A stretch of 64,000 bases of DNA from a virus. The stretch is taken from the IMG/VR virus record IMGVR_UViG_3300025617_000006. One strand, given 5' to 3'. The notes under the pieces are model-generated. The model was not told where the DNA came from. It saw nothing but the letters and a program-made list of their open reading frames with translations, and ran no database searches. This document shows, in pieces, positions 1 to 64,000 of this stretch. Made by a program: the position numbers and the translations under genes. Each line of letters starts with the position of its first letter. The stretch's first letter is position 1.

Positions 1-1
1 G

Positions 2-1375
2 TGCTTTACTATTAACTTCCATCATATCAGTTTCAACCATACTTTTTAGTTTTGCACATGCACTAATTTTAGTACCGTGTGTAGTATTAAATCCTTTGCG
101 GAACTTGCGTACATGTCCTTTGCGCATCGGTTCACTTACAAACAAACCTGGAATGTTTTCTTCACCGATGTCTTGAATCACAATAAGAGCGGCTTCACCG
201 ATTGAGTTATTCTCTACACTCCAGTAGATGTTGCTTGCTGTTCTATTCTTTGTTTGATCTTGAATGTAATCGCATATTTCTTTGAGTATTCTAATTTGTC
301 CGCTAATTGGAGTTGTATTATGTCTCCATTCTCCTGCTTGCTTATAACTCGGTACTTCAAAAATTTCAATTGCGGCATAGTCTCCGCCTGTTCCCATTGC
401 AGGATCTAAACAAATAGTGTATGTCATTGTAGGATCAAGTTTTTTATACCAGCGCACTTGACCCATATTTTCAATTGGATTTTTACCTTCTAATGAAGAT
501 AGTTTTAAACTGTTAATCAGTGTCTCGTCAAATACTAAGAATTCACATCCGTACTCTCGTCGAAACCTTTCTTCACCAATTCGACCTAATTCTGCTTTTT
601 TCCATTCTTCATCTCTATCAGGATGTTCGTCCCAAGCGGCTGTAAACCCGTGGAAGCCGTTAATACCTTCGGCTGTTTCGTTACCATGTTCGTCAAACTT
701 ATTTTGACTTTCTTTCCAAATAAGAGCAAATGTGTCTTCGTCTGAGTTAGGTGTACTTGTAATAATAGCACGACCACCTGTTGCTAGTGTAGGTGATATC
801 GAAGTCCAAAAGTCAGTAGCAATGTTAGGTTGCACAAATGCAAACTCGTCACAGTATAGTAGCGAGATACTCATACCACGTCCTGTGTTGCCTGTTGTAG
901 TCTGTGCTACAATACGTGATCCGTTTTCAAATTCCATTGATCCTTTATTATAGTTTGTTACGCCTGCTCTGATATGATCCGGACACAACTCATATCCGTA
1001 CCTAATACGTTGCATAATTTCTTGGGCACCAGTATACTTGTGTGCCGCAATAAGAATAGTTTGATCTGAATGAAACATTGCATACCATAATAAATATCCA
1101 GCGGCAGTAGTAGTTTTTCCACTTTGCCGAGGAAGCATGTTTACATTAAATCGAAAATCATGATAACTTGATAACAGATTAACTTGATAATCAAACGGTT
1201 CAAACAGCACTTTGCCTTTTACTGGATGTTGAATAAAGAAAAAGTTACGGGCAAAATACAAGTAACCATCAGTGGGGTCCATGCATTTTGATAATTCTTC
1301 AATATGAACTTGAGAAAACTTTTCTTTTTGGTGAGCCTTTTTAGTTAAGACTCCATCTAAACTCTTGTTTGCCAT
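2..1375 (-). CDS. gp17: Terminase large subunit (T4 gp17-like), 3' end beyond window start
   Basis: Translated by hand from ATG at 1375: MANKSLDGVLTKKAHQKEKF...EPFDYQ...LPRQSGKTT (Walker A)...GRGMSISLLYCDEFAFV (Walker B)...IITSTPN, then nuclease-domain motifs (CLDPAMGTGGDY). Absent from the ORF track because no stop lies in the window. Confidence 0.95.
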   Translation of the reverse strand, partial: MANKSLDGVLTKKAHQKEKFSQVHIEELSKCMDPTDGYLYFARNFFFIQHPVKGKVLFEPFDYQVNLLSSYHDFRFNVNMLPRQSGKTTTAAGYLLWYAMFHSDQTILIAAHKYTGAQEIMQRIRYGYELCPDHIRAGVTNYNKGSMEFENGSRIVAQTTTGNTGRGMSISLLYCDEFAFVQPNIATDFWTSISPTLATGGRAIITSTPNSDEDTFALIWKESQNKFDEHGNETAEGINGFHGFTAAWDEHPDRDEEWKKAELGRIGEERFRREYGCEFLVFDETLINSLKLSSLEGKNPIENMGQVRWYKKLDPTMTYTICLDPAMGTGGDYAAIEIFEVPSYKQAGEWRHNTTPISGQIRILKEICDYIQDQTKNRTASNIYWSVENNSIGEAALIVIQDIGEENIPGLFVSEPMRKGHVRKFRKGFNTTHGTKISACAKLKSMVETDMMEVNSKA

Positions 1376-1380
1376 ACTAG

Positions 1381-1388
1381 TATTTACT
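1381..1388 (-). promoter_or_regulatory. T4-type late promoter-like motif (AGTAAATA) 5 nt before the terminase ATG
   Basis: TAAATA at 1386-1381 followed by CTAGT-ATG; same core recurs before most minus-strand genes. Confidence 0.65.
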
Positions 1389-1389
1389 C

Positions 1390-1416
1390 AAAAAAATAGC
1401 ACCCGAAGGTGCTATT
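1390..1416 (-). terminator. Rho-independent terminator with UUCG tetraloop
   Basis: AATAGCACC-TTCG-GGTGCTATT followed by a T run, just after the 277-aa ORF. Confidence 0.85.
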
Positions 1417-1439
1417 GAGTTAGTGTGTTGCAATAATTA

Positions 1440-2273
1440 TTAACTACAGCCGCAACTGCCGCATGCCATTAATTTTGTTTTACCAGGCTTGCCGCATTGT
1501 GGACATTCTTCGCCTTCATCATCTTCATCATGATCATGGCCGTCACCTTCGCCCATGTGTGCTTCTAGTTGGGCTCTTAATTCGTTACGGATTTCATCTT
1601 CTAATGCCATTGGATTGTCGCCGCCGTTTGTCGGAGCATATGATCTTTTCTGACCTTGCTCGCTACCGCCTGACAAATCTTTAGTCATGTAATGCTGATC
1701 TTGATATTTTTCGTCTGGTTCGTTTTCATAACCTTCAAAAGCAACATCAGGATAAAATTCTTCAAGTTCTTTTTTAAGTGTCTCAGCATCTTCTGGAGAC
1801 ATTTTGCTTGCCATTTTTTCATATTCGCCTTGAATATTTTCATCGGCAAAGTCGTGCTTATCAAAAAAGTATTCACGTGCTTGGTCTAAACTTAAACCAG
1901 CCCCTTCACTTGCTTCAATATCTTCTGCACATCCTGAATTGCCTAAATGATCTTTACCGCAAATCTTACATGGTTCTCCTTGTATGCCCGGCTTTAATTG
2001 ATCTCTATCTTTTGGACCGTCTACAATGTCTCTCAACTTAGCCATGTCATCGCCCATGTCTGGTGGACCCATAACAGGCATTGGTGCAATTGGTTTGCTA
2101 ATGGCTTTTGGCATACTATCAATAGTATCAGAACCTTTTTCACCTTTAAGTGCATTCATTAATTTAATAACATCTTCTGCGTTGTCGCCACTCATGTTAA
2201 TTGATGCAGATGCCGCTTCAATCAATGCTTCGTCGTATGCTTGTATCTTTTTGTAAATGTCATTTAGTTTCAT
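1440..2273 (-). CDS. Acidic hypothetical protein with Cys/His clusters (possible internal head protein)
   Basis: 277 aa; CKICGKDH, HDHDEDDE and C-terminal CPQCG...CGSCGCS; phage-like codon use. Confidence 0.6.
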   Translation of the reverse strand: MKLNDIYKKIQAYDEALIEAASASINMSGDNAEDVIKLMNALKGEKGSDTIDSMPKAISKPIAPMPVMGPPDMGDDMAKLRDIVDGPKDRDQLKPGIQGEPCKICGKDHLGNSGCAEDIEASEGAGLSLDQAREYFFDKHDFADENIQGEYEKMASKMSPEDAETLKKELEEFYPDVAFEGYENEPDEKYQDQHYMTKDLSGGSEQGQKRSYAPTNGGDNPMALEDEIRNELRAQLEAHMGEGDGHDHDEDDEGEECPQCGKPGKTKLMACGSCGCS

Positions 2274-2275
2274 AA

Positions 2276-2845
2276 TTAACTCCCAATTGGACTTTTAGCA
2301 TTTTCGCCTTGAGTCATTGTCTCCTGTGGTTGATCTGTTTGAATAGATTTAGCAGTACTAGCAGGATCTGCTGTACTTTCTTTTCTTGCTTTTTCTAATT
2401 CTTTAAGTAAATCCATAACATGCGAATCACCAACTTTGTCTTGTGCAGATTCGCCACCCATATCTTCTTTTGTTAGTTTGATATCGTATGGTCCCTCATC
2501 AATTTCTTGATATACTTCTTGTGGAGCATTCATATTACGTACCATAATATGCGACTGAGACCTTCCAATGTTATAACCTAAGTATTCCTGAAGCGCCTCT
2601 GCATGTGTAGGATATGTAATAGTTGCTTCGTAATACGTTACTTCTTCGTTTTGTAACTGTGGGAAATCTAGTGGGCGTTCTTGGATTGGAGTTTTCTTGC
2701 CTGGAGTAATGTTAGTTACACCAAACTTTTTAAGTGCAGTTTCTAATGCATCTGCAATTCCATCGTTATCGCCTGCAACACCAATTTTAAAATCGTATGT
2801 TTTATTGTTGTACGCTTCTGTTAAATATTCGTTATATTTTTTCAT
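2276..2845 (-). CDS. Hypothetical phage protein
   Basis: 189-aa ORF tightly packed in the late operon, preceded by a TAAATA motif. Confidence 0.6.
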   Translation of the reverse strand: MKKYNEYLTEAYNNKTYDFKIGVAGDNDGIADALETALKKFGVTNITPGKKTPIQERPLDFPQLQNEEVTYYEATITYPTHAEALQEYLGYNIGRSQSHIMVRNMNAPQEVYQEIDEGPYDIKLTKEDMGGESAQDKVGDSHVMDLLKELEKARKESTADPASTAKSIQTDQPQETMTQGENAKSPIGS

Positions 2846-2869
2846 ATTAATCTCAATCCTACTACACAG

Positions 2870-3370
2870 TTATTTATCCATGTTTTTAAGTTTTTCTAAT
2901 AAACTATTACGGTCTGCAACAACATAGCCCTCTCCGGAAACCATATCATCGCCGTCTATTCCGCCTTCTTTATCCATTTTTTCTTTCTTAAGTTGTAGTT
3001 CTACCATCTTAAGTTTTTTATCTAATTTAGCAACCTTAGCATCTAAACTAGTCTTTAGCATTCCGCCTGCAACTTCAAAAACTCTACCACTATAACGTGC
3101 TTCAACATTCATGCCTAAATCCATTAAGTCTTCGTATGCATTCATAGCCTTATCTGCTACTTCATTAAGTTCTTTATCAGCCATTTCACCAAGCCCTTTA
3201 ACGGCTGGCAATGCACTAGCAATCTTGTCCATTTCGGCAATACTGCGAGCAGTTTCTTGTTGCTCTACTACGGCAGTTTGTTTGGCTTCCTTGTTTGCTT
3301 TTGCTTTTTCTTCTTGGACTATTTCTTTTGAATCAGGTAAGTCGAGAAGTTCTTCTAGTTTTTTAGTCAT
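2870..3370 (-). CDS. gp16: Probable terminase small subunit (gp16-like)
   Basis: 166 aa, helical; central RVFEVAGGMLKT plus coiled coil resembles the gp16 R(A/V)(Y/F)EV motif; close to gp17. Confidence 0.55.
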   Translation of the reverse strand: MTKKLEELLDLPDSKEIVQEEKAKANKEAKQTAVVEQQETARSIAEMDKIASALPAVKGLGEMADKELNEVADKAMNAYEDLMDLGMNVEARYSGRVFEVAGGMLKTSLDAKVAKLDKKLKMVELQLKKEKMDKEGGIDGDDMVSGEGYVVADRNSLLEKLKNMDK

Positions 3371-3402
3371 AACTACAATCCATTATATGCTACTATTATT
3401 TA

Positions 3403-3840
3403 TCATTTTCGGCCACCCTGATGGAACATATCCTTTTCAGTAATAACTCTAAAGTATAACCCTTTGTCCTTGCACCATGCTCTAGCGGCTTCCCACTTAG
3501 CCATGTTTAATACAACTTGTGCTTGTTTATACTTATTACGTCCGGCACTTTCTAATGTAGTTTGATTGTCTGGTTTTACCTCAATAACTTCTGCACGTTG
3601 CGTACCTTTTTTATCAGAATATGCAATAAAAAAGTCCGGAACATATACTGTTTGCTTTCCAGTAAGAGGATTAAGGTATGGAATCTTAATTGATTCACTA
3701 GCCCATTTTGCTACGTTTGGGTTTTCGTCACAGAACTTCATAAAAGCAAATTCCCAACTGCTTCGATATAAAGGAGTTTTTCGTCCTATGTATTTTTCTG
3801 GAAATTTAAGATTGTAACGCCCTTGTGCAAACTTGGACAT
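3403..3840 (-). CDS. gp4: Head completion nuclease (gp4, TnsA-like PD-(D/E)xK fold)
   Basis: PEKYIG...YRSSWE...FCD.NPNV..WASE.I.IPY...YVPDF...EVKP...KWEAA motifs. Confidence 0.9.
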   Translation of the reverse strand: MSKFAQGRYNLKFPEKYIGRKTPLYRSSWEFAFMKFCDENPNVAKWASESIKIPYLNPLTGKQTVYVPDFFIAYSDKKGTQRAEVIEVKPDNQTTLESAGRNKYKQAQVVLNMAKWEAARAWCKDKGLYFRVITEKDMFHQGGRK

Positions 3841-3841
3841 T

Positions 3842-4210
3842 CTAAACCTCTATGTTTCTTGCTTCAACCCGTTGACTTGTGTTGTCAACTTTAAAACCCA
3901 GTGTAGAAATCTTTTCTCTATTATAGTTTAATACTTCAGTAACTACATTACTTAATTGCACTTCGTCAGTTTTTTTAAGAGTATCAAGTAATTCGAATAC
4001 TTTAATATTATCAAGTTTTGCTTGCTGAAGTAACACTGTGCCCACAGCAATTGCACCTGTTTTACTAAATCCTCGTGCTTGGAAAAAACCAATTACAGCA
4101 TCAACATCATTACTTGGAAAACTTATAAATTTAGTAAAGTATTTGTCGTAAAATTGCTTTGTGCCTGTTGCACTATCTGTAGTTTGTGTGTCTGGTAGAT
4201 TACTTGCCAT
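3842..4210 (-). CDS. Hypothetical phage protein
   Basis: 122-aa ORF, translationally coupled to neighbours. Confidence 0.6.
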   Translation of the reverse strand: MASNLPDTQTTDSATGTKQFYDKYFTKFISFPSNDVDAVIGFFQARGFSKTGAIAVGTVLLQQAKLDNIKVFELLDTLKKTDEVQLSNVVTEVLNYNREKISTLGFKVDNTSQRVEARNIEV

Positions 4211-5571
4211 TATGCTTTGCCTTTAACTATGTTTGATAAATTATTTAGTGTTGCAGTTCGTTGTGCTGATTTAAATGAACTACTTGCTGTATTCCACGCC
4301 GAATTAATCGAGTTAACATCTGGTAAACCGCCGCCCGCTAAATGTGATTTTTTAAATGTAGTCGACTTTGCTAAGTCGTCAAGTGCATCAGGATTTGCTT
4401 CTAGTTTTGCTCTAGCATCTGCAACACTTGATCCTTGTAGACTTCCTGCAATAGATGCTACTGCACTTACACCAGCAACAGTATTAACAATGCTACTTAG
4501 GCCGCCGCTTCCTCCTGATTTAGGAAATAGACTGTTTGCTACGCCGCCAACTGATGCTCCGCTGATGTCTCCTAGCGCACCTTTAAGAATTCCAAATCCC
4601 TCTTGGCGCAATCCTGCACTCGATAACGACTTTGCATTTTTAGCAATATTGCCTGCTTTTAATACTGTACCTAATAACGATGCTGGTGACTTAAATGCGT
4701 CACCTGAGGTAATATCACCAAATACATCGGCTGTTCCTGAGGCTACACCTCCAACACCAAATAGGCTCGAAGTGCCACCGCCGCCTAATGTTAATGGGCT
4801 CGGTGTTTGATCATAATGTTCTGTAGCAAATCCTTTTGGAGCACTTCCTTTTGTAACTTGTCCTCTTGAATACCAAACTGTTTCAAACTCAACACTCATA
4901 CTACTTTGTACAGGATCTCCTGCTGATTGCTGATCCATTGTATCATGTTGCCAACTTTGAATAAGGGGGTTAACAAGTGTAAATGCAGTATAACGTTTTC
5001 TTGACATTTGATATAAAATAATACTAGTAAAGAATGGTGCATAACTATCGTTGTCGAATCCGTATCTAAATTGATTTGCAGTTTCATTACCATAAATGTT
5101 TGCTCTGTTATACGCCGCCGAGGTCTGTTCTGGAGATCCTGCCTGGTCAACTGCTGTATAATTTCCGTCTTTATAATAATATCTATAATATGCTTCCCAT
5201 AGTGCAGTAGTTACACCATAGTTGTCATCATGAAATACAATATTGCTTGGACTATAATCAATACGCTTTTGTATAACACGCTTTCGATTATAAGCATGTT
5301 TAGTTTCTGTACTAATATCAAACTTGGGCAAGTCAACACTCTTAACCAACATGTTAATTGTATTACCATGCTTCTGTGTTAGTTGTGGAATAATTGCCGC
5401 CGCATCTGGATTGATGTTAAATGCTACGTGATATAAAAACTTTTGTTTTGGAGCAAACTTAAAGTTGTCGTCAACATATAGTCTTGCGCCGTGTGCAAAG
5501 TCGCCAAGGTTACCTTTAGGGTTTAATGCGCCACTTGCTAAATTACCGAGAAATTTGGATATGTCTGCCAT
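4210..5571 (-). CDS. Tail tube-fold protein (gp54/gp19-like tube initiator) with Gly/Ser-rich C-terminal extension
   Basis: VKSVDLPKFDISTET...YNRKR...DYSP..IVFHDDN and LVNPLIQSWQHDTMD tube-fold motifs; adjacent to gp19. Confidence 0.65.
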   Translation of the reverse strand: MADISKFLGNLASGALNPKGNLGDFAHGARLYVDDNFKFAPKQKFLYHVAFNINPDAAAIIPQLTQKHGNTINMLVKSVDLPKFDISTETKHAYNRKRVIQKRIDYSPSNIVFHDDNYGVTTALWEAYYRYYYKDGNYTAVDQAGSPEQTSAAYNRANIYGNETANQFRYGFDNDSYAPFFTSIILYQMSRKRYTAFTLVNPLIQSWQHDTMDQQSAGDPVQSSMSVEFETVWYSRGQVTKGSAPKGFATEHYDQTPSPLTLGGGGTSSLFGVGGVASGTADVFGDITSGDAFKSPASLLGTVLKAGNIAKNAKSLSSAGLRQEGFGILKGALGDISGASVGGVANSLFPKSGGSGGLSSIVNTVAGVSAVASIAGSLQGSSVADARAKLEANPDALDDLAKSTTFKKSHLAGGGLPDVNSINSAWNTASSSFKSAQRTATLNNLSNIVKGKA

Positions 5572-5608
5572 ACTAATATTTATCTAAACTATAAAGTACG
5601 CAGATAAT

Positions 5609-5635
5609 AAAAAAGGCGACTAAAAGCCGCCTTTT
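5609..5635 (-). terminator. Rho-independent terminator after tail tube gene
   Basis: GGCGGC-TTTTA-GTCGCC followed by TTTTTT. Confidence 0.75.
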
Positions 5636-5656
5636 CTACTTTAATATAAAATTTTA

Positions 5657-6286
5657 TTAACTTGCGCCACCGCCGGTAACTAAAGTATTTACAGTTCTGC
5701 CTATGGCAGTACCAATACCAGTACCTTGTGGTGATTGAATTGCGTTGTCGTATCTAATTGATAATGCAATAGTTACAGGATCATTAGTTGCATATGCTAA
5801 TGAGTTGTAGTTTGCACTCTCAAGATAACAACCATACAATTCAAAAGTCTCTAGCACACCTGCTGTGTTTGCTCCGTTACCACCGTCTAAAATTTCAATA
5901 CGTGTAACAAATTTATAGTCTGCGCCCGATGCCGCACTTGACTGCTCGAAGAAGTCAAACTGTTTCTGTAACTGTTCGCCAACAAGTTTTTGTACATTGT
6001 TGGATACATCTTCACGTAAGTTAAGTGTAATCGGTTCCCATGTATGTTTACCTGCCAAGTATACTCTTGAGTTGTAAACATCTAGTGTAATTTGTTCGAA
6101 TGAAACGTTAGGTCTAGTAACGTCAACTACCTGCTTGGTTAATTCAGTAGTTGGTGTTGAGACTCCAAAGTTCTCTAGCGATACCCTAAAGCGGTATTGC
6201 AGTTTCGGCATTAACAAACCTTGTGCGGACGAACTTGCGTTACTATCCAAAGGCACTGTTAATCTTGAGAGTGATGAAATTGCCAT
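5657..6286 (-). CDS. gp19: Tail tube protein (gp19-like)
   Basis: PKLQYRFRV...RPNVSFE...YLAGKHTWEPITL...FELYGCY...LAY...IRYDNA; directly downstream of the sheath gene. Confidence 0.85.
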   Translation of the reverse strand: MAISSLSRLTVPLDSNASSSAQGLLMPKLQYRFRVSLENFGVSTPTTELTKQVVDVTRPNVSFEQITLDVYNSRVYLAGKHTWEPITLNLREDVSNNVQKLVGEQLQKQFDFFEQSSAASGADYKFVTRIEILDGGNGANTAGVLETFELYGCYLESANYNSLAYATNDPVTIALSIRYDNAIQSPQGTGIGTAIGRTVNTLVTGGGAS

Positions 6287-6316
6287 TATTTGCTCCTATT
6301 AATATTATTTATCATA

Positions 6317-9300
6317 TTATAGTCCCGCTATTTCCCCAGTATTCTTAAGTCTCAGCGGAATGTAAATAAATTCTACTGCTTTTACTGGTTCAATCGCTAC
6401 GTCTACATATAACTCGTTACGATCAATTCTATTTGGTGTGTTGTTTGATTCATCACACACAACTAAGAAGTCGTACAAGGCTCTTTGTCCTACAAGTTCT
6501 AGCATTAAACTATCTACTTGTTGCTTAATCTCGTCCCTTGTGATTTTATCATTTGGTTCAAAGATGTATGGTTTAGCAAGTTTGTTCAATTGTGAACGTA
6601 AGTAAATTACTAGTCTTGCAACGTTAATTCTATCTAAAGAACTAGCGTTTCTTGCTCGTGTCTTTTGTCCAAAGTTAACAAGTCCAGCACCAGTTAAGAA
6701 TGTAATCGGATTAACTGCACTACTGTATAATGTATCTCTTTGTCCTTCATTAAGAGCAACTGTCTTAAATTCGCCTTCAGCATCAATGTAACCTGCGCTA
6801 GATGCGTTAGTAATACCACCGCGTCTTGTGCCTGCTGGAGCAAACCATGGATAAGAAACGTTATCGCTAAGTGCAATAGTTCTTAAGATACCATGCGATG
6901 CTGGAACAACTACGTTATTACCTGCATTGTCGCTTGTAAACAAACTTGGGTAAAAAATACCTAAGTATTCATCTCTTGACACAAGTCCGTCATCGTTATC
7001 TTCTACTGCTCCTGCAACGTTAGTTGCCCAGTTGTTAAGTGTTGTACCATCGCTTTTTAGTCTCATTGGTGTGTCACCTACAACAAATGCTGTTAAGCCT
7101 CTATCATAGTTAAGTGAAACCATTTCGCCAATTAGTTCTGGATAACCTGGTGTTGCCATTAAGTTAAAGATTCTTGATTCATTATCTCTAATGTCATCAT
7201 TTGAGTTAAGCATTGCTTGGAATGCTTGTACAATAACTTTACGCTGTGCTTTACGTCCAAACGAGCCTGCGCCGTCTGCTTGGTTAGCACTTTCAGTAAC
7301 CCATCTGTGTGGATAGTAAGCATCCATCGACTCGTCACCGTTTCTAATGTTGTCTTCTGCTGTGTCAATTGCATTGCGCACAAACTTCTTAACATTAAAG
7401 CCAGAACGTCTTAAGTTCCATAACAACATACCTTTTGGATATAGTGCTGGATCTGGAGCATCTGGATCTAAGTAATCACTTGCTAACAAGTCAATAATGT
7501 CACCTGCTTCGTCACTGTTCGCGCCTGCTGTATTATAACGTGCATCTGCAAATAGTACACCGTTGTCAGTTGATTGATCTGAACTATCACGTAATACCCA
7601 CTTCTTAGTTGAGAAGTTATATTGGTAAATTAGTGGATAGTTTTCTAAATCTGCTGTGCTTACCCAAAGGTCACCTTCAACTAAGTCAGAACCATCTGAC
7701 TGTTTAGTTGGTTCAGTTGCTGAAACAATTGGACCTTCTGGACTTGTGTTAGCATAATCAATCGATCCTGACTGATAATTTTGATAACCAACCCAGTCAC
7801 TTCCGTTGTGGATTAGCATATCAACTTCGTCTACAATCGAGTTATACCAAAGTTGACCATCAGTTGCTAATGCACTCGGTGCATCTTCGCTTGCAGTGTA
7901 CGCTAGTACTCTCCAGTTTGATGCCATGTACTGTTCTGGATTTGTGTCGCCGTCAGTGCCTGGTACAAAGTAAAGGTTTGCAGTACCTGAAGTTGCACTT
8001 ACATATGGTGCATAGCCCATTAAGTTTAATACACCGTCTGTGTCAACAAGTCTAATTTCGCCACCTAGTGTATGCTCAATAACAACTCTGTTTTGCGCAT
8101 CTACTGAAGCAGTAACGTTAGTTAATCCTGCACTGTTAATTGCACCTGCAATAGTATCAGCATCATCTGTACTACCTGCTGTAGTAACTGAAACTGGTAC
8201 TGCTGATGTAAGATCTGCATCATTAATTAATGATTCCTGTACAGTAAATGTATATGTGCTTGCCGCAATTGATGTAATAATGCTAGAAGTAACTTTAGTC
8301 GATCCTGCTACAGCACGTTTGAAGATTTTAAAATCAAACTCTGCATCAGCACCTTCGGTTACATTTGATTGTGCGTAATATGTATCAACTGGAAGGTTCT
8401 TGCCGCCGCCTGTTGAATCTAATGCTTCTAGTGCATCAGCATTTGTAGCATAAACTGGTACATCTTTTTTCTCAAACAAGCCAGTTGTTTCGTTGAATGT
8501 TTTAACATTTAATTTAGCACCTAAGTTAGCATCAGTAGTCTTGAACCAAATTGATCCACTTGGACGAGATGCTGTATCAGTTGCTTTAAACTCTGGTACT
8601 GATGTGTGCTTGCTAATTTGTAATGCTGGTGCTTGAAAAGTTCCTGCTGTTAATCCTACATCATCGATGTTAGTGTTAGGATCAGCAATAACTACTGCAA
8701 CACCTGTTGAATAAATTTCTAATTTGCTGTTAACTGCTTTAGCAGTAACGCCAGCACTTTGAAGTGTAGCATCACCATTGATGTCAGCAACTAAGTCTGT
8801 AAGTGTGCCTGCACCTGTAACAGTTGTACCATTAATTGTAAAGTCGCCTGTTAGTGTTGGTTCACTTACTGTACCAGTAACTGTTGGCCAACTCTTAGCC
8901 CAGTCACTTGATCCAATTTTAACCCATGCACCGTCTGCATTTTTATAGTACGCTTTGTTAATTGTAGTAGTAGCAACAATAGCATAGTCGCCTACTTGAC
9001 CAACTGATGTTTTTGGAATGCCTGTGTTTACTTCGCCAACTAGTTTTGTTTTGTCAGTAATTACTGTAGGTACTTTGTTTGTAAATGTTTGGCCGCCTGT
9101 TGATGTTACAGGATTGCCGTTCCATTCAAAAATACCAAACTTAGATACTTGTGTGTCAAACCACTGCGTTCCATCTTCTGGATCAGCCGCTGGTGCTGTT
9201 GCACTTGCTTGTAGTTCGCCTAAGTCAATGTCTGCTCTCACAGCCCATGCTCTATTGGAAACACCTAAATATGAATACGCCGCTTGTAATCCGTATTCGT

Positions 9301-9571
9301 TAAGTTCTCCGCCGTTAATTGGATTGTTATTATTATCTGTGTAAAATAACGGATCGCCAAAAGTTTCTGATAAATCTCTTTGCGATGTTAACAAGAAAGG
9401 CACACCCGCATTTGCTTTGGTTGTTCCTCTCGCTGTCCCTGTGCCACTTGCATTGGCTTTATCCTGTGCAGTAGCAACGAAAATCATTGGTGTAGTACCT
9501 GGTTCAGCAGGCGTATAAAAACTTTCGTCGATAACGCTGACCGATACTCCGGGTGATACTAAGTTTGCCAT
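6317..9571 (-). CDS. gp18: Contractile tail sheath protein (gp18-like), enlarged (1084 aa)
   Basis: N-terminal LVSPGVSVSVIDES; C-terminal PWFAPAGTRRG, LDRINVARL, FEPND, VVCDESNNTP, IEPVKAVEFIYI. Confidence 0.95.
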   Translation of the reverse strand: MANLVSPGVSVSVIDESFYTPAEPGTTPMIFVATAQDKANASGTGTARGTTKANAGVPFLLTSQRDLSETFGDPLFYTDNNNNPINGGELNEYGLQAAYSYLGVSNRAWAVRADIDLGELQASATAPAADPEDGTQWFDTQVSKFGIFEWNGNPVTSTGGQTFTNKVPTVITDKTKLVGEVNTGIPKTSVGQVGDYAIVATTTINKAYYKNADGAWVKIGSSDWAKSWPTVTGTVSEPTLTGDFTINGTTVTGAGTLTDLVADINGDATLQSAGVTAKAVNSKLEIYSTGVAVVIADPNTNIDDVGLTAGTFQAPALQISKHTSVPEFKATDTASRPSGSIWFKTTDANLGAKLNVKTFNETTGLFEKKDVPVYATNADALEALDSTGGGKNLPVDTYYAQSNVTEGADAEFDFKIFKRAVAGSTKVTSSIITSIAASTYTFTVQESLINDADLTSAVPVSVTTAGSTDDADTIAGAINSAGLTNVTASVDAQNRVVIEHTLGGEIRLVDTDGVLNLMGYAPYVSATSGTANLYFVPGTDGDTNPEQYMASNWRVLAYTASEDAPSALATDGQLWYNSIVDEVDMLIHNGSDWVGYQNYQSGSIDYANTSPEGPIVSATEPTKQSDGSDLVEGDLWVSTADLENYPLIYQYNFSTKKWVLRDSSDQSTDNGVLFADARYNTAGANSDEAGDIIDLLASDYLDPDAPDPALYPKGMLLWNLRRSGFNVKKFVRNAIDTAEDNIRNGDESMDAYYPHRWVTESANQADGAGSFGRKAQRKVIVQAFQAMLNSNDDIRDNESRIFNLMATPGYPELIGEMVSLNYDRGLTAFVVGDTPMRLKSDGTTLNNWATNVAGAVEDNDDGLVSRDEYLGIFYPSLFTSDNAGNNVVVPASHGILRTIALSDNVSYPWFAPAGTRRGGITNASSAGYIDAEGEFKTVALNEGQRDTLYSSAVNPITFLTGAGLVNFGQKTRARNASSLDRINVARLVIYLRSQLNKLAKPYIFEPNDKITRDEIKQQVDSLMLELVGQRALYDFLVVCDESNNTPNRIDRNELYVDVAIEPVKAVEFIYIPLRLKNTGEIAGL

Positions 9572-9613
9572 CTTTTGTTCTCCTGTTAAACTTATAACTA
9601 GTTTTGTTATTAG

Positions 9614-9621
9614 TATTTATA
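9614..9621 (-). promoter_or_regulatory. Canonical T4 late promoter TATAAATA upstream of gp18
   Basis: Exact match to the gp55 late promoter consensus, about 43 nt before the start codon. Confidence 0.8.
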
Positions 9622-9688
9622 TGTTTGATTAAAAAAGGCTATTAAACTATTAGGTAAAAAGGGCAGAAAAAGGTATGCTAAATACGTT

Positions 9689-10021
9689 ATGAGACCTTTA
9701 TGCGGATGTAACAAGCGACCTGTTGCCGTTAACTATAAAAAGAACGGCAAAACGTTCTATAGGTCAAAATGCGATCAATGCCTTCGCAAAGGAACTCCTG
9801 CTAAACCTCGCTGGTATCAATCCGGATACAGACAAAAGTCTACTTGTGAAAAATGCGGATTTAAGGCAACATATATTACTCAGATGAGAGTATATCATAT
9901 AGACGGTGATTTAGAAAACTGCCGTCCTAATAATTTAAAAACTATTTGTGCTAATTGTCAGATTGCTATACAGCGTGTAGGAGCGAAGTGGAAGCAAGGC
10001 GACCTTTCACCTGACTTTTAA
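9689..10021 (+). CDS. Small zinc-finger/HNH-like protein
   Basis: CEKCG...VYHIDGD..N....NL..ICANCQ resembles an HNH motif with the last His replaced by Gln; further N-terminal Cys pairs. Confidence 0.7.
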   Translation: MRPLCGCNKRPVAVNYKKNGKTFYRSKCDQCLRKGTPAKPRWYQSGYRQKSTCEKCGFKATYITQMRVYHIDGDLENCRPNNLKTICANCQIAIQRVGAKWKQGDLSPDF

Positions 10022-10577
10022 GATGCTCAATTGTTCCTTCGTTATCAATAATAGATGTAAAGTTTGAATTGGCCCATGCCCATTCAGACGGATGTACCTC
10101 TTGAGGTTCAACACCAATATCTTGATACATTCTAAACCAAACTGGATCTGCGCCTCTACGTACTCGCCAAAGTTCGCTATTTAGACTTAAAAGCATTTCG
10201 GCTTCGTTAGGGAATCGCACATCAGGAATTACAAAATTAGTTTTAGGATTGTCAAGTATTAGTTTCTTAGTTAGACTTACCCAAATGCCATCATAAAAAC
10301 CATTGCGCATACACTCAGTGCCAAACTCTTGTAACACTAGTCTAGGAGATATTGCTCTACCAGTTTCGTTAGACCAGTATTCGTCTTTTTGCTCTCTCCA
10401 TTGTCGTGCTTCATCAGTTTTGCCTTCGAGCATTTGACGATCCCAGTCAAACATAACTGCGACAGCATCTTTAAGTTTGTCAGCGAAACTAATTTTTACA
10501 AAATTGTGGTTTTTAATTAGATAATCTGCGACAGTATCTTTGCCACTACCGATTAATCCGCTAATACCAATAATCAT
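9966..10577 (-). CDS. gp1: Deoxynucleoside monophosphate kinase (gp1-like)
   Basis: MIIGISGLIGSGKDT P-loop, SFADKLKD, PRLVLQEFGTE, IPDVRFPNE, HPSE. Confidence 0.92.
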   Translation of the reverse strand: MIIGISGLIGSGKDTVADYLIKNHNFVKISFADKLKDAVAVMFDWDRQMLEGKTDEARQWREQKDEYWSNETGRAISPRLVLQEFGTECMRNGFYDGIWVSLTKKLILDNPKTNFVIPDVRFPNEAEMLLSLNSELWRVRRGADPVWFRMYQDIGVEPQEVHPSEWAWANSNFTSIIDNEGTIEHLKSQVKGRLASTSLLHAV

Positions 10578-10603
10578 AATTACTCCTAAACAATATACTG
10601 TAT

Positions 10604-10632
10604 ATTATATAGAATAATTATGTGTTTGTCAA
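10604..10632 (-). promoter_or_regulatory. Consensus sigma70 promoter for the dNMP kinase gene
   Basis: TTGACA (10632-10627), 17-nt spacer, TATAAT (10609-10604), with A-tracts upstream (UP-like element). Confidence 0.85.
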
Positions 10633-10678
10633 GTATTTTTTACTTTTTTGGCTTTATGCTTTAATTATAGCGCAAACA

Positions 10679-11428
10679 CTAGCCGATAGTAAAGCCGTAG
10701 CCTACACCGCCAGCGATATTCATTTTTAGGTCTTCTTCTAGTTTTTCCATTTCACCCTGTGCTTCTGCTTTAAGAGCATCACCGTTAAGTGTAGAACCAC
10801 CTTGTGGTCCTGCAATGGTAGCAAACTTTGAACGTGCTTCGCCTAACATAAATTTACACTTAGCAAGTGTGTAATCTTTAATCCATTGACTTGCTAGATA
10901 GTCATTAAACAATTCGCTATCTGGTCGATGGTTATAAACGTACAAGAGCATTTCTTCTTCTGCTCTCGGACGTTGTAGTAACATTAATTCTTTTGTTGTG
11001 TTGTTCCATTTAAACTCGATAAATGAGCCAAACATACGACCAACTAATTCTTGGTAACCTGAAAACATTTCATATGTTGCTAATCCGCCCATGTTTGAAC
11101 TTGCTAACAAATATGTATTTGTGTATGCCATATTAAATGGTTCAAACAATGTTCCGCCGTCTCCGCCGCCTGTGCGTGATCCAACTGATCGTCTAAAAAT
11201 TTGACGAACTTCCATAATGCTTGAATCAAGAGTGTATGAGTTTTGGTCGATTACTGTAGTTAAAAATACATAAGACTCTTCAACTGAATTGTCACCTCGC
11301 TGACGGTATTTTGCCAATGACGATTTTAATGCAGTTTCGTAATGGATTGGGTCAAGTTCAACATCAACCATCCCGCCGCCTAGCATTGCGTTTACATAAT
11401 CAAAAATATCTTGTTTTTGTGTTGCCAT
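10679..11428 (-). CDS. gp13: Neck protein (gp13-like)
   Basis: LGGGMVDVELD, WIKDYTLAKCKFMLGEARSKF..IAGPQGG.TLNG motifs. Confidence 0.85.
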   Translation of the reverse strand: MATQKQDIFDYVNAMLGGGMVDVELDPIHYETALKSSLAKYRQRGDNSVEESYVFLTTVIDQNSYTLDSSIMEVRQIFRRSVGSRTGGGDGGTLFEPFNMAYTNTYLLASSNMGGLATYEMFSGYQELVGRMFGSFIEFKWNNTTKELMLLQRPRAEEEMLLYVYNHRPDSELFNDYLASQWIKDYTLAKCKFMLGEARSKFATIAGPQGGSTLNGDALKAEAQGEMEKLEEDLKMNIAGGVGYGFTIG

Positions 11429-11448
11429 AATGTTTTAGTCTCCAATTG

Positions 11449-11481
11449 TATTTATGCGAATGGTCTCCGTGTCGATAAATA
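11449..11481. promoter_or_regulatory. Back-to-back late promoter motifs driving gp13 (-) and gp14 (+)
   Basis: GCATAAATA on minus (core 11454-11449) and GATAAATA on plus (core 11476-11481) in a 61-bp gap. Confidence 0.65.
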
Positions 11482-11489
11482 CAAGTACT

Positions 11490-12653
11490 ATGCCGAGAAT
11501 AAGTTTATATAAACCGCAAAAGGGTAACGACTATCAGTTTCTTGATAACACTATAACAGAGATGTTTACAGTGGGAGGAACTGATGTGTTTGTACACAAG
11601 TATCTAGGACCAAAGAATCCAGAGGAAGCAGATGCTACTCCGTCACAGCCTCATTATGACGCTGTTAAAGAAACAAATATTCAAGATATGCTGTTTATGG
11701 AAAACAGAGATCGCAAGTACGATCCAGACATTTATACAATGCGTGGCATTTACAGCGTACAAGATAACGACTTTGATATGAGTCAGTTTGGATTATTCTT
11801 AACTAACGACACTTTGTTTATGACTATTCCAATTAATTATAGTGTTAAAACTTTAGGTCGAAAAGTTATGCCCGGGGATGTATTTGAGTTGCCTCATTTA
11901 AAAGACGACCATGCTCTTAATGATTATAGTGTTGCACTAAAACGTTTCTATGTTGTAGAAGATGTTAATAGAGCCGCTGAAGGATTTACACAAACTTGGT
12001 ACCCACACCTATACAGAGTCAAATTAAAACAGATTGTTGACTCGCAAGAATTTAAAGAAATACTAGACTTACCAGCAGAAGAAGGTTCATCACAAACATT
12101 ACGCAATGTACTTTCTACATACGAGTCAGAGATGCAGGTTAATGACGCCATCCTTGCCCAGGCAGAGGAAGATGCTCCTAAGAGCGGATACGATACAACT
12201 CCATTCTACACACTTCAAGTCGACGCAGAAGGCAATCCTGAACTTGTTGGTGCAGACGAAACACTTATTGATGCGAGCATTGACAGTGGAGCACTTGATG
12301 CTAGTAGAGTAAATGAAACTCCTACAGCAACTGGTTATCAAGGGTACTTAATTGGAGACGGTATTCCGCCCAACGGTGAACAGTTCGGATTTGGTGCTTC
12401 ATTTCCGTTAGAAACTGTACGAGGTGATTATTTCTTAAGAACTGATTTTATGCCAAATAGATTATTTAGATTTGACGGACAAAGATGGATTAAAATGGAA
12501 GATTCAGTACGCATGGCACTGTCAAACACAGATGATAGAACAACTTATAAAACTGGATTTATCAATAACACACAAACAAGTGAAATTGCTGACGAAACTG
12601 TCCAACAAAGACAAAGTTTAAGTCAAGCACTTAAACCGCAGGCGGATAACTAA
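11490..12653 (+). CDS. gp14: Neck/head-closure protein (gp14-like) with C-terminal extension
   Basis: Start reassigned to MPRISLYK (11490), just after the promoter motif; QDMLFMENRDRKY, SQFGLFL, GDVFELPH; sits between gp13 and gp15. Confidence 0.7.
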   Translation: MPRISLYKPQKGNDYQFLDNTITEMFTVGGTDVFVHKYLGPKNPEEADATPSQPHYDAVKETNIQDMLFMENRDRKYDPDIYTMRGIYSVQDNDFDMSQFGLFLTNDTLFMTIPINYSVKTLGRKVMPGDVFELPHLKDDHALNDYSVALKRFYVVEDVNRAAEGFTQTWYPHLYRVKLKQIVDSQEFKEILDLPAEEGSSQTLRNVLSTYESEMQVNDAILAQAEEDAPKSGYDTTPFYTLQVDAEGNPELVGADETLIDASIDSGALDASRVNETPTATGYQGYLIGDGIPPNGEQFGFGASFPLETVRGDYFLRTDFMPNRLFRFDGQRWIKMEDSVRMALSNTDDRTTYKTGFINNTQTSEIADETVQQRQSLSQALKPQADN

Positions 12654-14065
12654 TGGCTCAACATTTTTATGACGGACAGATAAGAAGATATATTACTCAA
12701 ATGATTAGATTGATGAGTAATTTTTCTTATAAAAACGGCGACGGTACACTAACGCAAATTCCAGTTATGTACGGAGATATTACACGTCAAGTTGGTCACA
12801 TCTTACGAGATAATTCAGAGAATAAAGTTCCAAGTGCGCCTCGAATTGCATTATACATGACAGGACTAGAATTAGATCGTGACAGATTAGCCGATGCTAC
12901 GCATGTTAGTAAAGTGCATCTTAGAGAACGTGCATGGGATTCAGACGGTCAGGAATATTTAAATACACAAGGTAAGAATGTAACAGTTGAGAGGCTAATG
13001 CCAACTCCTTATACATTAAGTGTAAGTGCAGACATATGGTCGACTAATACTGATCAAAAATTACAAATTATGGAACAGATATTAATGCTGTTTAATCCAA
13101 GTTTAGAAATACAAACTACAGACAACTACGTAGACTGGACAAGTTTAAGCGTTGTTAACCTTGACGGAGTAACATGGAGTAGTCGAAGTATTCCAGCAGG
13201 TGCAGAAACCGAAATCGATGTAGGAACTTTACAATTTACTACACCCATCTATATTAGTCCGCCAGCAAAAGTTAAAAAACTTGGTGTTATTACTAATGTA
13301 ATTATGAGTATTTTTAACGAAGAAACTGGAAGTATTGATTTAGGACAATCAACACCGGAATTTAAACGTTATAGTAATGACACTGTGTATCAACAAGACG
13401 GCGAAGGTGTTGGAGAACGAAATGATGCCGATGCTCTTCAAGTAACTGGACACAAAAACTACGATCTATTAGTAATGGGCAACGAAGCACAACTAATTAG
13501 CAAGGGCGTAGTTGGAACAACACTATGGGACGGATATTTAGAAGCACTACCTGGAGAATTTACTGCTGGAGTTAGCCAACTACAATTAACTAGACAAGAT
13601 TTAAGTCAAAGTATTAACGGGTCAGTTGCAATTAATCCAAATGACGGTACAAAATTATCAATTACTTGGGATTCTGACACCATTCCTAGTGATACTGTTA
13701 TAACAGGAAGCACAGGAGATCGAAATAAGATTGATTATATTATCGATCCAACTAAAACTAATCCAACAAACATCAAATCGCCGGGTGCAAGAATATTACT
13801 ACTAGAAAGAATTGGCGATGCAGATAATGCAGACGGTGCTGATGCTTGGAAGAACACAGATAATTCAGACTTTGTAGCAAGTGCAAACGATATTATTGAA
13901 TGGACTGGCACAGAGTGGAATATTCTGTTTGATGCTAGTACTGAAGAAAATATCAAATACACTACTAACTTAAATACCGGAATTCAGTACAAATGGACTG
14001 GATCAGAATGGATATTATCATTCGAAGGCGAATATCGAAACGGAACGTGGCGCATACAGTTTTAA
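12653..14065 (+). CDS. gp15: Tail terminator / sheath stabiliser (gp15-like) with C-terminal extension
   Basis: HFYDGQIRRY, IPVMYG, PTPYTL, QIMEQILMLFNPSL motifs; TAATG coupling to gp14. Confidence 0.85.
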   Translation: MAQHFYDGQIRRYITQMIRLMSNFSYKNGDGTLTQIPVMYGDITRQVGHILRDNSENKVPSAPRIALYMTGLELDRDRLADATHVSKVHLRERAWDSDGQEYLNTQGKNVTVERLMPTPYTLSVSADIWSTNTDQKLQIMEQILMLFNPSLEIQTTDNYVDWTSLSVVNLDGVTWSSRSIPAGAETEIDVGTLQFTTPIYISPPAKVKKLGVITNVIMSIFNEETGSIDLGQSTPEFKRYSNDTVYQQDGEGVGERNDADALQVTGHKNYDLLVMGNEAQLISKGVVGTTLWDGYLEALPGEFTAGVSQLQLTRQDLSQSINGSVAINPNDGTKLSITWDSDTIPSDTVITGSTGDRNKIDYIIDPTKTNPTNIKSPGARILLLERIGDADNADGADAWKNTDNSDFVASANDIIEWTGTEWNILFDASTEENIKYTTNLNTGIQYKWTGSEWILSFEGEYRNGTWRIQF

Positions 14066-14077
14066 ATAACTATATGT

Positions 14078-14518
14078 ATGAGCCAGAAGATATCCTGTAG
14101 TGGTGCATTATTTTACGCACTAAATACCAAACGTTTCTTATTCTTACACCGTACACAATCAAAACAAAACAATGTTTGGGGACTTGTTGGTGGTAAAGGA
14201 AACACTGGTGAAAGCCCTATTAATATACTTCAGAGAGAGATTCAGGAAGAACTAGGATTTCAGCCTGAAATCTTAAAAACAATTCCATTAGAAACATTTG
14301 TTAGCACTGATGAAAAGTTTAATTTTCATACATACCTTACAGTTGTAAAAGAAGAATTTATTCCAAATTTAAATAACGAACATGACGGATATGCGTGGGC
14401 TAGTTTTAGTAAATGGCCAAAGCCGATTCACCAAGGTTTGCGTAATACATTACAAAACAAAACTAATGTTACTAAACTTGAAGCAGTATTTGAAGTTATT
14501 AATCTATTAGAGAATTAG
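14078..14518 (+). CDS. Nudix hydrolase
   Basis: WGLVGGK...GE......QREIQEELG Nudix box; LNNEHDGYAW. Confidence 0.85.
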   Translation: MSQKISCSGALFYALNTKRFLFLHRTQSKQNNVWGLVGGKGNTGESPINILQREIQEELGFQPEILKTIPLETFVSTDEKFNFHTYLTVVKEEFIPNLNNEHDGYAWASFSKWPKPIHQGLRNTLQNKTNVTKLEAVFEVINLLEN

Positions 14519-14520
14519 AA

Positions 14521-15663
14521 ATGAAAATATTAGTTATCGGCGATATAATTATCGACAAATATATATACGGTACAAGCACTCGGCTAAGTCCAGAGGCTCC
14601 AGTGCCAGTAGTTAGTCAAAAACGCACTGAAGAATCGTTAGGTGGCGCTGGACTTGTATACGAAAATCTTAAAAGCCTAGGTGTTGATGTTGAACTGTTT
14701 AACTATCAAGGTAATAACAGTGTTAAAACTCGAGTTATGTGCGACGGACATTATGTTACTCGTATTGATAATGATGTTTATGCTGACGGTGTTGAAATTC
14801 TTGAACGAATACAACGCATGAATTTTTCAGCCTATTCATATGTTATTCTAAGCGATTATAACAAAGGTGTTTTAGATCAATCATTAAAAATTATCGAGCA
14901 TCTTAATACATTCGGCTGTAAAGTTATTGTAGATCCAAAAGAACATGCTACACAATATGAAGGTGCATGGCTAGTAAAGCCTAATCATAAAGAGTTTAGC
15001 GACTTTGGGTTTATCCATTGGCAAAGCAACATTATCACAACTAATGCAGGTAACAATGTAATTGCAAAAATAGACGATAATGTATTTGAAGTACCTGTTG
15101 ATAACTTAGAAGTAACTGATGTTACAGGCGCAGGTGATTGCTTTATGGCTGGGTTTGTATACGGATTAACTAAAGAGTATAATTTTCAAAAGTGTTTAGA
15201 AATTGCTATTAAAGGCTCAACCAAAAGTGTAAAACATTCTGGTACGTATATACTGACACAACAAGACATAGAGGAAACTGTAGTCTTTACTAACGGTGTA
15301 TTTGACATCTTACACGAAGGACATTTTCAATTACTAAAATTTGCAAAATCAAAAGGAAATAAACTCGTAGTAGGCATTAATAGTGATGCTAGTACTAAGC
15401 GACTAAAAGGCGAAAGCCGGCCAATTAACGATCAACTGCAACGGCAGATAAATTTAAAATTATTACCCTGGGTTGACGATGTAATAATCTTCAACGAAGA
15501 CACTCCGTTAGAACTTATGAAACGAGTAAATCCTGACTTGCTCATTAAAGGCGGAGACTATACAATAGAAACAGTAGTTGGGCATGACTTATACCCTGTC
15601 GAACTTTTTCCTACTGTAGAAGGTAATTCTACATCAATGATTATAGAAAAAATTAAACAATGA
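14521..15663 (+). CDS. hldE: Bifunctional heptose-7-phosphate kinase / heptose-1-phosphate adenylyltransferase
   Basis: PfkB domain (RLSPEAPVPV, SDYNKG, VDPK, DVTGAGD) fused to a nucleotidyltransferase (TNGVFDILHEGH, GINSDAS, KGESRPIN, KGGDY). Confidence 0.92.
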   Translation: MKILVIGDIIIDKYIYGTSTRLSPEAPVPVVSQKRTEESLGGAGLVYENLKSLGVDVELFNYQGNNSVKTRVMCDGHYVTRIDNDVYADGVEILERIQRMNFSAYSYVILSDYNKGVLDQSLKIIEHLNTFGCKVIVDPKEHATQYEGAWLVKPNHKEFSDFGFIHWQSNIITTNAGNNVIAKIDDNVFEVPVDNLEVTDVTGAGDCFMAGFVYGLTKEYNFQKCLEIAIKGSTKSVKHSGTYILTQQDIEETVVFTNGVFDILHEGHFQLLKFAKSKGNKLVVGINSDASTKRLKGESRPINDQLQRQINLKLLPWVDDVIIFNEDTPLELMKRVNPDLLIKGGDYTIETVVGHDLYPVELFPTVEGNSTSMIIEKIKQ

Positions 15664-16484
15664 GAATATTAGTAACAGGACACGAAGGATTTATTGGAAA
15701 GAATCTCGCATCTTATTTGCAGTACAAAGGACATGACGTTGAAGGATGGGAATGGCAAGAGAATAAATTTCCAGATGCTCAACAATATGATAAAGTTATT
15801 CATCTAGGAGCAATAAGTTCAACAACTGAAACAGATATCGAAAAGGTTATGAAGCAAAACTATGAGTATACCATGAAACTTATAGAAATTTGTGATATGA
15901 TGGGTACTAGTATACAGTATGCTAGTTCAGCAAGCGTGTACGGTCAAGGAACTAACGGGTTTACTGAAGAATCTATGTGCAGTCCACAAAGCCCTTATGC
16001 TTGGAGTAAGTATCTTATTGATAGATGGGTTAAAGAATACCAAGATGACTTCAAAATCAACATCCAAGGATTTCGATATTTCAATGTATATGGTAATTTT
16101 GAAGATCATAAAGGCGATCAAGCAAGCCCAGTAACTAAATTTACTAAACAGGCAAAAGAAACTGGTAAAATTTATCTGTTTGAGAACAGCGATGCTTATC
16201 TACGTGATTTTGTTAGTGTACAAGATGTGTGCTTAGTACATGAGAAAATGTTGGAAATGGACATAAACGGTATTTTCAATGTAGGTACCGGTGTTGCAAG
16301 GTCTTTTAAGTCGATTGCTGATACTATTGCTAAAAAGTATAATGCCGAAGTTGTTGAAATTCCAATGCCTGACAAGTTAAAAGGCCAATACCAAGAATAT
16401 ACATGTGCCAACATGTCTAAAACACTGTCTACTATCGATCATACGTTTATTAGGCCCGAGGAATGGATTAATGACCAAGGATAA
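15660..16484 (+). CDS. hldD: ADP-L-glycero-D-manno-heptose 6-epimerase
   Basis: TGHEGFIG, HLGAISSTTE, YASSASVYG, YAWSK, FRYFNVYG..EDHKG, YQEYTCA. Confidence 0.9.
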   Translation: MRILVTGHEGFIGKNLASYLQYKGHDVEGWEWQENKFPDAQQYDKVIHLGAISSTTETDIEKVMKQNYEYTMKLIEICDMMGTSIQYASSASVYGQGTNGFTEESMCSPQSPYAWSKYLIDRWVKEYQDDFKINIQGFRYFNVYGNFEDHKGDQASPVTKFTKQAKETGKIYLFENSDAYLRDFVSVQDVCLVHEKMLEMDINGIFNVGTGVARSFKSIADTIAKKYNAEVVEIPMPDKLKGQYQEYTCANMSKTLSTIDHTFIRPEEWINDQG

Positions 16485-17172
16485 TTGCAAAGTCGAGTGG
16501 TGGAGTGTTGTACCAGGATTAACTAAAGTCGAACCTGTACAAACTGCTACCAAATTTTTGCCTCCCTGGTTTAAAAATATGCCACAGTTTTTGCAAGAAG
16601 ACAGTTTTCGTGACAAGGGTACATTAAAAAATTGCCCCGGATTTGTCGATTACTATAAAAATGCTTATGTTGTAACTATGTGGTGCGATTTTCACTTAAA
16701 AGTTACTAAAGATGATATAGCATGGCATTCAAGTAATGAAGATTTTACTATGAGTCTACACTACAATAACCAATTTAAAGATTATTTGCCTGAAAGTGCT
16801 AAAGATAAGTTTTTATGTGTTGCAAAAACCGATTGTCCGTGGCGTGTACGTACAAGTCCAGGCTGGGCAATGATGCAATTACCAATGTTTTATGATTTTA
16901 ATGAATATTTTGAATGCATGCCAGGGGTAACTCACACCGAATGGAGTCACCAGATTAATCAGCAACTACTAATTAAAAAAGAAGGTGAGTTTTTAATAGA
17001 AAAAGGCACACCTTTAGCAATGTATGTACCTATTAAACTTGCAGACCTCGAAACTACTGTACAAGACGAAGACGAAGACAAGTATCGTGCGAGTTTTGTC
17101 AGTAATATGATATTTCAAAGCAAATTTAAAGGCGCATATAAAAAATTTAGAGATAAATGGAGTAAAAAATGA
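16471..17172 (+). CDS. Hypothetical protein (KxCPG motif; C-terminal I.KGTPL motif)
   Basis: Start reassigned to MTKDNCK (16471), overlapping the hldD stop region; operonic with hldE/hldD. Confidence 0.55.
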   Translation: MTKDNCKVEWWSVVPGLTKVEPVQTATKFLPPWFKNMPQFLQEDSFRDKGTLKNCPGFVDYYKNAYVVTMWCDFHLKVTKDDIAWHSSNEDFTMSLHYNNQFKDYLPESAKDKFLCVAKTDCPWRVRTSPGWAMMQLPMFYDFNEYFECMPGVTHTEWSHQINQQLLIKKEGEFLIEKGTPLAMYVPIKLADLETTVQDEDEDKYRASFVSNMIFQSKFKGAYKKFRDKWSKK

Positions 17173-17573
17173 ATCGACTTGAAGGAAAAGTAGATAAAGG
17201 TTGGGGATATGAGTTAATTTGGGCAACTAATGACTTATACTGCGGTAAACTTATGGTATTTGAAAAAGCAGGAGCAAAATTTTCCATGCATTTCCATAAA
17301 GAGAAAGACGAAACCTGGTTTGTTAACGCAGGACGCTTTGAAGTTAAGTGGATTGACACTAAAGATGCTATGCTTTACAGTAAAGAACTTAAACCTGGAG
17401 ATGTTTGGCACAATCCTCCATTACAACCGCACCAATTAACCTGTCTCGAAGCCAATAGTAGTATCAGTGAAGTAAGTACTGCTGACTCAGTTGAAGACAA
17501 CTACCGTATTATCCCCGGTGACAGTCAAAAAGACGTAATTAGGAAAAATTCTCCGCCGCCAACAATGCCTTAG
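17169..17573 (+). CDS. Cupin-domain protein (sugar isomerase-like)
   Basis: KGWGYE, SMHFHKEKDETW, PLQPH, EVST cupin metal-binding motifs. Confidence 0.8.
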   Translation: MNRLEGKVDKGWGYELIWATNDLYCGKLMVFEKAGAKFSMHFHKEKDETWFVNAGRFEVKWIDTKDAMLYSKELKPGDVWHNPPLQPHQLTCLEANSSISEVSTADSVEDNYRIIPGDSQKDVIRKNSPPPTMP

Positions 17574-20500
17574 GCTTGCGCTTCTGACCAACGTACAATA
17601 ACGTTACCGTCAATATCAGCACCTGATGTTTTATACACGTTAATTGCTAGTACGTCTGGTCCATTCGGGAATGTTCCTCTACCACCTAGTGTAGTATTAG
17701 TTAATTCTTTAATGAATGACAGATCCAATGTCGACCTTTCTCCAGGTTGCGCAATAAACGAAAAGATAGTTTCGCCTGGCTGAGCAAACGGTGGTTGTGT
17801 AAAGTCAAACGTGATTTGTGTTGAACCTGCGGTAATAGCAGTAGCATTAGATGTTTGGTTAAACGTCACATCATAATATTCTGTTCCACCGTATGTTTCT
17901 AATCTAACTGATGATACCGCTGTACCTGCTGGGAATCTTGAATCACTAACAGTAGTACCTTGAATAACACCTGCTGAATCATATCCTGCTTTTTCAAAGA
18001 AGATATTGTTAGTTGGTGCATCTTTAAACTTCTTAGTAAGAACAATAGTTACATTTGAGTTTACAATGTCAGTATTTGGTCTAGCACTAGTAAAGATAAG
18101 TCTTAAACTTCCTAAACTTCTTGAACCATATGTATATGATGAAATATCAGTAATTGTAGTTCCTACAGGGAAGTAATTCCCTGATTGACTTTGTACTTCA
18201 AGACCAATTTCAAACAATGCTTGATTTGCTAGGTAAAAACTGTTTTGTACAAAGAAGTAGTTTCTTGAATTATCTAATGTATTATCCCAATTGGTATTAC
18301 CACTTCGATATCCTCTATCAACTGCTGTACATGTTGCGGTTAATGCCGCCTGAGTAGTAACTGCTGTTGTGACTGTTGTTGCACCTGAGTTCCAGTTAAC
18401 CGAACCTCCCGGAGCAATCTGTGCAAAACTCGGCTGTCCACCTTGTGCCAGTCCTGATAGTCCCTGCCAACCAACATCGCTTGGATTAAGTGGATAGTTT
18501 TGCGGGTTAAGAATACCTTCAATAACAATACCGCCGGTATCTGCATCTACTGGTTGATCTGTTGTAATTTCAAGACCTTCAAGTAGTAACTGCGCTCTGT
18601 TTAGTAGTTCTCTTTCGCCTAAGTCTCCAACAAGTGCATTACTAACACTAGGTGCAAGTCTTAATAGGAAGGAAGTGTTTCTAGTTGTTGAAATTTCAAC
18701 ACCTGTGGATTTATATGAGAACAAGTAACCACGATCTGAATCAAAGCCGCCGTCTGTAATAAACGCTGAACCCCAGTGTGAAATATTTGGTGAAGCAGTA
18801 TTACTTACTAGTACTACACCAGTGTTCCGTGTATGCTCTGTTGCTGGGCCGCCTGTGTATGTTCTAGTAGCGCCTGAAGCAAAGTTGGTCATACTTGCTG
18901 AACGTGTAATACCTGTTAAGTTTTTACCATCAACTCCGGTAAATCGAATCATTTCAGCATCAATATATACAATCCCGCCTTCGGGTGGGAAGAAAGATGC
19001 ATCTTGTAACGGAATAATAGTTTGTGTACTTGTAATATCACTTGCTAATTTATCGTTAGGACCTTCGTTTGTAATTTCGTAACGCACAGGCATGTTACCA
19101 GTACGCATAAACGCTTCTGTATTAATGTTTGAGTTACGCATTCTGTGACAGAACACAAAGTTACCATCGGCACCACGTAGCATATAGTCAATAAAACCAG
19201 CACCATACCATGAATACTGAATTCCTACCATCTGCATTTTTGATATGTCCATGTTATAACCGCTTGGACCTGTTCCATCCATTCTATCTCGGTTAAAATC
19301 TTTTTGCTCAGTTTTCTTATCTCTAACTAAACAAATTTTACTTGCTCTAACATCAGTTACTCCACGGAAGTCAGGTGTTAGATACATTGTTGTATTGTCA
19401 ACAACCTGTGATACAACGTGGGTCATGCCCTTAAGAACAATTCTATCACCTGCTTTTAATTGCTCTCTAAATCGTGTTCCAGTACCTGTACATGTATTTG
19501 AATCAACGTTAATACCAACAACTCCGGCTAACTGTAACGTAGCAGTTCTTTGTACTGCACTAAACTGCGTACCATCATACTCAAAGAAGATACCGTTTTG
19601 ATCATCAAACGCACCCGAGCGCACAGTTGCACCGTGGAACGTTTTAAGTGATACTTGACACTCTGATGTTAACTCAGGTGTAGTAGATCCTAATGCATTT
19701 TTTGCAACTATTTCAAATACGTTTTCGTTATTAATTGCTGATACAGTATATTCATCGTTATATCCAACTGTTGACACACCGATTAGTTTAATAATACCAC
19801 CAACTTGTAAACCATGTTCTGTTTCGTCGGTTTCAACTGTGATAATACTGCCAACCGCAGTACCATCTGCTGTAATATCTAAAATATTATAACTTGGTGC
19901 AAATAGCGCACCAGTTGTATACATAATACCCTTACCTGACTGGTAACGAATGTACTTTTTACTTTGACGAATTGCTTGCGCACCATGTTGCGGACCGCCT
20001 GTACCTAACTGCACACCACCGTCATATGGTCTATGAATAAAGAATGAGTCTGGCCTTGGATACACGTTACCAATCACCGGGTCGTCTCCCGGACTACCGT
20101 CGCCTGCTGTATCAATAGTTCCTGGTGCTCTACACTGGTATTCTAGTTGTGTAAGACTTGGAACTGCTGTTGCACTAAACGGACCTGCCGCTAAGTTATG
20201 ATCATTGTTGCCGTCATCTGATGCAATAGTAATTGCAAACGAATCTCCTGGTACTAAACCATGCGGTGTTTGGAATGTAACTCTAATACTTGCTAACGCT
20301 TCATATGTAACCACAGTAGCCTGTTCTATTGGACCAGTTGTTTGTTCAGTCATTGTTACAGAACTATATAAGTCAAGTGTTTCGCCAGTTACTGCTGTAC
20401 CACTTATATCAATACCTAAAAACTCTCCTTCGGTTGATTCAACTGTACAACGTAATGTTAAGTCGTTTGTTGGTGTATCTCCACCTAGTTGATCACCTGG

Positions 20501-23500
20501 TATTACAATTCTGTCACCTACTTTATAGGCTGTACCAGTATCTGATGCAAAAACAATTGTGTATGCTCCGCCATCCCTAGTTACATTAAATGTTGCATTT
20601 GATCCTGCGTTAGGATCGTTGTTACCTATTTGCTCATTATATGTTCCGGATCCTGTAGCACCAGTACCAGTAAAGGTAAAGCCGCTGATTCCGCCGTCTT
20701 CTGCTTGGACACTTGTAATAGTAATTACAACATCGTTGGCCGGTGTTGCACCACTAAGGTCAGTTCCTGATATGCTAATAGTCTGATCTGGACCATAATT
20801 TTGTCCTGCACTTTCAGAAGTAATAGTATATGCGCCGCCGGATAAATCAATTTGGAATGTTGCTCCGCTACCAATTAAGTTAGTACCATTAGTAACTTCA
20901 GGATAAGATCTAGTGTTAACTGCTGTGCCTGCTTCTGTTGTGCCTGTTACTGCACCGTTAACATCAACTGATGAAATTGTTATAGTTAGGTTGTTAGTAC
21001 CGTCGGCACCGCCCAGTTCTGATCCTAAAATTGTAAACGTTTCTGCTGCCAAGTAGCCAGTACCACCGCTTGTTACGTTTACTGTATAGTCTGTTCCGAT
21101 TCTTTGGACATTAAGATCAAACCCGCTACCTGAAACTGTTGTCGAAGTATATGCTGGAGACGGATAACTTACATCTGCGTCAACTGCTGTTCCTGTTGCA
21201 TCAACACTTGTAATTGACCCGCCTGCACCAACTGCTGTAACACTCAACGTAGCATCATTAGTTACACTCTGGCCTCCTAGATCAAAGCCGTCAATTACAA
21301 TTTGGTCTCCAACAACATACCCTGATGAAGTATCTGGAGATGTAACTGACGCAGTGTAAACATTATTAGTATATGTAATATCAAAAACAGGATCAGTACC
21401 AAGACCACCGCTAGTAGTTCCATTAACTCCAAAGAATGACCCTTCACCGTCAAACCCTGTTCCTGAGAACGAAAATTCATCAATTTCGCCGCCGCTAATA
21501 ATAGTATCAACAATAATTCTTAAATCATTAACTCCGTCTACGCCGCCTAGACTTCCGCCGCTTATGACAATGTTATCACCTACTTTAAAGTCTTGGCCTG
21601 TTTGATTAATGTCAACAGTATATACACCAGCAGTTCTAGTAACATCAAATGTTGCACCGTTACCAATTGACGAATCGTTTTCTCCTGTTAAACCAGTATA
21701 CTCAACTCTGTTACCTACCAATATTCTTGAAGTTGCTGTACTTAATGTTAAATCATTACCAGTAACGTTAGTTACAAATGCCGCCGTACCGTCTCCACGA
21801 TCAAGTGCCGCGCCAACTATTACTGATGAAGCATCCTCAACTGTTACCGAAAACGACCCTTGTGCAACGTCTTGTACTAATACCGGAGTTCCAATAATTC
21901 CGCCATCGCCTGTAGTACCTGTTACCTGAGAACCTAAAGGAATTTCTCCGCCGGGTTCTTGTAACGGAGCACCTAACTCTGGAGGAGTTCCTTGGATCGG
22001 TAATCTATTTTCACCAGTTTCAACACCCAGTGAAAGACTAAATGATCCGTTTGAACCTTGTGTAGTAACATCAAATGTTGGTGTATCACCTTGTATTGCC
22101 GCTCCTGTATAAAAAGCCGCTTGTCTTAAAATTGTATAAAATGTTTCTAAAGTTGTATTTGCTGATACTCCAACTTTTGCTTTAGCATAGTATGTAAATG
22201 TACTGTTATCGACAACAGTGTTTACAATAAATGTACCTTCTGCACGACCGTTGCCTTGAACACTACCGTCGAGCCCGCGGATTGTAATTGGATTACCTGC
22301 GGTAACGCCATGCGGTCCAACTGTTTCTACAGTAATTAATGATTGACCAATGCCGTCACTGCCAGCCGATGCATCAGTTAATACTTTACTAACTGTTGTA
22401 TCCGTTCCTGGAACTTCATAAGTTGAAGGATATCCCCGCATAGTACCAATCGCCTGCCACTTAGTAGGCTGTAGTCCGTACTCAAAGTCAGCATCAAGCA
22501 TTGATACTGCATTTGCAACACGCTGACGTTCAATTGCATCAGTACCAAAATCATAAGGTCTAACTTTTAAATCACCTTGATCAACAAAAATTTGTAAAGT
22601 ATCATTTTCGGACCAAATCTTAGGCTCGTCTTTAACTGGTAAGAATGATAAACCGTTTTCAATAACTGTTGTAATAATTGCAACTAATTCTGTTACCCGT
22701 GTTGCAGTTCCTAAATCAGCATCACCTCCTAAAAAGTATTGTGTAGTTTCAACTGGTGATTGTTGCTTAGTTGGATATACTGCTTTAGTTAAAATATAAT
22801 TATTGATTAGATCTCGCAAGAAGTTTTTTGCCGCAATTTCTTGTTCCCTAGTTCCGTCAATTTGTGGAGTTGGGCCTTTCCAATATGCTTTTGCAGTATC
22901 AACAGTATGTGCATTGCCGCCGTACTGCATATCTGCAATCATTGAATCAATATTGTATCCTGTGTCTCTTTCACATTTTGGACCATTATATGTATATCCG
23001 TCCCAAATACTTCCTACGTCTGCATTTTCTACTTGATCTGCAATCCATGCACGTACTTCGTCTTTAAGAAATTCTTTGTTTCTAGCAATAATGTTTCTAG
23101 AACTTTCTAAATATTCTTCATTAGTTGTATCTGTTTCAAACAATACTTGTGTAATAGTATCAGTAGTTTCAAGAAACTTTTGGAAGTAAAAAAACGTTGG
23201 AGTAAATTCTATTGACTCGTATGTATACTTTACATCTGCACCTTTACTTGGGTCACTAAAATTAAATAGTACTGTATTATTTGAAGTATCAGTAATTAAT
23301 AATAAATTGTCTTGTGTTACCTTTGTAGGGAAAATTGCTCTACTAATCTCAGCACGGTGAAAATCAGGCATTGCATCTAATCCGTTAAGAATAACTGCTC
23401 CAATAGTATTTGTAAGAACTTTATCTACTTGTGCCGATGAGTTAGTTTCAGCAATATATTCTGAATTAATTACTTGTGTGGTCACTGCAGGCGCTTGATT

Positions 23501-24196
23501 ACTAGTCCATGCAGTATTTGTTAAAATATATTCATTAATTAGCCATGCACAAAATGCTTTAGCCGCATATTCTGGATTTCGATCCCCGTCGATTTGTGGG
23601 ATTGCTCCGTCCCAATATGTTGAAGCAAGATATCGTGCCTGCTCGTTGCCGTTATATCTTAAATCATGCAACAGCCCGCCTTTTTGATCTTGAACAGGAT
23701 TTTTCGGATCGCCGCCAATGATGTTATAGCGCATATCTCTTTCGCACTTGTCATTGCTGTCATTAACATAATTGTAAAATACACTTCTTACTCCGTCGTT
23801 AACTGCTGAAGCAAATACACGAGTTGAGGTATCAGTTGATATTCCGATATTAACTGTAACTGTGTCATCAGTAGTTGAAGTAATTAAAACTGGAAAACTA
23901 GTATTAGGTATAGTTGGAGCAAATACTAATGCTTGTTCGTCAATTATTAATTGATCACCGGGTAAGTAGGGATGATCAATAATTTCAATAACTAAGTCGC
24001 CGGTTGTTGGTGAATAAGTTGCAGTTGTGGGAGTATGCTGTGCACCTTTATTAATGTTTACATTAATATAAGCACGTACCTCGTCTACAATAAATTCTAC
24101 GTTATTTTCTACAAGCCAATATGCATTTTTTCTATAGTTTCCACTATAGTTAATACCTGTGTGGAAAATATAATCATTAATTTTTCTTTTTGCCAT
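17570..24196 (-). CDS. Very large virion structural/fibre protein (2208 aa)
   Basis: Gly/Thr-rich, with repeated G..Y..GD.I.I.G..LGG....ND units, KCERD helical repeats and YSWYGAG / MRTGNMPVRYE motifs. Confidence 0.7.
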   Translation of the reverse strand: MAKRKINDYIFHTGINYSGNYRKNAYWLVENNVEFIVDEVRAYINVNINKGAQHTPTTATYSPTTGDLVIEIIDHPYLPGDQLIIDEQALVFAPTIPNTSFPVLITSTTDDTVTVNIGISTDTSTRVFASAVNDGVRSVFYNYVNDSNDKCERDMRYNIIGGDPKNPVQDQKGGLLHDLRYNGNEQARYLASTYWDGAIPQIDGDRNPEYAAKAFCAWLINEYILTNTAWTSNQAPAVTTQVINSEYIAETNSSAQVDKVLTNTIGAVILNGLDAMPDFHRAEISRAIFPTKVTQDNLLLITDTSNNTVLFNFSDPSKGADVKYTYESIEFTPTFFYFQKFLETTDTITQVLFETDTTNEEYLESSRNIIARNKEFLKDEVRAWIADQVENADVGSIWDGYTYNGPKCERDTGYNIDSMIADMQYGGNAHTVDTAKAYWKGPTPQIDGTREQEIAAKNFLRDLINNYILTKAVYPTKQQSPVETTQYFLGGDADLGTATRVTELVAIITTVIENGLSFLPVKDEPKIWSENDTLQIFVDQGDLKVRPYDFGTDAIERQRVANAVSMLDADFEYGLQPTKWQAIGTMRGYPSTYEVPGTDTTVSKVLTDASAGSDGIGQSLITVETVGPHGVTAGNPITIRGLDGSVQGNGRAEGTFIVNTVVDNSTFTYYAKAKVGVSANTTLETFYTILRQAAFYTGAAIQGDTPTFDVTTQGSNGSFSLSLGVETGENRLPIQGTPPELGAPLQEPGGEIPLGSQVTGTTGDGGIIGTPVLVQDVAQGSFSVTVEDASSVIVGAALDRGDGTAAFVTNVTGNDLTLSTATSRILVGNRVEYTGLTGENDSSIGNGATFDVTRTAGVYTVDINQTGQDFKVGDNIVISGGSLGGVDGVNDLRIIVDTIISGGEIDEFSFSGTGFDGEGSFFGVNGTTSGGLGTDPVFDITYTNNVYTASVTSPDTSSGYVVGDQIVIDGFDLGGQSVTNDATLSVTAVGAGGSITSVDATGTAVDADVSYPSPAYTSTTVSGSGFDLNVQRIGTDYTVNVTSGGTGYLAAETFTILGSELGGADGTNNLTITISSVDVNGAVTGTTEAGTAVNTRSYPEVTNGTNLIGSGATFQIDLSGGAYTITSESAGQNYGPDQTISISGTDLSGATPANDVVITITSVQAEDGGISGFTFTGTGATGSGTYNEQIGNNDPNAGSNATFNVTRDGGAYTIVFASDTGTAYKVGDRIVIPGDQLGGDTPTNDLTLRCTVESTEGEFLGIDISGTAVTGETLDLYSSVTMTEQTTGPIEQATVVTYEALASIRVTFQTPHGLVPGDSFAITIASDDGNNDHNLAAGPFSATAVPSLTQLEYQCRAPGTIDTAGDGSPGDDPVIGNVYPRPDSFFIHRPYDGGVQLGTGGPQHGAQAIRQSKKYIRYQSGKGIMYTTGALFAPSYNILDITADGTAVGSIITVETDETEHGLQVGGIIKLIGVSTVGYNDEYTVSAINNENVFEIVAKNALGSTTPELTSECQVSLKTFHGATVRSGAFDDQNGIFFEYDGTQFSAVQRTATLQLAGVVGINVDSNTCTGTGTRFREQLKAGDRIVLKGMTHVVSQVVDNTTMYLTPDFRGVTDVRASKICLVRDKKTEQKDFNRDRMDGTGPSGYNMDISKMQMVGIQYSWYGAGFIDYMLRGADGNFVFCHRMRNSNINTEAFMRTGNMPVRYEITNEGPNDKLASDITSTQTIIPLQDASFFPPEGGIVYIDAEMIRFTGVDGKNLTGITRSASMTNFASGATRTYTGGPATEHTRNTGVVLVSNTASPNISHWGSAFITDGGFDSDRGYLFSYKSTGVEISTTRNTSFLLRLAPSVSNALVGDLGERELLNRAQLLLEGLEITTDQPVDADTGGIVIEGILNPQNYPLNPSDVGWQGLSGLAQGGQPSFAQIAPGGSVNWNSGATTVTTAVTTQAALTATCTAVDRGYRSGNTNWDNTLDNSRNYFFVQNSFYLANQALFEIGLEVQSQSGNYFPVGTTITDISSYTYGSRSLGSLRLIFTSARPNTDIVNSNVTIVLTKKFKDAPTNNIFFEKAGYDSAGVIQGTTVSDSRFPAGTAVSSVRLETYGGTEYYDVTFNQTSNATAITAGSTQITFDFTQPPFAQPGETIFSFIAQPGERSTLDLSFIKELTNTTLGGRGTFPNGPDVLAINVYKTSGADIDGNVIVRWSEAQA

Positions 24197-24202
24197 CTGT
24201 CC

Positions 24203-25240
24203 TTATACTCCTAATGCAATAGCAAGTGCTGTTGCTGTATTATCCACATATTGTTTGTTAGTTAAATGTTGACTAGTCACTGGTGCATTTTTTCCTGTTG
24301 CTTGCGTAAAGGTTGCCGCCTCTGGAACGGTGTTTCCTATCACTGTACTATTTAACCCATTTTCAGCATTCAATGCTAAGAACGAAGCGTCTTGTGGAGT
24401 GCTTTGTCCTATTGTAAGATTATCAATTGACCCTGATAGTCCTGAGTCAATTATTAATGTTCCAGTACCTGTTGGAGATATAGTAACGTTTCGATCGTCC
24501 GGTGTAATTGTAGTAGTGTCACTAACTGATAATGTAAGTGCATTTACATACATATTACTTAATGTACCAGCGCCTGCTGGATTAATAGTCACCGTGCCGT
24601 AAGCGCCTGTTGGTGAAAGGACAATTTCAGCATCTTGGCCTCGCAATGTAGCATCACCAATAACATTTAAACTACTAAAACTACCAACACCAGTAATTGT
24701 TGGATCCGCAGTTACAATACTACCAACAACAGAAGCGTCACCTGTACCATACCATAATTGTGTTGGTGCTAACGCATCTAGATCAATAAAGATAATTCCA
24801 ACTGTTTTACCTTGAGCCGCTTCTCCCTCGGCCAAAACATCTCCGGCATCTGTTAGTTTGTAACTTACACCTTCAGAGTATAATACAACTGGAGTTCCTT
24901 CAATTAGCGTAGTTGAGTTTCCGGTTTCATCCTCAATCCAAAAGTTCCATGTTAAAAAGTTGAAACTATTTAAATTAATAGAATAAGTTTCGCCTCTTGT
25001 TAATCTTAAAGTTGGGTTAGGTGCTAGTGTATCAGTATCAGAAACAAATATACCATCTTGTGTAAAAACTGCCTGTTCACCTGCGCCTAATTCATTAAAA
25101 TATAGTCTACCTTCAATTGTAACTTGTTCTTCTTCAATGTAGGACAGGCTTCGTACGGTAACGTTTCCTGCATCATCTACAGCAAAGCCAGGACTTTTAA
25201 ATCCATGTTGTGATTCAAACGGGTTGTACGTTACTGCCAT
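24203..25240 (-). CDS. Virion fibre-type protein
   Basis: L.L.P.GTG.. repeats, HLTNKQYVD, C-terminal ALAIALGV. Confidence 0.6.
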   Translation of the reverse strand: MAVTYNPFESQHGFKSPGFAVDDAGNVTVRSLSYIEEEQVTIEGRLYFNELGAGEQAVFTQDGIFVSDTDTLAPNPTLRLTRGETYSINLNSFNFLTWNFWIEDETGNSTTLIEGTPVVLYSEGVSYKLTDAGDVLAEGEAAQGKTVGIIFIDLDALAPTQLWYGTGDASVVGSIVTADPTITGVGSFSSLNVIGDATLRGQDAEIVLSPTGAYGTVTINPAGAGTLSNMYVNALTLSVSDTTTITPDDRNVTISPTGTGTLIIDSGLSGSIDNLTIGQSTPQDASFLALNAENGLNSTVIGNTVPEAATFTQATGKNAPVTSQHLTNKQYVDNTATALAIALGV

Positions 25241-25262
25241 CTAATGCTCCAATTACACATAT

Positions 25263-25682
25263 TTATGCTGGTACTAAAACGTTTTGAGTTTGGAAATAAT
25301 TAGCACTGAAAACAATTTTTGCACCACGTCCTGGTGCAGAATCATCAAGCGGTTTAGCATTAGCAATAATATTTACATAACTGTCATTAACTGTAGCCGA
25401 CAAATCAATAATTTCATTTCCTAAATTTGATCTACCGTAAACTGTTAATTCAGCAGTACTAGGTCCTGCTACTACTAAACATTTAATAATTTCTTTTTGG
25501 AATGTTCCAAGGTCTGCAACCATTGTATACTCTGCGGCACAAAAATCGCCTACAAGCCAACGATCAACAACAGTATCTTCTGTTATTTTTTTCCAGGGTC
25601 CATTATAACTTAGGTTAGCACCGTTTTTCATTAAAACAGTGTTCTTTAAACCTTTGCCAAAGAATTTCGCAATATTAAACAT
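25263..25682 (-). CDS. Hypothetical (probable structural beta-sandwich) protein
   Basis: 139 aa, preceded by GATAAATA and an AGAGG Shine-Dalgarno. Confidence 0.5.
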   Translation of the reverse strand: MFNIAKFFGKGLKNTVLMKNGANLSYNGPWKKITEDTVVDRWLVGDFCAAEYTMVADLGTFQKEIIKCLVVAGPSTAELTVYGRSNLGNEIIDLSATVNDSYVNIIANAKPLDDSAPGRGAKIVFSANYFQTQNVLVPA

Positions 25683-25719
25683 CTTAGTCCTCTTTGTAGT
25701 ATTTATCGCCTAAGAGGAT

Positions 25720-27534
25720 TTAATTTTTAACAGTAATCAGTTTTGAGTATTCTGGCAAATATAAGTATTCTACATCACTCTTAGCGAGTGTTTTTACTGC
25801 ATCATCTAATGTTTCTACTAAAGGATCCCCACCTAAATTAAAACTAGTATTAAATACCATAGGAATACCTGTTTTATCTTTAAATGCTTTAATAAGATCA
25901 TAGTAGTGTTTGTTTTGCTCTTGGTTAACTGTCTGAATACGACATGAACCGTCTACGTGAATAATACTAGGAATCTTTTCTTCAATGCCTGGTTGACAGC
26001 GCACTGCATACATCATTGTAGGAGACGATTTCATTCCTCTCAAATCAAACCACTCATGCACATCTTCTTCTAAAATACTACCTGCAAATGGACGGAAGTA
26101 TTCTCTACGTTTTACTTCGTTAACATGATCTTTGCCGTTTGGATCTGTTGGATCATACATAAAACTTCTATTGCCCAATGCACGTGGACCATTTTCTGAT
26201 TGGCCTTGAAAAATTGATACAATATTTCGAGATGCCATTAGTTCAACTACATCATTGTGTGTTGCATCAGTAACTTCGGCTTCGTACTTCTCTACTGTTT
26301 TAGTAATTTCGTCATTAGTATAACAGTATGATGGTCCGCTATATAATGTTTCTTTTTGTGGAAGTACAGTACAATCCTCAGTGATCAATCGATGCTGTAA
26401 GAATGCCGCGCCCATAGCAGTACCGGCATCATTTGAAACTGGTTCTACATAGATTTCAATACCAGTACCTTTAAGTTGTTCTAAATAGTAATAGTTTGCA
26501 ACACAGTTTAATCCGTATCCTCCGCTGATTACTACTTTCTTTTTACCAGTCATTTCAACTGCTTTAAAAATTAATTTAAGGACTTGTTCTTGAGTTTGTG
26601 TTTGACATGCATATGCCATCTTGCGTCTATTTTCTAAAGTTGTAACATCTTCACTTTGGCCTTGAAGATCTCTTAACTGTTCGAAATAGTTACGATTAAC
26701 ATGCGCACCGTTTGGATATGTAGGAATAATTACGTTTCTATTTGATAATGCGCTTGTTTGATTATCTGTAAACAATTGCGGATACGAATCGTCCTTTTCG
26801 CCATAAGGGAATAGTCCCATAGTTTTACCTGCTTCAATAAAACTAAAACCGCAATAGTCTGTTACTGCTTCATATGTTTTTACAATACCTGCTGTTTCAC
26901 TGATAACAACCTGTGGAATAGTATTGCCTTCTTCGCCAAAGAATCCGCCATCAAAGTTTTGAAACTCGCCGCCTACTAACGGTCCTCTAGTGCCTAGATG
27001 CTTATAAACAGTTTTAAAATTTCCTGGATATCCGCAATCAATAATACTTTCTGTTTCCCACAATGTAGTTGCAGGCTCGTATTCTCCGTTTAACTGTGCA
27101 TCAAAGAATGTTCCAGCACCGTCAACAATAAGTGCTACAGCATCGTCAAATCCAGAATTATAAAAACTTAATGCCGCATGAAGTTTATGATGGAAATAAC
27201 TATAGTCAATTACTTGAGGATGATTCGGCAATAGTTTAGCATCTCTGTCAATTAATCCTAATTTACGTGCAAGTCCGGTATACACATCGTCCCCAGTAAA
27301 GTCAACTTTACCTGCTGTTTCATTTAAACTTTGTGTATGTGCTACGACTAGATAATCTAACTTATCAGTGTAATCGAGAATCTTAACCATTGATGCAAAC
27401 GGTCCGCCGTCGTACTTATGTCGGCTTAGTCTTTCTTCTTCAATGGAGAAAACTACTTCTCCGTCTTTTAAAAGACACACGCCGCCGTTGTGTCCTCTAG
27501 CAATCCCGGCAATCCAAACTGGTGGTTTTTTCAT
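25720..27534 (-). CDS. O-carbamoyltransferase (NodU/CmcH/TobZ family)
   Basis: EEERLSRHK, HHKLHA, VDGAG, GKTMGL, GGYGLNCVAN, NDAGTAMG, GPRALGNRS, KRREYFRPFA, HVDGSCRIQT, NTSFN. Confidence 0.92.
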   Translation of the reverse strand: MKKPPVWIAGIARGHNGGVCLLKDGEVVFSIEEERLSRHKYDGGPFASMVKILDYTDKLDYLVVAHTQSLNETAGKVDFTGDDVYTGLARKLGLIDRDAKLLPNHPQVIDYSYFHHKLHAALSFYNSGFDDAVALIVDGAGTFFDAQLNGEYEPATTLWETESIIDCGYPGNFKTVYKHLGTRGPLVGGEFQNFDGGFFGEEGNTIPQVVISETAGIVKTYEAVTDYCGFSFIEAGKTMGLFPYGEKDDSYPQLFTDNQTSALSNRNVIIPTYPNGAHVNRNYFEQLRDLQGQSEDVTTLENRRKMAYACQTQTQEQVLKLIFKAVEMTGKKKVVISGGYGLNCVANYYYLEQLKGTGIEIYVEPVSNDAGTAMGAAFLQHRLITEDCTVLPQKETLYSGPSYCYTNDEITKTVEKYEAEVTDATHNDVVELMASRNIVSIFQGQSENGPRALGNRSFMYDPTDPNGKDHVNEVKRREYFRPFAGSILEEDVHEWFDLRGMKSSPTMMYAVRCQPGIEEKIPSIIHVDGSCRIQTVNQEQNKHYYDLIKAFKDKTGIPMVFNTSFNLGGDPLVETLDDAVKTLAKSDVEYLYLPEYSKLITVKN

Positions 27535-27535
27535 A

Positions 27536-28429
27536 TTAAAATCCTACATATCCTATATGTTTATAATCGACTATTTCGTCTAAAATGTGTTCTTCAAATC
27601 CGATAAGATCACTATATGACTCTTTTAGTTTATTAAGTTTTTTCATTATACTATATTGTTTATCGTTATTTTTGCTAGTGATGCCTAAACTTGGACGGAC
27701 AACTTCATTAAGATAGTCAAAATGGTGCCAATGACTAGGATGTAGTTCTGTCCATTCTTTTTTAGACGTCGGGTCTACAAATTTATAAATTTTATCTGTA
27801 TTACGCCAAGCAAATAATCCTAATGGTTCTAACCATTTAGACTTATCTATATTATTATATACTTTTAATTTTGGATTGTCAACATATATGTCACTACTTT
27901 TGTGTGTTGTTTCTCCGAATCCAGGAGTATCGGGCATATCTGTGCCTAACTTATTCATGTCTCCGATTGATAACATTCTATACTGACATCCGATACTTTC
28001 AAGTAGTCCTTGCGTTAAAATAATGTTGTTTTGGCCATGCATAAAATAACTGTCTTCGTCCCAAAACGTATTAATCCAATTGTCACTATAACAAATTTCT
28101 CTATTCATATAATTGAATATACTGCCCTTGGTTTTCCAACCAGTATTATCTGTATTCCGAATTGGATCGCCGCGACTTTGATCAAAGTGTGCTGATTTAA
28201 AAGTATGCCAATCATTTCGAGTGTTTGTACTCCATTGTACAAGTACTACATCGTCTTTAGTAAAGTTGTTCCGTGCATGACATTCAGCAACTCGTTGTGC
28301 TATTGCACGATTTCCTAATCCTGGAAATCCCCAGTTTTCATAAGAATTAAATTCATAACCAAAAAAGTCTGCATACGTGGGCCATGCATACATTGTAAAA
28401 CTACAACCAAATGTGAATAATCTGCTCAT
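27536..28429 (-). CDS. SGNH/GDSL-like protein, paralog 1
   Basis: N-terminal FGCSFT (GxS), N.G..G.GN, C-terminal HP...H. Confidence 0.55.
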   Translation of the reverse strand: MSRLFTFGCSFTMYAWPTYADFFGYEFNSYENWGFPGLGNRAIAQRVAECHARNNFTKDDVVLVQWSTNTRNDWHTFKSAHFDQSRGDPIRNTDNTGWKTKGSIFNYMNREICYSDNWINTFWDEDSYFMHGQNNIILTQGLLESIGCQYRMLSIGDMNKLGTDMPDTPGFGETTHKSSDIYVDNPKLKVYNNIDKSKWLEPLGLFAWRNTDKIYKFVDPTSKKEWTELHPSHWHHFDYLNEVVRPSLGITSKNNDKQYSIMKKLNKLKESYSDLIGFEEHILDEIVDYKHIGYVGF

Positions 28430-29316
28430 TAAAACCCCCTATAAACAGGTTGATGATTTACTGCTGTACAAACTTCTTCTTGAAAAGTTAAAAAATTAGA
28501 CTCTTTTATCTTAATTTTTTCAATAACATCACTTACAGATACTTTATAATTACTAAGATCAATTTTTAAATTTACAACATTTTCTGCATAATCTAAATGT
28601 TGCTTATGACTAGGATGCACTTCTAACCATGATCCTTGATCGCTTTCAAACTCGTAACTGTCATTACTGTTTGCCCAACTATATGTTCCAATAGGAGTTA
28701 ACCAATTTTCATGTTCTAACACATTTTTATAAATTTCAAATTCAGGTTTGCTTTTAAAAATATCATCGTGATCAGAAATATTTTCATCGTGTGCATTTGG
28801 AATATCAGTACATAGTTTTTTAAAATCTCCAATGCTAGTCATTTTCCAAGTACAGTTTGTACTAGTAAGAAGTCCTTGTGTTAGCATCATATCATTCAAA
28901 TTATACATTACATAACTATGCTCATCCCAGAAAGTACTAACCCACTGATTATCATATATGTACTGCCTATTACTAGAATTAAAAATACTTCCTTGAGTTT
29001 TCCACCCTACATTATGATTATTTCTAAACCATACATGCAAGTAACTATTAGGATCAAACTGCATACTTTCAAATGTATGCCAGTCATTTCTAATATGTGT
29101 ACTCCATTGTACAAGTACTACATCGTCTTCAGTGAAGTTATTTTTAATATGACATTCAGCAACCCGTTCAGCAATTGCACGATTGCCTAGTCCCGGAAAG
29201 GCCCAGTTTTCGTAAACGTCAAAATGCTCGCCTAGAATGTCTGCATATGTAGGCCATGCATACATTGTAAAACTACAACCAAAGGCAAATAGTCTACGCT
29301 TTTTCTTTTGGTTCAC
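28429..29316 (-). CDS. SGNH/GDSL-like protein, paralog 2
   Basis: Same motifs as 27536..28429; clear tandem paralog. Confidence 0.55.
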   Translation of the reverse strand: MNQKKKRRLFAFGCSFTMYAWPTYADILGEHFDVYENWAFPGLGNRAIAERVAECHIKNNFTEDDVVLVQWSTHIRNDWHTFESMQFDPNSYLHVWFRNNHNVGWKTQGSIFNSSNRQYIYDNQWVSTFWDEHSYVMYNLNDMMLTQGLLTSTNCTWKMTSIGDFKKLCTDIPNAHDENISDHDDIFKSKPEFEIYKNVLEHENWLTPIGTYSWANSNDSYEFESDQGSWLEVHPSHKQHLDYAENVVNLKIDLSNYKVSVSDVIEKIKIKESNFLTFQEEVCTAVNHQPVYRGF

Positions 29317-30265
29317 CAGGATTCTTGCCTTTTTTAACCATATTATTTACAGACTCTACAATTACATCTTCAATTTTACTATTCATTACCATAATACCTT
29401 CATTGGATCTATCTGAATGTTCGTCCATTGTAATGCGAATTGGAGAATATACTCTTGCACCTTCTCCCATGTCTAAAATATGATGCTTACGTTCTTTAGG
29501 ATAAGAAATATTTTCTTTAAATGTTGACCCAACAACAACTGTTGCAGTTTGTTCTAACGCATATGCAATATGCTGACCGACACTATCACAACCTAAGAAA
29601 TGATCTGCTTGACTAATAATCCCTGCCCAATATCTTAAATCGATATTTTGCGGAATAGCAACAGGTTGTTTAACACCATGTTTTTGAAACTCAATAGCAA
29701 TTTCACTCATAAAAATAATGCCATAATTTTTACTTAGTTTGTTGACAATGTTGATTACACTTTCGGCTTCAAAACTTCTTCCACTCGGATCAACTATCAT
29801 TCCATTTTCGTGAATTACTCCACGTCCAAATGGTTGGAATACAATTACTTTACTTTTGCCTGTTTTTTCTTTAACTTCATCAACTAGTTTTTTACCAGTC
29901 ATTAATTCTTGTGTACTTAATTTAATAGTTGGCTTTTGTAAATCTCTTACACCTTTGTTATTAATTTCAATATCATAACACTGTGATAGATTTGCTAGTT
30001 GATTATAGTACTCAAATACTCTATATGGTTCAGGACTTACTAGTTCCATATCTTTAAGTTTATCTTCAAACAAATTTTTATGAAACACATCGTATGCTTT
30101 TTTATCTAATACAGGGTGTCCTTTAAAAAAGTCTGTGCCGCCTTCGCATACTAAAATGAAGTCGTCGTCTGGGTTTTCTTCGTGATATTTTTCTAGTGCA
30201 GGGATAGAGCATACTACTCTGCCGGCGCCGCCATTAATAAAAAAGGCTGTATTTCGTTTTGACAT
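29294..30265 (-). CDS. GT-B glycosyltransferase, GT9 (heptosyltransferase)-like
   Basis: N-terminal GGAGR..CSIPAL (equivalent to GIGD), VIVFQPFG, and IISQADHFLGCDSVGQHIAYAL matching the GT9 DSG..HLA.A motif. Confidence 0.7.
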   Translation of the reverse strand: MSKRNTAFFINGGAGRVVCSIPALEKYHEENPDDDFILVCEGGTDFFKGHPVLDKKAYDVFHKNLFEDKLKDMELVSPEPYRVFEYYNQLANLSQCYDIEINNKGVRDLQKPTIKLSTQELMTGKKLVDEVKEKTGKSKVIVFQPFGRGVIHENGMIVDPSGRSFEAESVINIVNKLSKNYGIIFMSEIAIEFQKHGVKQPVAIPQNIDLRYWAGIISQADHFLGCDSVGQHIAYALEQTATVVVGSTFKENISYPKERKHHILDMGEGARVYSPIRITMDEHSDRSNEGIMVMNSKIEDVIVESVNNMVKKGKNPGEPKEKA

Positions 30266-30296
30266 TATTTTATATTCCTTTGTTTCAAATACTTAT

Positions 30297-31127
30297 TTAC
30301 GGTTGAGGGTTACTATGCTCAGGTGTGACATAGTCCCAATAAAAGTGCTGTTGCTCTGTTCTAGGTACTTGTACAACCCATTCGCCATTTACTACTACAC
30401 CGCTTGGACTGCTAGTAGGTAAATGCCTATTTTCTCCAAATTTGTCACAACAACTATCTACAGTAATAATAGGAATTTGATATTGTAAACTCATCATCCG
30501 TAAATGAACTTCATGCCAGTCCATCCATATACCGTCTTGACTATTTCCCCTATCTCCGTTTGTGCTGTGTAAGATAAGATCTACTTGATGAATGCTTGCT
30601 AATAATGGTAAACTTGGTGCATTGAATCTAAAACCGTTGCCCCAAAGATCATTACAAATCATTCCTGTAGTGCGTACTTCGTCGAGATAATGTGTTTTAG
30701 TTGTACCTGGAGGATCTGCTAATACTTGATCCCAACTGTGATGTGGAGCATCTTCTCCACCAACAATATATTGTTTGTTTGTTGCGCCTAATAACTCGCC
30801 TTGTTTATCATAATAGCGTATTTGGTTGCGTCTAATTGTGCCACGATGTTCAATGTCAACCCATAATGTTCCTAGTGCAATGCCCATGCCTTTTGTGTTT
30901 GCATACGAAACTACTTCGTATGTTGCCTTAGCAATATCAGACATTCCATTCGCTGGAACTAAATCAAAGTTTGGAAAATATCCTGATAGTGAACCTTCAG
31001 GAGTAAGCAACCAGTCGCAATTATTTGATGCGGCCCAGTCGATTGCTTTTAGAATCGCTTTTTTATTTTCTTCTAATTCTTGTGTAACGGGTAGTTGTGC
31101 GCCCGCAAACCTAACTTTTTTGCTCAT
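30297..31127 (-). CDS. Carbon-nitrogen hydrolase (nitrilase superfamily)
   Basis: Glu-Lys-Cys triad in TPEG, NKQ, ICNDLW; AQL..., SPSGVV. Confidence 0.85.
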   Translation of the reverse strand: MSKKVRFAGAQLPVTQELEENKKAILKAIDWAASNNCDWLLTPEGSLSGYFPNFDLVPANGMSDIAKATYEVVSYANTKGMGIALGTLWVDIEHRGTIRRNQIRYYDKQGELLGATNKQYIVGGEDAPHHSWDQVLADPPGTTKTHYLDEVRTTGMICNDLWGNGFRFNAPSLPLLASIHQVDLILHSTNGDRGNSQDGIWMDWHEVHLRMMSLQYQIPIITVDSCCDKFGENRHLPTSSPSGVVVNGEWVVQVPRTEQQHFYWDYVTPEHSNPQP

Positions 31128-31171
31128 GCAAATATTTAAGTAAGCGGGTGCTAATTTTGTTTAATTCTGAC

Positions 31172-32131
31172 TTATGCAGTACCGCAAGGTGAACGAGGAG
31201 TGTCTACTTTCCATGCCGCATAACGTTGACATTTGTGTACTCTAAACGTAGCACCTGTGCCTACGTTAGCACCATCAGCAACTGCTTCGTAAGTGTAAGA
31301 TACATCAGCAAAATCTTTTGCTTCTCTTCCTACTACAATATCTTGGCCATCGTTAATTGCTTGATTTCCGCTTAACGTTAATGCAGTAATTGCGCCGTCG
31401 TCTACTGTTTTTACTGTAGCAACAAGTTCGTCAGCAATAATAAAATCTTCTAAATCGCCTGCGGCAAATTTAATTTTATCACCGACTTCGTAATTACTAC
31501 CGCCTGCTGTAATATCAACAGCAAAACTATCACCATAAACTACAGGAATATCACGCAATGCTTGGCGATACTCATTCCACTCAGCCAATAAAGATGCTGG
31601 CATATCTGAGTTAGTTTTATCGTCAGTCCATGCTAACAGTGATGATCTATGTCTACGCAAGTGTGGCCATTTAACATGCGGTTGTTTCCACGGATAATGC
31701 GGTGCTCCGCCTTTAGTACTACCTGCTACTTTAATAAATTCGTTATTGCTATTACATTCGATATCAAATTTTTCATAAGTATGATCAGGTGGAGGATTTA
31801 CATATGTAGTATATTCTACACCATTTGGTAATGTTTCTGTCGTTACTTCGTGTTCGTCATCGTCGTGATCTTGTTCCATTAACGAGCAAATAATTGGATT
31901 TACTTCGCAATCTACTAATACTTTTCTCTGTCCTTCGGGTGGATTGTAATCCATACCGTCTTCTTCGTCCATATATCCTGCCGGACAAATTCTGTTAGTA
32001 GCATTGTCAATAAAAACCCACATAGTTTCAGGACCTTCATATACATGAGATCCTTCTAACTGCTCATTGTTGACCTGTCCTAAATACTCATCTGGTTTAG
32101 GATAGTTAAATTGTTTTCTAATAATTGTCAT
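31172..32131 (-). CDS. Tail fibre assembly chaperone-like protein, paralog B
   Basis: LRRHRSSLLAWTD...W.EYRQALRDIP motif of phage tail assembly chaperones; paralog of 33629..34354. Confidence 0.65.
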   Translation of the reverse strand: MTIIRKQFNYPKPDEYLGQVNNEQLEGSHVYEGPETMWVFIDNATNRICPAGYMDEEDGMDYNPPEGQRKVLVDCEVNPIICSLMEQDHDDDEHEVTTETLPNGVEYTTYVNPPPDHTYEKFDIECNSNNEFIKVAGSTKGGAPHYPWKQPHVKWPHLRRHRSSLLAWTDDKTNSDMPASLLAEWNEYRQALRDIPVVYGDSFAVDITAGGSNYEVGDKIKFAAGDLEDFIIADELVATVKTVDDGAITALTLSGNQAINDGQDIVVGREAKDFADVSYTYEAVADGANVGTGATFRVHKCQRYAAWKVDTPRSPCGTA

Positions 32132-32146
32132 TTTTATCCTTACCTC

Positions 32147-32869
32147 TTAATAATACACAACGTAAACTAGTCCGCCAGCGCCGGGTGAACCGCAACAACA
32201 ACCTTCACCGTATGCTTGTGCAGACATGCCGCCACCGCCTGGAAATAATCCAAAACCTTGCGATCCGCCCCATGCACAACATCCGTTTGGTCCGTTTCTA
32301 AATCCGCCGCGTCCTGGAGGATCACCAATCATTTGGTTACCTCTATCATGACAGTATTGACTTAATTGTGCTGTACTTTGTGTTGCGCCAACTCCAAAGT
32401 CCATTCCGCTAAAGCCGTGTACACAATAGCGCATTCTGCAACATGAATAACAAGTTCTGTACATGAAACATTCTGTACGTAAAACTCTACCACCACATGC
32501 TCTTGCACACCAGTTACCTGATCTACATACGTATGAGTCACAACCTTGTTGACAGTTTCCTTTTTGTCTACAGCAAGTTGAACCCGCCGCACAAATTGTA
32601 TACTGCTGTCCTGCCGAAACTTCTACTGCCCGTTGTCCATAACTTCCGCCTGTTGACGGATATCCCATTTGGCAACAGCACCCGCCGTCGCCTGCGGCTC
32701 CACCGCCCCAAATTTCAAACGAAGCATATGCTACACCTGAAGGTACTGTCCATAAGCAACATCTTCCACCATTATTTGGAGAAGTAGTGCTTGTGTTATA
32801 TACCGCAATCTCTCTAGGAATTGCTTTAGGATCGTCGTATCCGAATAAAAAATCTCTTAATGTTGACAT
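32147..32869 (-). CDS. Cys-rich, Gly-rich adhesin/fibre-tip-like protein C
   Basis: 24 Cys in 240 aa; CCLWTVP..FEIWGGG..G..CCCQ, FPGGGG, G.GGLV.V.Y. Confidence 0.6.
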   Translation of the reverse strand: MSTLRDFLFGYDDPKAIPREIAVYNTSTTSPNNGGRCCLWTVPSGVAYASFEIWGGGAAGDGGCCCQMGYPSTGGSYGQRAVEVSAGQQYTICAAGSTCCRQKGNCQQGCDSYVCRSGNWCARACGGRVLRTECFMYRTCYSCCRMRYCVHGFSGMDFGVGATQSTAQLSQYCHDRGNQMIGDPPGRGGFRNGPNGCCAWGGSQGFGLFPGGGGMSAQAYGEGCCCGSPGAGGLVYVVYY

Positions 32870-32884
32870 ACTACTATATTCTCC

Positions 32885-33625
32885 TTATGTTGCAGTGTAG
32901 TAAACTGTTACTAATCCGCCCATTCCTTTTGCTCCACAATAACATGTTTCATTGTGTGTTACACCTGATGCGCCGCCGCCGCCTGGGAATACTCCGTGGT
33001 CTCCTTGGTCTTGTCCATGTGACTTATAACAACCCGAACGTGACATTCTAGTGCTTCCTGTAAACGGAGCACTAGGCATAAATTGGTGTGTGTCCGATGC
33101 ACAGTGAGCAGATCCATGTCCGCCGCCTGTTGTGCCGCACATTGCTAGTGTAGCACCGTTAACACATCCGCAGTTAAACATTTGACATCCACTATATGAA
33201 CAATTTTGTGAGTAAAAACATTTTGAAACGCCTTCACTGCCACCCGATGAACACATGCAAAATGAACTCGGTCCGCAAACAAAACTTGGAAACCCTCTAC
33301 AACTTACACAACGCGAGTGACAACAAGTTGAACCTGCCGCGCAAATTGTAAAATTTTGACCTGCATCAACTTCAATAATACGTCTACCATAAGATCCTGA
33401 TCCGCCGGACCAGCCTTGTTGACAACAACATACTCCTGCACCCGGTCCGCCGCCGCCCCAAACTTCAAATGCCGCCCATGATGCTCCTGCTGGAACTGTC
33501 CACTGACAGCATGTTCCACCATTGTTCTGTGTGGTAATGTTTGTATTATATACACGTAAACTTCTCAGCGGTGCTGAACCAGTTGAAGAAGTTCCGTACT
33601 GTAATAAGGATCTTAAACTTGACAT
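32885..33625 (-). CDS. Cys-rich, Gly-rich adhesin/fibre-tip-like protein B
   Basis: 23 Cys in 246 aa; same motif scaffold. Confidence 0.6.
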   Translation of the reverse strand: MSSLRSLLQYGTSSTGSAPLRSLRVYNTNITTQNNGGTCCQWTVPAGASWAAFEVWGGGGPGAGVCCCQQGWSGGSGSYGRRIIEVDAGQNFTICAAGSTCCHSRCVSCRGFPSFVCGPSSFCMCSSGGSEGVSKCFYSQNCSYSGCQMFNCGCVNGATLAMCGTTGGGHGSAHCASDTHQFMPSAPFTGSTRMSRSGCYKSHGQDQGDHGVFPGGGGASGVTHNETCYCGAKGMGGLVTVYYTAT

Positions 33626-33628
33626 TTA

Positions 33629-34354
33629 TTATTCTCCGTCTTCTTCGATAATATTAACCATTGCTTGATCAGCACCTGGTTCTACTGGAAAGTTAACCAT
33701 GTATGCCGGAAGTTCATCATCAGTACCATGACCAAACAATGCTGGTAAATCACGTAATTCTTGTCTGTAATCTAACCATACTTGCTTAGTTGCCGCAGGC
33801 ATGTCGTCTGCAATTTTACTGTCTGACGCTGTTAACATATTGTTTCTAACAATAATTAATTGATCCCATGATGTCCAAGGCTGTTTCCACTGCATTGTCC
33901 ATGTGCCGCCTGTATATGAATCTCCTGCATCGTTAGCAGTGCCATCCATATTATACTGGCATTCATCTAATTCGTAAGTGTGATCAACATCAGTTGGTGT
34001 CGGTCTTTCGTAAGTTGTACCATCTGGTAGATCAATTACTAAGTTTGTTTGACCTTGTACTGTGTCCCATTCAACCTTTGCATCAAATAATGAGCAAAGT
34101 ACTGGGTCAGTACTACAATCAATTTTTACTTTATATTGATCATGTGGTACTGGATAGTTTTCACCATCCTCTTCTTCTGTCAAAACAAGTCTTGACGTAT
34201 CTGAACGTCCGGTATCCCTATCAATGAATACCCAAATTTTATCTGGCCCGTTATAATCCGCAGTTGCAGTATTAGCATCGTCGTTTGTTTGGGCGAGATA
34301 GTCATCAGGTACGTCATATGTAAACGTTGCTTGAATAATTGTATTACTTGGCAT
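33629..34354 (-). CDS. Tail fibre assembly chaperone-like protein, paralog A
   Basis: RNNMLTASD...WLDYRQELRDLP; shares PDDYL, GP..WVFID, DHTYE, WKQP with 31172..32131. Confidence 0.65.
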   Translation of the reverse strand: MPSNTIIQATFTYDVPDDYLAQTNDDANTATADYNGPDKIWVFIDRDTGRSDTSRLVLTEEEDGENYPVPHDQYKVKIDCSTDPVLCSLFDAKVEWDTVQGQTNLVIDLPDGTTYERPTPTDVDHTYELDECQYNMDGTANDAGDSYTGGTWTMQWKQPWTSWDQLIIVRNNMLTASDSKIADDMPAATKQVWLDYRQELRDLPALFGHGTDDELPAYMVNFPVEPGADQAMVNIIEEDGE

Positions 34355-34374
34355 ATGTTTTCTCCATTTTCCTA

Positions 34375-35106
34375 TTAACTATAACTAACTTTAACTGCGC
34401 CGGCTTGTCCCCAGCCACCCCAGCAACACGGTTCTCCGCAAGCCGCGCCGCCGCCGCCGCCGCCTCCTGGAAATCCTGCTAAACAATGGAAACATGATCC
34501 AGTGTTGGTAAATTCACCCGCGCACCAGTCTCTCGATCTTCTTGCAACACTGAACATTCCTGAACCTGTTACAAAGTTCCACATTTGGTTGTGGCAATAT
34601 TGACTTCTTTTTGAACTTCCTGAAATTTGTGGAAGTCCCCAATCGCCTGTACCGCACTGCCATACAAATGATGGATCACAAGTATATGCATCAGTAAAGC
34701 AACACGCTTTACCTGCACAACCGCCAGGTGCACATGTTGTGGAAATTGACGAACCAGTTACAAAACTCGGATATCCGTTTCCTCCAATACAGCCAAAACA
34801 GCAACAAACTGTTGAACCGCCTGCACAGACTGTGTATTGACAGCCAGCCGTGGTTGAAACTGTACGAATAGCGTACGATCCGCCTGCCGCCGGTCTGTTC
34901 GGAAATTGGCAACAGCAACCGCCGTGGCCGCCACCGCCGCCACCCCATAATTCAAATGTAGCGTTAGCAGTATTTGCTGGTACAGTCCACAAACAACACT
35001 TACCACCGTTACCAATGTCTGTATTGTAGTTATAGACCCAAAACTGTCTCTGTACACCTGATTTTGCCGGTTCCACATCCGAAAGTAAACTTCTAAGTGA
35101 TGCCAT
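34375..35106 (-). CDS. Cys-rich, Gly-rich adhesin/fibre-tip-like protein A
   Basis: 24 Cys in 243 aa; same motif scaffold. Confidence 0.6.
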   Translation of the reverse strand: MASLRSLLSDVEPAKSGVQRQFWVYNYNTDIGNGGKCCLWTVPANTANATFELWGGGGGGHGGCCCQFPNRPAAGGSYAIRTVSTTAGCQYTVCAGGSTVCCCFGCIGGNGYPSFVTGSSISTTCAPGGCAGKACCFTDAYTCDPSFVWQCGTGDWGLPQISGSSKRSQYCHNQMWNFVTGSGMFSVARRSRDWCAGEFTNTGSCFHCLAGFPGGGGGGGAACGEPCCWGGWGQAGAVKVSYS

Positions 35107-35123
35107 AGTTTTGTTTTCCTATC

Positions 35124-35450
35124 TTATGTTCCGCTAATAATCCAACCATAAGTTGCACCTGTATATACAAGTGTAACTGCTACGTTGTCAATATCTAACG
35201 TTAAATCTTCTGTTCTATTCTGAATTTTTGCGCCATTACGTGCTACAGTAACGTTTGAGGAACTAAATGCTCCCGTTACGTCAATAATCTGTACAGTATC
35301 GTTTTCAAGTAGACTAGTGCTAATCGGAAGCGTAATAGTAATGCCTCCTGATGTACACAAAATTCTATCGTTGATCACAGCACTGTAAGAGGATCCTGTA
35401 GTTCTAAGTACAGTACCAGCGGTTCCAGTTGTAGTAATATATCTTCCCAT
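35124..35450 (-). CDS. Small fibre-connector protein (resembles T4 gp34 N-terminal repeat)
   Basis: ITITLP...IIDVTGAF...VTVARNG.KI...LVYTGATYGW. Confidence 0.55.
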   Translation of the reverse strand: MGRYITTTGTAGTVLRTTGSSYSAVINDRILCTSGGITITLPISTSLLENDTVQIIDVTGAFSSSNVTVARNGAKIQNRTEDLTLDIDNVAVTLVYTGATYGWIISGT

Positions 35451-35471
35451 TGTTGTATCCTTCTATTGTAT

Positions 35472-35789
35472 TTATGCCGATGTCTCAATACCGAATAGTA
35501 CTGCACTGACATTACCTGAACTTGATCTTACAACCAGTTTCTTGCCAGCATCCATTACGATACCAGATCTTTCTAGTACACCGTGGGCTAACACTTCTGT
35601 TTCCCATTCAATGTATTCTGCTCCAGTTGGAGTATCTGCAGATGCTACTGCTACTTGAACTCCGACTGCTTGATTACCTCTATTACACACCGATAGTGTT
35701 ACAACTGCATAATTGTCAGTTGGCACAGTATATACGGTGGTATCAGTCGCCGCTAATAAATCGCTTGCTCCTAGTCTTCCTGATGCCAT
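35472..35789 (-). CDS. Small fibre-associated beta protein (family with 49516 and 57167)
   Basis: VYTVP...LSVCN...IVMDAG..LVV...G.E pattern. Confidence 0.55.
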   Translation of the reverse strand: MASGRLGASDLLAATDTTVYTVPTDNYAVVTLSVCNRGNQAVGVQVAVASADTPTGAEYIEWETEVLAHGVLERSGIVMDAGKKLVVRSSSGNVSAVLFGIETSA

Positions 35790-35801
35790 ATTATTTCTCC
35801 T

Positions 35802-38800
35802 TTATCCCATCAAAAACATATTTAGCGCCACAGGTGCTCCATCAACTCCGCCGCGGAAGTTAAATTGAGCGTCAACGTTAATTGGTACTACTGTAGTTGT
35901 AGTAATTTCCTGTCCGGAAATTTGTACAAGACCAGCAATAATTTGGTTAACGTTAAGAGTACTTGCACCACCACCAATCTGTGACGTAATATATGTTCTA
36001 ATTGCTCGTTGTGTTGGTACAATACTGTCGCTGTTTGCGGAGAATGTACCATCGGTGCTAAACTCGTTAATAGTTGCGCCTGTGTTACCAAGTGCAATAT
36101 CACCAAGTTGTAGTTCTTGCAACCCTGAAATATTAAATGCGTCAGCATTTAGTGTTGCAATACCAGTTGACTGTTCAACGTTGAACAATCCACCTACCCT
36201 AAAGTTACCATCTTGGTCAGTACTTGTGTAGAACACTCGTCCGCCACCACCTTCAACAGTTTCTGAATCTGGTTCTGGATCTTGTAATGGAATATTAGGA
36301 TAATTTGTATTTGTAAAGTTACCTGTTCCGATATCTAGGAAGTCGTGTCCTGTTAATCGTACCTGCGAATATCTAATTCTTACTTCAGCATCTTCATTAT
36401 GCTCAGGTGCAGTGTCAACTGGAAGGTCCGGAGATATTTGTAACTGTGCAGAGTATGGTCCTGTTCCTCTTAAATTAGTAATAGCAACTAACTTATAGAA
36501 TACATTATTTTGACCGGTAAACTCAATATTAGAACCTGCTCTTGGAATTTCTCTCATACCAGATACTTGGATATATTTTCCTGGTTGATATCTATCCATA
36601 AAGCCGCCGCCCCATCGTACCTTACCATTGGTACTGTATGTTGCTTCACTAGTAGTATCAATTGGAACAGATGTCAACGGGTCTTCGTAAAGTTCAAATG
36701 TATCAGCAGTTAAAACTTTAACATAAAAGTCTGACGGATCAAAGAACTTGATCATTCCAAGTACTTCACTGATATTAACTTTAGTGCCGTCTACTGTAAT
36801 TCCGTGACCCACTGCTGTAACAACTGCTGGGCTTGCTTGTGAAACTCCTGTAATAGTAATTTCGTTTTGTGTAGCACTAATGCTAGCCACTGCTGTTTCA
36901 AATCCTTGACCTCTGCCAAGATTTGATCCTGCCGCAAATGTTGGCTGTGCAAGAACGCCGTCGCCAATTCTAACCTCTAAAGGAGCATCAGTAGTATTAC
37001 TTGGATCTGTAATAGTAATTGCCGCTGTTTCGTCATACCCTTGTCCAGGTTCAATAATCTTAATTTCAGCAATTTTACCATCTGCAACTTTTGCTCTACC
37101 AATTGCTCGGATTGTTGTACTTGAGCCGTCTCCAGCCGGTGTACTAAATGTCACTCTTGGAGTAATATCATAAGTTGTTGTACTATCTAATAGTGTTAAA
37201 ATTGATTCTCCAATAATATGATCCCAACCAGGAGTATCATCGGAATATTTCTTTACTGTTGCTTGTTTAGTACCAGCATTGTACGTATCAATATAAGCAT
37301 ATTGTCCTGCACCTAATCCTGCTGTAATCCAAATAGCCATTCCAACTAATGCACCTGATGCGTTAGTATCTGTATTCGAAATTGTAATACTTGTAGCATC
37401 ACCAATCTGCGCCGCGTTTGAAACTGTGACGTAATCTTCGCCGCCGTATTCTTCATCAGTATTAAGAAGTCTTACTTCCATAATACCCGCTGTTCTAGTT
37501 ACTGGAGTAACAGTACCAATACCAAATCCGTCGCCTGTAATAACAATGTTTGCATTACCGCCATCTAAGTCATAATCACGACCTGCGTTTGTATATTCTA
37601 ATGCAAGTACTCGATCACCATCAGTAATAATATTACCAACTACGGCTTGTTGTGCTTTGTTATCAGCATATGCTATAATTGGAACTTCAGTTGCATCAAC
37701 GCCTTCTGCAACTGTACCAAATGTACCATAAGATGAGTTACCGTTTGTAGCACGAATCTTACCACCATTCTCTGCTAGGTAACCGATATGTCCGTAGTAT
37801 GAGAATACTGAAACAAGTTCTGTTCTACCTAAGTTAGTACACCATACACCGATACCATCTGATAATACTTGTGTAAAGTCGTTTGCAACAATAGAATCAT
37901 TACCGCCAGCGTGTAAGTCGCCGTCAATTTTAAGTCCAACACATGCAGTACCAAAAGTTGTTACGTTTTGCACATAACATGATTTGTTTGTTACCCAAAC
38001 TGCTTTGTGCCCTGTTCCCCAACCCGGATCTAGCGATACATATGCACCTGCTGTTGGTCGTTTTGTACCGTACAAGTTATCTGCACCGAGCACACCTGAT
38101 AGTCCTGTAGTTGTACAGTTACGTAGCCCTGTGCCGTTTCTTACTAGGAACATATTTTCTAATAGCGAACCGTTAACAGCATTTACATATTGTTCAGCGG
38201 CTCGTAAGCCTTTGTAGTTCCCAGTGTATATAATGTCGTTTTGTACTGCTTCGATGTAACGTCTAACATCACGCTTGCATGATGCTTTTAGTGCGTCTGT
38301 GAAAGTGTAACTTGGAAAATCAATTTCAATCTTTTTAATTACATCTTCAACCATAAATTCTTTATTTTCTTCAATCCGCAATACTGAATCAGTATAGCCT
38401 GCTGAAGTAATTGGATCATTAACACCAGACATCGAAACATCTGAACCAATTGCATTAAGATCAAAATCAATCTTGTTCTTAATTGCAGTGACAACTGCCG
38501 CCGCCGCTGTGCCAGCCGCGCCCGAGCCTGCTGGTAGTGCTACGTCTTGATCTAGTGGGTTTCCAACTTGTTTTGTAATCGCTGTGTTTGTACAAATATC
38601 ATCAATAATACTAGCCAAGTGTACAAGTCCTGCAAGTGAATATTGTGTATCACTTGAATCAACTAAACTACTAGCCGGTGAAATTTTAGTAGAACGTAGT
38701 TCGTCACCAACTACTGCACAACTTTCTGGAATCACCATCGGAAGTACTTCGTTAAATTGGCCTGTTTTTACAAATAATGAATCATTAGCAATGATCTCGG

Positions 38801-40880
38801 CCGGTACATCATCAGTGCTATCAGCAAGTAATGCATTTCCAGCAATTGCTCTTAAATTATTTAAAATAGTTTGTGCTTCGGGCTCTTCAGTAATTGTACT
38901 ATCAGTAATTTGTAATGTTGGATTTGCAACACTACGTAATGTTTGATAGTCAGTCGCCGGAGTGTCCTGTGTAATAACATCGTCAATTAATGTAGTTACA
39001 AACTCTAAAGTTGCTTTAAATTCTGCTGTAATGCCATCATTAGATACATAATACTGATCAGCGGCGCTATCAAAATATGCTAAAGTTTCTAATCTTGTTC
39101 GCTTATTACCACCATGTGATAAATCCCAAACAAGTGCATCAATAAATGTGCCTAAATCTCTACGCCAATCTGCCGCAGTATACGTAAAGGATCCGGTAAA
39201 CGGTGAACTTGAATTAACAACTTGTGTGTCAACCCAACTTAAAACTTCGTCTTGAATAAATGCTTTGTTACGCTTTAATAACTGAGTAGCATACGGTTTC
39301 CTTGCGCCTTTTTCAATTTGTTGTAGCCCAAAATTAACTGTTTTAAATGGTTTGTCAAGAGTAACACCTGCCGCTGGAACATCTGAGTCAACACCATCGG
39401 GTGAAGTATAATATACCGCGTCTAATTGGCCGAAATATGCCCATTCCGGAGTATCACCAAGTTCATTAACTTTTAATACCTGTCCTGGTGCACCAACTGG
39501 AAGTCTTGTAGGTCCTGATCCACTGTAGTAAACAAGGTCACCTTGTGTAGTTAAGTTTCCTGCTTCAGCGCCGCCGGATAACAAATTCCAAAAGTTACCA
39601 TCAGTGTCTTGGTCTGGTCTGTTCTGTCCTGCACCAACTTCTTCAGATGTATGTGATGCAATACAAACATACGAGTTTACATCGTTAATGCCGCGTACAA
39701 CATCCCCTTTATCATAATAAACATCGTCTTCCCAAGGACCTTTCCAATATAGCCCTTCGTTTAGTTTGTCCCAGTAAACTGCATCTGGAGGTCTGTTACC
39801 TGTACCGTCTGCAAGTGCAATAAATGTCCAACCACCAAGCCTAACTACATCGCCAATTTTGTAAGCAAAATCATTGTCGTAATCGCCGCGGAAAGTAAAT
39901 CCTGTTGTAAATAAATCCCATTCGGTTGGATTATTAAACGGTACTTGTCCAAAATTGTTTGTGATTGAAATATACGAATAACCGCCGTATGTTACAACAT
40001 CGCCGGGCTGGTAGTTTACATTGTTTTGCCAACTATCTTCAAATTCTAATCCTGGTACAAAGATTGCCCAGTTATTTTCATCTGCCGCTAGTGTTGCACC
40101 CGATGTATGGTACGATGTACAAATCCAAATATCTGAACCATATTTTACAACATCGTTAATTTTATATCTTGTAGAAGTTGTCCAGTCTTGCTTGTATTCA
40201 ATACCCTTGTGAATATAATCCCACTTTGCTTGATCTGCTTCAAGACCTAATGTGTCAGTTAATGCCGCAGTGTGGCCTGTGTTACAAAAGTATAACTGTC
40301 CACCATAACGAACAACATCACCGGCTTTATAACGTGTAGTGGCTGTCCAAACGTTTTTCCATTCTTGTCCGTTTGCAAATGTATCCCATTTAGTACTATC
40401 TAATTCTAAACCGTCTGCGCCATCTGCCGCAGATGTGTGTTCTTCTGTACACAAATACATAACGCCGCCATAACGGACAACATCGTTAACTTTGTACCTA
40501 GTTTCAACACCCCAAGATCCTTGCCAATCAAAACCTTCTGAAAATAAATCCCATTTAGTTTGATCTAACTCAAGTCCGTCGCCTTCAGTTCCTGCTGACG
40601 TATGTCCTGTGTTACAAACGTATAACAATCCGCCGTATTTTACTACATCGTTTGGTTTGTATACTGTTGTTAGAGCCCATGTGCCCTTCCACTCAGTACC
40701 GTCTGCTAATAGGTCAAAATACCCAATATCAGTGTCAAATGAGTTTCCGCTGATGTGTCCTTGGTTAACGATATATGTACGTCCACCGTATCTGACAACA
40801 TCATCTTTATAATATTGTTTTGAAGATGTCCATGCACCTTTCCATATAAATCTAATTCTACCAAGTTTAAATTCAGCCAT
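35802..40880 (-). CDS. Large virion fibre/appendage protein (1692 aa): 8 CBM-like repeats plus beta-helix core
   Basis: 8 W...Y...DVV.YGG..Y.C...H repeats; VGDELRST, ANDFTQ, ELVSVF; RVFYTSTDQDGNFRVG; paralog of 40923..47156. Confidence 0.7.
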   Translation of the reverse strand: MAEFKLGRIRFIWKGAWTSSKQYYKDDVVRYGGRTYIVNQGHISGNSFDTDIGYFDLLADGTEWKGTWALTTVYKPNDVVKYGGLLYVCNTGHTSAGTEGDGLELDQTKWDLFSEGFDWQGSWGVETRYKVNDVVRYGGVMYLCTEEHTSAADGADGLELDSTKWDTFANGQEWKNVWTATTRYKAGDVVRYGGQLYFCNTGHTAALTDTLGLEADQAKWDYIHKGIEYKQDWTTSTRYKINDVVKYGSDIWICTSYHTSGATLAADENNWAIFVPGLEFEDSWQNNVNYQPGDVVTYGGYSYISITNNFGQVPFNNPTEWDLFTTGFTFRGDYDNDFAYKIGDVVRLGGWTFIALADGTGNRPPDAVYWDKLNEGLYWKGPWEDDVYYDKGDVVRGINDVNSYVCIASHTSEEVGAGQNRPDQDTDGNFWNLLSGGAEAGNLTTQGDLVYYSGSGPTRLPVGAPGQVLKVNELGDTPEWAYFGQLDAVYYTSPDGVDSDVPAAGVTLDKPFKTVNFGLQQIEKGARKPYATQLLKRNKAFIQDEVLSWVDTQVVNSSSPFTGSFTYTAADWRRDLGTFIDALVWDLSHGGNKRTRLETLAYFDSAADQYYVSNDGITAEFKATLEFVTTLIDDVITQDTPATDYQTLRSVANPTLQITDSTITEEPEAQTILNNLRAIAGNALLADSTDDVPAEIIANDSLFVKTGQFNEVLPMVIPESCAVVGDELRSTKISPASSLVDSSDTQYSLAGLVHLASIIDDICTNTAITKQVGNPLDQDVALPAGSGAAGTAAAAVVTAIKNKIDFDLNAIGSDVSMSGVNDPITSAGYTDSVLRIEENKEFMVEDVIKKIEIDFPSYTFTDALKASCKRDVRRYIEAVQNDIIYTGNYKGLRAAEQYVNAVNGSLLENMFLVRNGTGLRNCTTTGLSGVLGADNLYGTKRPTAGAYVSLDPGWGTGHKAVWVTNKSCYVQNVTTFGTACVGLKIDGDLHAGGNDSIVANDFTQVLSDGIGVWCTNLGRTELVSVFSYYGHIGYLAENGGKIRATNGNSSYGTFGTVAEGVDATEVPIIAYADNKAQQAVVGNIITDGDRVLALEYTNAGRDYDLDGGNANIVITGDGFGIGTVTPVTRTAGIMEVRLLNTDEEYGGEDYVTVSNAAQIGDATSITISNTDTNASGALVGMAIWITAGLGAGQYAYIDTYNAGTKQATVKKYSDDTPGWDHIIGESILTLLDSTTTYDITPRVTFSTPAGDGSSTTIRAIGRAKVADGKIAEIKIIEPGQGYDETAAITITDPSNTTDAPLEVRIGDGVLAQPTFAAGSNLGRGQGFETAVASISATQNEITITGVSQASPAVVTAVGHGITVDGTKVNISEVLGMIKFFDPSDFYVKVLTADTFELYEDPLTSVPIDTTSEATYSTNGKVRWGGGFMDRYQPGKYIQVSGMREIPRAGSNIEFTGQNNVFYKLVAITNLRGTGPYSAQLQISPDLPVDTAPEHNEDAEVRIRYSQVRLTGHDFLDIGTGNFTNTNYPNIPLQDPEPDSETVEGGGGRVFYTSTDQDGNFRVGGLFNVEQSTGIATLNADAFNISGLQELQLGDIALGNTGATINEFSTDGTFSANSDSIVPTQRAIRTYITSQIGGGASTLNVNQIIAGLVQISGQEITTTTVVPINVDAQFNFRGGVDGAPVALNMFLMG

Positions 40881-40922
40881 TTTTGGTTCCTAACAATGTG
40901 TTAATACTATTTATCATAGTTG

Positions 40923-43900
40923 TTATTTCCCCGCTCCCATATCCTGTGGAGTAGTAGGGTCTCCTTCGTCTACAAGTCCAAAATTTGCAGATCCTGTAAA
41001 GAAAGCCATAGCAGCCATATCGCCATCTACAGGTTTCTTAAAATTCATCTGCGTATTAATATTAATTTTTCTATTTGCTTCTGAACTAATTCTTCTTCCT
41101 TGAATACGTACTTCACCAGCAATAACAGCGTTAACATTAACGTTTGTGCCGCCGCCACTAATTCTACTGTCTACGTATCCTGCAATTGCTTTTTGTGTAG
41201 GTATAATTTCATTAGAGTTTGCCGCAAACGTTGGATCTGTGCTAAATTCTCTAATAACAGCATTTGTTCCTCCGAGTGTAACTCCGCCTAAACGCAATTC
41301 GCTTAGTCCGTCTAATTCAAAATAACTTGCATTTAGTGATACAATACCAGTTGCCTGTTCAACTTTAAACAATTCACCAACTCTAAAGTTACCATCTTGA
41401 TCAGTACTTGTATAGAATACTCGTCCGCCGCCTGCATCATCAGTTTCTTGGAAGTCTCTAACATCGTATCCTTCAATTGGAGTTAGTAACGGATACTGTG
41501 AACTATACAAGTTACCTTTACCAATTTCTAAGAAGTCGTGTCCAGTTAGACGGACTTGCGAATACTTTTGTCTAATAATTAAATTAGTTTCATGTTCCGG
41601 AGATTCTGCCCTGTCTAATCCCGGACTAATTGTTAGTGTTGCTTGGAAATTACCTTCATCACCGGTAATCTCTGTTACACCTTGTACAGCATAAAAGCGA
41701 TCATTAATACCAGTAATATATAAGTTATCACCTGGTCCAGGTTCGCGTAGTAAGTTTTTAACTACTAACGATGTTCCTAACTGGAATAAGTCAGCATAAC
41801 CGTCACCTGAGAGTGTAACACCAATATTAATATATCCTGTACCTCTATTAAAGAATTCAATCTGTCCTACAGTTCCGTTACGCATTCGTATGTCAAAGTT
41901 TACTGCTTCAGTAGCATCAGGATCGATAATAGTCATTACTGGCGGTGTTGCACCGTAACCAGATCCTGCTTCTTGGATGATAAAATCAGTAATTCGGCCG
42001 CCGCCAATTACACACGTTGCTCTAGTTGTTGCCCCAGTTTGGATTCGTTCAACCGATGACACACTTTGATCTGTAAGTGGATAAAATACTGGACCGTCAT
42101 CATTAACACCAACAGCCATTGCTACAAACGTTCCACTTGCAGTGGTTTGATCTTGCCAATATATTCCGTCATCTGACTGAATAATATTTCCTGTTTCTGT
42201 TATTCCAAGGAATGTTCCTTGTGCATAGTTTATAAAAATGTTATCAGGAACATTAGTATCTTCGCCTGCAAGCCAAACTGTGTCGTTAGCATTAGTTGCT
42301 GTATCAGTGAAACTGTAGAAAAACTTATTGTTTACAGTTGATAAGTCGTTTGGTGAATCATAACATGATGCAAGGAATCGACCATTACCAAATGTAAAGT
42401 CGCAAATATCATACCGTATATCGCCAATGTTATTTCCAGAATTCCATGTTAGTCCGTCGTCAACACTTTCCCAAGTATCGCCTGCTTCGTTAACAATAAT
42501 CCATTTTTGATTACCAAAAGCAATCCAATCAGCATTACTAACTCCTGCATTAATTTGAGTCCAATTATTACCGCCGTCTGTTGATCTATAAATATTTTGT
42601 GTCGATCCTGCAATAGCAATGTTAACATGAGTTCCTTCATAATTAGTACCATATGCTACAGTTTTAAATGTTAATCCGTAACTTAGTAAATTATTAGTTG
42701 CATCTCCCCAACTATTGCCGTCAGTTGATAGTTTAATTCTACCATTACCGTCTATAACAATAAATCCATTTTGAGTGTGTGCTACGCTTACATAATTTAA
42801 ATCTGCATAACTATCTGCATCTTGGAAAGTTGCACCGTCTGTTGATCTTGCAATAACATTAGTTCCTACTAATACTGTAACATTAGTGTCACCGATGTAT
42901 TTGTAAGATGAATCTTTTACAGTACCTGAAGGAATTGAACTATTATTTTGAGAATACGGAGGGCTTGTAAATGTTAGCCTTGGTGTAATTTCATAACGTG
43001 TAGTTTCGTCTAACACTGTTGAAATAGGTTCTCCTGGAAGATAGTGTTGCCATCCTGGCTGACCGTCAACTGCTCGTTTAACTTGAATATCTTTAGTACC
43101 AGGTGTTACTGCAACTACTTCTACAATAATATTATTACCTGTATTTCCAACTTGTGTTGGAAGAATTGTAATAATGTCACCCTCTTGGTTTGCTTTACCT
43201 AACCCAGTAACTTCAATTGTAGTATCACCACTTCCGTTAATTGTAACGGTAAATGTAGGTTCGACTGCGTCAGTATTACTACTAATACCTTTAATGTCCG
43301 TATATACACCTTCTGTAAGTGTTGGATCTGTAGCACTATTAACTTGGGTACTTAAAACGCCGCCGTTTAACCAATCATAACTATCAATGTATGCATATTG
43401 TCCTCGGCCTTCGCCTTCAACAATAGTAATTTGCTTGTTAAGATAATATTCTTCATTATTAACATCTTGGTTAGCAATCCTAATTACAGTCCCGTCGCCT
43501 TGTTGTGCTCGGTTATTAGCATAGGTATAATTTGCACCGCCTGCTCTAGATGAATCGCCCGGATCAAGTATTCTAATTTCAGTAACCGACCCGTTTCTAA
43601 TTTCAGTTACCCTTCCAGATGCGCCTGCGCCTGAACCTGTTACTGTTACTTCAGCACCAGTATAATGGTTACCTGTGTTACTGTAACCTACAGCAAATAA
43701 TTTATTTTCGTCGTTATAAACTTTGCTAACTTCGGCTTCTTTAGAATAGTTGTCTACCTTAGCACTAATTGGTGTTTCGTTTTGATCAAATCCAATAGCA
43801 ACCGAACCATATTCTCCGTACGAGTTGTTACCGTTTGTTGCACGTACTTTACCACCGTTAGTACACAAGTAACCGATATAACAATAATATGTAAACACCG

Positions 43901-46900
43901 ATACAAGTTCTGACAGACCGTCTGCATTACACCAGTAACCGATACCATCTTGAATAATTTGTGTAAAGTCGTTAGCAACAATTGACTTGTTACCACCATT
44001 ATGTAAATCGCCATCGACTTTCATGCCTACGCACTTTTTACCAAATGTTGACACGTTTTGTACATATGTAGATTTAGTAGTAATCCAAACAGTTTCGTCG
44101 TCTGGTCCTAGTCCTGGATCTAATGCTACAAATGCATTGCCAGGAGTTACTCTTCTAAACAAATATTCGTCTGGATCAGTAAACTCGCCTTCAAGACCGC
44201 TTAATGTCATATTGCGCAAGCCACAGCCGTTTCTAACACGGAACATATCTTCATCTTTTGTGTCCGCTGTAGGCGATACAAACGTTGAACGCAACTCGTC
44301 ACCTACAATAGCAACATCTGACGGAATGCTAATTGGGCAAATTTCTTCATATCTACCTGTTGCTACTAAAATTGTTGCCGGTGCTCTAACACCCTCATCT
44401 TCAAAAATATAGTTACATGCAAATTTAATAGTTTTAAATGGCGATGACTTTGACAAGCCTCGTCCAGACCCTGCTTGGTCAATACCGTCAGGTGAAACAT
44501 AATAAACATTTTCTGATTGTTCAAGTGCTTCCCATGTTAAATCGTTATCTAATAACACTTTGAGGGTGTCACCAGGGTTTCCAATGTTTAAGTTAGTAGT
44601 GTCAGTATCGGAATACGTTCGTATATCTCCGCGATATTGTAGTACGTTTGTATTGCCGCCTTCGATTACAGTTTGCCAAAAATCTTCTTGTGTATAATCA
44701 ATATCTAAGTCTGGTCTTGTACCAGATTGCGATGCAACATGTCGTTTAATACAACGATATAATGTGCCTTCGTATGTTACAATGTCACCTAAGAAATAAT
44801 TATTTGCTGCCGGAGCCGCATTAACTAGTATAGTTTCAGCCCAGTTGCCTCTAAATCTATCACCGTCAATTAATACTTGCCAGTAATTGTTTGAATAAAT
44901 TGTAGTTAAAGTTCCAGCGCCATACATACCTGAGTGGTTAAAGCAAACGATGTAGTTAGCCTTATATGCATCTCTTGGTACAATATATTGCACATAACGT
45001 TCAGTTGCCGCGGCAAATCCTGAATCATATGCTGTTGCATCTGCAACCTGTACACCATCTAACCAATATGTTACACCATTGTCTAAATAATTATACTGTC
45101 CGCCATTGTGGTGTCCGTTTACCGAAGTACTCAGATACAATGCATGTGTAATATTCGAACTATCACTTTGATCAAATCTATATGTATTTCCTTCAACTAA
45201 TGTTAAATCGCCTGTTAAAACACCGTCTAAATAATAACGATTTCCGCTTCCTGGATCCCCAACTGTTACTGCAATAGTAGAAGTTGATTTTTGATCATCA
45301 GGTTCGCTTCCTTGACTATCACGCAGTGCATGGTACAAGTATCCGCCGAATCTAACAACGTCTCCAGTTCTATAATTTGTAAAAGTATCCCAGTATGATG
45401 CTTCTTCTTGCAAGTCTGGGTTTTCGTTAACCTGTCCGCCTAGTCGATAACCAGTAGTTAACAGTTCCCAATCTCCAGTGTCTTGTGTAATTCCGTTTTG
45501 ACTTGGTACACTACCAATATTGATTGTTAATGATGTATAACTGTAACCACCGTACTTAACAATATCACCCGGTTGGTAAATTTCTTCTTCGTTCCAAAGT
45601 AATTCATATTCGTATCCTGGAAGCCAGATTGTAAAGAAACTTTCAGCAAATGTACTTGATGCAAGGTGGCCTGTATCACAGTACCAAATTGTTGGTCCGT
45701 ATCTTAAAATGTCACCTTTTCTATATACTTGTCTTTTAGTAAGTGTTTGCGAACCTACTCCGCCGGTTGCTTGAATAGTATTAATCCCTGCAAGCGCATC
45801 AGTTTCTTTTATGTGTAACGCAATGTTGTTACCGTCAATTACTCTAACATAGTAATATGTGTCAGTAGTTAATCTATCCGCGTCAGTCTCGTCGCTAACA
45901 TATTGAACCATTTGTCCAGTTTCAAAAGGATGATTTGAAATTTCAAGATTGCCTTCGTCAACTAAATCAATAGCAATCACTGTTTCAGGAGTCCAATGAC
46001 CTTTATATTCAATTCCGCTTAATAAAACTTCCCAGTTGTCTTGGTCTTCTTCAAGTCCTAGTGCATCGTCATTTGCACTAACATGTCCGACTAAACAGCG
46101 ATACTCTATAGCCCCATATCGTACAATGTCATCTTTTCTATATCGTACTCTTGGCTTCCATATATCTAACCAGTTGTCCGATCTTAAAACAACACTCCAT
46201 TTAGTTAAATCAACTTCTAATCCAGAAATAGTTGTACTAGATGTGTGTTCTTCAGAACATTTGTATAAAATTCCGTTATATTTAACAACATCGTCAAGTC
46301 TATAAATTACTTGAGGTTGCCATTCATAGCGCCAGTTATTTCCAATGTTAACTAATTTCCAGTTACCAAAATCATTATCTCCGATTGTGCCTGGGGTTTC
46401 AATATTAAAGTATGACCCTTTATCAAGACTGTCTGGGGAGCGATCAAAGTAATAAATTTTATCAGGTGCGTCTGACGGAACTGTCCATCTAATCTCTCTA
46501 GAACTTGCGGCTTCAAATCCTGCAAAATAAGCAGAGTCAACTACTTCTTCGCCGTCTAAATAATATGTAAGTCCTTCATTATAATAGTCAACTAATGGAG
46601 TATCTGCGTTAACACCATCTTCGTAAATACTAAACGATAGTGGATGAATCTGTCCTCCAAACTCTATGTTAGTTGGATCAGTTTGATTGAATGCATATGT
46701 ATACCCTTTTCTTAGAGTGATAACATTTCTTTCAAAATTATTTAAGAAAATTGATCCAGTTGTACTTTCTTCGTACCCTGTTGTTGTATATCGTCCAGTG
46801 TCTCTGCCGATAGTTACTGCAACATTAACCGGGTTCTCAGGTATAATATTTTCTTGTGATAAGTGACCAACAATGGCTGAATATACTTGGCCGCCGTACT

Positions 46901-47156
46901 TAACAATGTCGTTTACTTTATAATAATAATCAGGTTGCCAATCTTGAACCCACTGATATCCATCAGTCATCTGTGTCCATTTGGGTATTTCTTGATTTAA
47001 GTAATCAATATAAAAATCTGGATCTGCTGTATGTCCGTTTAAACATACAAATGTTTTACCACCGTAACTTACGATATCGTCTTTAATATATTGCTTACTA
47101 GTCTGCCACGGACCGGTCCATCTAAATCGTATTCTGTCAATTTTAAATTCAGCCAT
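40923..47156 (-). CDS. Large virion fibre/appendage protein (2077 aa) with inserted cupredoxin-like and Asp-box domains
   Basis: Same scaffold as 35802..40880, plus S.DG..W Asp-box repeats and a CFNHSGM motif. Confidence 0.7.
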   Translation of the reverse strand: MAEFKIDRIRFRWTGPWQTSKQYIKDDIVSYGGKTFVCLNGHTADPDFYIDYLNQEIPKWTQMTDGYQWVQDWQPDYYYKVNDIVKYGGQVYSAIVGHLSQENIIPENPVNVAVTIGRDTGRYTTTGYEESTTGSIFLNNFERNVITLRKGYTYAFNQTDPTNIEFGGQIHPLSFSIYEDGVNADTPLVDYYNEGLTYYLDGEEVVDSAYFAGFEAASSREIRWTVPSDAPDKIYYFDRSPDSLDKGSYFNIETPGTIGDNDFGNWKLVNIGNNWRYEWQPQVIYRLDDVVKYNGILYKCSEEHTSSTTISGLEVDLTKWSVVLRSDNWLDIWKPRVRYRKDDIVRYGAIEYRCLVGHVSANDDALGLEEDQDNWEVLLSGIEYKGHWTPETVIAIDLVDEGNLEISNHPFETGQMVQYVSDETDADRLTTDTYYYVRVIDGNNIALHIKETDALAGINTIQATGGVGSQTLTKRQVYRKGDILRYGPTIWYCDTGHLASSTFAESFFTIWLPGYEYELLWNEEEIYQPGDIVKYGGYSYTSLTINIGSVPSQNGITQDTGDWELLTTGYRLGGQVNENPDLQEEASYWDTFTNYRTGDVVRFGGYLYHALRDSQGSEPDDQKSTSTIAVTVGDPGSGNRYYLDGVLTGDLTLVEGNTYRFDQSDSSNITHALYLSTSVNGHHNGGQYNYLDNGVTYWLDGVQVADATAYDSGFAAATERYVQYIVPRDAYKANYIVCFNHSGMYGAGTLTTIYSNNYWQVLIDGDRFRGNWAETILVNAAPAANNYFLGDIVTYEGTLYRCIKRHVASQSGTRPDLDIDYTQEDFWQTVIEGGNTNVLQYRGDIRTYSDTDTTNLNIGNPGDTLKVLLDNDLTWEALEQSENVYYVSPDGIDQAGSGRGLSKSSPFKTIKFACNYIFEDEGVRAPATILVATGRYEEICPISIPSDVAIVGDELRSTFVSPTADTKDEDMFRVRNGCGLRNMTLSGLEGEFTDPDEYLFRRVTPGNAFVALDPGLGPDDETVWITTKSTYVQNVSTFGKKCVGMKVDGDLHNGGNKSIVANDFTQIIQDGIGYWCNADGLSELVSVFTYYCYIGYLCTNGGKVRATNGNNSYGEYGSVAIGFDQNETPISAKVDNYSKEAEVSKVYNDENKLFAVGYSNTGNHYTGAEVTVTGSGAGASGRVTEIRNGSVTEIRILDPGDSSRAGGANYTYANNRAQQGDGTVIRIANQDVNNEEYYLNKQITIVEGEGRGQYAYIDSYDWLNGGVLSTQVNSATDPTLTEGVYTDIKGISSNTDAVEPTFTVTINGSGDTTIEVTGLGKANQEGDIITILPTQVGNTGNNIIVEVVAVTPGTKDIQVKRAVDGQPGWQHYLPGEPISTVLDETTRYEITPRLTFTSPPYSQNNSSIPSGTVKDSSYKYIGDTNVTVLVGTNVIARSTDGATFQDADSYADLNYVSVAHTQNGFIVIDGNGRIKLSTDGNSWGDATNNLLSYGLTFKTVAYGTNYEGTHVNIAIAGSTQNIYRSTDGGNNWTQINAGVSNADWIAFGNQKWIIVNEAGDTWESVDDGLTWNSGNNIGDIRYDICDFTFGNGRFLASCYDSPNDLSTVNNKFFYSFTDTATNANDTVWLAGEDTNVPDNIFINYAQGTFLGITETGNIIQSDDGIYWQDQTTASGTFVAMAVGVNDDGPVFYPLTDQSVSSVERIQTGATTRATCVIGGGRITDFIIQEAGSGYGATPPVMTIIDPDATEAVNFDIRMRNGTVGQIEFFNRGTGYINIGVTLSGDGYADLFQLGTSLVVKNLLREPGPGDNLYITGINDRFYAVQGVTEITGDEGNFQATLTISPGLDRAESPEHETNLIIRQKYSQVRLTGHDFLEIGKGNLYSSQYPLLTPIEGYDVRDFQETDDAGGGRVFYTSTDQDGNFRVGELFKVEQATGIVSLNASYFELDGLSELRLGGVTLGGTNAVIREFSTDPTFAANSNEIIPTQKAIAGYVDSRISGGGTNVNVNAVIAGEVRIQGRRISSEANRKININTQMNFKKPVDGDMAAMAFFTGSANFGLVDEGDPTTPQDMGAGK

Positions 47157-47195
47157 TTATCTCTTCCTAAACATATTCGTTGTTGTATTTAACCA

Positions 47196-47564
47196 TTATG
47201 GAGATACCCCATTTGGAAAATCAAATTCTTGATTGATTCTAATTACTAAGTTGCCCTCATCGTCAACGTAATATATTAAATTTCGATCATCCCACCTAAA
47301 CTGCTCATAACGTAAGTTGTCATATGAGGTATTATGTTCTTCATCTCTACCCTCAAAAAACTCAATGCCACGCTGAAAGTCTGGATAGTTTTCAGTTGGA
47401 TCTCCAGGCCTGTTCACTTGTACACCGTCGGAACTTTTCATTTGATCTGATTTTACTAGATACAAATCGCCATCCTCTGTGCGCCTTAATCCATAGAAAT
47501 ACCTACTGCCCTTAACTGTCTTAAGAACTGTTCCTACTTCTGTACCTTGATAAAAACTAGCCAT
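47196..47564 (-). CDS. Hypothetical protein, paralog of 49053..49514
   Basis: YFYGLRRT, FFEGRD, YEQFRWDD, EG.LV.RINQ shared. Confidence 0.65.
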   Translation of the reverse strand: MASFYQGTEVGTVLKTVKGSRYFYGLRRTEDGDLYLVKSDQMKSSDGVQVNRPGDPTENYPDFQRGIEFFEGRDEEHNTSYDNLRYEQFRWDDRNLIYYVDDEGNLVIRINQEFDFPNGVSP

Positions 47565-47573
47565 TTATATTTC

Positions 47574-49034
47574 CTACGTTAAAATGTTTATAGTGTTGCC
47601 CATATTACTGTGTGCAGTACACTGATAATAAAGAGTTGACGGAGCATCCATCGGTACTGTGAACGTAATAACACCTGTTGAAGCATTGTTATTAACTGTT
47701 CCCGAATTATATGCCGCGCCGCCGTTTGATACTCTGATTTCAAATGGATGTCCGCCACCACTATTGTTTACAAAGTAATATGTCATACCTCTCATCAAAT
47801 ACAATACCGGGTCACTTGCTGTAGACGGAAAGCCTGGACCTGTAAATGTATAATCTGATGTTCCAGTAGAGCCAAGTGTCCATGTAATACTAGGCCCGTT
47901 AGCCATTGCAAAACTTGTGCCATTATACTGTGGGACACTACCTACTGCTACGTTTGCTGTTGATACATCTGATAACTCATTAAGTTCTGTTGCACCAGTA
48001 GTGCCGTTAAAACTAATAGTTAGTGTATCGTCTACAATTGATGTTGCAATATCAGTTCCGCCTGCTATAGTTAATGTATCAGTTAATCCGTCTGTAGTAG
48101 TTGATCCATCGTCACTTGCAAACGTTGCCCATAAATTTTGGTCTGTTGATTGATCAACAACAAATTCTAGTCCGTCTCCTGCACCGTTAACTTTAACAAA
48201 TCTGTTTGCGGCGCCTGTAAATGCACTCGGTGTATCTGTTAAGTTTAAAAATGCGCCTGCAAATAATGCTGGAGTGTTTGCAAAGTTGTCATAATCTAAA
48301 AAGTATGCACTATCAAATCCGTCTAGTGTATCTGCATCTAAACCGCTACCACCTGATGCAATATCAGCACCTGGTGCCCATTGGGTTCCGTCCCATTTAA
48401 GTACATCGCCTGTGCCTGGAGCCGATGCCGAAACGTTACTTAATGCGCTAACAGGAATAGTTGCTACTTCTGCCGCTGTAACAGCACTGCTAAATTCTAA
48501 TGCTGTAGCGCCACTGTTTACTCTTACAATTTTACCACCGGATGCTGTAAAGTTTGACGGAGTATCTGTTAATGCAGTAAATGCACTTGATCCACCTTCT
48601 GTTGCAACAGTTCCTGGAGCCCACTGACTATTTTCGTTATCCCATACTAATGCCTGTCCGTCAGTTGGAGAGTTTGGAGATACATTTCCGACATCAGCAA
48701 GATCGCTATTAGTATCAAGCATTTTACGCCATGCGTTATCGTGTGCATAATATACACACTCATCCGCAGTTACTTTTGCTAACATACCATCATATGTAGT
48801 TGGGTTTGGTAGATCACCGTAAACATCATACAAGAATGTAATCTTGTTACTTCCTGTTGAAGTTGGAGGGAAAGAGTTTAGTACATTATTAACAACAACC
48901 GATAATTGGTCACCGTCCCCTAATGCTGTATATAACTCTGTAAAGTTATTATTAATTTTAGTTGCGCCTGCTCTAAGATTGTCTCCTTGACCATCATTAG
49001 GTAATACGCCTACGTTTACTGTTTGTTTTGTCAT
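47574..49034 (-). CDS. Fibre protein with gp9/gp10-like N-terminus and C-terminal cupredoxin-like domain
   Basis: KQTVNVG..PNDGQGD.LR....KIN.NF.ELY; L.DTP and GDVLKWDG..W repeats; HPF...LYYQCTAHSNMG. Confidence 0.7.
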   Translation of the reverse strand: MTKQTVNVGVLPNDGQGDNLRAGATKINNNFTELYTALGDGDQLSVVVNNVLNSFPPTSTGSNKITFLYDVYGDLPNPTTYDGMLAKVTADECVYYAHDNAWRKMLDTNSDLADVGNVSPNSPTDGQALVWDNENSQWAPGTVATEGGSSAFTALTDTPSNFTASGGKIVRVNSGATALEFSSAVTAAEVATIPVSALSNVSASAPGTGDVLKWDGTQWAPGADIASGGSGLDADTLDGFDSAYFLDYDNFANTPALFAGAFLNLTDTPSAFTGAANRFVKVNGAGDGLEFVVDQSTDQNLWATFASDDGSTTTDGLTDTLTIAGGTDIATSIVDDTLTISFNGTTGATELNELSDVSTANVAVGSVPQYNGTSFAMANGPSITWTLGSTGTSDYTFTGPGFPSTASDPVLYLMRGMTYYFVNNSGGGHPFEIRVSNGGAAYNSGTVNNNASTGVITFTVPMDAPSTLYYQCTAHSNMGNTINILT

Positions 49035-49052
49035 AACCTGCTCCTAACTCTC

Positions 49053-49514
49053 CTATGTTTGGTCATACGTTATAGTGTTGTTGTCCATCGTGTAACCGGT
49101 GTTATCCCATTCTCTATCACTGTCAATAATTTCAATTGTGTCGCCAGCGTATACTACTGCGCCATCATTTGGTCCTTGGTTAATTCTTACTACTAACTCG
49201 CCTTCTTCGTTGACGTAATAAAATAAATTTGCATCGTCCCATCTAAATTGTTCATAGTTTAAATTCTTGTATGTTAAATTATGTGCCGAATCTCTTCCTT
49301 CAAAAAACTCGCCGCCTTCATCAAACTCAGTATAGTTATCTACTGGGTCACCTTCTTTATTAATTGCAATAACGTCAGTAAGGTTTAACTGGTCAAGTTT
49401 ACCAAGGAACAGTTCTCCGGCATCTGTTCTACGCAACCCGTAAAAATATCTTTCACCGAGGTTGTCCTCAATAGTTTCTGTAATACTTTGACCTGCATAC
49501 CATTGATTTGACAT
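49053..49514 (-). CDS. Hypothetical protein, paralog of 47196..47564
   Basis: Shared motifs as above; extra WDNT..TMD tail. Confidence 0.65.
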   Translation of the reverse strand: MSNQWYAGQSITETIEDNLGERYFYGLRRTDAGELFLGKLDQLNLTDVIAINKEGDPVDNYTEFDEGGEFFEGRDSAHNLTYKNLNYEQFRWDDANLFYYVNEEGELVVRINQGPNDGAVVYAGDTIEIIDSDREWDNTGYTMDNNTITYDQT

Positions 49515-49515
49515 G

Positions 49516-49845
49516 TTATACTATCTCCACAAAACTCATTACACAGTCTAAACTGTCGTTAATATCTGACTCAACATATAAAATATTAGTCGAACCTAAA
49601 ATAATTTTTTCACCACCGTTTAATACTTTTAATGATGCATTAGGTGGAATCAATACATCTTTAAGATAAAACCCTACAACAGACGTGTCGTCTGCAATTA
49701 GAACACTAGCACTAACTACTGACGATGTCAAGTTTGCTAAACTAAGACCAATTATAGTTGATCTAGCACTTGGTGGTGCTTCGTAAATTGGTACTCTAAC
49801 TGTTCCTATATCTTTTACTACTTTATTTTTAAAAAACGTTGCCAT
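49516..49845 (-). CDS. Small fibre-associated beta protein
   Basis: IYEAP...IIGLSLAN...GEKIILG...SFVEI. Confidence 0.6.
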   Translation of the reverse strand: MATFFKNKVVKDIGTVRVPIYEAPPSARSTIIGLSLANLTSSVVSASVLIADDTSVVGFYLKDVLIPPNASLKVLNGGEKIILGSTNILYVESDINDSLDCVMSFVEIV

Positions 49846-49849
49846 CTAA

Positions 49850-52800
49850 TTATCCTATTGTAACTGCCATCTTAATTGCGATTTCTTCTGCATCCTGTGC
49901 TGACACAGCACCCGAACTACCTGCTACTGAGACCCATGTATTTGAAGGATCATAAATTTCAACCCTGTCATCGTCTGTATTAAAACGCATCATGCCCACT
50001 TCTGGAGTTGGGTGTCTGTTCAATAAGTCTCCAACTGGAATAACAAATCCGCCTGTACCGTCAATCTTAAAGTACCCTTCGCCAGTTTGAGCAAGGGTAG
50101 TAACTGCACCGTCAAGTGTGTTTTGAATTGAGTTAGCATTAAATCCAAAGTTTTCAATAAGAACTCGACCTGTTCCGTTGGCTCTTAAATTAAGATCAGC
50201 GTTAGTTGTTACAGTTCTTACAGTGTTACCTTCAATTTCAATGTCATCAACTGCTAGTTTATTAACATTAAATCTAGTAGTATTTACATCTGCAACAAGT
50301 GTGCCGTTAGCATAAAAAGAAATAGTATCATCGTCAGCGCCAGGTGTTGTTTCTGCTAAAATATATGTATCTTGATCAAGATCGCGAACACCATTTAATG
50401 CAATCCAGTTACCGTCATAACCTTCAAATACATCAGTGTCAGTGTTGTAACGTAGCATGCCTACTGTAGGTGTTCCAGGACGTTCTGCTGTAGTACCTCT
50501 CGGAAGAGTTAAACTGCCTGTTGAATCAATATCAACACGCTGACTGCCTGGGTCTAAAATAATAGTTTCGTCTGACGATATAACATTAGTTTTAAATGAT
50601 AAGTCGTCAATAACAATACTACCTGTACCGCTTGCACGTAATTCTAAATCTTGGTTTGTATTTGTAGTTTGGATAACATTAGTATTAATATTAATATCAT
50701 CAACTTGTACTTCACCAGCATATAAATTTGCCCAATTATTTGTTACAGTACCTAGTGTATATGTTCCGTCTTGTGACGGAACCAAGTTACTAGCAATGCC
50801 TGCTACAATTTGAATACTGTCACTTGCTTCGTCACCAATAGTAATGTCGCCGCCGATTGTAACATCGCCAGTTACATCTAAATCACCTGTAATGTTAACA
50901 TCGTCTTCAAAGTTAACAATACCATTTGACGAATCAATATTTAAATCGCCGCTTAAACTTTCAACAGTATTTCCGCTAAGTTTAATATCGCCTGTCTGAA
51001 TCTTGTCGCCATCAATAATTGTAGTTGATGCGCCTGAACTAAATCGCACTTCTTCAAGTGTGTCGATGTTAAAGTTTGCATTTGTAAAATTAACAGTACC
51101 GTCTTGTTGATTAACATGGAAAATATTACCGACTCTAAAATCACCTTTGTGGTCTACTGAACTATAATATACATTAGCACTGTTTAATTCAGTAACTTCT
51201 TGGCTTTGAATAACTGTTGTTGGATCATTGTCAACCGCTTTACCATTTCCAATATAAGCAAGGTTTTGCGAAATAAGATACATAACAACGCCGTTACCGT
51301 CGCCGTATATTCCATAATTACCATAAACACATGCACTACCAATTGAACGTAGTTCACAACCAAAGTCTGTAAAGTCTGTAAGTTCAATTCCAGTTGCATA
51401 CGCACCTCCGCCAAAACCAATTGACTGCAAAACAACAACTTCGTCAGTAAATACTGCCGAACTGTCAGTTCCATTAAATCTTAAAAGTAATACTGTACTA
51501 GCATCGTTTGCTACTTCGCCTAATGGTAATACATATGAACCAAGAGTGTATCTTGCTGTTGACGAAATTCTTACATCATCAATGTGTCCGTTAAAATTAT
51601 CTGCTGTACTGTCATATCTAGCACCAACTACAAGCGGCTTTGTAACACCCAAGTCTGCACTAAATGCATTATCACTGTCAACTCTTGTACCGTTAACATA
51701 TAAATTAATAGTAGTTCCTGATCTAGAAACAGCAACATGATGCCATGTTTCGACTGCTAAAGATACTGTGTCTGTTAGTAGTTCGCTTCCGTTATAATAA
51801 ACCTTTGTAACACCGTTATTAGTATACAAATACAATCCGTTATCGGAATCAGTACCTGCTCGGAAGTCAAAAATTCCTCTAAGTCCAGTAAACCCGCCAG
51901 TGTTGGCATAAATCCAACCTTCCATAGTAAGTTCATCTGTTCCAAATCCAAAGTCTTCGTCACTTACTGTACTTGCACTATCGCCAGTACCGTCAAGCAT
52001 TAAACTAGCAGTTCCGTATTTTTTAATTGTTGTATCGAGTTGAGCATTGCCATTTGCTAAGAAAGTTTTTCCGCCACGCTCGTATTTTGTTTCAAGTCCG
52101 GCTACATTATTATTTAGGTAAATGTAGTTCCCGTCAACCTCATTAACAGTAGCATTAATATCTACATCATTTGAATCTGTATAAACAAATGTTTCTCCGG
52201 CAGTTGGAGTACCAACTAAGCCGCTTACTTTAATTTTTGTGCGTCCGGTTCCTTTTAATCCAGTTGCTCCGTTTTCGCCAAGCATTGCTTTATCAGCAAA
52301 GTATACAAAAGAGTTGAGCCATTCTACTCTTGCACCGTTAGTTGCATACAGTCCAATTGCTCCCGGAGTAATAAAAGTTACACTATGGAACAACATGCTT
52401 GCTTCTTTAGAGTTTACAGTTGCTTGGCTACCGTCAATCTTTGCACCACGCCCTGCGTCACCTTGATCAAAGCCTCTGGGGTCACTTGCACTAGTTACAC
52501 TACCTTTTGTAATTACAGAAACATTTTTAATGTATGGTGAACGACTGGTTACTTCAAAATTTGAATCAAAACTAAATGCCCAGCCTGTATCATTAACACT
52601 GTTGTAGTAAAAATCAGCAACAGTTAAATTCATTACACTACTTTGGCCATTTAATACAAATGCATTTTCGTTATTTGTGCCTGCTGTTGGTATAACTTTA
52701 ACAGCACGAATACTTTCTCCTACTATTGTTACTCCTACAGGAACTGTTAATGGAAATTCTTCTTCGTATTCTCCTGGATAGATGTGAATTGTATCACCGT

Positions 52801-53572
52801 CTGTTGCTACGCTTAATGCTTGACTAATAGTTAAGTATGGATCTTGTGGATGTTCTCCTGAATGTGTATCGTCACCATTTTTAGCAACGTAAATTACATT
52901 GCCAGGAGTAAGAGTCAAGTCAAGATCGCCAATGACTAACCCTTGTGTTGTAATACTTGTTGCAGTTAGATCACTAAAGTAACCATGTGACCATTTTTTA
53001 TCTGCTGTACCTAACGTATAAGTGTCGGTTACATCAGGAATTAAGTCCGATGCAATGTCAGCATTAATAGTAACAGTGTCAGTATCATCGTCACCAATAG
53101 TAATGTCGCCGTCTGCTGAAATATTACCAGTAGCATGTAAGTTACCAGTAATGTTAGTGTCACCAATAAAGTTTACAGTACCGGTTCCGTTAGGTCTAAA
53201 TTCTAAATTTTGATTAGTTCCTAATGCACGTATAGTAGCATTATCAATTTCAATATCGTCAACAATTAATTTGTCTTGATAGATAACACTATCAGGTGTT
53301 GTAATTGTAAAGATTGGTTCTGATGTAGATATTGTATTAGTAGACCCGTTAAGAGTAAGATTACCAATTGGTAAAATTGTGTCTAAAATATCTAGTGAGT
53401 CAATTCTTGCTGTCCCGTTTACGTCTAGTGCGGTCGATGGCGTACTAGTTTTCACACCAATACGGCTATTGTTAACATCTAAGTATAGTAAATCCGTTTC
53501 AAACGCTAAATCCACCCCTTGACGAAGTAGGTTTGCCTTCAAAAGCGGACCCGAAATACGACCAACTGCCAC
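49850..53572 (-). CDS. Large virion fibre protein (1240 aa) with beta-helix and LamG/ConA-like domain; GTG start
   Basis: TMEGWIY...WHHVAVSRSG...LYVNG...GHIDDVRIS (LamG); SRSPYIKNV; paralog of 53715..56576. Confidence 0.7.
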   Translation of the reverse strand: MAVGRISGPLLKANLLRQGVDLAFETDLLYLDVNNSRIGVKTSTPSTALDVNGTARIDSLDILDTILPIGNLTLNGSTNTISTSEPIFTITTPDSVIYQDKLIVDDIEIDNATIRALGTNQNLEFRPNGTGTVNFIGDTNITGNLHATGNISADGDITIGDDDTDTVTINADIASDLIPDVTDTYTLGTADKKWSHGYFSDLTATSITTQGLVIGDLDLTLTPGNVIYVAKNGDDTHSGEHPQDPYLTISQALSVATDGDTIHIYPGEYEEEFPLTVPVGVTIVGESIRAVKVIPTAGTNNENAFVLNGQSSVMNLTVADFYYNSVNDTGWAFSFDSNFEVTSRSPYIKNVSVITKGSVTSASDPRGFDQGDAGRGAKIDGSQATVNSKEASMLFHSVTFITPGAIGLYATNGARVEWLNSFVYFADKAMLGENGATGLKGTGRTKIKVSGLVGTPTAGETFVYTDSNDVDINATVNEVDGNYIYLNNNVAGLETKYERGGKTFLANGNAQLDTTIKKYGTASLMLDGTGDSASTVSDEDFGFGTDELTMEGWIYANTGGFTGLRGIFDFRAGTDSDNGLYLYTNNGVTKVYYNGSELLTDTVSLAVETWHHVAVSRSGTTINLYVNGTRVDSDNAFSADLGVTKPLVVGARYDSTADNFNGHIDDVRISSTARYTLGSYVLPLGEVANDASTVLLLRFNGTDSSAVFTDEVVVLQSIGFGGGAYATGIELTDFTDFGCELRSIGSACVYGNYGIYGDGNGVVMYLISQNLAYIGNGKAVDNDPTTVIQSQEVTELNSANVYYSSVDHKGDFRVGNIFHVNQQDGTVNFTNANFNIDTLEEVRFSSGASTTIIDGDKIQTGDIKLSGNTVESLSGDLNIDSSNGIVNFEDDVNITGDLDVTGDVTIGGDITIGDEASDSIQIVAGIASNLVPSQDGTYTLGTVTNNWANLYAGEVQVDDININTNVIQTTNTNQDLELRASGTGSIVIDDLSFKTNVISSDETIILDPGSQRVDIDSTGSLTLPRGTTAERPGTPTVGMLRYNTDTDVFEGYDGNWIALNGVRDLDQDTYILAETTPGADDDTISFYANGTLVADVNTTRFNVNKLAVDDIEIEGNTVRTVTTNADLNLRANGTGRVLIENFGFNANSIQNTLDGAVTTLAQTGEGYFKIDGTGGFVIPVGDLLNRHPTPEVGMMRFNTDDDRVEIYDPSNTWVSVAGSSGAVSAQDAEEIAIKMAVTIG

Positions 53573-53575
53573 TTT

Positions 53576-53690
53576 ATTCTCCTATAAACGGGGATCCTGT
53601 CCCTCTAACCAAATTTTCATCCCCGTAGGGCTCTTTGCCGGTTAACCACAGTAAGTCCTGCTACGGATTGGTCTTCCCTTTGTAGCATTA
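53576..53690 (-). ncRNA. Candidate structured 5' leader RNA (cis-regulatory)
   Basis: GC-rich island between TATAAATA (53702-53695) and AGGAG SD; stems UGCUAC/GUAGCA, UAACC/GGUUA, ACGGGGAU/AUCCCCGU, CCC-UACG-GGG. Confidence 0.55.
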
Positions 53691-53694
53691 ATAG

Positions 53695-53702
53695 TATTTA
53701 TA
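53695..53702 (-). promoter_or_regulatory. Canonical T4 late promoter TATAAATA
   Basis: Exact consensus, intergenic. Confidence 0.8.
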
Positions 53703-53714
53703 TGTTTTTAGATA

Positions 53715-56576
53715 TTACCCGAGGATAATGTTCCAAAGGAAGTTAACGTTTTCAGCAAACTCTTCAGTTACTGATTCACCGCCACCAGCGGCAAGTACCC
53801 ACTGGGTTCCGTTGTATGTTTCTAGGAAAAGTTTATCAGGTTCTGTGTTAAACCTTGTATGTCCTACTTCTGGATTTGTTGGTCTAGTTGAGTTATCACC
53901 ATATGGTACAACTAAGCCCTTTGTCTGATCAAACTTAAGAAAAGAATATATATCCGCTAGTTGAAATGTAAAAGGACTATCAAGTGTGTTAGTAATTGTA
54001 TTATCTTTAAATATGAGATCCTCTTGACCAATACTGCCTAATCCGTTAGATCTAAATTCAATATTAGCATCAAGTGTTGCACTTGAGATTGTATTACCGT
54101 CGATACTTAATGAATTTTGTGAATCAAATCTATTAGTTTCTAATATTAATCCTGTAAGAGTTGATGTACGCACTCCTCCAGTAACAAATCCAATTTGATT
54201 ATTACTTAGATCAAAGTATGTATCTCTGTCAGTATCGTACAACCCTGGAAAACTTACATTGCCTCCACTATAACCTTCAAAAATATTTAATTGTGTATTA
54301 TATCGTATATCACCAATATTGTCTTTACGCTGATTGCTTGTACCAACAGGCAATTTTAATCTTTCTGTTGCCGACATAGTAAGTATATCAGTGGGCTGTA
54401 TTGTTATATCAGAGGTATCATTTGAAATTACGCTATTTTTATATTTTAAATCGTCAAATTTTACATAACCAGTTGCATTTGCTCTCAATTCTAAGTTTTC
54501 GTTTGTATTATTAACTTGTATATAGTTTTCGTTAAATGTAAAACTATCAACAGTCATTTTACTTAGGTAAGAATTTTTCCATTTTTTGTATGACGTTCCT
54601 AAATCATATGTGTCTGTTTGATTAGGATACAAATCTTGATCAAACGGTGTATTAAAATCAACAGTATCTGTTGACTCATTGCCGATTGTTATTAAACTTC
54701 CGCCAAGTGTTAAGTTGCCGTTTAAACTTAACTTAGCCATTCGTGTATTTGTTAATAGGTTATGTACGTTTGACGGTGAAGCAAAGTTAATCGGGCCTGC
54801 AATTGACTTAATTGTATTAGGAGCAACAATGCGCAATGCTCCGGTTTCAATAGTTGTACCGTCAATGAACGTAGTTTCTTGATTCTTTGTTACACTTAAA
54901 CTAGAAAACCCAGAAGCACTAACTTGAGTAGCATCAATGCTAGTCGTACCATCAACTAGATTAACAAAGAAGTTATTACCAACTTTAAAATTACCTAACT
55001 GATCCTGTGATTGAAAGTACACATTACCATCATTTAATTCTACAACTTCGTTTTCTTCAATTCTGATAGTATTATCGTTTGTTACATCTTTGCCTACGCC
55101 AACATATGCAAAATTATGCGAAATAAGGTATCCTAAACATTCATCACCGTCTGCAACAATGCCGTAATTACCGTATACACTTGCAGAACCAATTGAACGA
55201 AGTTCTGCACCTTTAACTAAAGTACTGTCACTGCGCCAACGCCCTGCGCCATTTTGTAAATAAAACGATCGATTTGCAAAATATGTAAACGAATTTAGCC
55301 ATTCACACCTAACACCATTTTTAAGTATAACAGCATCTACTCCTGGAGTAATAAAAGTTACACTATGAAACAGTATACCTGCTTCATTTGTTTCATGATC
55401 GCAAACACTTCCGTCAAACAATCCGCCTTTACCTGCATCTGCCGAATCAAATCCTCTCGGATCACTTACGCTAGTTGCACTACCTTTTGTGATTACTGTT
55501 ACATTTTTAATATAAGGACTGCGACTAGTAACACGCATGTCTCCTGCAAAACGGAATGCATACCCTTTGTCATTAGTACCATCATAATAAAAGTCTTTAA
55601 TAGTAACATTTTCAACAGTTGATTCACCGTTTAGTAAAAAACAATCTTCGCTTTGATTATCAGTAGTAGGACGAATTCCTACATTACGAATATCTTGTCC
55701 TTTTACTGTAACACCTACTGGAACTACTAATGGAAATTCTTCTTCGTAATCTCCAGAGTTAATATAAACTGTGTCGCCGGATTGCGCTCGACTAAGAGCG
55801 TATTTAATAGTTCCTAACGGTCCTTGTGGACTTGTTCCTCGTCTATTATTATCACCGTTAACAGAAACATACCATATGTTACCTTGGGATAACGTAACTT
55901 CAATACCGTCGATGGTTACGTTTTCGGCACTAATAACATTATCAACTGCTATATTTGTTGAATTTAGATCAAATCTTTTTTCGCTTGTACCAATATCGTA
56001 TGTTGTAGTACTATCTGGTATTAAATCACCGTCAATGTCAGCGGCAAAACTTACATTATCTTCGTCACTGTCTCCGCCGATTAAAACATTGCCGTCAAAT
56101 GTAATATTTCCAGTAGCATGAACATTACCATCAACTTCAACAGTTTTGTTTGCTGTGATAATTTCATTTGTACCAACCCCGTTTGGAATAAAATTAATGT
56201 CGCCGTTTGTAACCCAAGAACCAACGTAGTTGTCATTTATTTCAATTGTAGCAGTTCTAATACCAGCAGTTGTTACATTATCGCCTGCATGGTTAATATT
56301 AATGTTGCCACTAAGTGTACTAATTCCGTTAGGCCCGAATGTTAAATTTCCTAATGTTAAGTCATTTCCAATTATAAGATCTCTTGGAGATTCGTTATTA
56401 TCAGTACGGGCTTTTAATACTCCGTTGATAGTTAAATCGCGAGGGCGTGTAACAGTGTTAACACCAATCTTACCATCGGAATGTCCGATATAAAGCAAGT
56501 CGGTTTCAACTGCTAAGTCTGTTTCACGTATTAAATTTTTGCTTAGTAGCGGTCCTGTAATTTTACCTAGAGACAT
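53715..56576 (-). CDS. Large virion fibre protein (953 aa), paralog of 49850..53572 lacking the LamG insert
   Basis: MSLGKITGPLL...ETDLLY N-terminus; GDYEEEFPLVVPVGVT, SRSPYIKNV, FHSVTFITPG, ELRSIGSA. Confidence 0.7.
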   Translation of the reverse strand: MSLGKITGPLLSKNLIRETDLAVETDLLYIGHSDGKIGVNTVTRPRDLTINGVLKARTDNNESPRDLIIGNDLTLGNLTFGPNGISTLSGNININHAGDNVTTAGIRTATIEINDNYVGSWVTNGDINFIPNGVGTNEIITANKTVEVDGNVHATGNITFDGNVLIGGDSDEDNVSFAADIDGDLIPDSTTTYDIGTSEKRFDLNSTNIAVDNVISAENVTIDGIEVTLSQGNIWYVSVNGDNNRRGTSPQGPLGTIKYALSRAQSGDTVYINSGDYEEEFPLVVPVGVTVKGQDIRNVGIRPTTDNQSEDCFLLNGESTVENVTIKDFYYDGTNDKGYAFRFAGDMRVTSRSPYIKNVTVITKGSATSVSDPRGFDSADAGKGGLFDGSVCDHETNEAGILFHSVTFITPGVDAVILKNGVRCEWLNSFTYFANRSFYLQNGAGRWRSDSTLVKGAELRSIGSASVYGNYGIVADGDECLGYLISHNFAYVGVGKDVTNDNTIRIEENEVVELNDGNVYFQSQDQLGNFKVGNNFFVNLVDGTTSIDATQVSASGFSSLSVTKNQETTFIDGTTIETGALRIVAPNTIKSIAGPINFASPSNVHNLLTNTRMAKLSLNGNLTLGGSLITIGNESTDTVDFNTPFDQDLYPNQTDTYDLGTSYKKWKNSYLSKMTVDSFTFNENYIQVNNTNENLELRANATGYVKFDDLKYKNSVISNDTSDITIQPTDILTMSATERLKLPVGTSNQRKDNIGDIRYNTQLNIFEGYSGGNVSFPGLYDTDRDTYFDLSNNQIGFVTGGVRTSTLTGLILETNRFDSQNSLSIDGNTISSATLDANIEFRSNGLGSIGQEDLIFKDNTITNTLDSPFTFQLADIYSFLKFDQTKGLVVPYGDNSTRPTNPEVGHTRFNTEPDKLFLETYNGTQWVLAAGGGESVTEEFAENVNFLWNIILG

Positions 56577-56606
56577 TGGTACCCTCCATGTAAGTATTTA
56601 TTGGAT

Positions 56607-57167
56607 TTACTTATCGAAGTTATGTAGGACTGTTACTTTTTTGCCGGATGGTACTTCTGAAAGGAATTTAATATAGTAACCATCTGCATACGGACTATTC
56701 GGACCTGCAAGGTTACCACTTGAACTTTGTTCTAATGTATAGTTTGTTGTACTAATTTGAAGAACGTTTTCAACTAGCACTAATACACTCTGTGCTGTTG
56801 CTGGTACTGGATAAGATGTGTCATTAGCATTAAGAGGACCGAATACTGTTTCAAAACCGTCGCCGGTTCCTAAATCTTGTTGGTAAATTGGAGTTGGTTC
56901 TTTAAGTCTAATTTCTTTCCAAACACCATTATCATAAAATTCAACACTATTAGTATCAGTATTAAATCTCATCATTCCAAGTTGAGGAGAAACTGGTCTT
57001 TGATTCAATGCTGAACCTGCAGGTTCTGTAGCATCTCCTGTTCCAAATGGAACTTGCATTGCACTATTTGAACGTAATTCAAAAACACCAGTACTGTGAT
57101 TATAAAACATACCAACACCGTGTGTAAATGTTCTTCTACTAGATGTTTGGGACTTTAAAAATTTCAT
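56607..57167 (-). CDS. Fibre-associated protein
   Basis: VP.G...RP..P..GMMRFNTDT...E.Y...W motif shared with C-termini of the 1240- and 953-aa proteins. Confidence 0.6.
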   Translation of the reverse strand: MKFLKSQTSSRRTFTHGVGMFYNHSTGVFELRSNSAMQVPFGTGDATEPAGSALNQRPVSPQLGMMRFNTDTNSVEFYDNGVWKEIRLKEPTPIYQQDLGTGDGFETVFGPLNANDTSYPVPATAQSVLVLVENVLQISTTNYTLEQSSSGNLAGPNSPYADGYYIKFLSEVPSGKKVTVLHNFDK

Positions 57168-57517
57168 TACACTTCCAAATAACTTACTGTTGCAGACAAA
57201 TTATATGGTGCCGCACCGCCTTCAAGAATAATTCTATCACCACTGCCTAATACCATTTTTTCTGTATCAAACGTAAACGTATCTGCGCCTGCTACATTAA
57301 CAGCATTTGCAATTTTAGTTTGCGAACCTATTGTAATTGCACCGTTTGCAACGTCCGAAGGTACAAAATATAAATTAAATGTTGAATCGTTTGCACCAGT
57401 GTTATCTGCCGCGGCATGATTACACACAACTAAAGTTAATACTGCATACTGTTTATCATTTGGAACAGTTAAGATTGTTTGTGCGCTTCCGTCTATTAGT
57501 ATATTTGATATTGCCAT
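57167..57517 (-). CDS. Small fibre-associated beta protein
   Basis: ILTVP...LVVCN...EKMVLGSGDRI...SYLEV. Confidence 0.6.
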   Translation of the reverse strand: MAISNILIDGSAQTILTVPNDKQYAVLTLVVCNHAAADNTGANDSTFNLYFVPSDVANGAITIGSQTKIANAVNVAGADTFTFDTEKMVLGSGDRIILEGGAAPYNLSATVSYLEV

Positions 57518-57531
57518 AATAATATTTATCC

Positions 57532-58518
57532 TTACAATAGATACCCATAAACAAGGGCTCTATTTTTACTTATCAATTCGTCGGTTGTGTTATTTGTATT
57601 TACAAAGTATAACCCAGTATTGCCGCCGCCTTCTGACTTTGCATACAACTTAATTCCGTCTGTAGGTGCTACAGGATCTAAAATTGGATCGTCAGTGCCT
57701 GGTGTTTCTGAAATTTGTAATACATCGTTAATTCTAACTGTTCCTGTACCTGGTGCATCTAAAATAACATCTGCATTACTAACTGTACCTGATATAGTTT
57801 GTCCAGAAATACGAAGATCGTTTAATTCAATTCTGTCTGGAAAGAATGTTGAAACAATTGAACTATCCATCATAAAGTCTACCCGACTTTCTAATGATCC
57901 GTCTATTGCATCAGCGACTTCAACAACAGTATTTCCATTATTAATTCTACTAATTTGTAAGTCTCGAAGTGTTCCGTCAATTACCGAATCAACATAGTAT
58001 TTGTGTACCAATGCCTCGTCATGACCGCCATCTTCTTGAATACTATTAAAATAATCTTCAGGACTACCAATTACAACAATTCTGTTTCCGTTAGTATCGA
58101 TATACAGTTGTCCGCCTGCAGAATCAATACTCGGTGCTCTAATGCCAATGTATCCGCCGTCGGTACGTTGGAATGTAAACGTTCCAAATACTTCAGTAGC
58201 CGGATCATTAGGGTTTACATGAGATAATGTCTCATCGAATAAAATCTGTGCATCACCGTCGGAAGCAACTCCTCTGTCAATTCTAATACCAGCAGTACCT
58301 TCACCAACTCCGGAGCCTGTTTCGCCCCTGTTTAATAGAATGATGTTATCTTCAATCTCTAGGTTAGTTGAATTTACAGTAACAGTTTCACCTTCAACAA
58401 AAAGGTCACCAGTAACTCGTACTTCGCCTTGTGCAGGACCAGTATCAAGTCTGATAGTTCCGTTAGGTTGAGTTTTTACTGTAAAGTCACCATTTGGTAC
58501 TGTTATAAATTTTGACAT
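57532..58518 (-). CDS. Virion fibre-type protein
   Basis: VTGDLFVEGET.TVNST...EDNIILLN.GE...GIRIDRG motif typical of T4-like fibre proteins. Confidence 0.65.
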   Translation of the reverse strand: MSKFITVPNGDFTVKTQPNGTIRLDTGPAQGEVRVTGDLFVEGETVTVNSTNLEIEDNIILLNRGETGSGVGEGTAGIRIDRGVASDGDAQILFDETLSHVNPNDPATEVFGTFTFQRTDGGYIGIRAPSIDSAGGQLYIDTNGNRIVVIGSPEDYFNSIQEDGGHDEALVHKYYVDSVIDGTLRDLQISRINNGNTVVEVADAIDGSLESRVDFMMDSSIVSTFFPDRIELNDLRISGQTISGTVSNADVILDAPGTGTVRINDVLQISETPGTDDPILDPVAPTDGIKLYAKSEGGGNTGLYFVNTNNTTDELISKNRALVYGYLL

Positions 58519-58530
58519 TTAAAATTCCTT

Positions 58531-58560
58531 AAAAGTGAGTAGGGGATTGCTCCCCTACTC
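58531..58560 (-). terminator. Strong hairpin with GCAA tetraloop (terminator or stabilising stem)
   Basis: GAGTAGGGGA-GCAA-TCCCCTACTC then ACTTTT; perfect 10-bp stem. Confidence 0.7.
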
Positions 58561-58571
58561 TATACTCTGTC

Positions 58572-59006
58572 TTAGTCTTCTGGATCGTCTGACTCAAAGT
58601 CATCTGCGTCTGGATCGCCGTCAACATTATCAATAGTATCGTCTTCACCTGCTTCTTCCATTTCAACTGCATCATCATCTGTTGCATCGCTGAAGTTCCA
58701 AGCAATTGACTCGCCTGTATCAAGTGTTACTTTGCGTCCTGCAATTTTTGTAACTTGCTTTGCATTACCTGCATCGTCTTTTACTGTAATTGTCATTTCG
58801 CCATCAGTATCAATGTCACCAGTTACTTTGTCTACTAAGAAACAATCTGCTGTAGTTGTGCCATCAGTTACACGAAACTTTTTAGATCCTAATTGCTTTA
58901 CAATCCATCCGTTTACTGATGCAGATCCGTCCCAAAATTGCACTTTAATTTCGTCGCCGCCTGCTGTTGGTGGTCCAAAAAATCTTTTGTTTAGTGGTCT
59001 TCCCAT
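58572..59006 (-). CDS. Hypothetical late protein with acidic tail
   Basis: 144 aa, strong AGGAG SD; MGRPLNK...IVKQLGSKKFRV. Confidence 0.7.
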   Translation of the reverse strand: MGRPLNKRFFGPPTAGGDEIKVQFWDGSASVNGWIVKQLGSKKFRVTDGTTTADCFLVDKVTGDIDTDGEMTITVKDDAGNAKQVTKIAGRKVTLDTGESIAWNFSDATDDDAVEMEEAGEDDTIDNVDGDPDADDFESDDPED

Positions 59007-59010
59007 TTGT

Positions 59011-59098
59011 TTTCTCCTATATAAAGTAGTCCTATCCGGGTTCTATCCGGTACGCTGTGGGTACAGCATAAGTCCGCCTTGCGGCACACTATTTGACA
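59011..59098 (-). ncRNA. Candidate structured 5' leader RNA (multi-hairpin junction)
   Basis: UAGU/ACUA closing stem around GCC-GCAA-GGC, UAUGCUGU-ACCC-ACAGCGUA and CCGG-AUAGAAC-CCGG; lies between GATAAATA and the SD. Confidence 0.55.
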
Positions 59099-59105
59099 TA
59101 TGTAT

Positions 59106-59525
59106 TTATCTAATTGCAGTAATTGGTGAATTATTCTTTCTTACACTTAGATTTATAAAATCTCGTATAAAATCAAACTGTGTTGCTAACATACCAAACA
59201 GTTCGGCGTTAAGTCCTTGTTGCACAAGTGTATAAGAACTTTTTCCTATATCTGAATAGTATCTTACACTTATACCATATTCTGGAAATACACTTGTAAC
59301 AAACAAACAACAGTCGCCTAATTCTTTTGCTGTATAACGGTAAGGAGTCTTTAACTTAAGATATGACTGTGCGAATGTTTCTTCTGGAAGGAAGTTTGGT
59401 TTATCAAGTTTATCTGCAAGTAACATCACTATATAGGATTCTATATCTACAGGAAGTTCGTATCCTGTAGCAGACTGTGTTTCTTGAACAAGGTCATAAA
59501 AGACCGTTGTGTACTCGTCTCTCAT
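59106..59525 (-). CDS. Hypothetical helical protein (bacterial-like LGD.CL....FP / YY..IG.S.Y motifs)
   Basis: 139-aa ORF with TAAATA-N5-ATG start. Confidence 0.6.
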   Translation of the reverse strand: MRDEYTTVFYDLVQETQSATGYELPVDIESYIVMLLADKLDKPNFLPEETFAQSYLKLKTPYRYTAKELGDCCLFVTSVFPEYGISVRYYSDIGKSSYTLVQQGLNAELFGMLATQFDFIRDFINLSVRKNNSPITAIR

Positions 59526-59542
59526 ATTAATATTTAGTTAAG

Positions 59543-59565
59543 AAAAAGCCCGCACAGTGGCGGGC
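59543..59565 (-). terminator. Rho-independent terminator closing the pqqA unit
   Basis: GCCCGC-CACTGT-GCGGGC then TTTTT. Confidence 0.85.
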
Positions 59566-59571
59566 CTTTGT

Positions 59572-59700
59572 TTATTCACAATCTAATGTTTCTATTAGTT
59601 TGCTTATATCTATTTTTGGTTCTTCATCTACTACTTGTTCATTACATACATCGTTACTTCGAATCCGAATCTCATCTCTGTTGCTGTCGGTGTTGTCCAC
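59572..59700 (-). CDS. Putative 42-aa acidic peptide overlapping pqqA in another frame (GTG start)
   Basis: Open frame VDNTDSNRDEIRIRSNDVCNEQVVDEEPKIDISKLIETLDCE, ending just before the terminator; could share the pqqA SD. Confidence 0.3.
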   Translation of the reverse strand: MDNTDSNRDEIRIRSNDVCNEQVVDEEPKIDISKLIETLDCE

Positions 59701-59702
59701 AT
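59631..59702 (-). CDS. pqqA: Pyrroloquinoline quinone precursor peptide PqqA (23 aa)
   Basis: MWTTPTATEMRFGFEVTMYVMNK: canonical W..P.....R.GFEVTMY with the ExxxY pair; AAGGAG SD 6 nt upstream. Confidence 0.95.
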   Translation of the reverse strand: MWTTPTATEMRFGFEVTMYVMNK

Positions 59703-59745
59703 AGTGTACTCCTTAAATTAAGTTAATAAAATTGTACTGCAATAC

Positions 59746-59753
59746 TATTTAAA
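59746..59753 (-). promoter_or_regulatory. Late promoter-like motif (TTTAAATA) upstream of pqqA
   Basis: TAAATA core at 59751-59746, about 44 nt before the ATG; region is AT-rich so a chance match is possible. Confidence 0.45.
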
Positions 59754-59805
59754 CATATCTAGAAGCAAAAGTCATACGTATAATCATTAAAAGAAAGTAA
59801 AACTG

Positions 59806-59952
59806 TTACTTACCCTGGCCTTTATATTTTTTGTAACTACGTCTTTTGCTTTTATTCATCATACATTTAGAGTGTTTTCCTCCACCTATTGATGTTTTCT
59901 TTTTCGTAGTTTCGTGTGCTTCTATATTCGGGTTAAATTTAACACGAGCCAT
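59806..59952 (-). CDS. Small basic peptide (48 aa) ending KKYKGQGK
   Basis: MARVKFNPNIEAHETTKKKTSIGGGKHSKCMMNKSKRRSYKKYKGQGK; fills the gap after the gp23 terminator; AAAGGT SD-like sequence. Confidence 0.75.
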   Translation of the reverse strand: MARVKFNPNIEAHETTKKKTSIGGGKHSKCMMNKSKRRSYKKYKGQGK

Positions 59953-59981
59953 AAAACCTTTCGGTTAGTTTTTTAGTCATT

Positions 59982-60011
59982 AAAAAAGGGCGAAACTAAG
60001 TTCCGCCCTTT
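59982..60011 (-). terminator. Rho-independent terminator after major capsid gene
   Basis: AAAGGGCGGAA-CTTAG-TTTCGCCCTTT then TTT. Confidence 0.85.
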
Positions 60012-60032
60012 AATTTTTATGTTAACAATCCC

Positions 60033-61196
60033 TTACGAGAATGTTACACCTGCTACTGACACACGTGCCAAGTAGTCTGCCGCATTACCAAGAGATGATG
60101 CAGTGTTGTTTAACTCTACATAACCGTATCTTGTCATGAACGATACTACTGGTTCGAATGTTGCCGGATCAAGTACAACACCTGAAGACATAAGCGGGAT
60201 GTATGGGCAATAGAATGCCGCCGCATCTGACTCTGATGTGCCTTTGTAACCAACAAGTACGTCTGTTGTGTCGGCTGCATATGCGTCTACGTATACTTTC
60301 ATTGCTCCGTTAAGAGTACCTACTAACTTAGTGTTAGTTGGTGCATCAAAAGTACCTTCAGTTGTTCTTGCGAACGCTGAAGTTGTAGCAGACTGTAGTA
60401 CAGTTAACGTATGCGGTGATACCACTGCAAAGTTACCTGCGCCACGGCGTGTACGCTGTGCAATTTTGTTAGCCGCTCTGTTGATCATTACTGCAAGTGC
60501 CGCATGTTCGTCACCGACGAATGTAGCAGTACCTGATACAGCAGTTTGATCATATTGAACGTCTGACTCAGCCGCTCCAGCCAAGTTGCGTAGTGAAGAA
60601 AGAACTTCTTGGTCGATTTCAGCAGTAATTTCTTGTGCTAATGCCGCCATGATTTCCGCTTCCACGTCAATGCCTTGTTGTGCTTGTGCGTCTTGTGCAG
60701 ACTCAAAAGTCCAACGTGCTGACAATTTACGTGTCTTCGCTTCGACTGTTTGCTTTAAGATCTGAATTGACAAACGCTTACCTGCTTCACCTTCAAGTGC
60801 CGCAGTTGCTGATGCCTTATCAGTTGCTCCACCACCGGAATAGCCTAAGCCAATCTTAAATGGTGATAGTGCTTCCTCACCTGCGGTTACGTCATCAAGT
60901 GTGTCTGAATAACGTACACGTAAAGTGTGGATTTGGCCGACTGGGCCAGTCATTGGTTGTACACCAACGATTTCGTTTGCGATGACTGTTGGCATCACAC
61001 GTCTGATTACTGGTAGGATAACTCTGTTTAAAGTTGCAACATTACCTGCAGAAGTGGCACCTGCTGTCGCGCTCTCATTCAAATACCTTTTAGTATTCTC
61101 TAGAGTTGCGGACATTACAGATTTTTTCGTGCCTTGTAGGCCTTCAAGTAATGCGCTTTTAGTTTCCTGCCAGCGTCCTTCTAATAGTTCTGACAT
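60033..61196 (-). CDS. gp23: Major capsid protein (gp23-like)
   Basis: RRVMPTVIANEIVGVQPMTGPVG, VEAKTRKLSARWTFE.AQD, EITAEIDQE, FYCPYIPL, FMTRYG. Confidence 0.97.
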   Translation of the reverse strand: MSELLEGRWQETKSALLEGLQGTKKSVMSATLENTKRYLNESATAGATSAGNVATLNRVILPVIRRVMPTVIANEIVGVQPMTGPVGQIHTLRVRYSDTLDDVTAGEEALSPFKIGLGYSGGGATDKASATAALEGEAGKRLSIQILKQTVEAKTRKLSARWTFESAQDAQAQQGIDVEAEIMAALAQEITAEIDQEVLSSLRNLAGAAESDVQYDQTAVSGTATFVGDEHAALAVMINRAANKIAQRTRRGAGNFAVVSPHTLTVLQSATTSAFARTTEGTFDAPTNTKLVGTLNGAMKVYVDAYAADTTDVLVGYKGTSESDAAAFYCPYIPLMSSGVVLDPATFEPVVSFMTRYGYVELNNTASSLGNAADYLARVSVAGVTFS

Positions 61197-61208
61197 TATT
61201 TTCTCCTT

Positions 61209-62312
61209 TTAATTTAATCCTGCAAGTCGTCTAATGTCTACAACATTATCTGTTGTTGCAGAATTGCTTGCGCTACTAACGTTAGATTCTTCTTTATTGC
61301 CTGTTACTTCTTTAGCCTCTTTTAATGTCGCCTTCTTCCTAGCAGGAGTGTTACCGTCAATAACTGATGGTAAGTACTTGTCAAACTGTTTTTGGATATT
61401 AGCAGTTTGTACAGACTCCAGTAAGTCTAACATTATTTCTTTCTGATCTGTACTCAACGGAGCAGTTAATTCAGAAATAATTTCTTTTCTTTGTGCAGTT
61501 GCATATGCACGTTTAATTTGTGCATCTTTTGATTCAACTAATTTTGCTTTCTCGTCAGCAATTTTCTTAGCCTCTGCAAGTTGCTTGTCTTTCAACCCAA
61601 CTACCTGTAACAATTTTGCAGTTTCAGACTTCTCATTTAAATGTGAATTCTGATACTCGTCTGCAAATGTTTCAAACAGTTTACGTCCAAAGTCATTCTT
61701 ACGTGCTACATCAATATCTTCTTTAAGAGATTTGATCTCTTTATTAAGTGTCTTTGTAACAGTATTCTCTACAACTTTAGCACCTTTCTTAATGAAAGAT
61801 TCTTTTACAGTTTGTAAGTGCTTCTTAGCCTCTCTAATTAGTCGAACTTTTGTTTCTGCAAGGTCCTTCTTATCTTCATGGAACTCTGCAATTTCCTTCG
61901 CCAAAGCCTCTACAACAAATTCTTCCAACTTGCCAAACTTAGTTGACATAGCCTTTTGATCTTCGTGTAGTTCCGAAACTTCTTTACCAAGTTGCTGAAC
62001 AACAAAGTTTTTAAGTAGGTCTGCGTTTTCGCGCATTGCTACGTGGTACTTTGCTCTTGCTTCAGCAAGTTTCTGTCTATCTTCTGCAAATTCAGTGATC
62101 TCTTCATGTAGTCTGTCGTCAAGCATTTTTTCAACTGCTTCAACCATTACAGATTTATCATGCTCATATTTTTGAGCAAATTCTTCACGAAGTTCTGCTG
62201 TTACTTGCATACGATTTTCAGTAATCTTGGTATCCCAAGCCTCTTGGATGTCGGCTTTAACTTCTTCCGAAACTGCATTGCTCTCTAATAGTGATTTCAG
62301 TGCGTCCAACAT
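61209..62312 (-). CDS. gp22: Prohead core scaffolding protein (gp22-like)
   Basis: Long acidic coiled coil between protease and major capsid genes. Confidence 0.8.
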   Translation of the reverse strand: MLDALKSLLESNAVSEEVKADIQEAWDTKITENRMQVTAELREEFAQKYEHDKSVMVEAVEKMLDDRLHEEITEFAEDRQKLAEARAKYHVAMRENADLLKNFVVQQLGKEVSELHEDQKAMSTKFGKLEEFVVEALAKEIAEFHEDKKDLAETKVRLIREAKKHLQTVKESFIKKGAKVVENTVTKTLNKEIKSLKEDIDVARKNDFGRKLFETFADEYQNSHLNEKSETAKLLQVVGLKDKQLAEAKKIADEKAKLVESKDAQIKRAYATAQRKEIISELTAPLSTDQKEIMLDLLESVQTANIQKQFDKYLPSVIDGNTPARKKATLKEAKEVTGNKEESNVSSASNSATTDNVVDIRRLAGLN

Positions 62313-62322
62313 CTTGTTCTCC

Positions 62323-62949
62323 TTATTTTAATCCTTTGATGATGTTTACTAAGGATTCTTTTAAATACTTCTGTGCCTTTTTATCATTTTTAACTTCGTG
62401 AGCCGTTGTTAGTGCCTGATACCCACCGCGGGTATTCATCAAATGCTCGTAAATTGGTGTTGGATATGCACCAGGAGCAGATGGTTGAGCAACAATATCG
62501 ACTGTGATAATTTCAAAGTCACTTACATTGTTGTCTTCGTTAACGTTACCTGAACCACGCGATGAAACACCTAGTTTAACTCCGCTTTCAAGCATTGTTT
62601 TAACTAAGGTGCCCATCGGTGTTGGTAAAATTTTCATTTTTCCATAACCGTTTGGTCCATCCATCCACATTTCTGTCATCATATGGCTTACACGGTCAAG
62701 ATTGATATTAAGTCCTTCTGGATGATCAACTTCGCCAAGAACACTGTATCCTCCCGAGATTTGATCGTTAAGAGTGTTGACAGCCCTACTAATTTCGCTT
62801 ACAGGATACACACGCTGGTTTGCGTTGCGTACACCACCTTGGATGCAAATACCTTTCAAATGAAGGTTTTTACTACCATCTTCTAGATTAGTAGTCTCCA
62901 GGACGATCTGCGCCTGGTCGAATGTCAAGTTCTCACGTAAGTTTAACAT
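62323..62949 (-). CDS. gp21: Prohead core protease (gp21-like)
   Basis: NANQRVYP, LGEVDHP, LDRVSH, LGVSSRGSG, DIVAQPSAPGA. Confidence 0.95.
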   Translation of the reverse strand: MLNLRENLTFDQAQIVLETTNLEDGSKNLHLKGICIQGGVRNANQRVYPVSEISRAVNTLNDQISGGYSVLGEVDHPEGLNINLDRVSHMMTEMWMDGPNGYGKMKILPTPMGTLVKTMLESGVKLGVSSRGSGNVNEDNNVSDFEIITVDIVAQPSAPGAYPTPIYEHLMNTRGGYQALTTAHEVKNDKKAQKYLKESLVNIIKGLK

Positions 62950-62966
62950 CTAATAAGTTCCTAATA

Positions 62967-63899
62967 TTAAGAGCCGATGATTGATTTATCATCCACTCCA
63001 GTTTCGCCTGTGCCTTTTTTCTCAGCACCGTGGCCTTTGGCATTAGACATTGACTTTGAAGCCTTTGCGCCTGGAACATTTACGTTACCTGCATTGTCTT
63101 CTTTAGGAGCACTAGCACCAGTTCCGCCTTTTTCTTCTGCTGAACCTTTTGCAATATTTGCAGTAGTACCGCCCATGTCATTTTTACCTGCTACTGGTGA
63201 TTTCGCTTTGTTATCTTCGCCTTTTGGCTCAGAAACTTTTTCTACGTACTCACGCATTTGTTCTGCTTGAGTTTTTTCACCTTCATATGCAGGCTGTGTG
63301 TCTACACCAAGATCTGAAGCATCAAATGCTTCATCTTCTTGCTCTTCATCACCTTCGTCGTCGCCCATGTCCATTTCAGCATCGTCGCCTTCATCGTCCA
63401 TGTCGCCTTCGTCACCGTCCATCATTTTTTCAAATTCTGCTTTAAGGTCATCAAGTGCATCTTCTAGGTCTACAACGCGGTCTTCTAATTCTTCTTCACC
63501 TTCGTCGTCACCTTCGTCGTCACCACCTTCAATATCAGCCATCATGTCATCGGTTGGATCACCGCCCATGTCGTCTTCTGCTTCAGGGGTAAATTCTGTA
63601 AAGTTTTCATCAACTTCTTCATCAGTTGCTTCATCAACTTCTTCGTCATCGTCGTCGTCATCATCTTCATCTTTTGATTCGTCGACTTCTTCGTCAGTTG
63701 TTTCATCAACTTCTTCATCTGATGCTTCATCAACTTCTTCGTCGTCTGACTCATCAACTTCTAGATCTGTTTCTAAAAGATTTTCATAAATTGTTCTTGA
63801 TTTTTCAACTACAATCTCGTGGAATAATTCTTCCGCCGCTTTGCGATCTTCGTTGACTAATTTTTCGAGCATTTCCTCGAACTTGTTACGATCTGCCAT
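62967..63899 (-). CDS. Highly acidic prohead core/internal protein
   Basis: 310 aa, Asp/Glu-rich with EEVDE repeats, located upstream of gp21 where T4-like phages place core proteins. Confidence 0.6.
   Translation of the reverse strand: MADRNKFEEMLEKLVNEDRKAAEELFHEIVVEKSRTIYENLLETDLEVDESDDEEVDEASDEEVDETTDEEVDESKDEDDDDDDDEEVDEATDEEVDENFTEFTPEAEDDMGGDPTDDMMADIEGGDDEGDDEGEEELEDRVVDLEDALDDLKAEFEKMMDGDEGDMDDEGDDAEMDMGDDEGDEEQEDEAFDASDLGVDTQPAYEGEKTQAEQMREYVEKVSEPKGEDNKAKSPVAGKNDMGGTTANIAKGSAEEKGGTGASAPKEDNAGNVNVPGAKASKSMSNAKGHGAEKKGTGETGVDDKSIIGS
63606..63760 (-). repeat. Imperfect tandem repeat encoding (D)EEVDE units
   Basis: TCATCAACTTCTTC-like units repeated about 5-6 times on the plus strand. 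Confidence 0.7.
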
Positions 63900-64000
63900 T
63901 TTTTGTCCTCCTATAAGAATGTTTACGGTAAGGCTGTCAATTGTATTTACAGTTTAATAGAAATATACGTGGAAAATGGTGTCAAAATGCGCAATTTTGA

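Follow-up and report, generated by a model that had tools for sequence, protein, structure and literature searches.

A heptose-carbamoyl gene island between the neck and tail-fibre operons of a giant marine phage, and its possible role in virion decoration

Why a phage should encode enzymes for activated heptose and sugar carbamoylation among the genes of its own virion is the question raised by a locus of an uncultured giant marine phage, a PA5oct/2.275.O-like jumbo myovirus with a genome of roughly 350 kb. We analysed a stretch of 64,000 nucleotides of this phage (the window), which carries one functional island inserted between the neck and tail-fibre operons, at the point where the former (gp14-gp15-Nudix, plus strand) converges on the latter (minus strand). 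The genes named in the original prediction are all present where it had placed them, in tight operons with intergenic gaps of -80 to 44 nt, and the phrog_7084 gene is an additional open reading frame (Table 1). We tentatively favour, at a probability of roughly 0.45, the as yet unproven reading that this heptose-carbamoyl module decorates a fibre or adhesin protein of the virion.

Table 1. Features of the island and its flanks, with positions in the window
Feature	Position	Strand	Basis
gp14-like	11454-12653	+	phrog_11591 E 6e-93
gp15 tail-sheath stabiliser	12653-14065	+	PF16724 E 3e-26
Nudix hydrolase	14078-14518	+	PF00293 E 1e-14
HldE	14521-15663	+	NF008454 E 1.5e-80; TIGR02198 E 3e-50; TIGR02199 E 5e-45 (all under equivalog cut-offs)
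HldD, ADP-glycero-manno-heptose 6-epimerase	15660-16484	+	TIGR02197 E 2e-73 (247 bits; cut-off 274.6)
phrog_7084 gene	16405-17172	+	phrog_7084 E 5e-40; PF19541 (DUF6065) E 0.035, weak
Small cupin	17169-17573	+	PF07883 E 2e-7; TIGR04366 WbuC-type cupin E 2e-4
2208-aa virion structural/fibre protein	17570-24196	-	phrog_5838 'virion structural protein' E 1e-241
345-aa Gly/Ser/Thr-rich fibre-like protein	24203-25240	-	virus-only
139-aa protein	25263-25682	-	virus-only
NodU/CmcH/TobZ-type O-carbamoyltransferase	25720-27534	-	PF16861 E 3e-57; PF02543 E 9e-26
SGNH-fold paralogues, tandem (297 + 295 aa)	27536-28429, 28429-29316	-	Foldseek, invariant residues
GT9-like protein	29294-30265	-	phrog_8954 E 2e-152
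Nitrilase-superfamily C-N hydrolase	30297-31127	-	PF00795 E 3e-10
Tail-fibre-assembly-like proteins (2), interleaved with Cys-rich genes	31172-32131, 33629-34354	-	phrog_9740/phrog_4912, PF16778
Gly/Cys-rich proteins, ~240 aa (3)	32147-32869, 32885-33625, 34375-35106	-	phrog_4205

The gp14-like gene and gp15, whose nearest cultured protein relatives are found in PA5oct, Atu_ph07, Phosso and Vibrio phage 2.275.O, form the backbone anchor of the island. The Nudix gene, previously counted in the module, also lies directly 3' of gp15 in Vibrio phage 2.275.O and in PA5oct-like phages devoid of hldE, glycosyltransferase (GT) and carbamoyltransferase genes, and it is probably a backbone gene outside the sugar module. 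HldE possesses both the heptose-7-phosphate kinase domain, here shortened, and the heptose-1-phosphate adenylyltransferase domain, with the GGAG, DVTGAGD, HEGH and NSTS motifs; it is 33-47% identical to the hldE products of the nearest related phages, yet 63-71% identical to those of a more distant subclade. HldD, 40% identical to the E. coli enzyme, keeps GxxGxxG, the SSAS motif and YxxxK and has a shortened Rossmann insert. Both proteins appear intact; however, ADP-heptose cannot be made with the genes of the window alone, since GmhA and GmhB are absent from it, an absence already noted and now confirmed by tblastn searches of the window with homologues from relatives. GmhB-like genes occur 3' of the cupin in 63 related loci.

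The slot between hldD and the cupin is variable. In the window it holds the phrog_7084 gene, whose true start is probably near 16471 (the corresponding Atlas sequence begins at residue 23) and whose product is confined, at 55-87% identity, to the subclade of the window; in a 335-kb relative the slot is occupied by a PF13759 2OG-Fe(II) oxygenase, and no similarity between the two proteins was detected. The cupin itself is a constant partner of hldE and hldD and probably tailors or isomerises the sugar: its metal-ligand pattern (HxH...E...H) is kept in heptose-positive relatives, and one heptose-negative relative has lost three of these four ligands.

Beyond the 6.6-kb gene of the 2208-aa protein, which here stands between the two cassettes of enzyme genes, lies the proposed heptose transferase. 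Its assignment to GT9 holds for the fold and fails for the sequence, which misses the GT9 thresholds (PF01075 E 0.18; TIGR02201 E 4e-4) and lacks the catalytic Asp. Its AlphaFold2 (AF2) model (pLDDT 83.5) matched 3tov, WaaF, WaaC and TibC in Foldseek (E 4e-10 to 4e-7), with VIA-align Z scores of 22.6, 20.2, 18.7 and 18.4, respectively, against at most 12.6 for other GT-B families; as modelled, the protein has the GT9 fold (Z 18-23). Within its NGGAGRV motif, Arg16 aligns with D13 of WaaC, the catalytic Asp of WaaC/WaaF, and a motif scan of 88 full-length cluster representatives found Arg at this position in 73, Lys in 2 and Asp in none. Because it lacks the catalytic Asp that every characterised GT9 enzyme possesses, the protein is perhaps no conventional heptosyltransferase, or no transferase at all. 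Its role would then be in fibre assembly, or that of a lectin-like or structural subunit that only binds a nucleotide sugar, like the plant NDH GT9-fold subunit, with the heptose pathway and the carbamoyltransferase serving another step. The family-wide Arg is joined here by two further observations: chains with this fold from chloroplast NDH-PSI complexes reach scores equal to that of WaaC (Z 18.5-18.6), and Vibrio schitovirus SBP1, a 78-kb podovirus devoid of heptose genes, encodes a shortened 244-aa homologue between fibre genes with no sugar genes nearby. We nevertheless consider this explanation unlikely, given that the C-terminal donor-binding motif D-S-x-G-x-H...G-S-T is invariant, that the GT gene is strictly paired with the sugar carbamoyltransferase and ADP-heptose genes, and that E41, E79 or D98, which are also invariant, could replace Asp as catalytic base.

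The carbamoyltransferase has 7xb6, NovN, GdmN and TobZ as closest solved chains (E 1e-54 to 1e-41). The last three tailor antibiotics, and heptose-containing natural products arise from sedoheptulose-7-phosphate via GmhA/HldE homologues, so that a free, secondary-metabolite-like heptoside might be made instead of a macromolecule being decorated. This is highly improbable: no scaffold-forming enzyme, transporter or resistance gene lies nearby, and in three phage lineages the module is invariably surrounded by fibre genes. T4 DNA glucosyltransferases also adopt the GT-B fold, and the carbamoyltransferase and the GT could in principle act on hydroxymethyl-pyrimidines of phage DNA, giving for instance 5-carbamoyloxymethylcytosine or a glycosylated base. 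The former is made by a phage NodU-type carbamoyltransferase (PMC8670742), and DNA hypermodification by phage GTs has been described (Pyle 2024, as cited in PMC12619734). However, DNA-modifying carbamoyltransferases adjoin thymidylate-synthase homologues and deaminases (PMC8670742), whereas here the neighbours are fibre genes, in the structural and not the replication module; a PF00303 homologue is absent from the contig of the 335-kb relative, the sole match in that MAG being on a different contig. We thus give DNA hypermodification very little credence.

The two SGNH-fold paralogues, which are 49% identical to each other, carry FGCSFT in place of GDSL, with S10, G37/G39-N40 and H230 invariant. 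A Pfam search gave no match, and the top Foldseek matches of an AF2 model (pLDDT 78.5) were all GDSL/SGNH hydrolases (E from 5e-4, TM 0.4-0.6); we predict a sugar O-acyl esterase or transferase. Their copy number in relatives is 0, 1 or 2. The nitrilase (E44, K118 and C158 invariant), whose closest counterparts of solved structure are N-carbamoyl-D-amino-acid hydrolases (E 1e-4), is present as announced, but it occurs in 7 of the 39 GT-bearing loci, only among the closest relatives, and is an accessory gene. In nearly all GT-bearing loci the carbamoyltransferase is adjoined by the genes for the 345-aa and 139-aa proteins, for which no Pfam or PHROG family was matched; the former has a conserved C-terminus (TNKQYVD...ALAIALG), and the Atlas neighbours of the latter are all viral hypothetical proteins. 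Their dN/dS values are 0.16 and 0.04, respectively, within a range of 0.04-0.18 across module genes, and the two cassettes are under purifying selection.

Co-occurrence of the cassettes had been set beforehand as a test able to refute the hypothesis. In relatives, HldE-HldD-cupin and GT9-like/SGNH-like/carbamoyltransferase are jointly present or jointly absent, in agreement with it, and contigs with hldE that reach far enough always also carry the carbamoyltransferase and/or the GT. The heptose genes hence form a genetically coupled set with the genes for a GT9-fold transferase and an O-carbamoyltransferase that lie among fibre genes. In eight loci (L051, L078, L080, L106 and L118-L121) carbamoyltransferase and GT directly follow the cupin, the 2208-aa gene being missing. 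Conversely, the complete Vibrio phage 2.275.O and the tested heptose-negative relatives have no hldE, GT or carbamoyltransferase; in two of these contigs (G006 and G008) the SGNH-like, 139-aa, 345-aa and Cys-rich genes are also gone, while flanking fibre genes are retained. The independent losses behind this co-variation with adhesin genes are very few (two negative contigs and one cultured phage), and it could be simple replacement of one whole block. At the same locus, heptose-negative relatives have protein-modifying enzymes, namely a subtilase and P4H-type 2OG-Fe(II) oxygenases.

The same genes have been catalogued since 2005-2010, with function unassigned, as cyanophage "LPS genes": T4-GC 302-308 in P-SSM2, with counterparts in S-SSM7, S-CAM1, S-CAM3 and P-SSM5 (PMC3037559). 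Identities to the window proteins are 50-60% for the GT9-like protein, 47-49% for the carbamoyltransferase ('Nol-like carbamoyltransferase' in P-SSM2 and S-CAM3), 32-34% for the heptose kinase and adenylyltransferase, 42-45% for the epimerase and 37-39% for the cupin (the 'cysteine dioxygenase' gene T4-GC 307). The cyanomyovirus cassette likewise lies between tail-fibre and neck genes and adjoins structural genes of phrog_4205-like and phrog_5838-like type; between their fibre genes, P-SSM2 and S-CAM3 have the order GT, carbamoyltransferase, hldE, gmhA, cupin, hldD. The window differs in its phage lineage, its fused hldE, the absence of gmhA, the splitting of the halves by the fibre gene, and the additional SGNH-fold paralogues, nitrilase and phrog_7084 gene.

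This literature reads the genes in cyano- and pelagimyophages as modifying host LPS or O-chains (PMC7029224, PMC3037559), and the main rival to virion decoration is accordingly that a carbamoylated, acylated heptose is put on LPS core, O-antigen, capsule or another surface glycan of the host, which would block superinfection or spare progeny loss on cell debris. LPS core synthesis is where all characterised HldE/HldD relatives function, as do WapO and the majority of GT9 enzymes (PMC8005017). With the inner-core system (HldE, HldD, WaaC, WaaF; CAZy GT9) the island shares the donor pathway and the transferase fold, and in both the island and Pseudomonas, which has the HepII 7-O-carbamoyltransferase WapO, heptose goes together with a NodU-type carbamoyltransferase, a precedent for carbamoyl-heptose (PMC8005017). 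Moreover, reliance on host GmhA/GmhB implies a heptose-making host, and the cytoplasmic side of the inner membrane, where LPS core is assembled, is accessible to soluble enzymes. On the other hand, cyanobacterial LPS contains neither Kdo nor heptose (PMC4515613), so the cyanophage GT orthologues cannot use the classical GT9 acceptor. Unlike WaaC/WaaF, the window GT has no catalytic Asp and no basic N-terminal domain (pI 6.3, against 9.7-10). Its Arg-type family (phrog_8954) is virus-only, found solely in viral contigs and in mixed-phyla MAG contigs resembling mis-binned phage, and in three phage lineages, even in the 78-kb podovirus, its genes have tail-fibre genes as neighbours. The genes of the module are also within apparently late structural operons and not among early genes. 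Host envelope remodelling is a serious contender, at about one chance in four, and less probable than decoration of the virion.

The late placement rests on the TAAATA motif, which proved to be enriched: 22 of 50 genes have it no more than 50 nt upstream (mean 1.3, maximum 6, at random positions), including the GT9-like, nitrilase, 139-aa, 345-aa and Nudix genes, while the exact TATAAATA showed no enrichment in the window. As a late-type motif, it suggests late expression of the module. None of the module enzymes has a signal peptide or membrane segment, and all are predicted to be soluble. A virion acceptor is favoured because of this solubility, the late-type motif inside a structural operon, the location of the Arg-type GT among fibre genes in three lineages, its restriction to viruses, its non-basic N-terminal domain, the lack of Kdo and heptose in the LPS of cyanophage hosts, the co-variation of the island with Cys/Gly-rich adhesin-like genes, and the protein-modifying enzymes that occupy the locus in heptose-negative relatives.

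Candidate acceptors are the Gly/Cys-rich adhesin-like proteins (23-24 Cys and ~19% Gly each), whose genes adjoin the module in cyanophage loci, lie directly upstream of the GT in L121 and are absent along with the module in heptose-negative relatives; no acceptor motif was found. The Ser/Thr-rich fibres initially proposed have 16-21% Ser+Thr, which is ordinary for fibres. Our working analogy for fibre decoration is TibC/AAH, cytoplasmic GT9-fold enzymes that use ADP-heptose to decorate an adhesin encoded alongside (TibA/AIDA-I; PMC4358343). The window GT lacks their conserved iron-finger cysteines, the Asp base and the extra N-terminal region of TibC (which aligns from residue 91 onward), and the proposed acceptors are unrelated to TibA/AIDA-I. 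Phage-encoded virion glycosylation itself has a precedent in mycobacteriophages, where GTs beside structural genes modify virion proteins (Freeman 2023, PMC10527164, as cited in PMC12619734); as described there, GT families, sugars and targets (C-termini of capsid and tail-tube proteins) are different, and neither a phage-encoded sugar-nucleotide pathway nor carbamoylation forms part of the system.

For virion decoration we infer the donor sugar, the reaction order and, above all, the acceptor, the last from genomic context. HldE and HldD, assisted by the cupin, would raise the supply of ADP-L-glycero-beta-D-manno-heptose, with GmhA and GmhB supplied by the host or encoded elsewhere in the phage genome. 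The soluble GT9-fold protein would bind ADP-heptose via its C-terminal motif and move heptose to the acceptor, the NodU-type enzyme would O-carbamoylate the sugar, as WapO presumably does on HepII of the Pseudomonas core, the SGNH-fold paralogues would attach or remove an acyl group and, in this subclade, the nitrilase-type amidase would trim a C-N bond. The acceptor would be one of the fibre/adhesin proteins whose genes neighbour those of the enzymes. Its modification would take place in the cytoplasm at a late stage, either ahead of fibre assembly or in the course of it, and may serve to tune receptor binding, stability or shielding of the phage particle.

The window corresponds to the structural region of an uncultured T4-superfamily phage and encodes terminase, sheath, tube, neck, baseplate, fibre and major head proteins. 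A megablast search of 10 kb of it against 50,697 phage records returned no match, so that a close cultured relative at the DNA level is lacking. The major head proteins of Vibrio phage 2.275.O, Sinorhizobium phage Phosso and Pseudomonas phage PA5oct share 68-71% identity with that of the window, and the gp15 proteins of the same three phages share about 30-35% with the window gp15. CheckV estimates for related IMG/VR fragments (122.6 kb corresponding to 35% completeness) put the genome size at about 350 kb. Contig PBPT01000016.1 (335,231 bp; L210/L227), binned into a 'Candidatus Neomarinimicrobiota' MAG, is a near-complete relative.

Every gene named in the original prediction was recovered at its position, and the tight packing noted on the plus strand was confirmed, with gaps of -80 to 12 nt from the gp14-like gene through the cupin gene; the 255-aa gene between hldD and the cupin gene had been missed. 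The TAAATA motifs (often ATAAATA) lie 11-50 nt upstream of start codons at about 16 times the random-position frequency and are late-promoter-like. They occur within 50 nt upstream of 22 of the 50 genes against 1.3 expected (maximum of 6 in 2000 random draws), including the genes of the GT9-like transferase (hereafter GT), the nitrilase-family, 139-aa, 345-aa and Nudix proteins; no enrichment is seen in the window for the T4 late box in its exact form, TATAAATA (3 sites vs 7.6 expected).

Features of the window and of two related loci, listed in gene order
Feature	Coordinates	Strand	Remarks
gp14-like		+	
gp15		+	
Nudix	14078-14518	+	
HldE	14521-15663	+	
HldD		+	
255-aa protein		+	phrog_7084
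Cupin	17169-17573	+	
2208-aa virion structural protein		-	phrog_5838; first gene upstream from the convergent junction at 17570
345-aa fibre-like protein		-	
139-aa virus-only protein		-	
NodU/CmcH-type carbamoyltransferase	25720-27534	-	
Two SGNH-like paralogues		-	about 296 aa each
GT9-like transferase (GT)	29294-30265	-	323 aa; phrog_8954
Nitrilase-family protein (CN_hydrolase)		-	
Adhesin-like (Gly/Cys-rich) and assembly-like genes	31172-35106	-	phrog_4205 (three); phrog_9740, PF16778 (two)
Two giant fibre genes		-	
Cupin homologue of a heptose-negative relative (L197)	8623-8985		IMGVR_UViG_3300017952_000058
Other genes at the island site of L197	9241-16798		
SBP1 gp066 (L228)	8998-9732		Vibrio virus vB_VspP_SBP1

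The island comprises the plus-strand HldE-HldD-cupin cassette and the minus-strand cassette of carbamoyltransferase, SGNH-like and GT genes. Failure of these two cassettes to co-occur in relatives was among the outcomes named as refuting the original prediction; tested in three ways, they proved to be linked. Loci were fetched with the GT (39) or with hldE (80, with 8 contigs common to both sets), and a further 80 loci, fetched with gp15, served as an unbiased set. The GT- and hldE-fetched loci display a conserved order, namely gp14, gp15, Nudix, hldE, hldD, cupin, a fibre part, carbamoyltransferase, zero to two SGNH-like genes and the GT. The fibre part usually consists of a large fibre gene with the 345-aa and 139-aa genes, which are missing in some loci; eight loci (L051, L078, L080, L106 and L118-L121) have no large fibre gene, and the cupin gene is directly followed by those of the carbamoyltransferase and the GT. 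In the cyanophages P-SSM2 and S-CAM3, all module genes are contiguous and flanked by fibre and neck genes.

The gp15-fetched sample revealed a subclade with gp15 and the Nudix gene and without hldE and hldD. In this subclade the GT was found in none of five contigs, and hldE and the carbamoyltransferase gene in none of four of these. The two heptose-negative relatives extended furthest (G006 and G008) reach homologues of the distal fibre genes and contain no SGNH-like, 345-aa, 139-aa, assembly-like or Cys-rich genes. Likewise, gp15 and the Nudix gene are present in the 349-kb genome of Vibrio phage 2.275.O, where hldE, the GT and the carbamoyltransferase gene were not found. All four hldE-positive contigs that were searched whole carry the GT. 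The two cassettes are therefore functionally linked, as judged from a sample holding few independent loss events. All module genes show dN/dS values of 0.04-0.18 relative to the closest relative, which argues against the 'stuffer DNA' possibility raised previously (PMC3037559). The Nudix gene had been counted as part of the module and has to be withdrawn from it: its presence after gp15 in heptose-free relatives identifies it as a backbone gene. In 2.275.O and in PA5oct-like Pseudomonas phages the gene also comes immediately after gp15, a backbone feature of the group.

On the heptose side, HldE retains its PfkB and cytidylyltransferase domains and the motifs GGAG, DVTGAGD, HEGH and NSTS; its score of 271 bits, below the NCBIfam equivalog cut-off of 521, results from a kinase domain about 70 residues shorter. 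HldD is 40% identical to E. coli HldD with the SDR motifs GxxGxxG and YxxxK intact, and its 247.2 bits against TIGR02197 fall slightly short of the cut-off of 274.6, with a 27-residue deletion in the NADP-binding (dinucleotide-binding) region. The window hldE is only 33-47% identical to that of the nearest relatives, although the flanking genes are 76-88% identical, and is 63-71% identical to hldE from a more distant subclade; from these identities, hldE looks like it has been replaced within the island.

No homologue of gmhA or gmhB is detectable in the window, as initially noted. gmhA (PF13580) was not found in five related fragments (90-123 kb) or in the 335-kb contig, all of which are incomplete genomes, and is restricted to cyanophage-type loci. 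A GmhB-like HAD phosphatase (TIGR00213, E 8e-25) follows the cupin gene in 63 related loci, and is absent from the window and its own subclade. The metal site of the cupin (HxH...E...H) is kept in most heptose-positive phages, and its profile obtained only generic metal-cupin (oxalate decarboxylase) matches in the PDB. In the homologue from heptose-negative L197, substitutions remove three of these four predicted ligands (H to I, E to K and H to T). The proposal that the cupin substitutes for GmhA is weakened by cyanophages that have both genes together. The slot between hldD and the cupin gene is variable, with a PF13759 oxygenase in the 335-kb relative; the possibility that the 255-aa protein of the window is a diverged 2OG-Fe(II) oxygenase of the same slot was unsupported (BLASTP E 2.6).

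The carbamoyltransferase, whose NodU/CmcH identity is upheld, combines Kae1-like N-terminal and YrdC-like C-terminal domains, with both Pfam models above threshold (PF02543, 91.6 bits for a cut-off of 24; PF16861, 193 bits for a cut-off of 27), and lies under the NodU equivalog cut-off (153 vs 1000). Its solved relatives are NovN, GdmN and TobZ; a small-molecule product is unlikely here, as scaffold and export genes are lacking. Hypermodification of DNA is also unlikely. The characterized phage 5hmC carbamoyltransferases adjoin thymidylate-synthase homologues (PMC8670742), whereas the neighbours of the one in the window are fibre and sugar genes, with no adjoining thymidylate-synthase or dCMP-hydroxymethylase homologue, and PF00303 has no match on the 335-kb contig.

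The SGNH-like assignment of the two paralogues agrees with both their fold and their Ser, Gly/Asn and His residues. No Pfam model matches them, and profiles of their family and of the GT family gave only chance matches to PDB sequences, hence the need for fold searches. The top Foldseek matches of the SGNH-like AlphaFold model (pLDDT 78.5) are all GDSL/SGNH hydrolases (E from 5e-4), and the invariant residues are S10 (in FGCSF), G37/G39-N40 and H230, with a Cys in place of the Asp of GDSL. The number of copies per GT-bearing locus is zero, one or two. As for the nitrilase-family protein, family (PF00795, 40.3 bits for a cut-off of 23.2) and triad are borne out, with E44 (TPEG), K118 and C158 (ICND) invariant in five sequences and N-carbamoyl-D-amino-acid hydrolases as nearest solved relatives; it is not a general member of the island, being present in the seven closest loci only.

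The GT is assigned by its fold and its donor motif, while it stays below the GT9 sequence thresholds and lacks the catalytic Asp expected of the predicted GT9-like transferase. Its AlphaFold model (pLDDT 83.5) aligns by VIA-align with a Veillonella GT9 structure (3tov; Z 22.6), WaaF (20.2), WaaC (18.7) and TibC (18.4), against Z of 12.6 or less for non-GT9 GT-B families, and Foldseek E-values with solved GT9 structures range from 4e-10 to 4e-7. At the sequence level, it obtains E 0.18 and 11.5 bits with PF01075 (cut-off 22) and E 4e-4 and 19.5 bits with TIGR02201 (cut-off 170.2). The C-terminal donor motif, D227, S228, G230, H232 ... G246-S247-T248, is invariant and aligns with 'DTGLSH...GPT' of WaaC and with WaaF. 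The strict co-occurrence with hldE and hldD points indirectly to ADP-heptose as the putative donor. In the MAFFT alignment, 'MGDV' of WaaC and 'VGDM' of WaaF correspond to 'AGRV' of the GT, placing the Arg of NGGAGRV at the catalytic Asp (D13 in WaaC). This Arg16 is invariant in 19 of 19 aligned sequences, and the best 150 of the 721 profile-search clusters (E<=1e-3, out of 1.84 billion cluster representatives) include 88 full-length proteins, in which a motif scan scored the position as Arg in 73, Lys in 2 and Asp in none. We refer to such proteins as Arg-type.

The absent Asp puts the activity of the GT in doubt and weighs against a role in virion glycosylation. A non-catalytic role for the GT9-fold protein is possible, though improbable, since plant NDH complexes have GT9-fold subunits that match the GT model with scores as high as that of WaaC. 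The GT also differs from TibC/AAH (BAHT), as no Cys occurs among the invariant or near-invariant columns of its alignment, leaving no iron-finger Cys cluster, and as the model aligns only from TibC residue 91 onward and thus lacks the TibC N-terminal extension. Unlike the basic N-terminal (acceptor) domain of WaaC and WaaF, that of the GT is not basic, a point in favour of a virion acceptor.

In the genome collection, the GT family occurs on 11 MAG contigs of unrelated phyla and nowhere else. One of these, the 335-kb contig, is clearly a relative of the window phage, so that GT-bearing MAG contigs look like mis-binned phage DNA. The ten others are assigned to Chitinophagales, Methanobacteriota, Flavobacteriales, Verrucomicrobiales and others. 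The GT thus represents a separate GT9-fold family that is confined to viruses and may use a chemistry other than that of the known heptosyltransferases. A 244-aa Arg-type member, 26% identical, is gp066 of Vibrio virus SBP1 (motifs GGLGRV, EPY and CDT..HIA), whose gene has a tail-fibre gene on either side in a 78-kb N4-like podovirus (schitovirus) genome that lacks hldE.

Of the possible acceptors we favour a virion protein, at somewhat less than even odds. The module genes lie inside late-type structural operons, signal peptides and hydrophobic segments are absent from all module enzymes, and the neighbours of the GT are fibre or adhesin-like genes; Arg-type GTs occur among tail-fibre genes in three lineages, namely Kyanoviridae, this jumbo lineage and Vibrio schitoviruses. 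The Ser/Thr richness of the fibres originally put forward as acceptors had to be rejected, Ser and Thr making up an unremarkable 16-21% of the fibres. The island co-varies with the Gly/Cys-rich adhesin-like proteins and their assembly partners, which are present or absent together with it in relatives. In the window, three such proteins of about 240 aa (23-24 Cys, about 19% Gly) are interleaved with two tail-fibre-assembly-like proteins, and they resemble alternative adhesin tips with their chaperones; a local tblastn with the low-complexity filter off found cyanophage homologues of the Cys-rich protein. In L197, gp15, the Nudix gene and the cupin-like gene are followed by genes that include those of a subtilase (PF00082) and of two or more P4H-type 2OG-Fe(II) oxygenases (PF13640), along with several uncharacterized ORFs, mostly of about 200 aa. 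A subtilase and P4H-type oxygenases at the island site of heptose-negative relatives suggest a locus devoted to protein tailoring. Precedents exist for phage-encoded virion glycosylation (Freeman 2023, as cited in PMC12619734), for heptosylation of adhesins by cytoplasmic GT9-fold enzymes (PMC4358343) and for carbamoylation of heptose, a role proposed for a NodU-type enzyme acting on the Pseudomonas core (PMC8005017).

The main alternative, remodelling of the host envelope, agrees with the published interpretation of modification of the host O-chain or LPS (PMC7029224); we regard it as possible but less likely. Kdo and heptose are missing from cyanobacterial LPS (PMC4515613), so the cyanophage orthologues, 50-60% identical to the window GT, cannot use the classical GT9 acceptor. 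Decoration of the virion, in its boldest form, would make the Arg-type family a new class of protein glycosyltransferases: without an Asp base, they would transfer carbamoyl-heptose onto the Gly/Cys-rich adhesin tips of marine phages or onto another of their fibre proteins, and heptosylated virions would be a host-range determinant widespread among ocean phages; we give this full proposal roughly one chance in five. Transfer without the Asp could, for example, involve attack by an anionic nucleophile such as a Cys thiolate or a carboxylate held by the Arg.

As a gene set, the cassette has been described before. T4-GC 304, 305, 307 and 308 appear in Sullivan et al. (PMC3037559) as 'LPS genes' that occur together and have no known function, and rfaE and glycosyltransferases are known in the host-recognition clusters of pelagi- and cyanomyophages (PMC7029224). 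The present analysis adds the occurrence of the module in a PA5oct / 2.275.O-like jumbo lineage, the test for co-absence of its genes, the substitution of Arg for Asp throughout the GT family, the schitovirus GT homologue, the GmhB-like member, the replacement of hldE and the exclusion of the Nudix gene. As cultured carriers exist (P-SSM2, S-SSM7, S-CAM1 and S-CAM3), the target question is directly testable. Should the host envelope be the target, the module would amount to a conserved but otherwise ordinary set of auxiliary genes. With a fibre or adhesin protein as the acceptor, the phage would provide the first heptosylated and carbamoylated phage virion, a new GT9 catalytic variant and an additional layer of host-range control, all in groups of phages with very high abundance in the sea (thousands of protein clusters); it would also explain the 'LPS genes' of model cyanophages left unexplained since 2005-2010.

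Follow-up and report, generated by a model that had tools for sequence, protein, structure and literature searches.

OM43, LD28 and other methylotrophs that abound in aquatic habitats draw their energy from methanol dehydrogenases, which need PQQ. This cofactor is made from the small peptide PqqA, of which a glutamate and a tyrosine residue are cross-linked and excised to yield the cofactor, the peptide being consumed one-for-one in the synthesis. Phages that carry pqqA have already been described. In T4-like phages of Methylophilaceae from Lake Baikal, Coutinho et al. 2020 (Microbiome 8:163, PMC7678222) found PqqA as well as a methanol dehydrogenase encoded by the virus, and suggested that PqqA acts as an auxiliary metabolic gene in support of methanol oxidation, the same role that we favor below; a 2026 reservoir study also names pqqA as one of the auxiliary genes of viruses (PMC13188868). 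A reading of the present DNA made from its sequence alone had cautioned that viral pqqA is not wholly new, and these two publications bear it out. Phage pqqA as a kind is known, and what we add here is modest, namely, a slot behind the capsid gene and a hybrid promoter.

The window, that is, the entire 64,000-nucleotide stretch of the IMG/VR record IMGVR_UViG_3300025617_000006 that was analyzed, covers the late structural region of a phage genome, with genes for a T4-type large terminase, sheath, gp15-like and gp9/10-like proteins, prohead protease, scaffold and capsid, in addition to baseplate genes and several giant fibre-like ORFs. The capsid protein is 67–71% identical to the capsids of cultured jumbo myophages with genomes of 285–470 kb (Vibrio phage 2.275.O, Sinorhizobium phage Phosso, Pseudomonas phage PA5oct, and Rak2/121Q-like phages of Erwinia and E. 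coli), and relatives with 80–96% capsid identity are numerous in IMG/VR. For three long relatives, CheckV reports a completeness of 26–60% at lengths of 92–210 kb, which translates into genomes near 350 kb. The carrier is therefore best described, as far as its genes and those of its relatives allow, as a predicted uncultured jumbo myophage of the Rak2/PA5oct-like type with a genome of approximately 350 kb. Within the tail and fibre region, the window also contains a plus-strand block (11454–17573 and neighbors) that encodes carbamoyltransferase, NAD-dependent epimerase, NUDIX, cupin and CN-hydrolase proteins as well as a PfkB kinase with a cytidylyltransferase-like domain (HldE-like), and that is a candidate sugar-nucleotide or decoration module.

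The evidence presented below makes it probable, in our judgment, that this phage carries a genuine, selected copy of host pqqA in the form of a self-contained cassette, that it is a jumbo phage of Methylophilaceae, and that the gene supplies the PQQ synthesis of the host.

The pqqA gene and its surroundings

The gene occupies positions 59631–59702 on the minus strand and consists of 23 codons, with an ATG start and a TAG stop. Its translation is exactly the 23-residue peptide that the sequence-only reading had taken for PqqA, and profile searches uphold that assignment over the whole length of both available models. The score is 38.5 bits against Pfam PF08042 (cut-off 21.1, E 1.1e-9, profile positions 1–19 of 19) and 37.6 bits against the NCBIfam equivalog TIGR02107 (cut-off 20, E near 1e-9, positions 1–21 of 21). 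The cross-linked pair, Glu15 and Tyr19, is retained within the motif E-V-T-M-Y, with the usual E-V-T-x-Y spacing. The Glu-x-x-x-Tyr arrangement is invariant across all collected phage and host copies, in which codons 9–19 are fixed by the search pattern, and it is also kept in six copies that were found pattern-free with tblastn.

Very short ORFs are plentiful in this DNA (104 of at least 20 amino acids within 7 kb, and approximately 1000 in the window), and a stretch of 23 codons might on that account be a chance ORF and not a gene. Against approximately 1000 small ORFs, however, a match with an E-value of about 1e-9 is far beyond chance, and it was obtained full-length with two curated models; moreover, the ORF has a dedicated Shine-Dalgarno site, promoter and terminator, and the divergence within the core is exclusively synonymous. 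The possibility of a chance ORF is thus effectively refuted and can be set aside.

The pqqA gene lies 331 nt downstream of the gene for the major capsid protein of the Gp23 family (60033–61196, minus strand; PF07068, E 4.7e-97; phrog_138), and its placement beside the capsid gene in the earlier reading is correct. The capsid gene ends in an intrinsic terminator, T1 (59979–60011, minus strand), composed of a 12-bp hairpin followed by U6 (−16.8 kcal/mol), which is conserved in a close relative, denoted L127. Between T1 and the promoter of pqqA there is an ORF for a basic protein of 48 amino acids (59806–59952, minus strand). It is similar to phrog_17967 (E 3e-8) and also to phrog_516, and has no homologue among the fetched loci of relatives; it is a member of a phage protein family with no part in PQQ biology, and a 103-nt spacer that holds the promoter elements separates it from pqqA. 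A Shine-Dalgarno sequence, AAGGAG (59709–59714, minus strand), stands 6 nt before the ATG codon, and an AGGA or GGAG site is found upstream of every cultured-phage copy of the gene as well. On the 3' side, approximately 60 nt past the stop codon, a second intrinsic terminator, T2 (59536–59569, minus strand), consists of a 10-bp GC-rich hairpin (59544–59569) and a U-tract (−15.8 kcal/mol); the ribosome-binding site and the terminator that had been noticed by eye are accordingly both real. Directly beyond T2 come a TAAATA motif and the next conserved gene of the structural module (59106–59525). The 48-codon ORF and the pqqA cassette together make up a variable cargo slot (59537–59971, minus strand) that is replaced in L127. 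No tRNA genes were found in the window or in the corresponding slot of the relatives.

Other genes of PQQ synthesis do not accompany pqqA. A Pfam scan of the 52 larger ORFs of the window identified 24 families, among them none of PqqB, PqqC, PqqD, radical SAM or PQQ-dependent dehydrogenase, and a tblastn search with PqqB (C-terminal part), PqqC, PqqD and PqqE of Ca. Methylopumilus found no match in the window or in 206 viral loci. The PqqC, PqqD, PqqE and methanol dehydrogenase families were likewise not found in the records of three relatives (98, 92 and 210 kb), whereas each of these families was detected in the genome of Ca. Methylopumilus, which served as the host control. There is, then, no canonical pqqABCDE operon in the window or in approximately 400 kb of sequence from these relatives, and the previous description of pqqA as a stand-alone unit, with its own expression signals and without pqqBCDE in the window, is confirmed by both types of search.

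PqqE is itself a radical-SAM/SPASM enzyme, and one might imagine that radical-SAM enzymes of the phage itself take the PqqA-like peptide as a substrate and turn it into a product other than PQQ. We consider this highly improbable, given that the radical-SAM matches of the relatives are generic, the best phage match to PqqE reaching 19.9 bits vs a cut-off of 381, and that no PqqD-like recognition domain was detected in any relative examined. The distribution of the enzymes also speaks against it, with none in the 98-kb record of the pqqA-positive relative and one or two in two relatives that are pqqA-negative; furthermore, pqqA is present in phages of 35–44 kb that have no radical-SAM island.

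Recurrence of pqqA in phages and the slot behind the capsid gene

When 50,697 GenBank phage records were searched with tblastn, an intact pqqA was present in all nine Methylophil*-named phage records returned, which include podo-, sipho- and myophages: P19250A (a phage of the LD28 host), Venkman, MEP301, MEP401, MEP402 and four Melnitz isolates. The tenth GenBank carrier is a Caudoviricetes genome from spring water (MW202481, Manatee Spring). The only remaining matches, two contigs labeled 'Acinetobacter phage MD-2021a' (tblastn E 0.4), yielded no further phage example; the one that was inspected, of 144 kb (L329, CAKLQF020000010.1, 106710–109763), has ppk, pqqA, pqqB and pqqC in the order of the bacterial operon and looks like bacterial chromosome. 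The gene is missed by gene callers. Among the six GenBank records that were inspected (L001–L006: KX815270, MT375522, MW452941, OP830906, MZ577097 and MW202481), it is unannotated in four (P19250A, Venkman, MEP301 and MEP401) and overlapped by a 'hypothetical protein' on the wrong strand in the other two (Melnitz and MW202481); the Melnitz paper makes no mention of pqqA, and the peptide matches none of the PHROGs v4 families. In IMG/VR, at least 120 contigs contain the PqqA core. Among 106 unique viral copies of 23 codons, the codons left free by the search pattern give a pS of 0.51 and a pN of 0.14 (pN/pS 0.275). Viral pqqA is thus under purifying selection, as is expected of an auxiliary metabolic gene, and, in further agreement with that status, the copy in the window is flanked by phage structural genes and has homologues in the genomes of cultured phages.

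Where pqqA is present in the capsid loci that we compared, it always lies just behind the capsid gene. In four phages of the jumbo clade, one of them represented by two contigs, the distance ranges from 63 to 331 nt: pqqA is downstream by 331 nt in the window, 313 nt in L086 and 176 nt in L126, and in L163/L164 it is 63 nt from the capsid gene on the opposite strand. The same placement, 262 nt downstream, is seen in a T4-like phage (L093) whose capsid protein is only 34% identical. Presence of the gene is nevertheless the exception, with pqqA in only two of the best 80 capsid loci, and absence at this site, as distinct from the whole genome, in all 54 scorable loci (those with at least 700 nt downstream of the capsid gene). 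The nearest relative, L127, with a 96% identical capsid protein and 81% DNA identity across the head module, has no pqqA; it keeps the capsid terminator and the next gene, and 306 unrelated bases take the place of window positions 59537–59971. The lineage can therefore do without pqqA, which is missing from the nearest relative and, at this site, from most others. Five changes are needed to account for the six carriers on the capsid tree, and the strongly supported branches alone force at least four, a count in which gains and losses are not distinguishable.

The slot is also home to other cargo in relatives, namely, glutamine riboswitches together with a small ORF, manA RNA and freshwater-2 RNA. 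We read the slot as a recombination-tolerant site behind the most strongly transcribed late gene, at which self-contained cargo has been placed repeatedly. The aptamers of the glutamine riboswitches (RF01739) precede a small ORF and lie at 341–388 (minus strand) in L086, 5234–5281 in L133 and 5666–5713 in L132, the last of which also has manA RNA (RF01745) in the slot at 5949–6158. The riboswitch unit of L086 is located next to the pqqA cassette, and in L126 the same riboswitch element, recognized by eye only, comes after pqqA, in swapped order.

The neighborhood contains another structured RNA. A freshwater-2 RNA (Rfam RF02980) at 59004–59088 on the minus strand, with 70.7 bits vs a gathering score of 49.9, lies in a 99-nt gap 5' of a gene for 144 amino acids, 540 nt downstream of pqqA. 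It recurs in 11 of the 16 loci of relatives (L127, L129, L132, L133, L135, L137, L141, L171, L176, L178 and L197), a few hundred bases behind the capsid gene, and this orphan metagenomic motif is thereby tied to the late structural module of a jumbo-phage clade.

The patchy distribution on the capsid tree (five changes for six carriers), the lack of pqqA in L127 and the interchangeable nature of the cargo, riboswitches and manA RNA included, are what one would expect if pqqA were a neutral passenger, that is, recently captured host DNA (a 'moron') that sits in a recombination-prone slot and brings the phage no benefit. This explanation seems to us unlikely, although less so than the other alternatives considered here. 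It has to contend with purifying selection over the 106 unique viral copies, with the presence of pqqA in every record of a cultured Methylophilales phage returned, across unrelated morphotypes, with the recurrence of the post-capsid position in L093 despite a capsid identity of only 34%, and with the retention of the promoter architecture. A selected gene that supplies host PQQ synthesis accounts better for these observations.

Promoter elements of the cassette

Upstream of pqqA, there is a −10 element, TTAAAT (59746–59752, minus strand), preceded by TGT, which makes it an extended −10; it overlaps a TAAATA motif (59746–59751). The −35 region is weak, and a sigma-70 scan under strict rules called no promoter at pqqA. 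Farther upstream lies a host-type pqqA control box (59773–59790, minus strand), the left half of which, TTAATGATT, is intact and the right half degenerate. Its counterpart in the host is the palindrome CTAATGAtttTCATTAG (CTAATGA and TCATTAG, separated by ttt), which is found upstream of chromosomal pqqA in Methylophilaceae, with a longer leader. The box includes the 8-mer TAATGATT at 59782–59789, 29 nt upstream of the −10 hexamer, a spacing that puts the center of the box near −41.5, where class II activators classically bind. A palindromic operator so placed, with a constant spacing to the −10 element, is the arrangement of a class II promoter, and the box is accordingly a putative activator-binding site.

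Of 117 viral cassettes, 32 have the same 8-mer in sense orientation 5' of pqqA, compared to 1.2 expected, and it is kept in three of the six inspected phage records (P19250A, Melnitz and MEP301). An alignment of 31 unique cassettes on the box reveals a conserved 17-nt element, a stretch without conservation and then a conserved −10-like patch exactly 29 nt past the 8-mer. A 15-mer within this region resembles the 7-1-7 core of a Fur box; the center near −41.5 and the weak −35 region fit an activator better, and a literature search for a Fur box at pqqA gave no paper that makes this link.

Given that a host-type operator is held at a fixed spacing in approximately one quarter of the viral cassettes, the many box copies on replicating phage genomes, or the peptide itself, could conceivably serve as a decoy that titrates a host regulator or PqqD and so re-programs PQQ and methanol metabolism instead of boosting it. 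We attach little probability to this idea, distinctly less than to a neutral passenger. Three quarters of the viral cassettes lack the box and still have an intact ORF, selection acts on the coding sequence, and a peptide that is nearly identical to the host substrate should be processed and not inhibitory.

The second component of the promoter is the TAAATA motif, which the sequence-only reading had suspected to be a late promoter element. TAAATA is depleted across the window (67 copies vs approximately 97 expected), but 22 of its 41 minus-strand copies are located within 60 nt upstream of minus-strand gene starts, where 1.7 are expected. Viewed from the genes, 22 of the 45 minus-strand genes, pqqA included, have the motif at such a distance (again with 1.7 expected). 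This positional bias supports the suspicion and makes TAAATA the probable late-promoter core of the phage. The canonical T4 late promoter, TATAAATA, shows no enrichment, with three copies found in the window vs 7.6 expected. A longer form, GTTTAAATA, is present only at pqqA within the window and is thus a feature of the cassette alone. Its −10 region is found in the same version in L086, L126 and L163, which may reflect common descent of the cassette and not convergence.

The cassette thus appears to combine host-type and late-type control. Transcription of pqqA is probably dual, driven by the sigma-70 RNA polymerase of the host together with an activator bound at the box and also by the late machinery of the phage via TAAATA, and read-through from the capsid transcript may add to it. 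A more far-reaching proposal, which we advance only tentatively and would not ourselves bet on, is that unrelated methylophages exchange the pqqA cassette as a small mobile expression module, which repeatedly lands behind the capsid terminator, and that in the jumbo clade its −10 element has been re-tooled as a late motif. If that were the case, a single gene of 23 codons would answer the PQQ regulator of the host early in infection and the late program of the phage thereafter. The retained host box also offers a route to the regulator of pqqA.

Hosts, proposed role and known systems

To identify the likely hosts, genomes were searched with a degenerate DNA pattern for the core E-M-R-F-G-F-E-V-T-M-Y, which was found in at least 120 genome contigs; such patterns fix the core codons and find this core type only, so that the counts are lower bounds and biased to the Methylophilaceae type. 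Among the matches listed, 88 of the 91 contigs with a family name belong to Methylophilaceae, and the carriers of the core include Methylotenera, Methylophilus, Methylovorus, Methylobacillus, Ca. Methylopumilus and an OM43 single-cell genome. The window peptide is identical in 22 of 23 positions to the commonest Methylophilaceae PqqA among the matches listed, the difference being A6T, in keeping with the resemblance that the sequence-only reading had pointed out. Assignment of the host to Methylophilaceae is therefore well supported at the family level by these sequence matches. The earlier proposal of a methylotrophic host stands to this extent, whereas marine OM43, its more specific suggestion, is one candidate among several: the same commonest peptide form (A6T) is found in OM43, Ca. 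Methylopumilus and Methylotenera, a freshwater-2 RNA is located 540 nt from pqqA, and neither the peptide sequence nor the GC content separates marine from freshwater hosts. At 38%, the GC content of the window agrees better with streamlined pelagic Methylophilaceae, marine or freshwater, than with Methylotenera or Methylophilus, which is weak evidence.

The organization of pqqA in these hosts bears on how a solitary phage copy could function. The chromosome of Ca. Methylopumilus universalis MMS-RVI-51 has three copies of pqqA, near 416, 457 and 1186 kb, and pqqCDE at 577–580 kb; every pqqA copy is more than 100 kb away from pqqCDE, and no operon-linked pqqA is detectable with PF08042 in this genome. 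Many other Methylophilaceae contigs likewise have several pqqA copies. With three host copies at such a distance from the genes for the processing enzymes, supply of PqqA in trans is natural in these hosts.

On the basis of these observations, we infer that the phage gene is translated during infection, that its product is processed by host enzymes and that the phage gains in fitness as a result. The infected cell would receive from the phage PqqA, the only consumable component of PQQ synthesis. The PqqD and PqqE proteins of the host, followed by PqqB and PqqC together with peptidases, would convert it to PQQ, which would keep the periplasmic PQQ-dependent methanol dehydrogenase supplied after host transcription falls and thus provide energy for virion production. 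As PQQ can be used again and again, its new synthesis need not be what limits a single infection cycle. In addition, culture media for OM43 contain 1 nM added PQQ, which indicates that growth with external PQQ is possible (PMC9004378). If the proposed role is correct, a phage that brings along nothing but the consumable suggests that the supply of PqqA is the first step to fail in the infected cell. Phage pqqA would then be a simple and testable case in which the precursor of a RiPP acts as an auxiliary metabolic gene. Although gene callers miss it, pqqA is a compact host marker for phages of Methylophilaceae.

The closest described systems differ from the present locus in several respects. 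Like the phage in the window, the Baikal T4-like phages (VP_266, PMC7678222) are T4-type myophages with PqqA and a predicted Methylophilaceae host. They also encode methanol dehydrogenase, which is found neither in the window nor in approximately 400 kb of its relatives, and the capsid in the window groups with those of Rak2/PA5oct-like jumbo phages; cassette anatomy, post-capsid slot and promoter are left undiscussed by Coutinho et al. 2020. The cultured methylophages (P19250A, Venkman, MEP301, MEP401/402 and Melnitz) likewise have an intact stand-alone pqqA of 23–24 codons with a Shine-Dalgarno site. In their much smaller genomes, however, the gene is located in early or recombination modules or beside tRNA genes, whereas the copy in the window belongs to the late structural module behind the capsid gene.

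The orphan pqqA copies of the host encode a peptide with 22 of 23 identical residues, stand alone as well and share the palindromic upstream box. They have the full palindrome, whereas in the phage the right half-site is degenerate and the −10 element doubles as a putative late motif; the leader is also shorter, the phage box starting 87 nt from the ATG codon, compared to 110–173 nt in 10 of the 11 host loci with a box and 266 nt in the remaining one. By analogy, phage pqqA may be likened to cyanophage psbA, in that the phage would in both cases replace a part of the host energy machinery that is turned over rapidly or consumed, with the remaining parts left for the host to provide, the difference being that psbA encodes a structural subunit, the D1 protein, whereas PqqA is the substrate for a RiPP.
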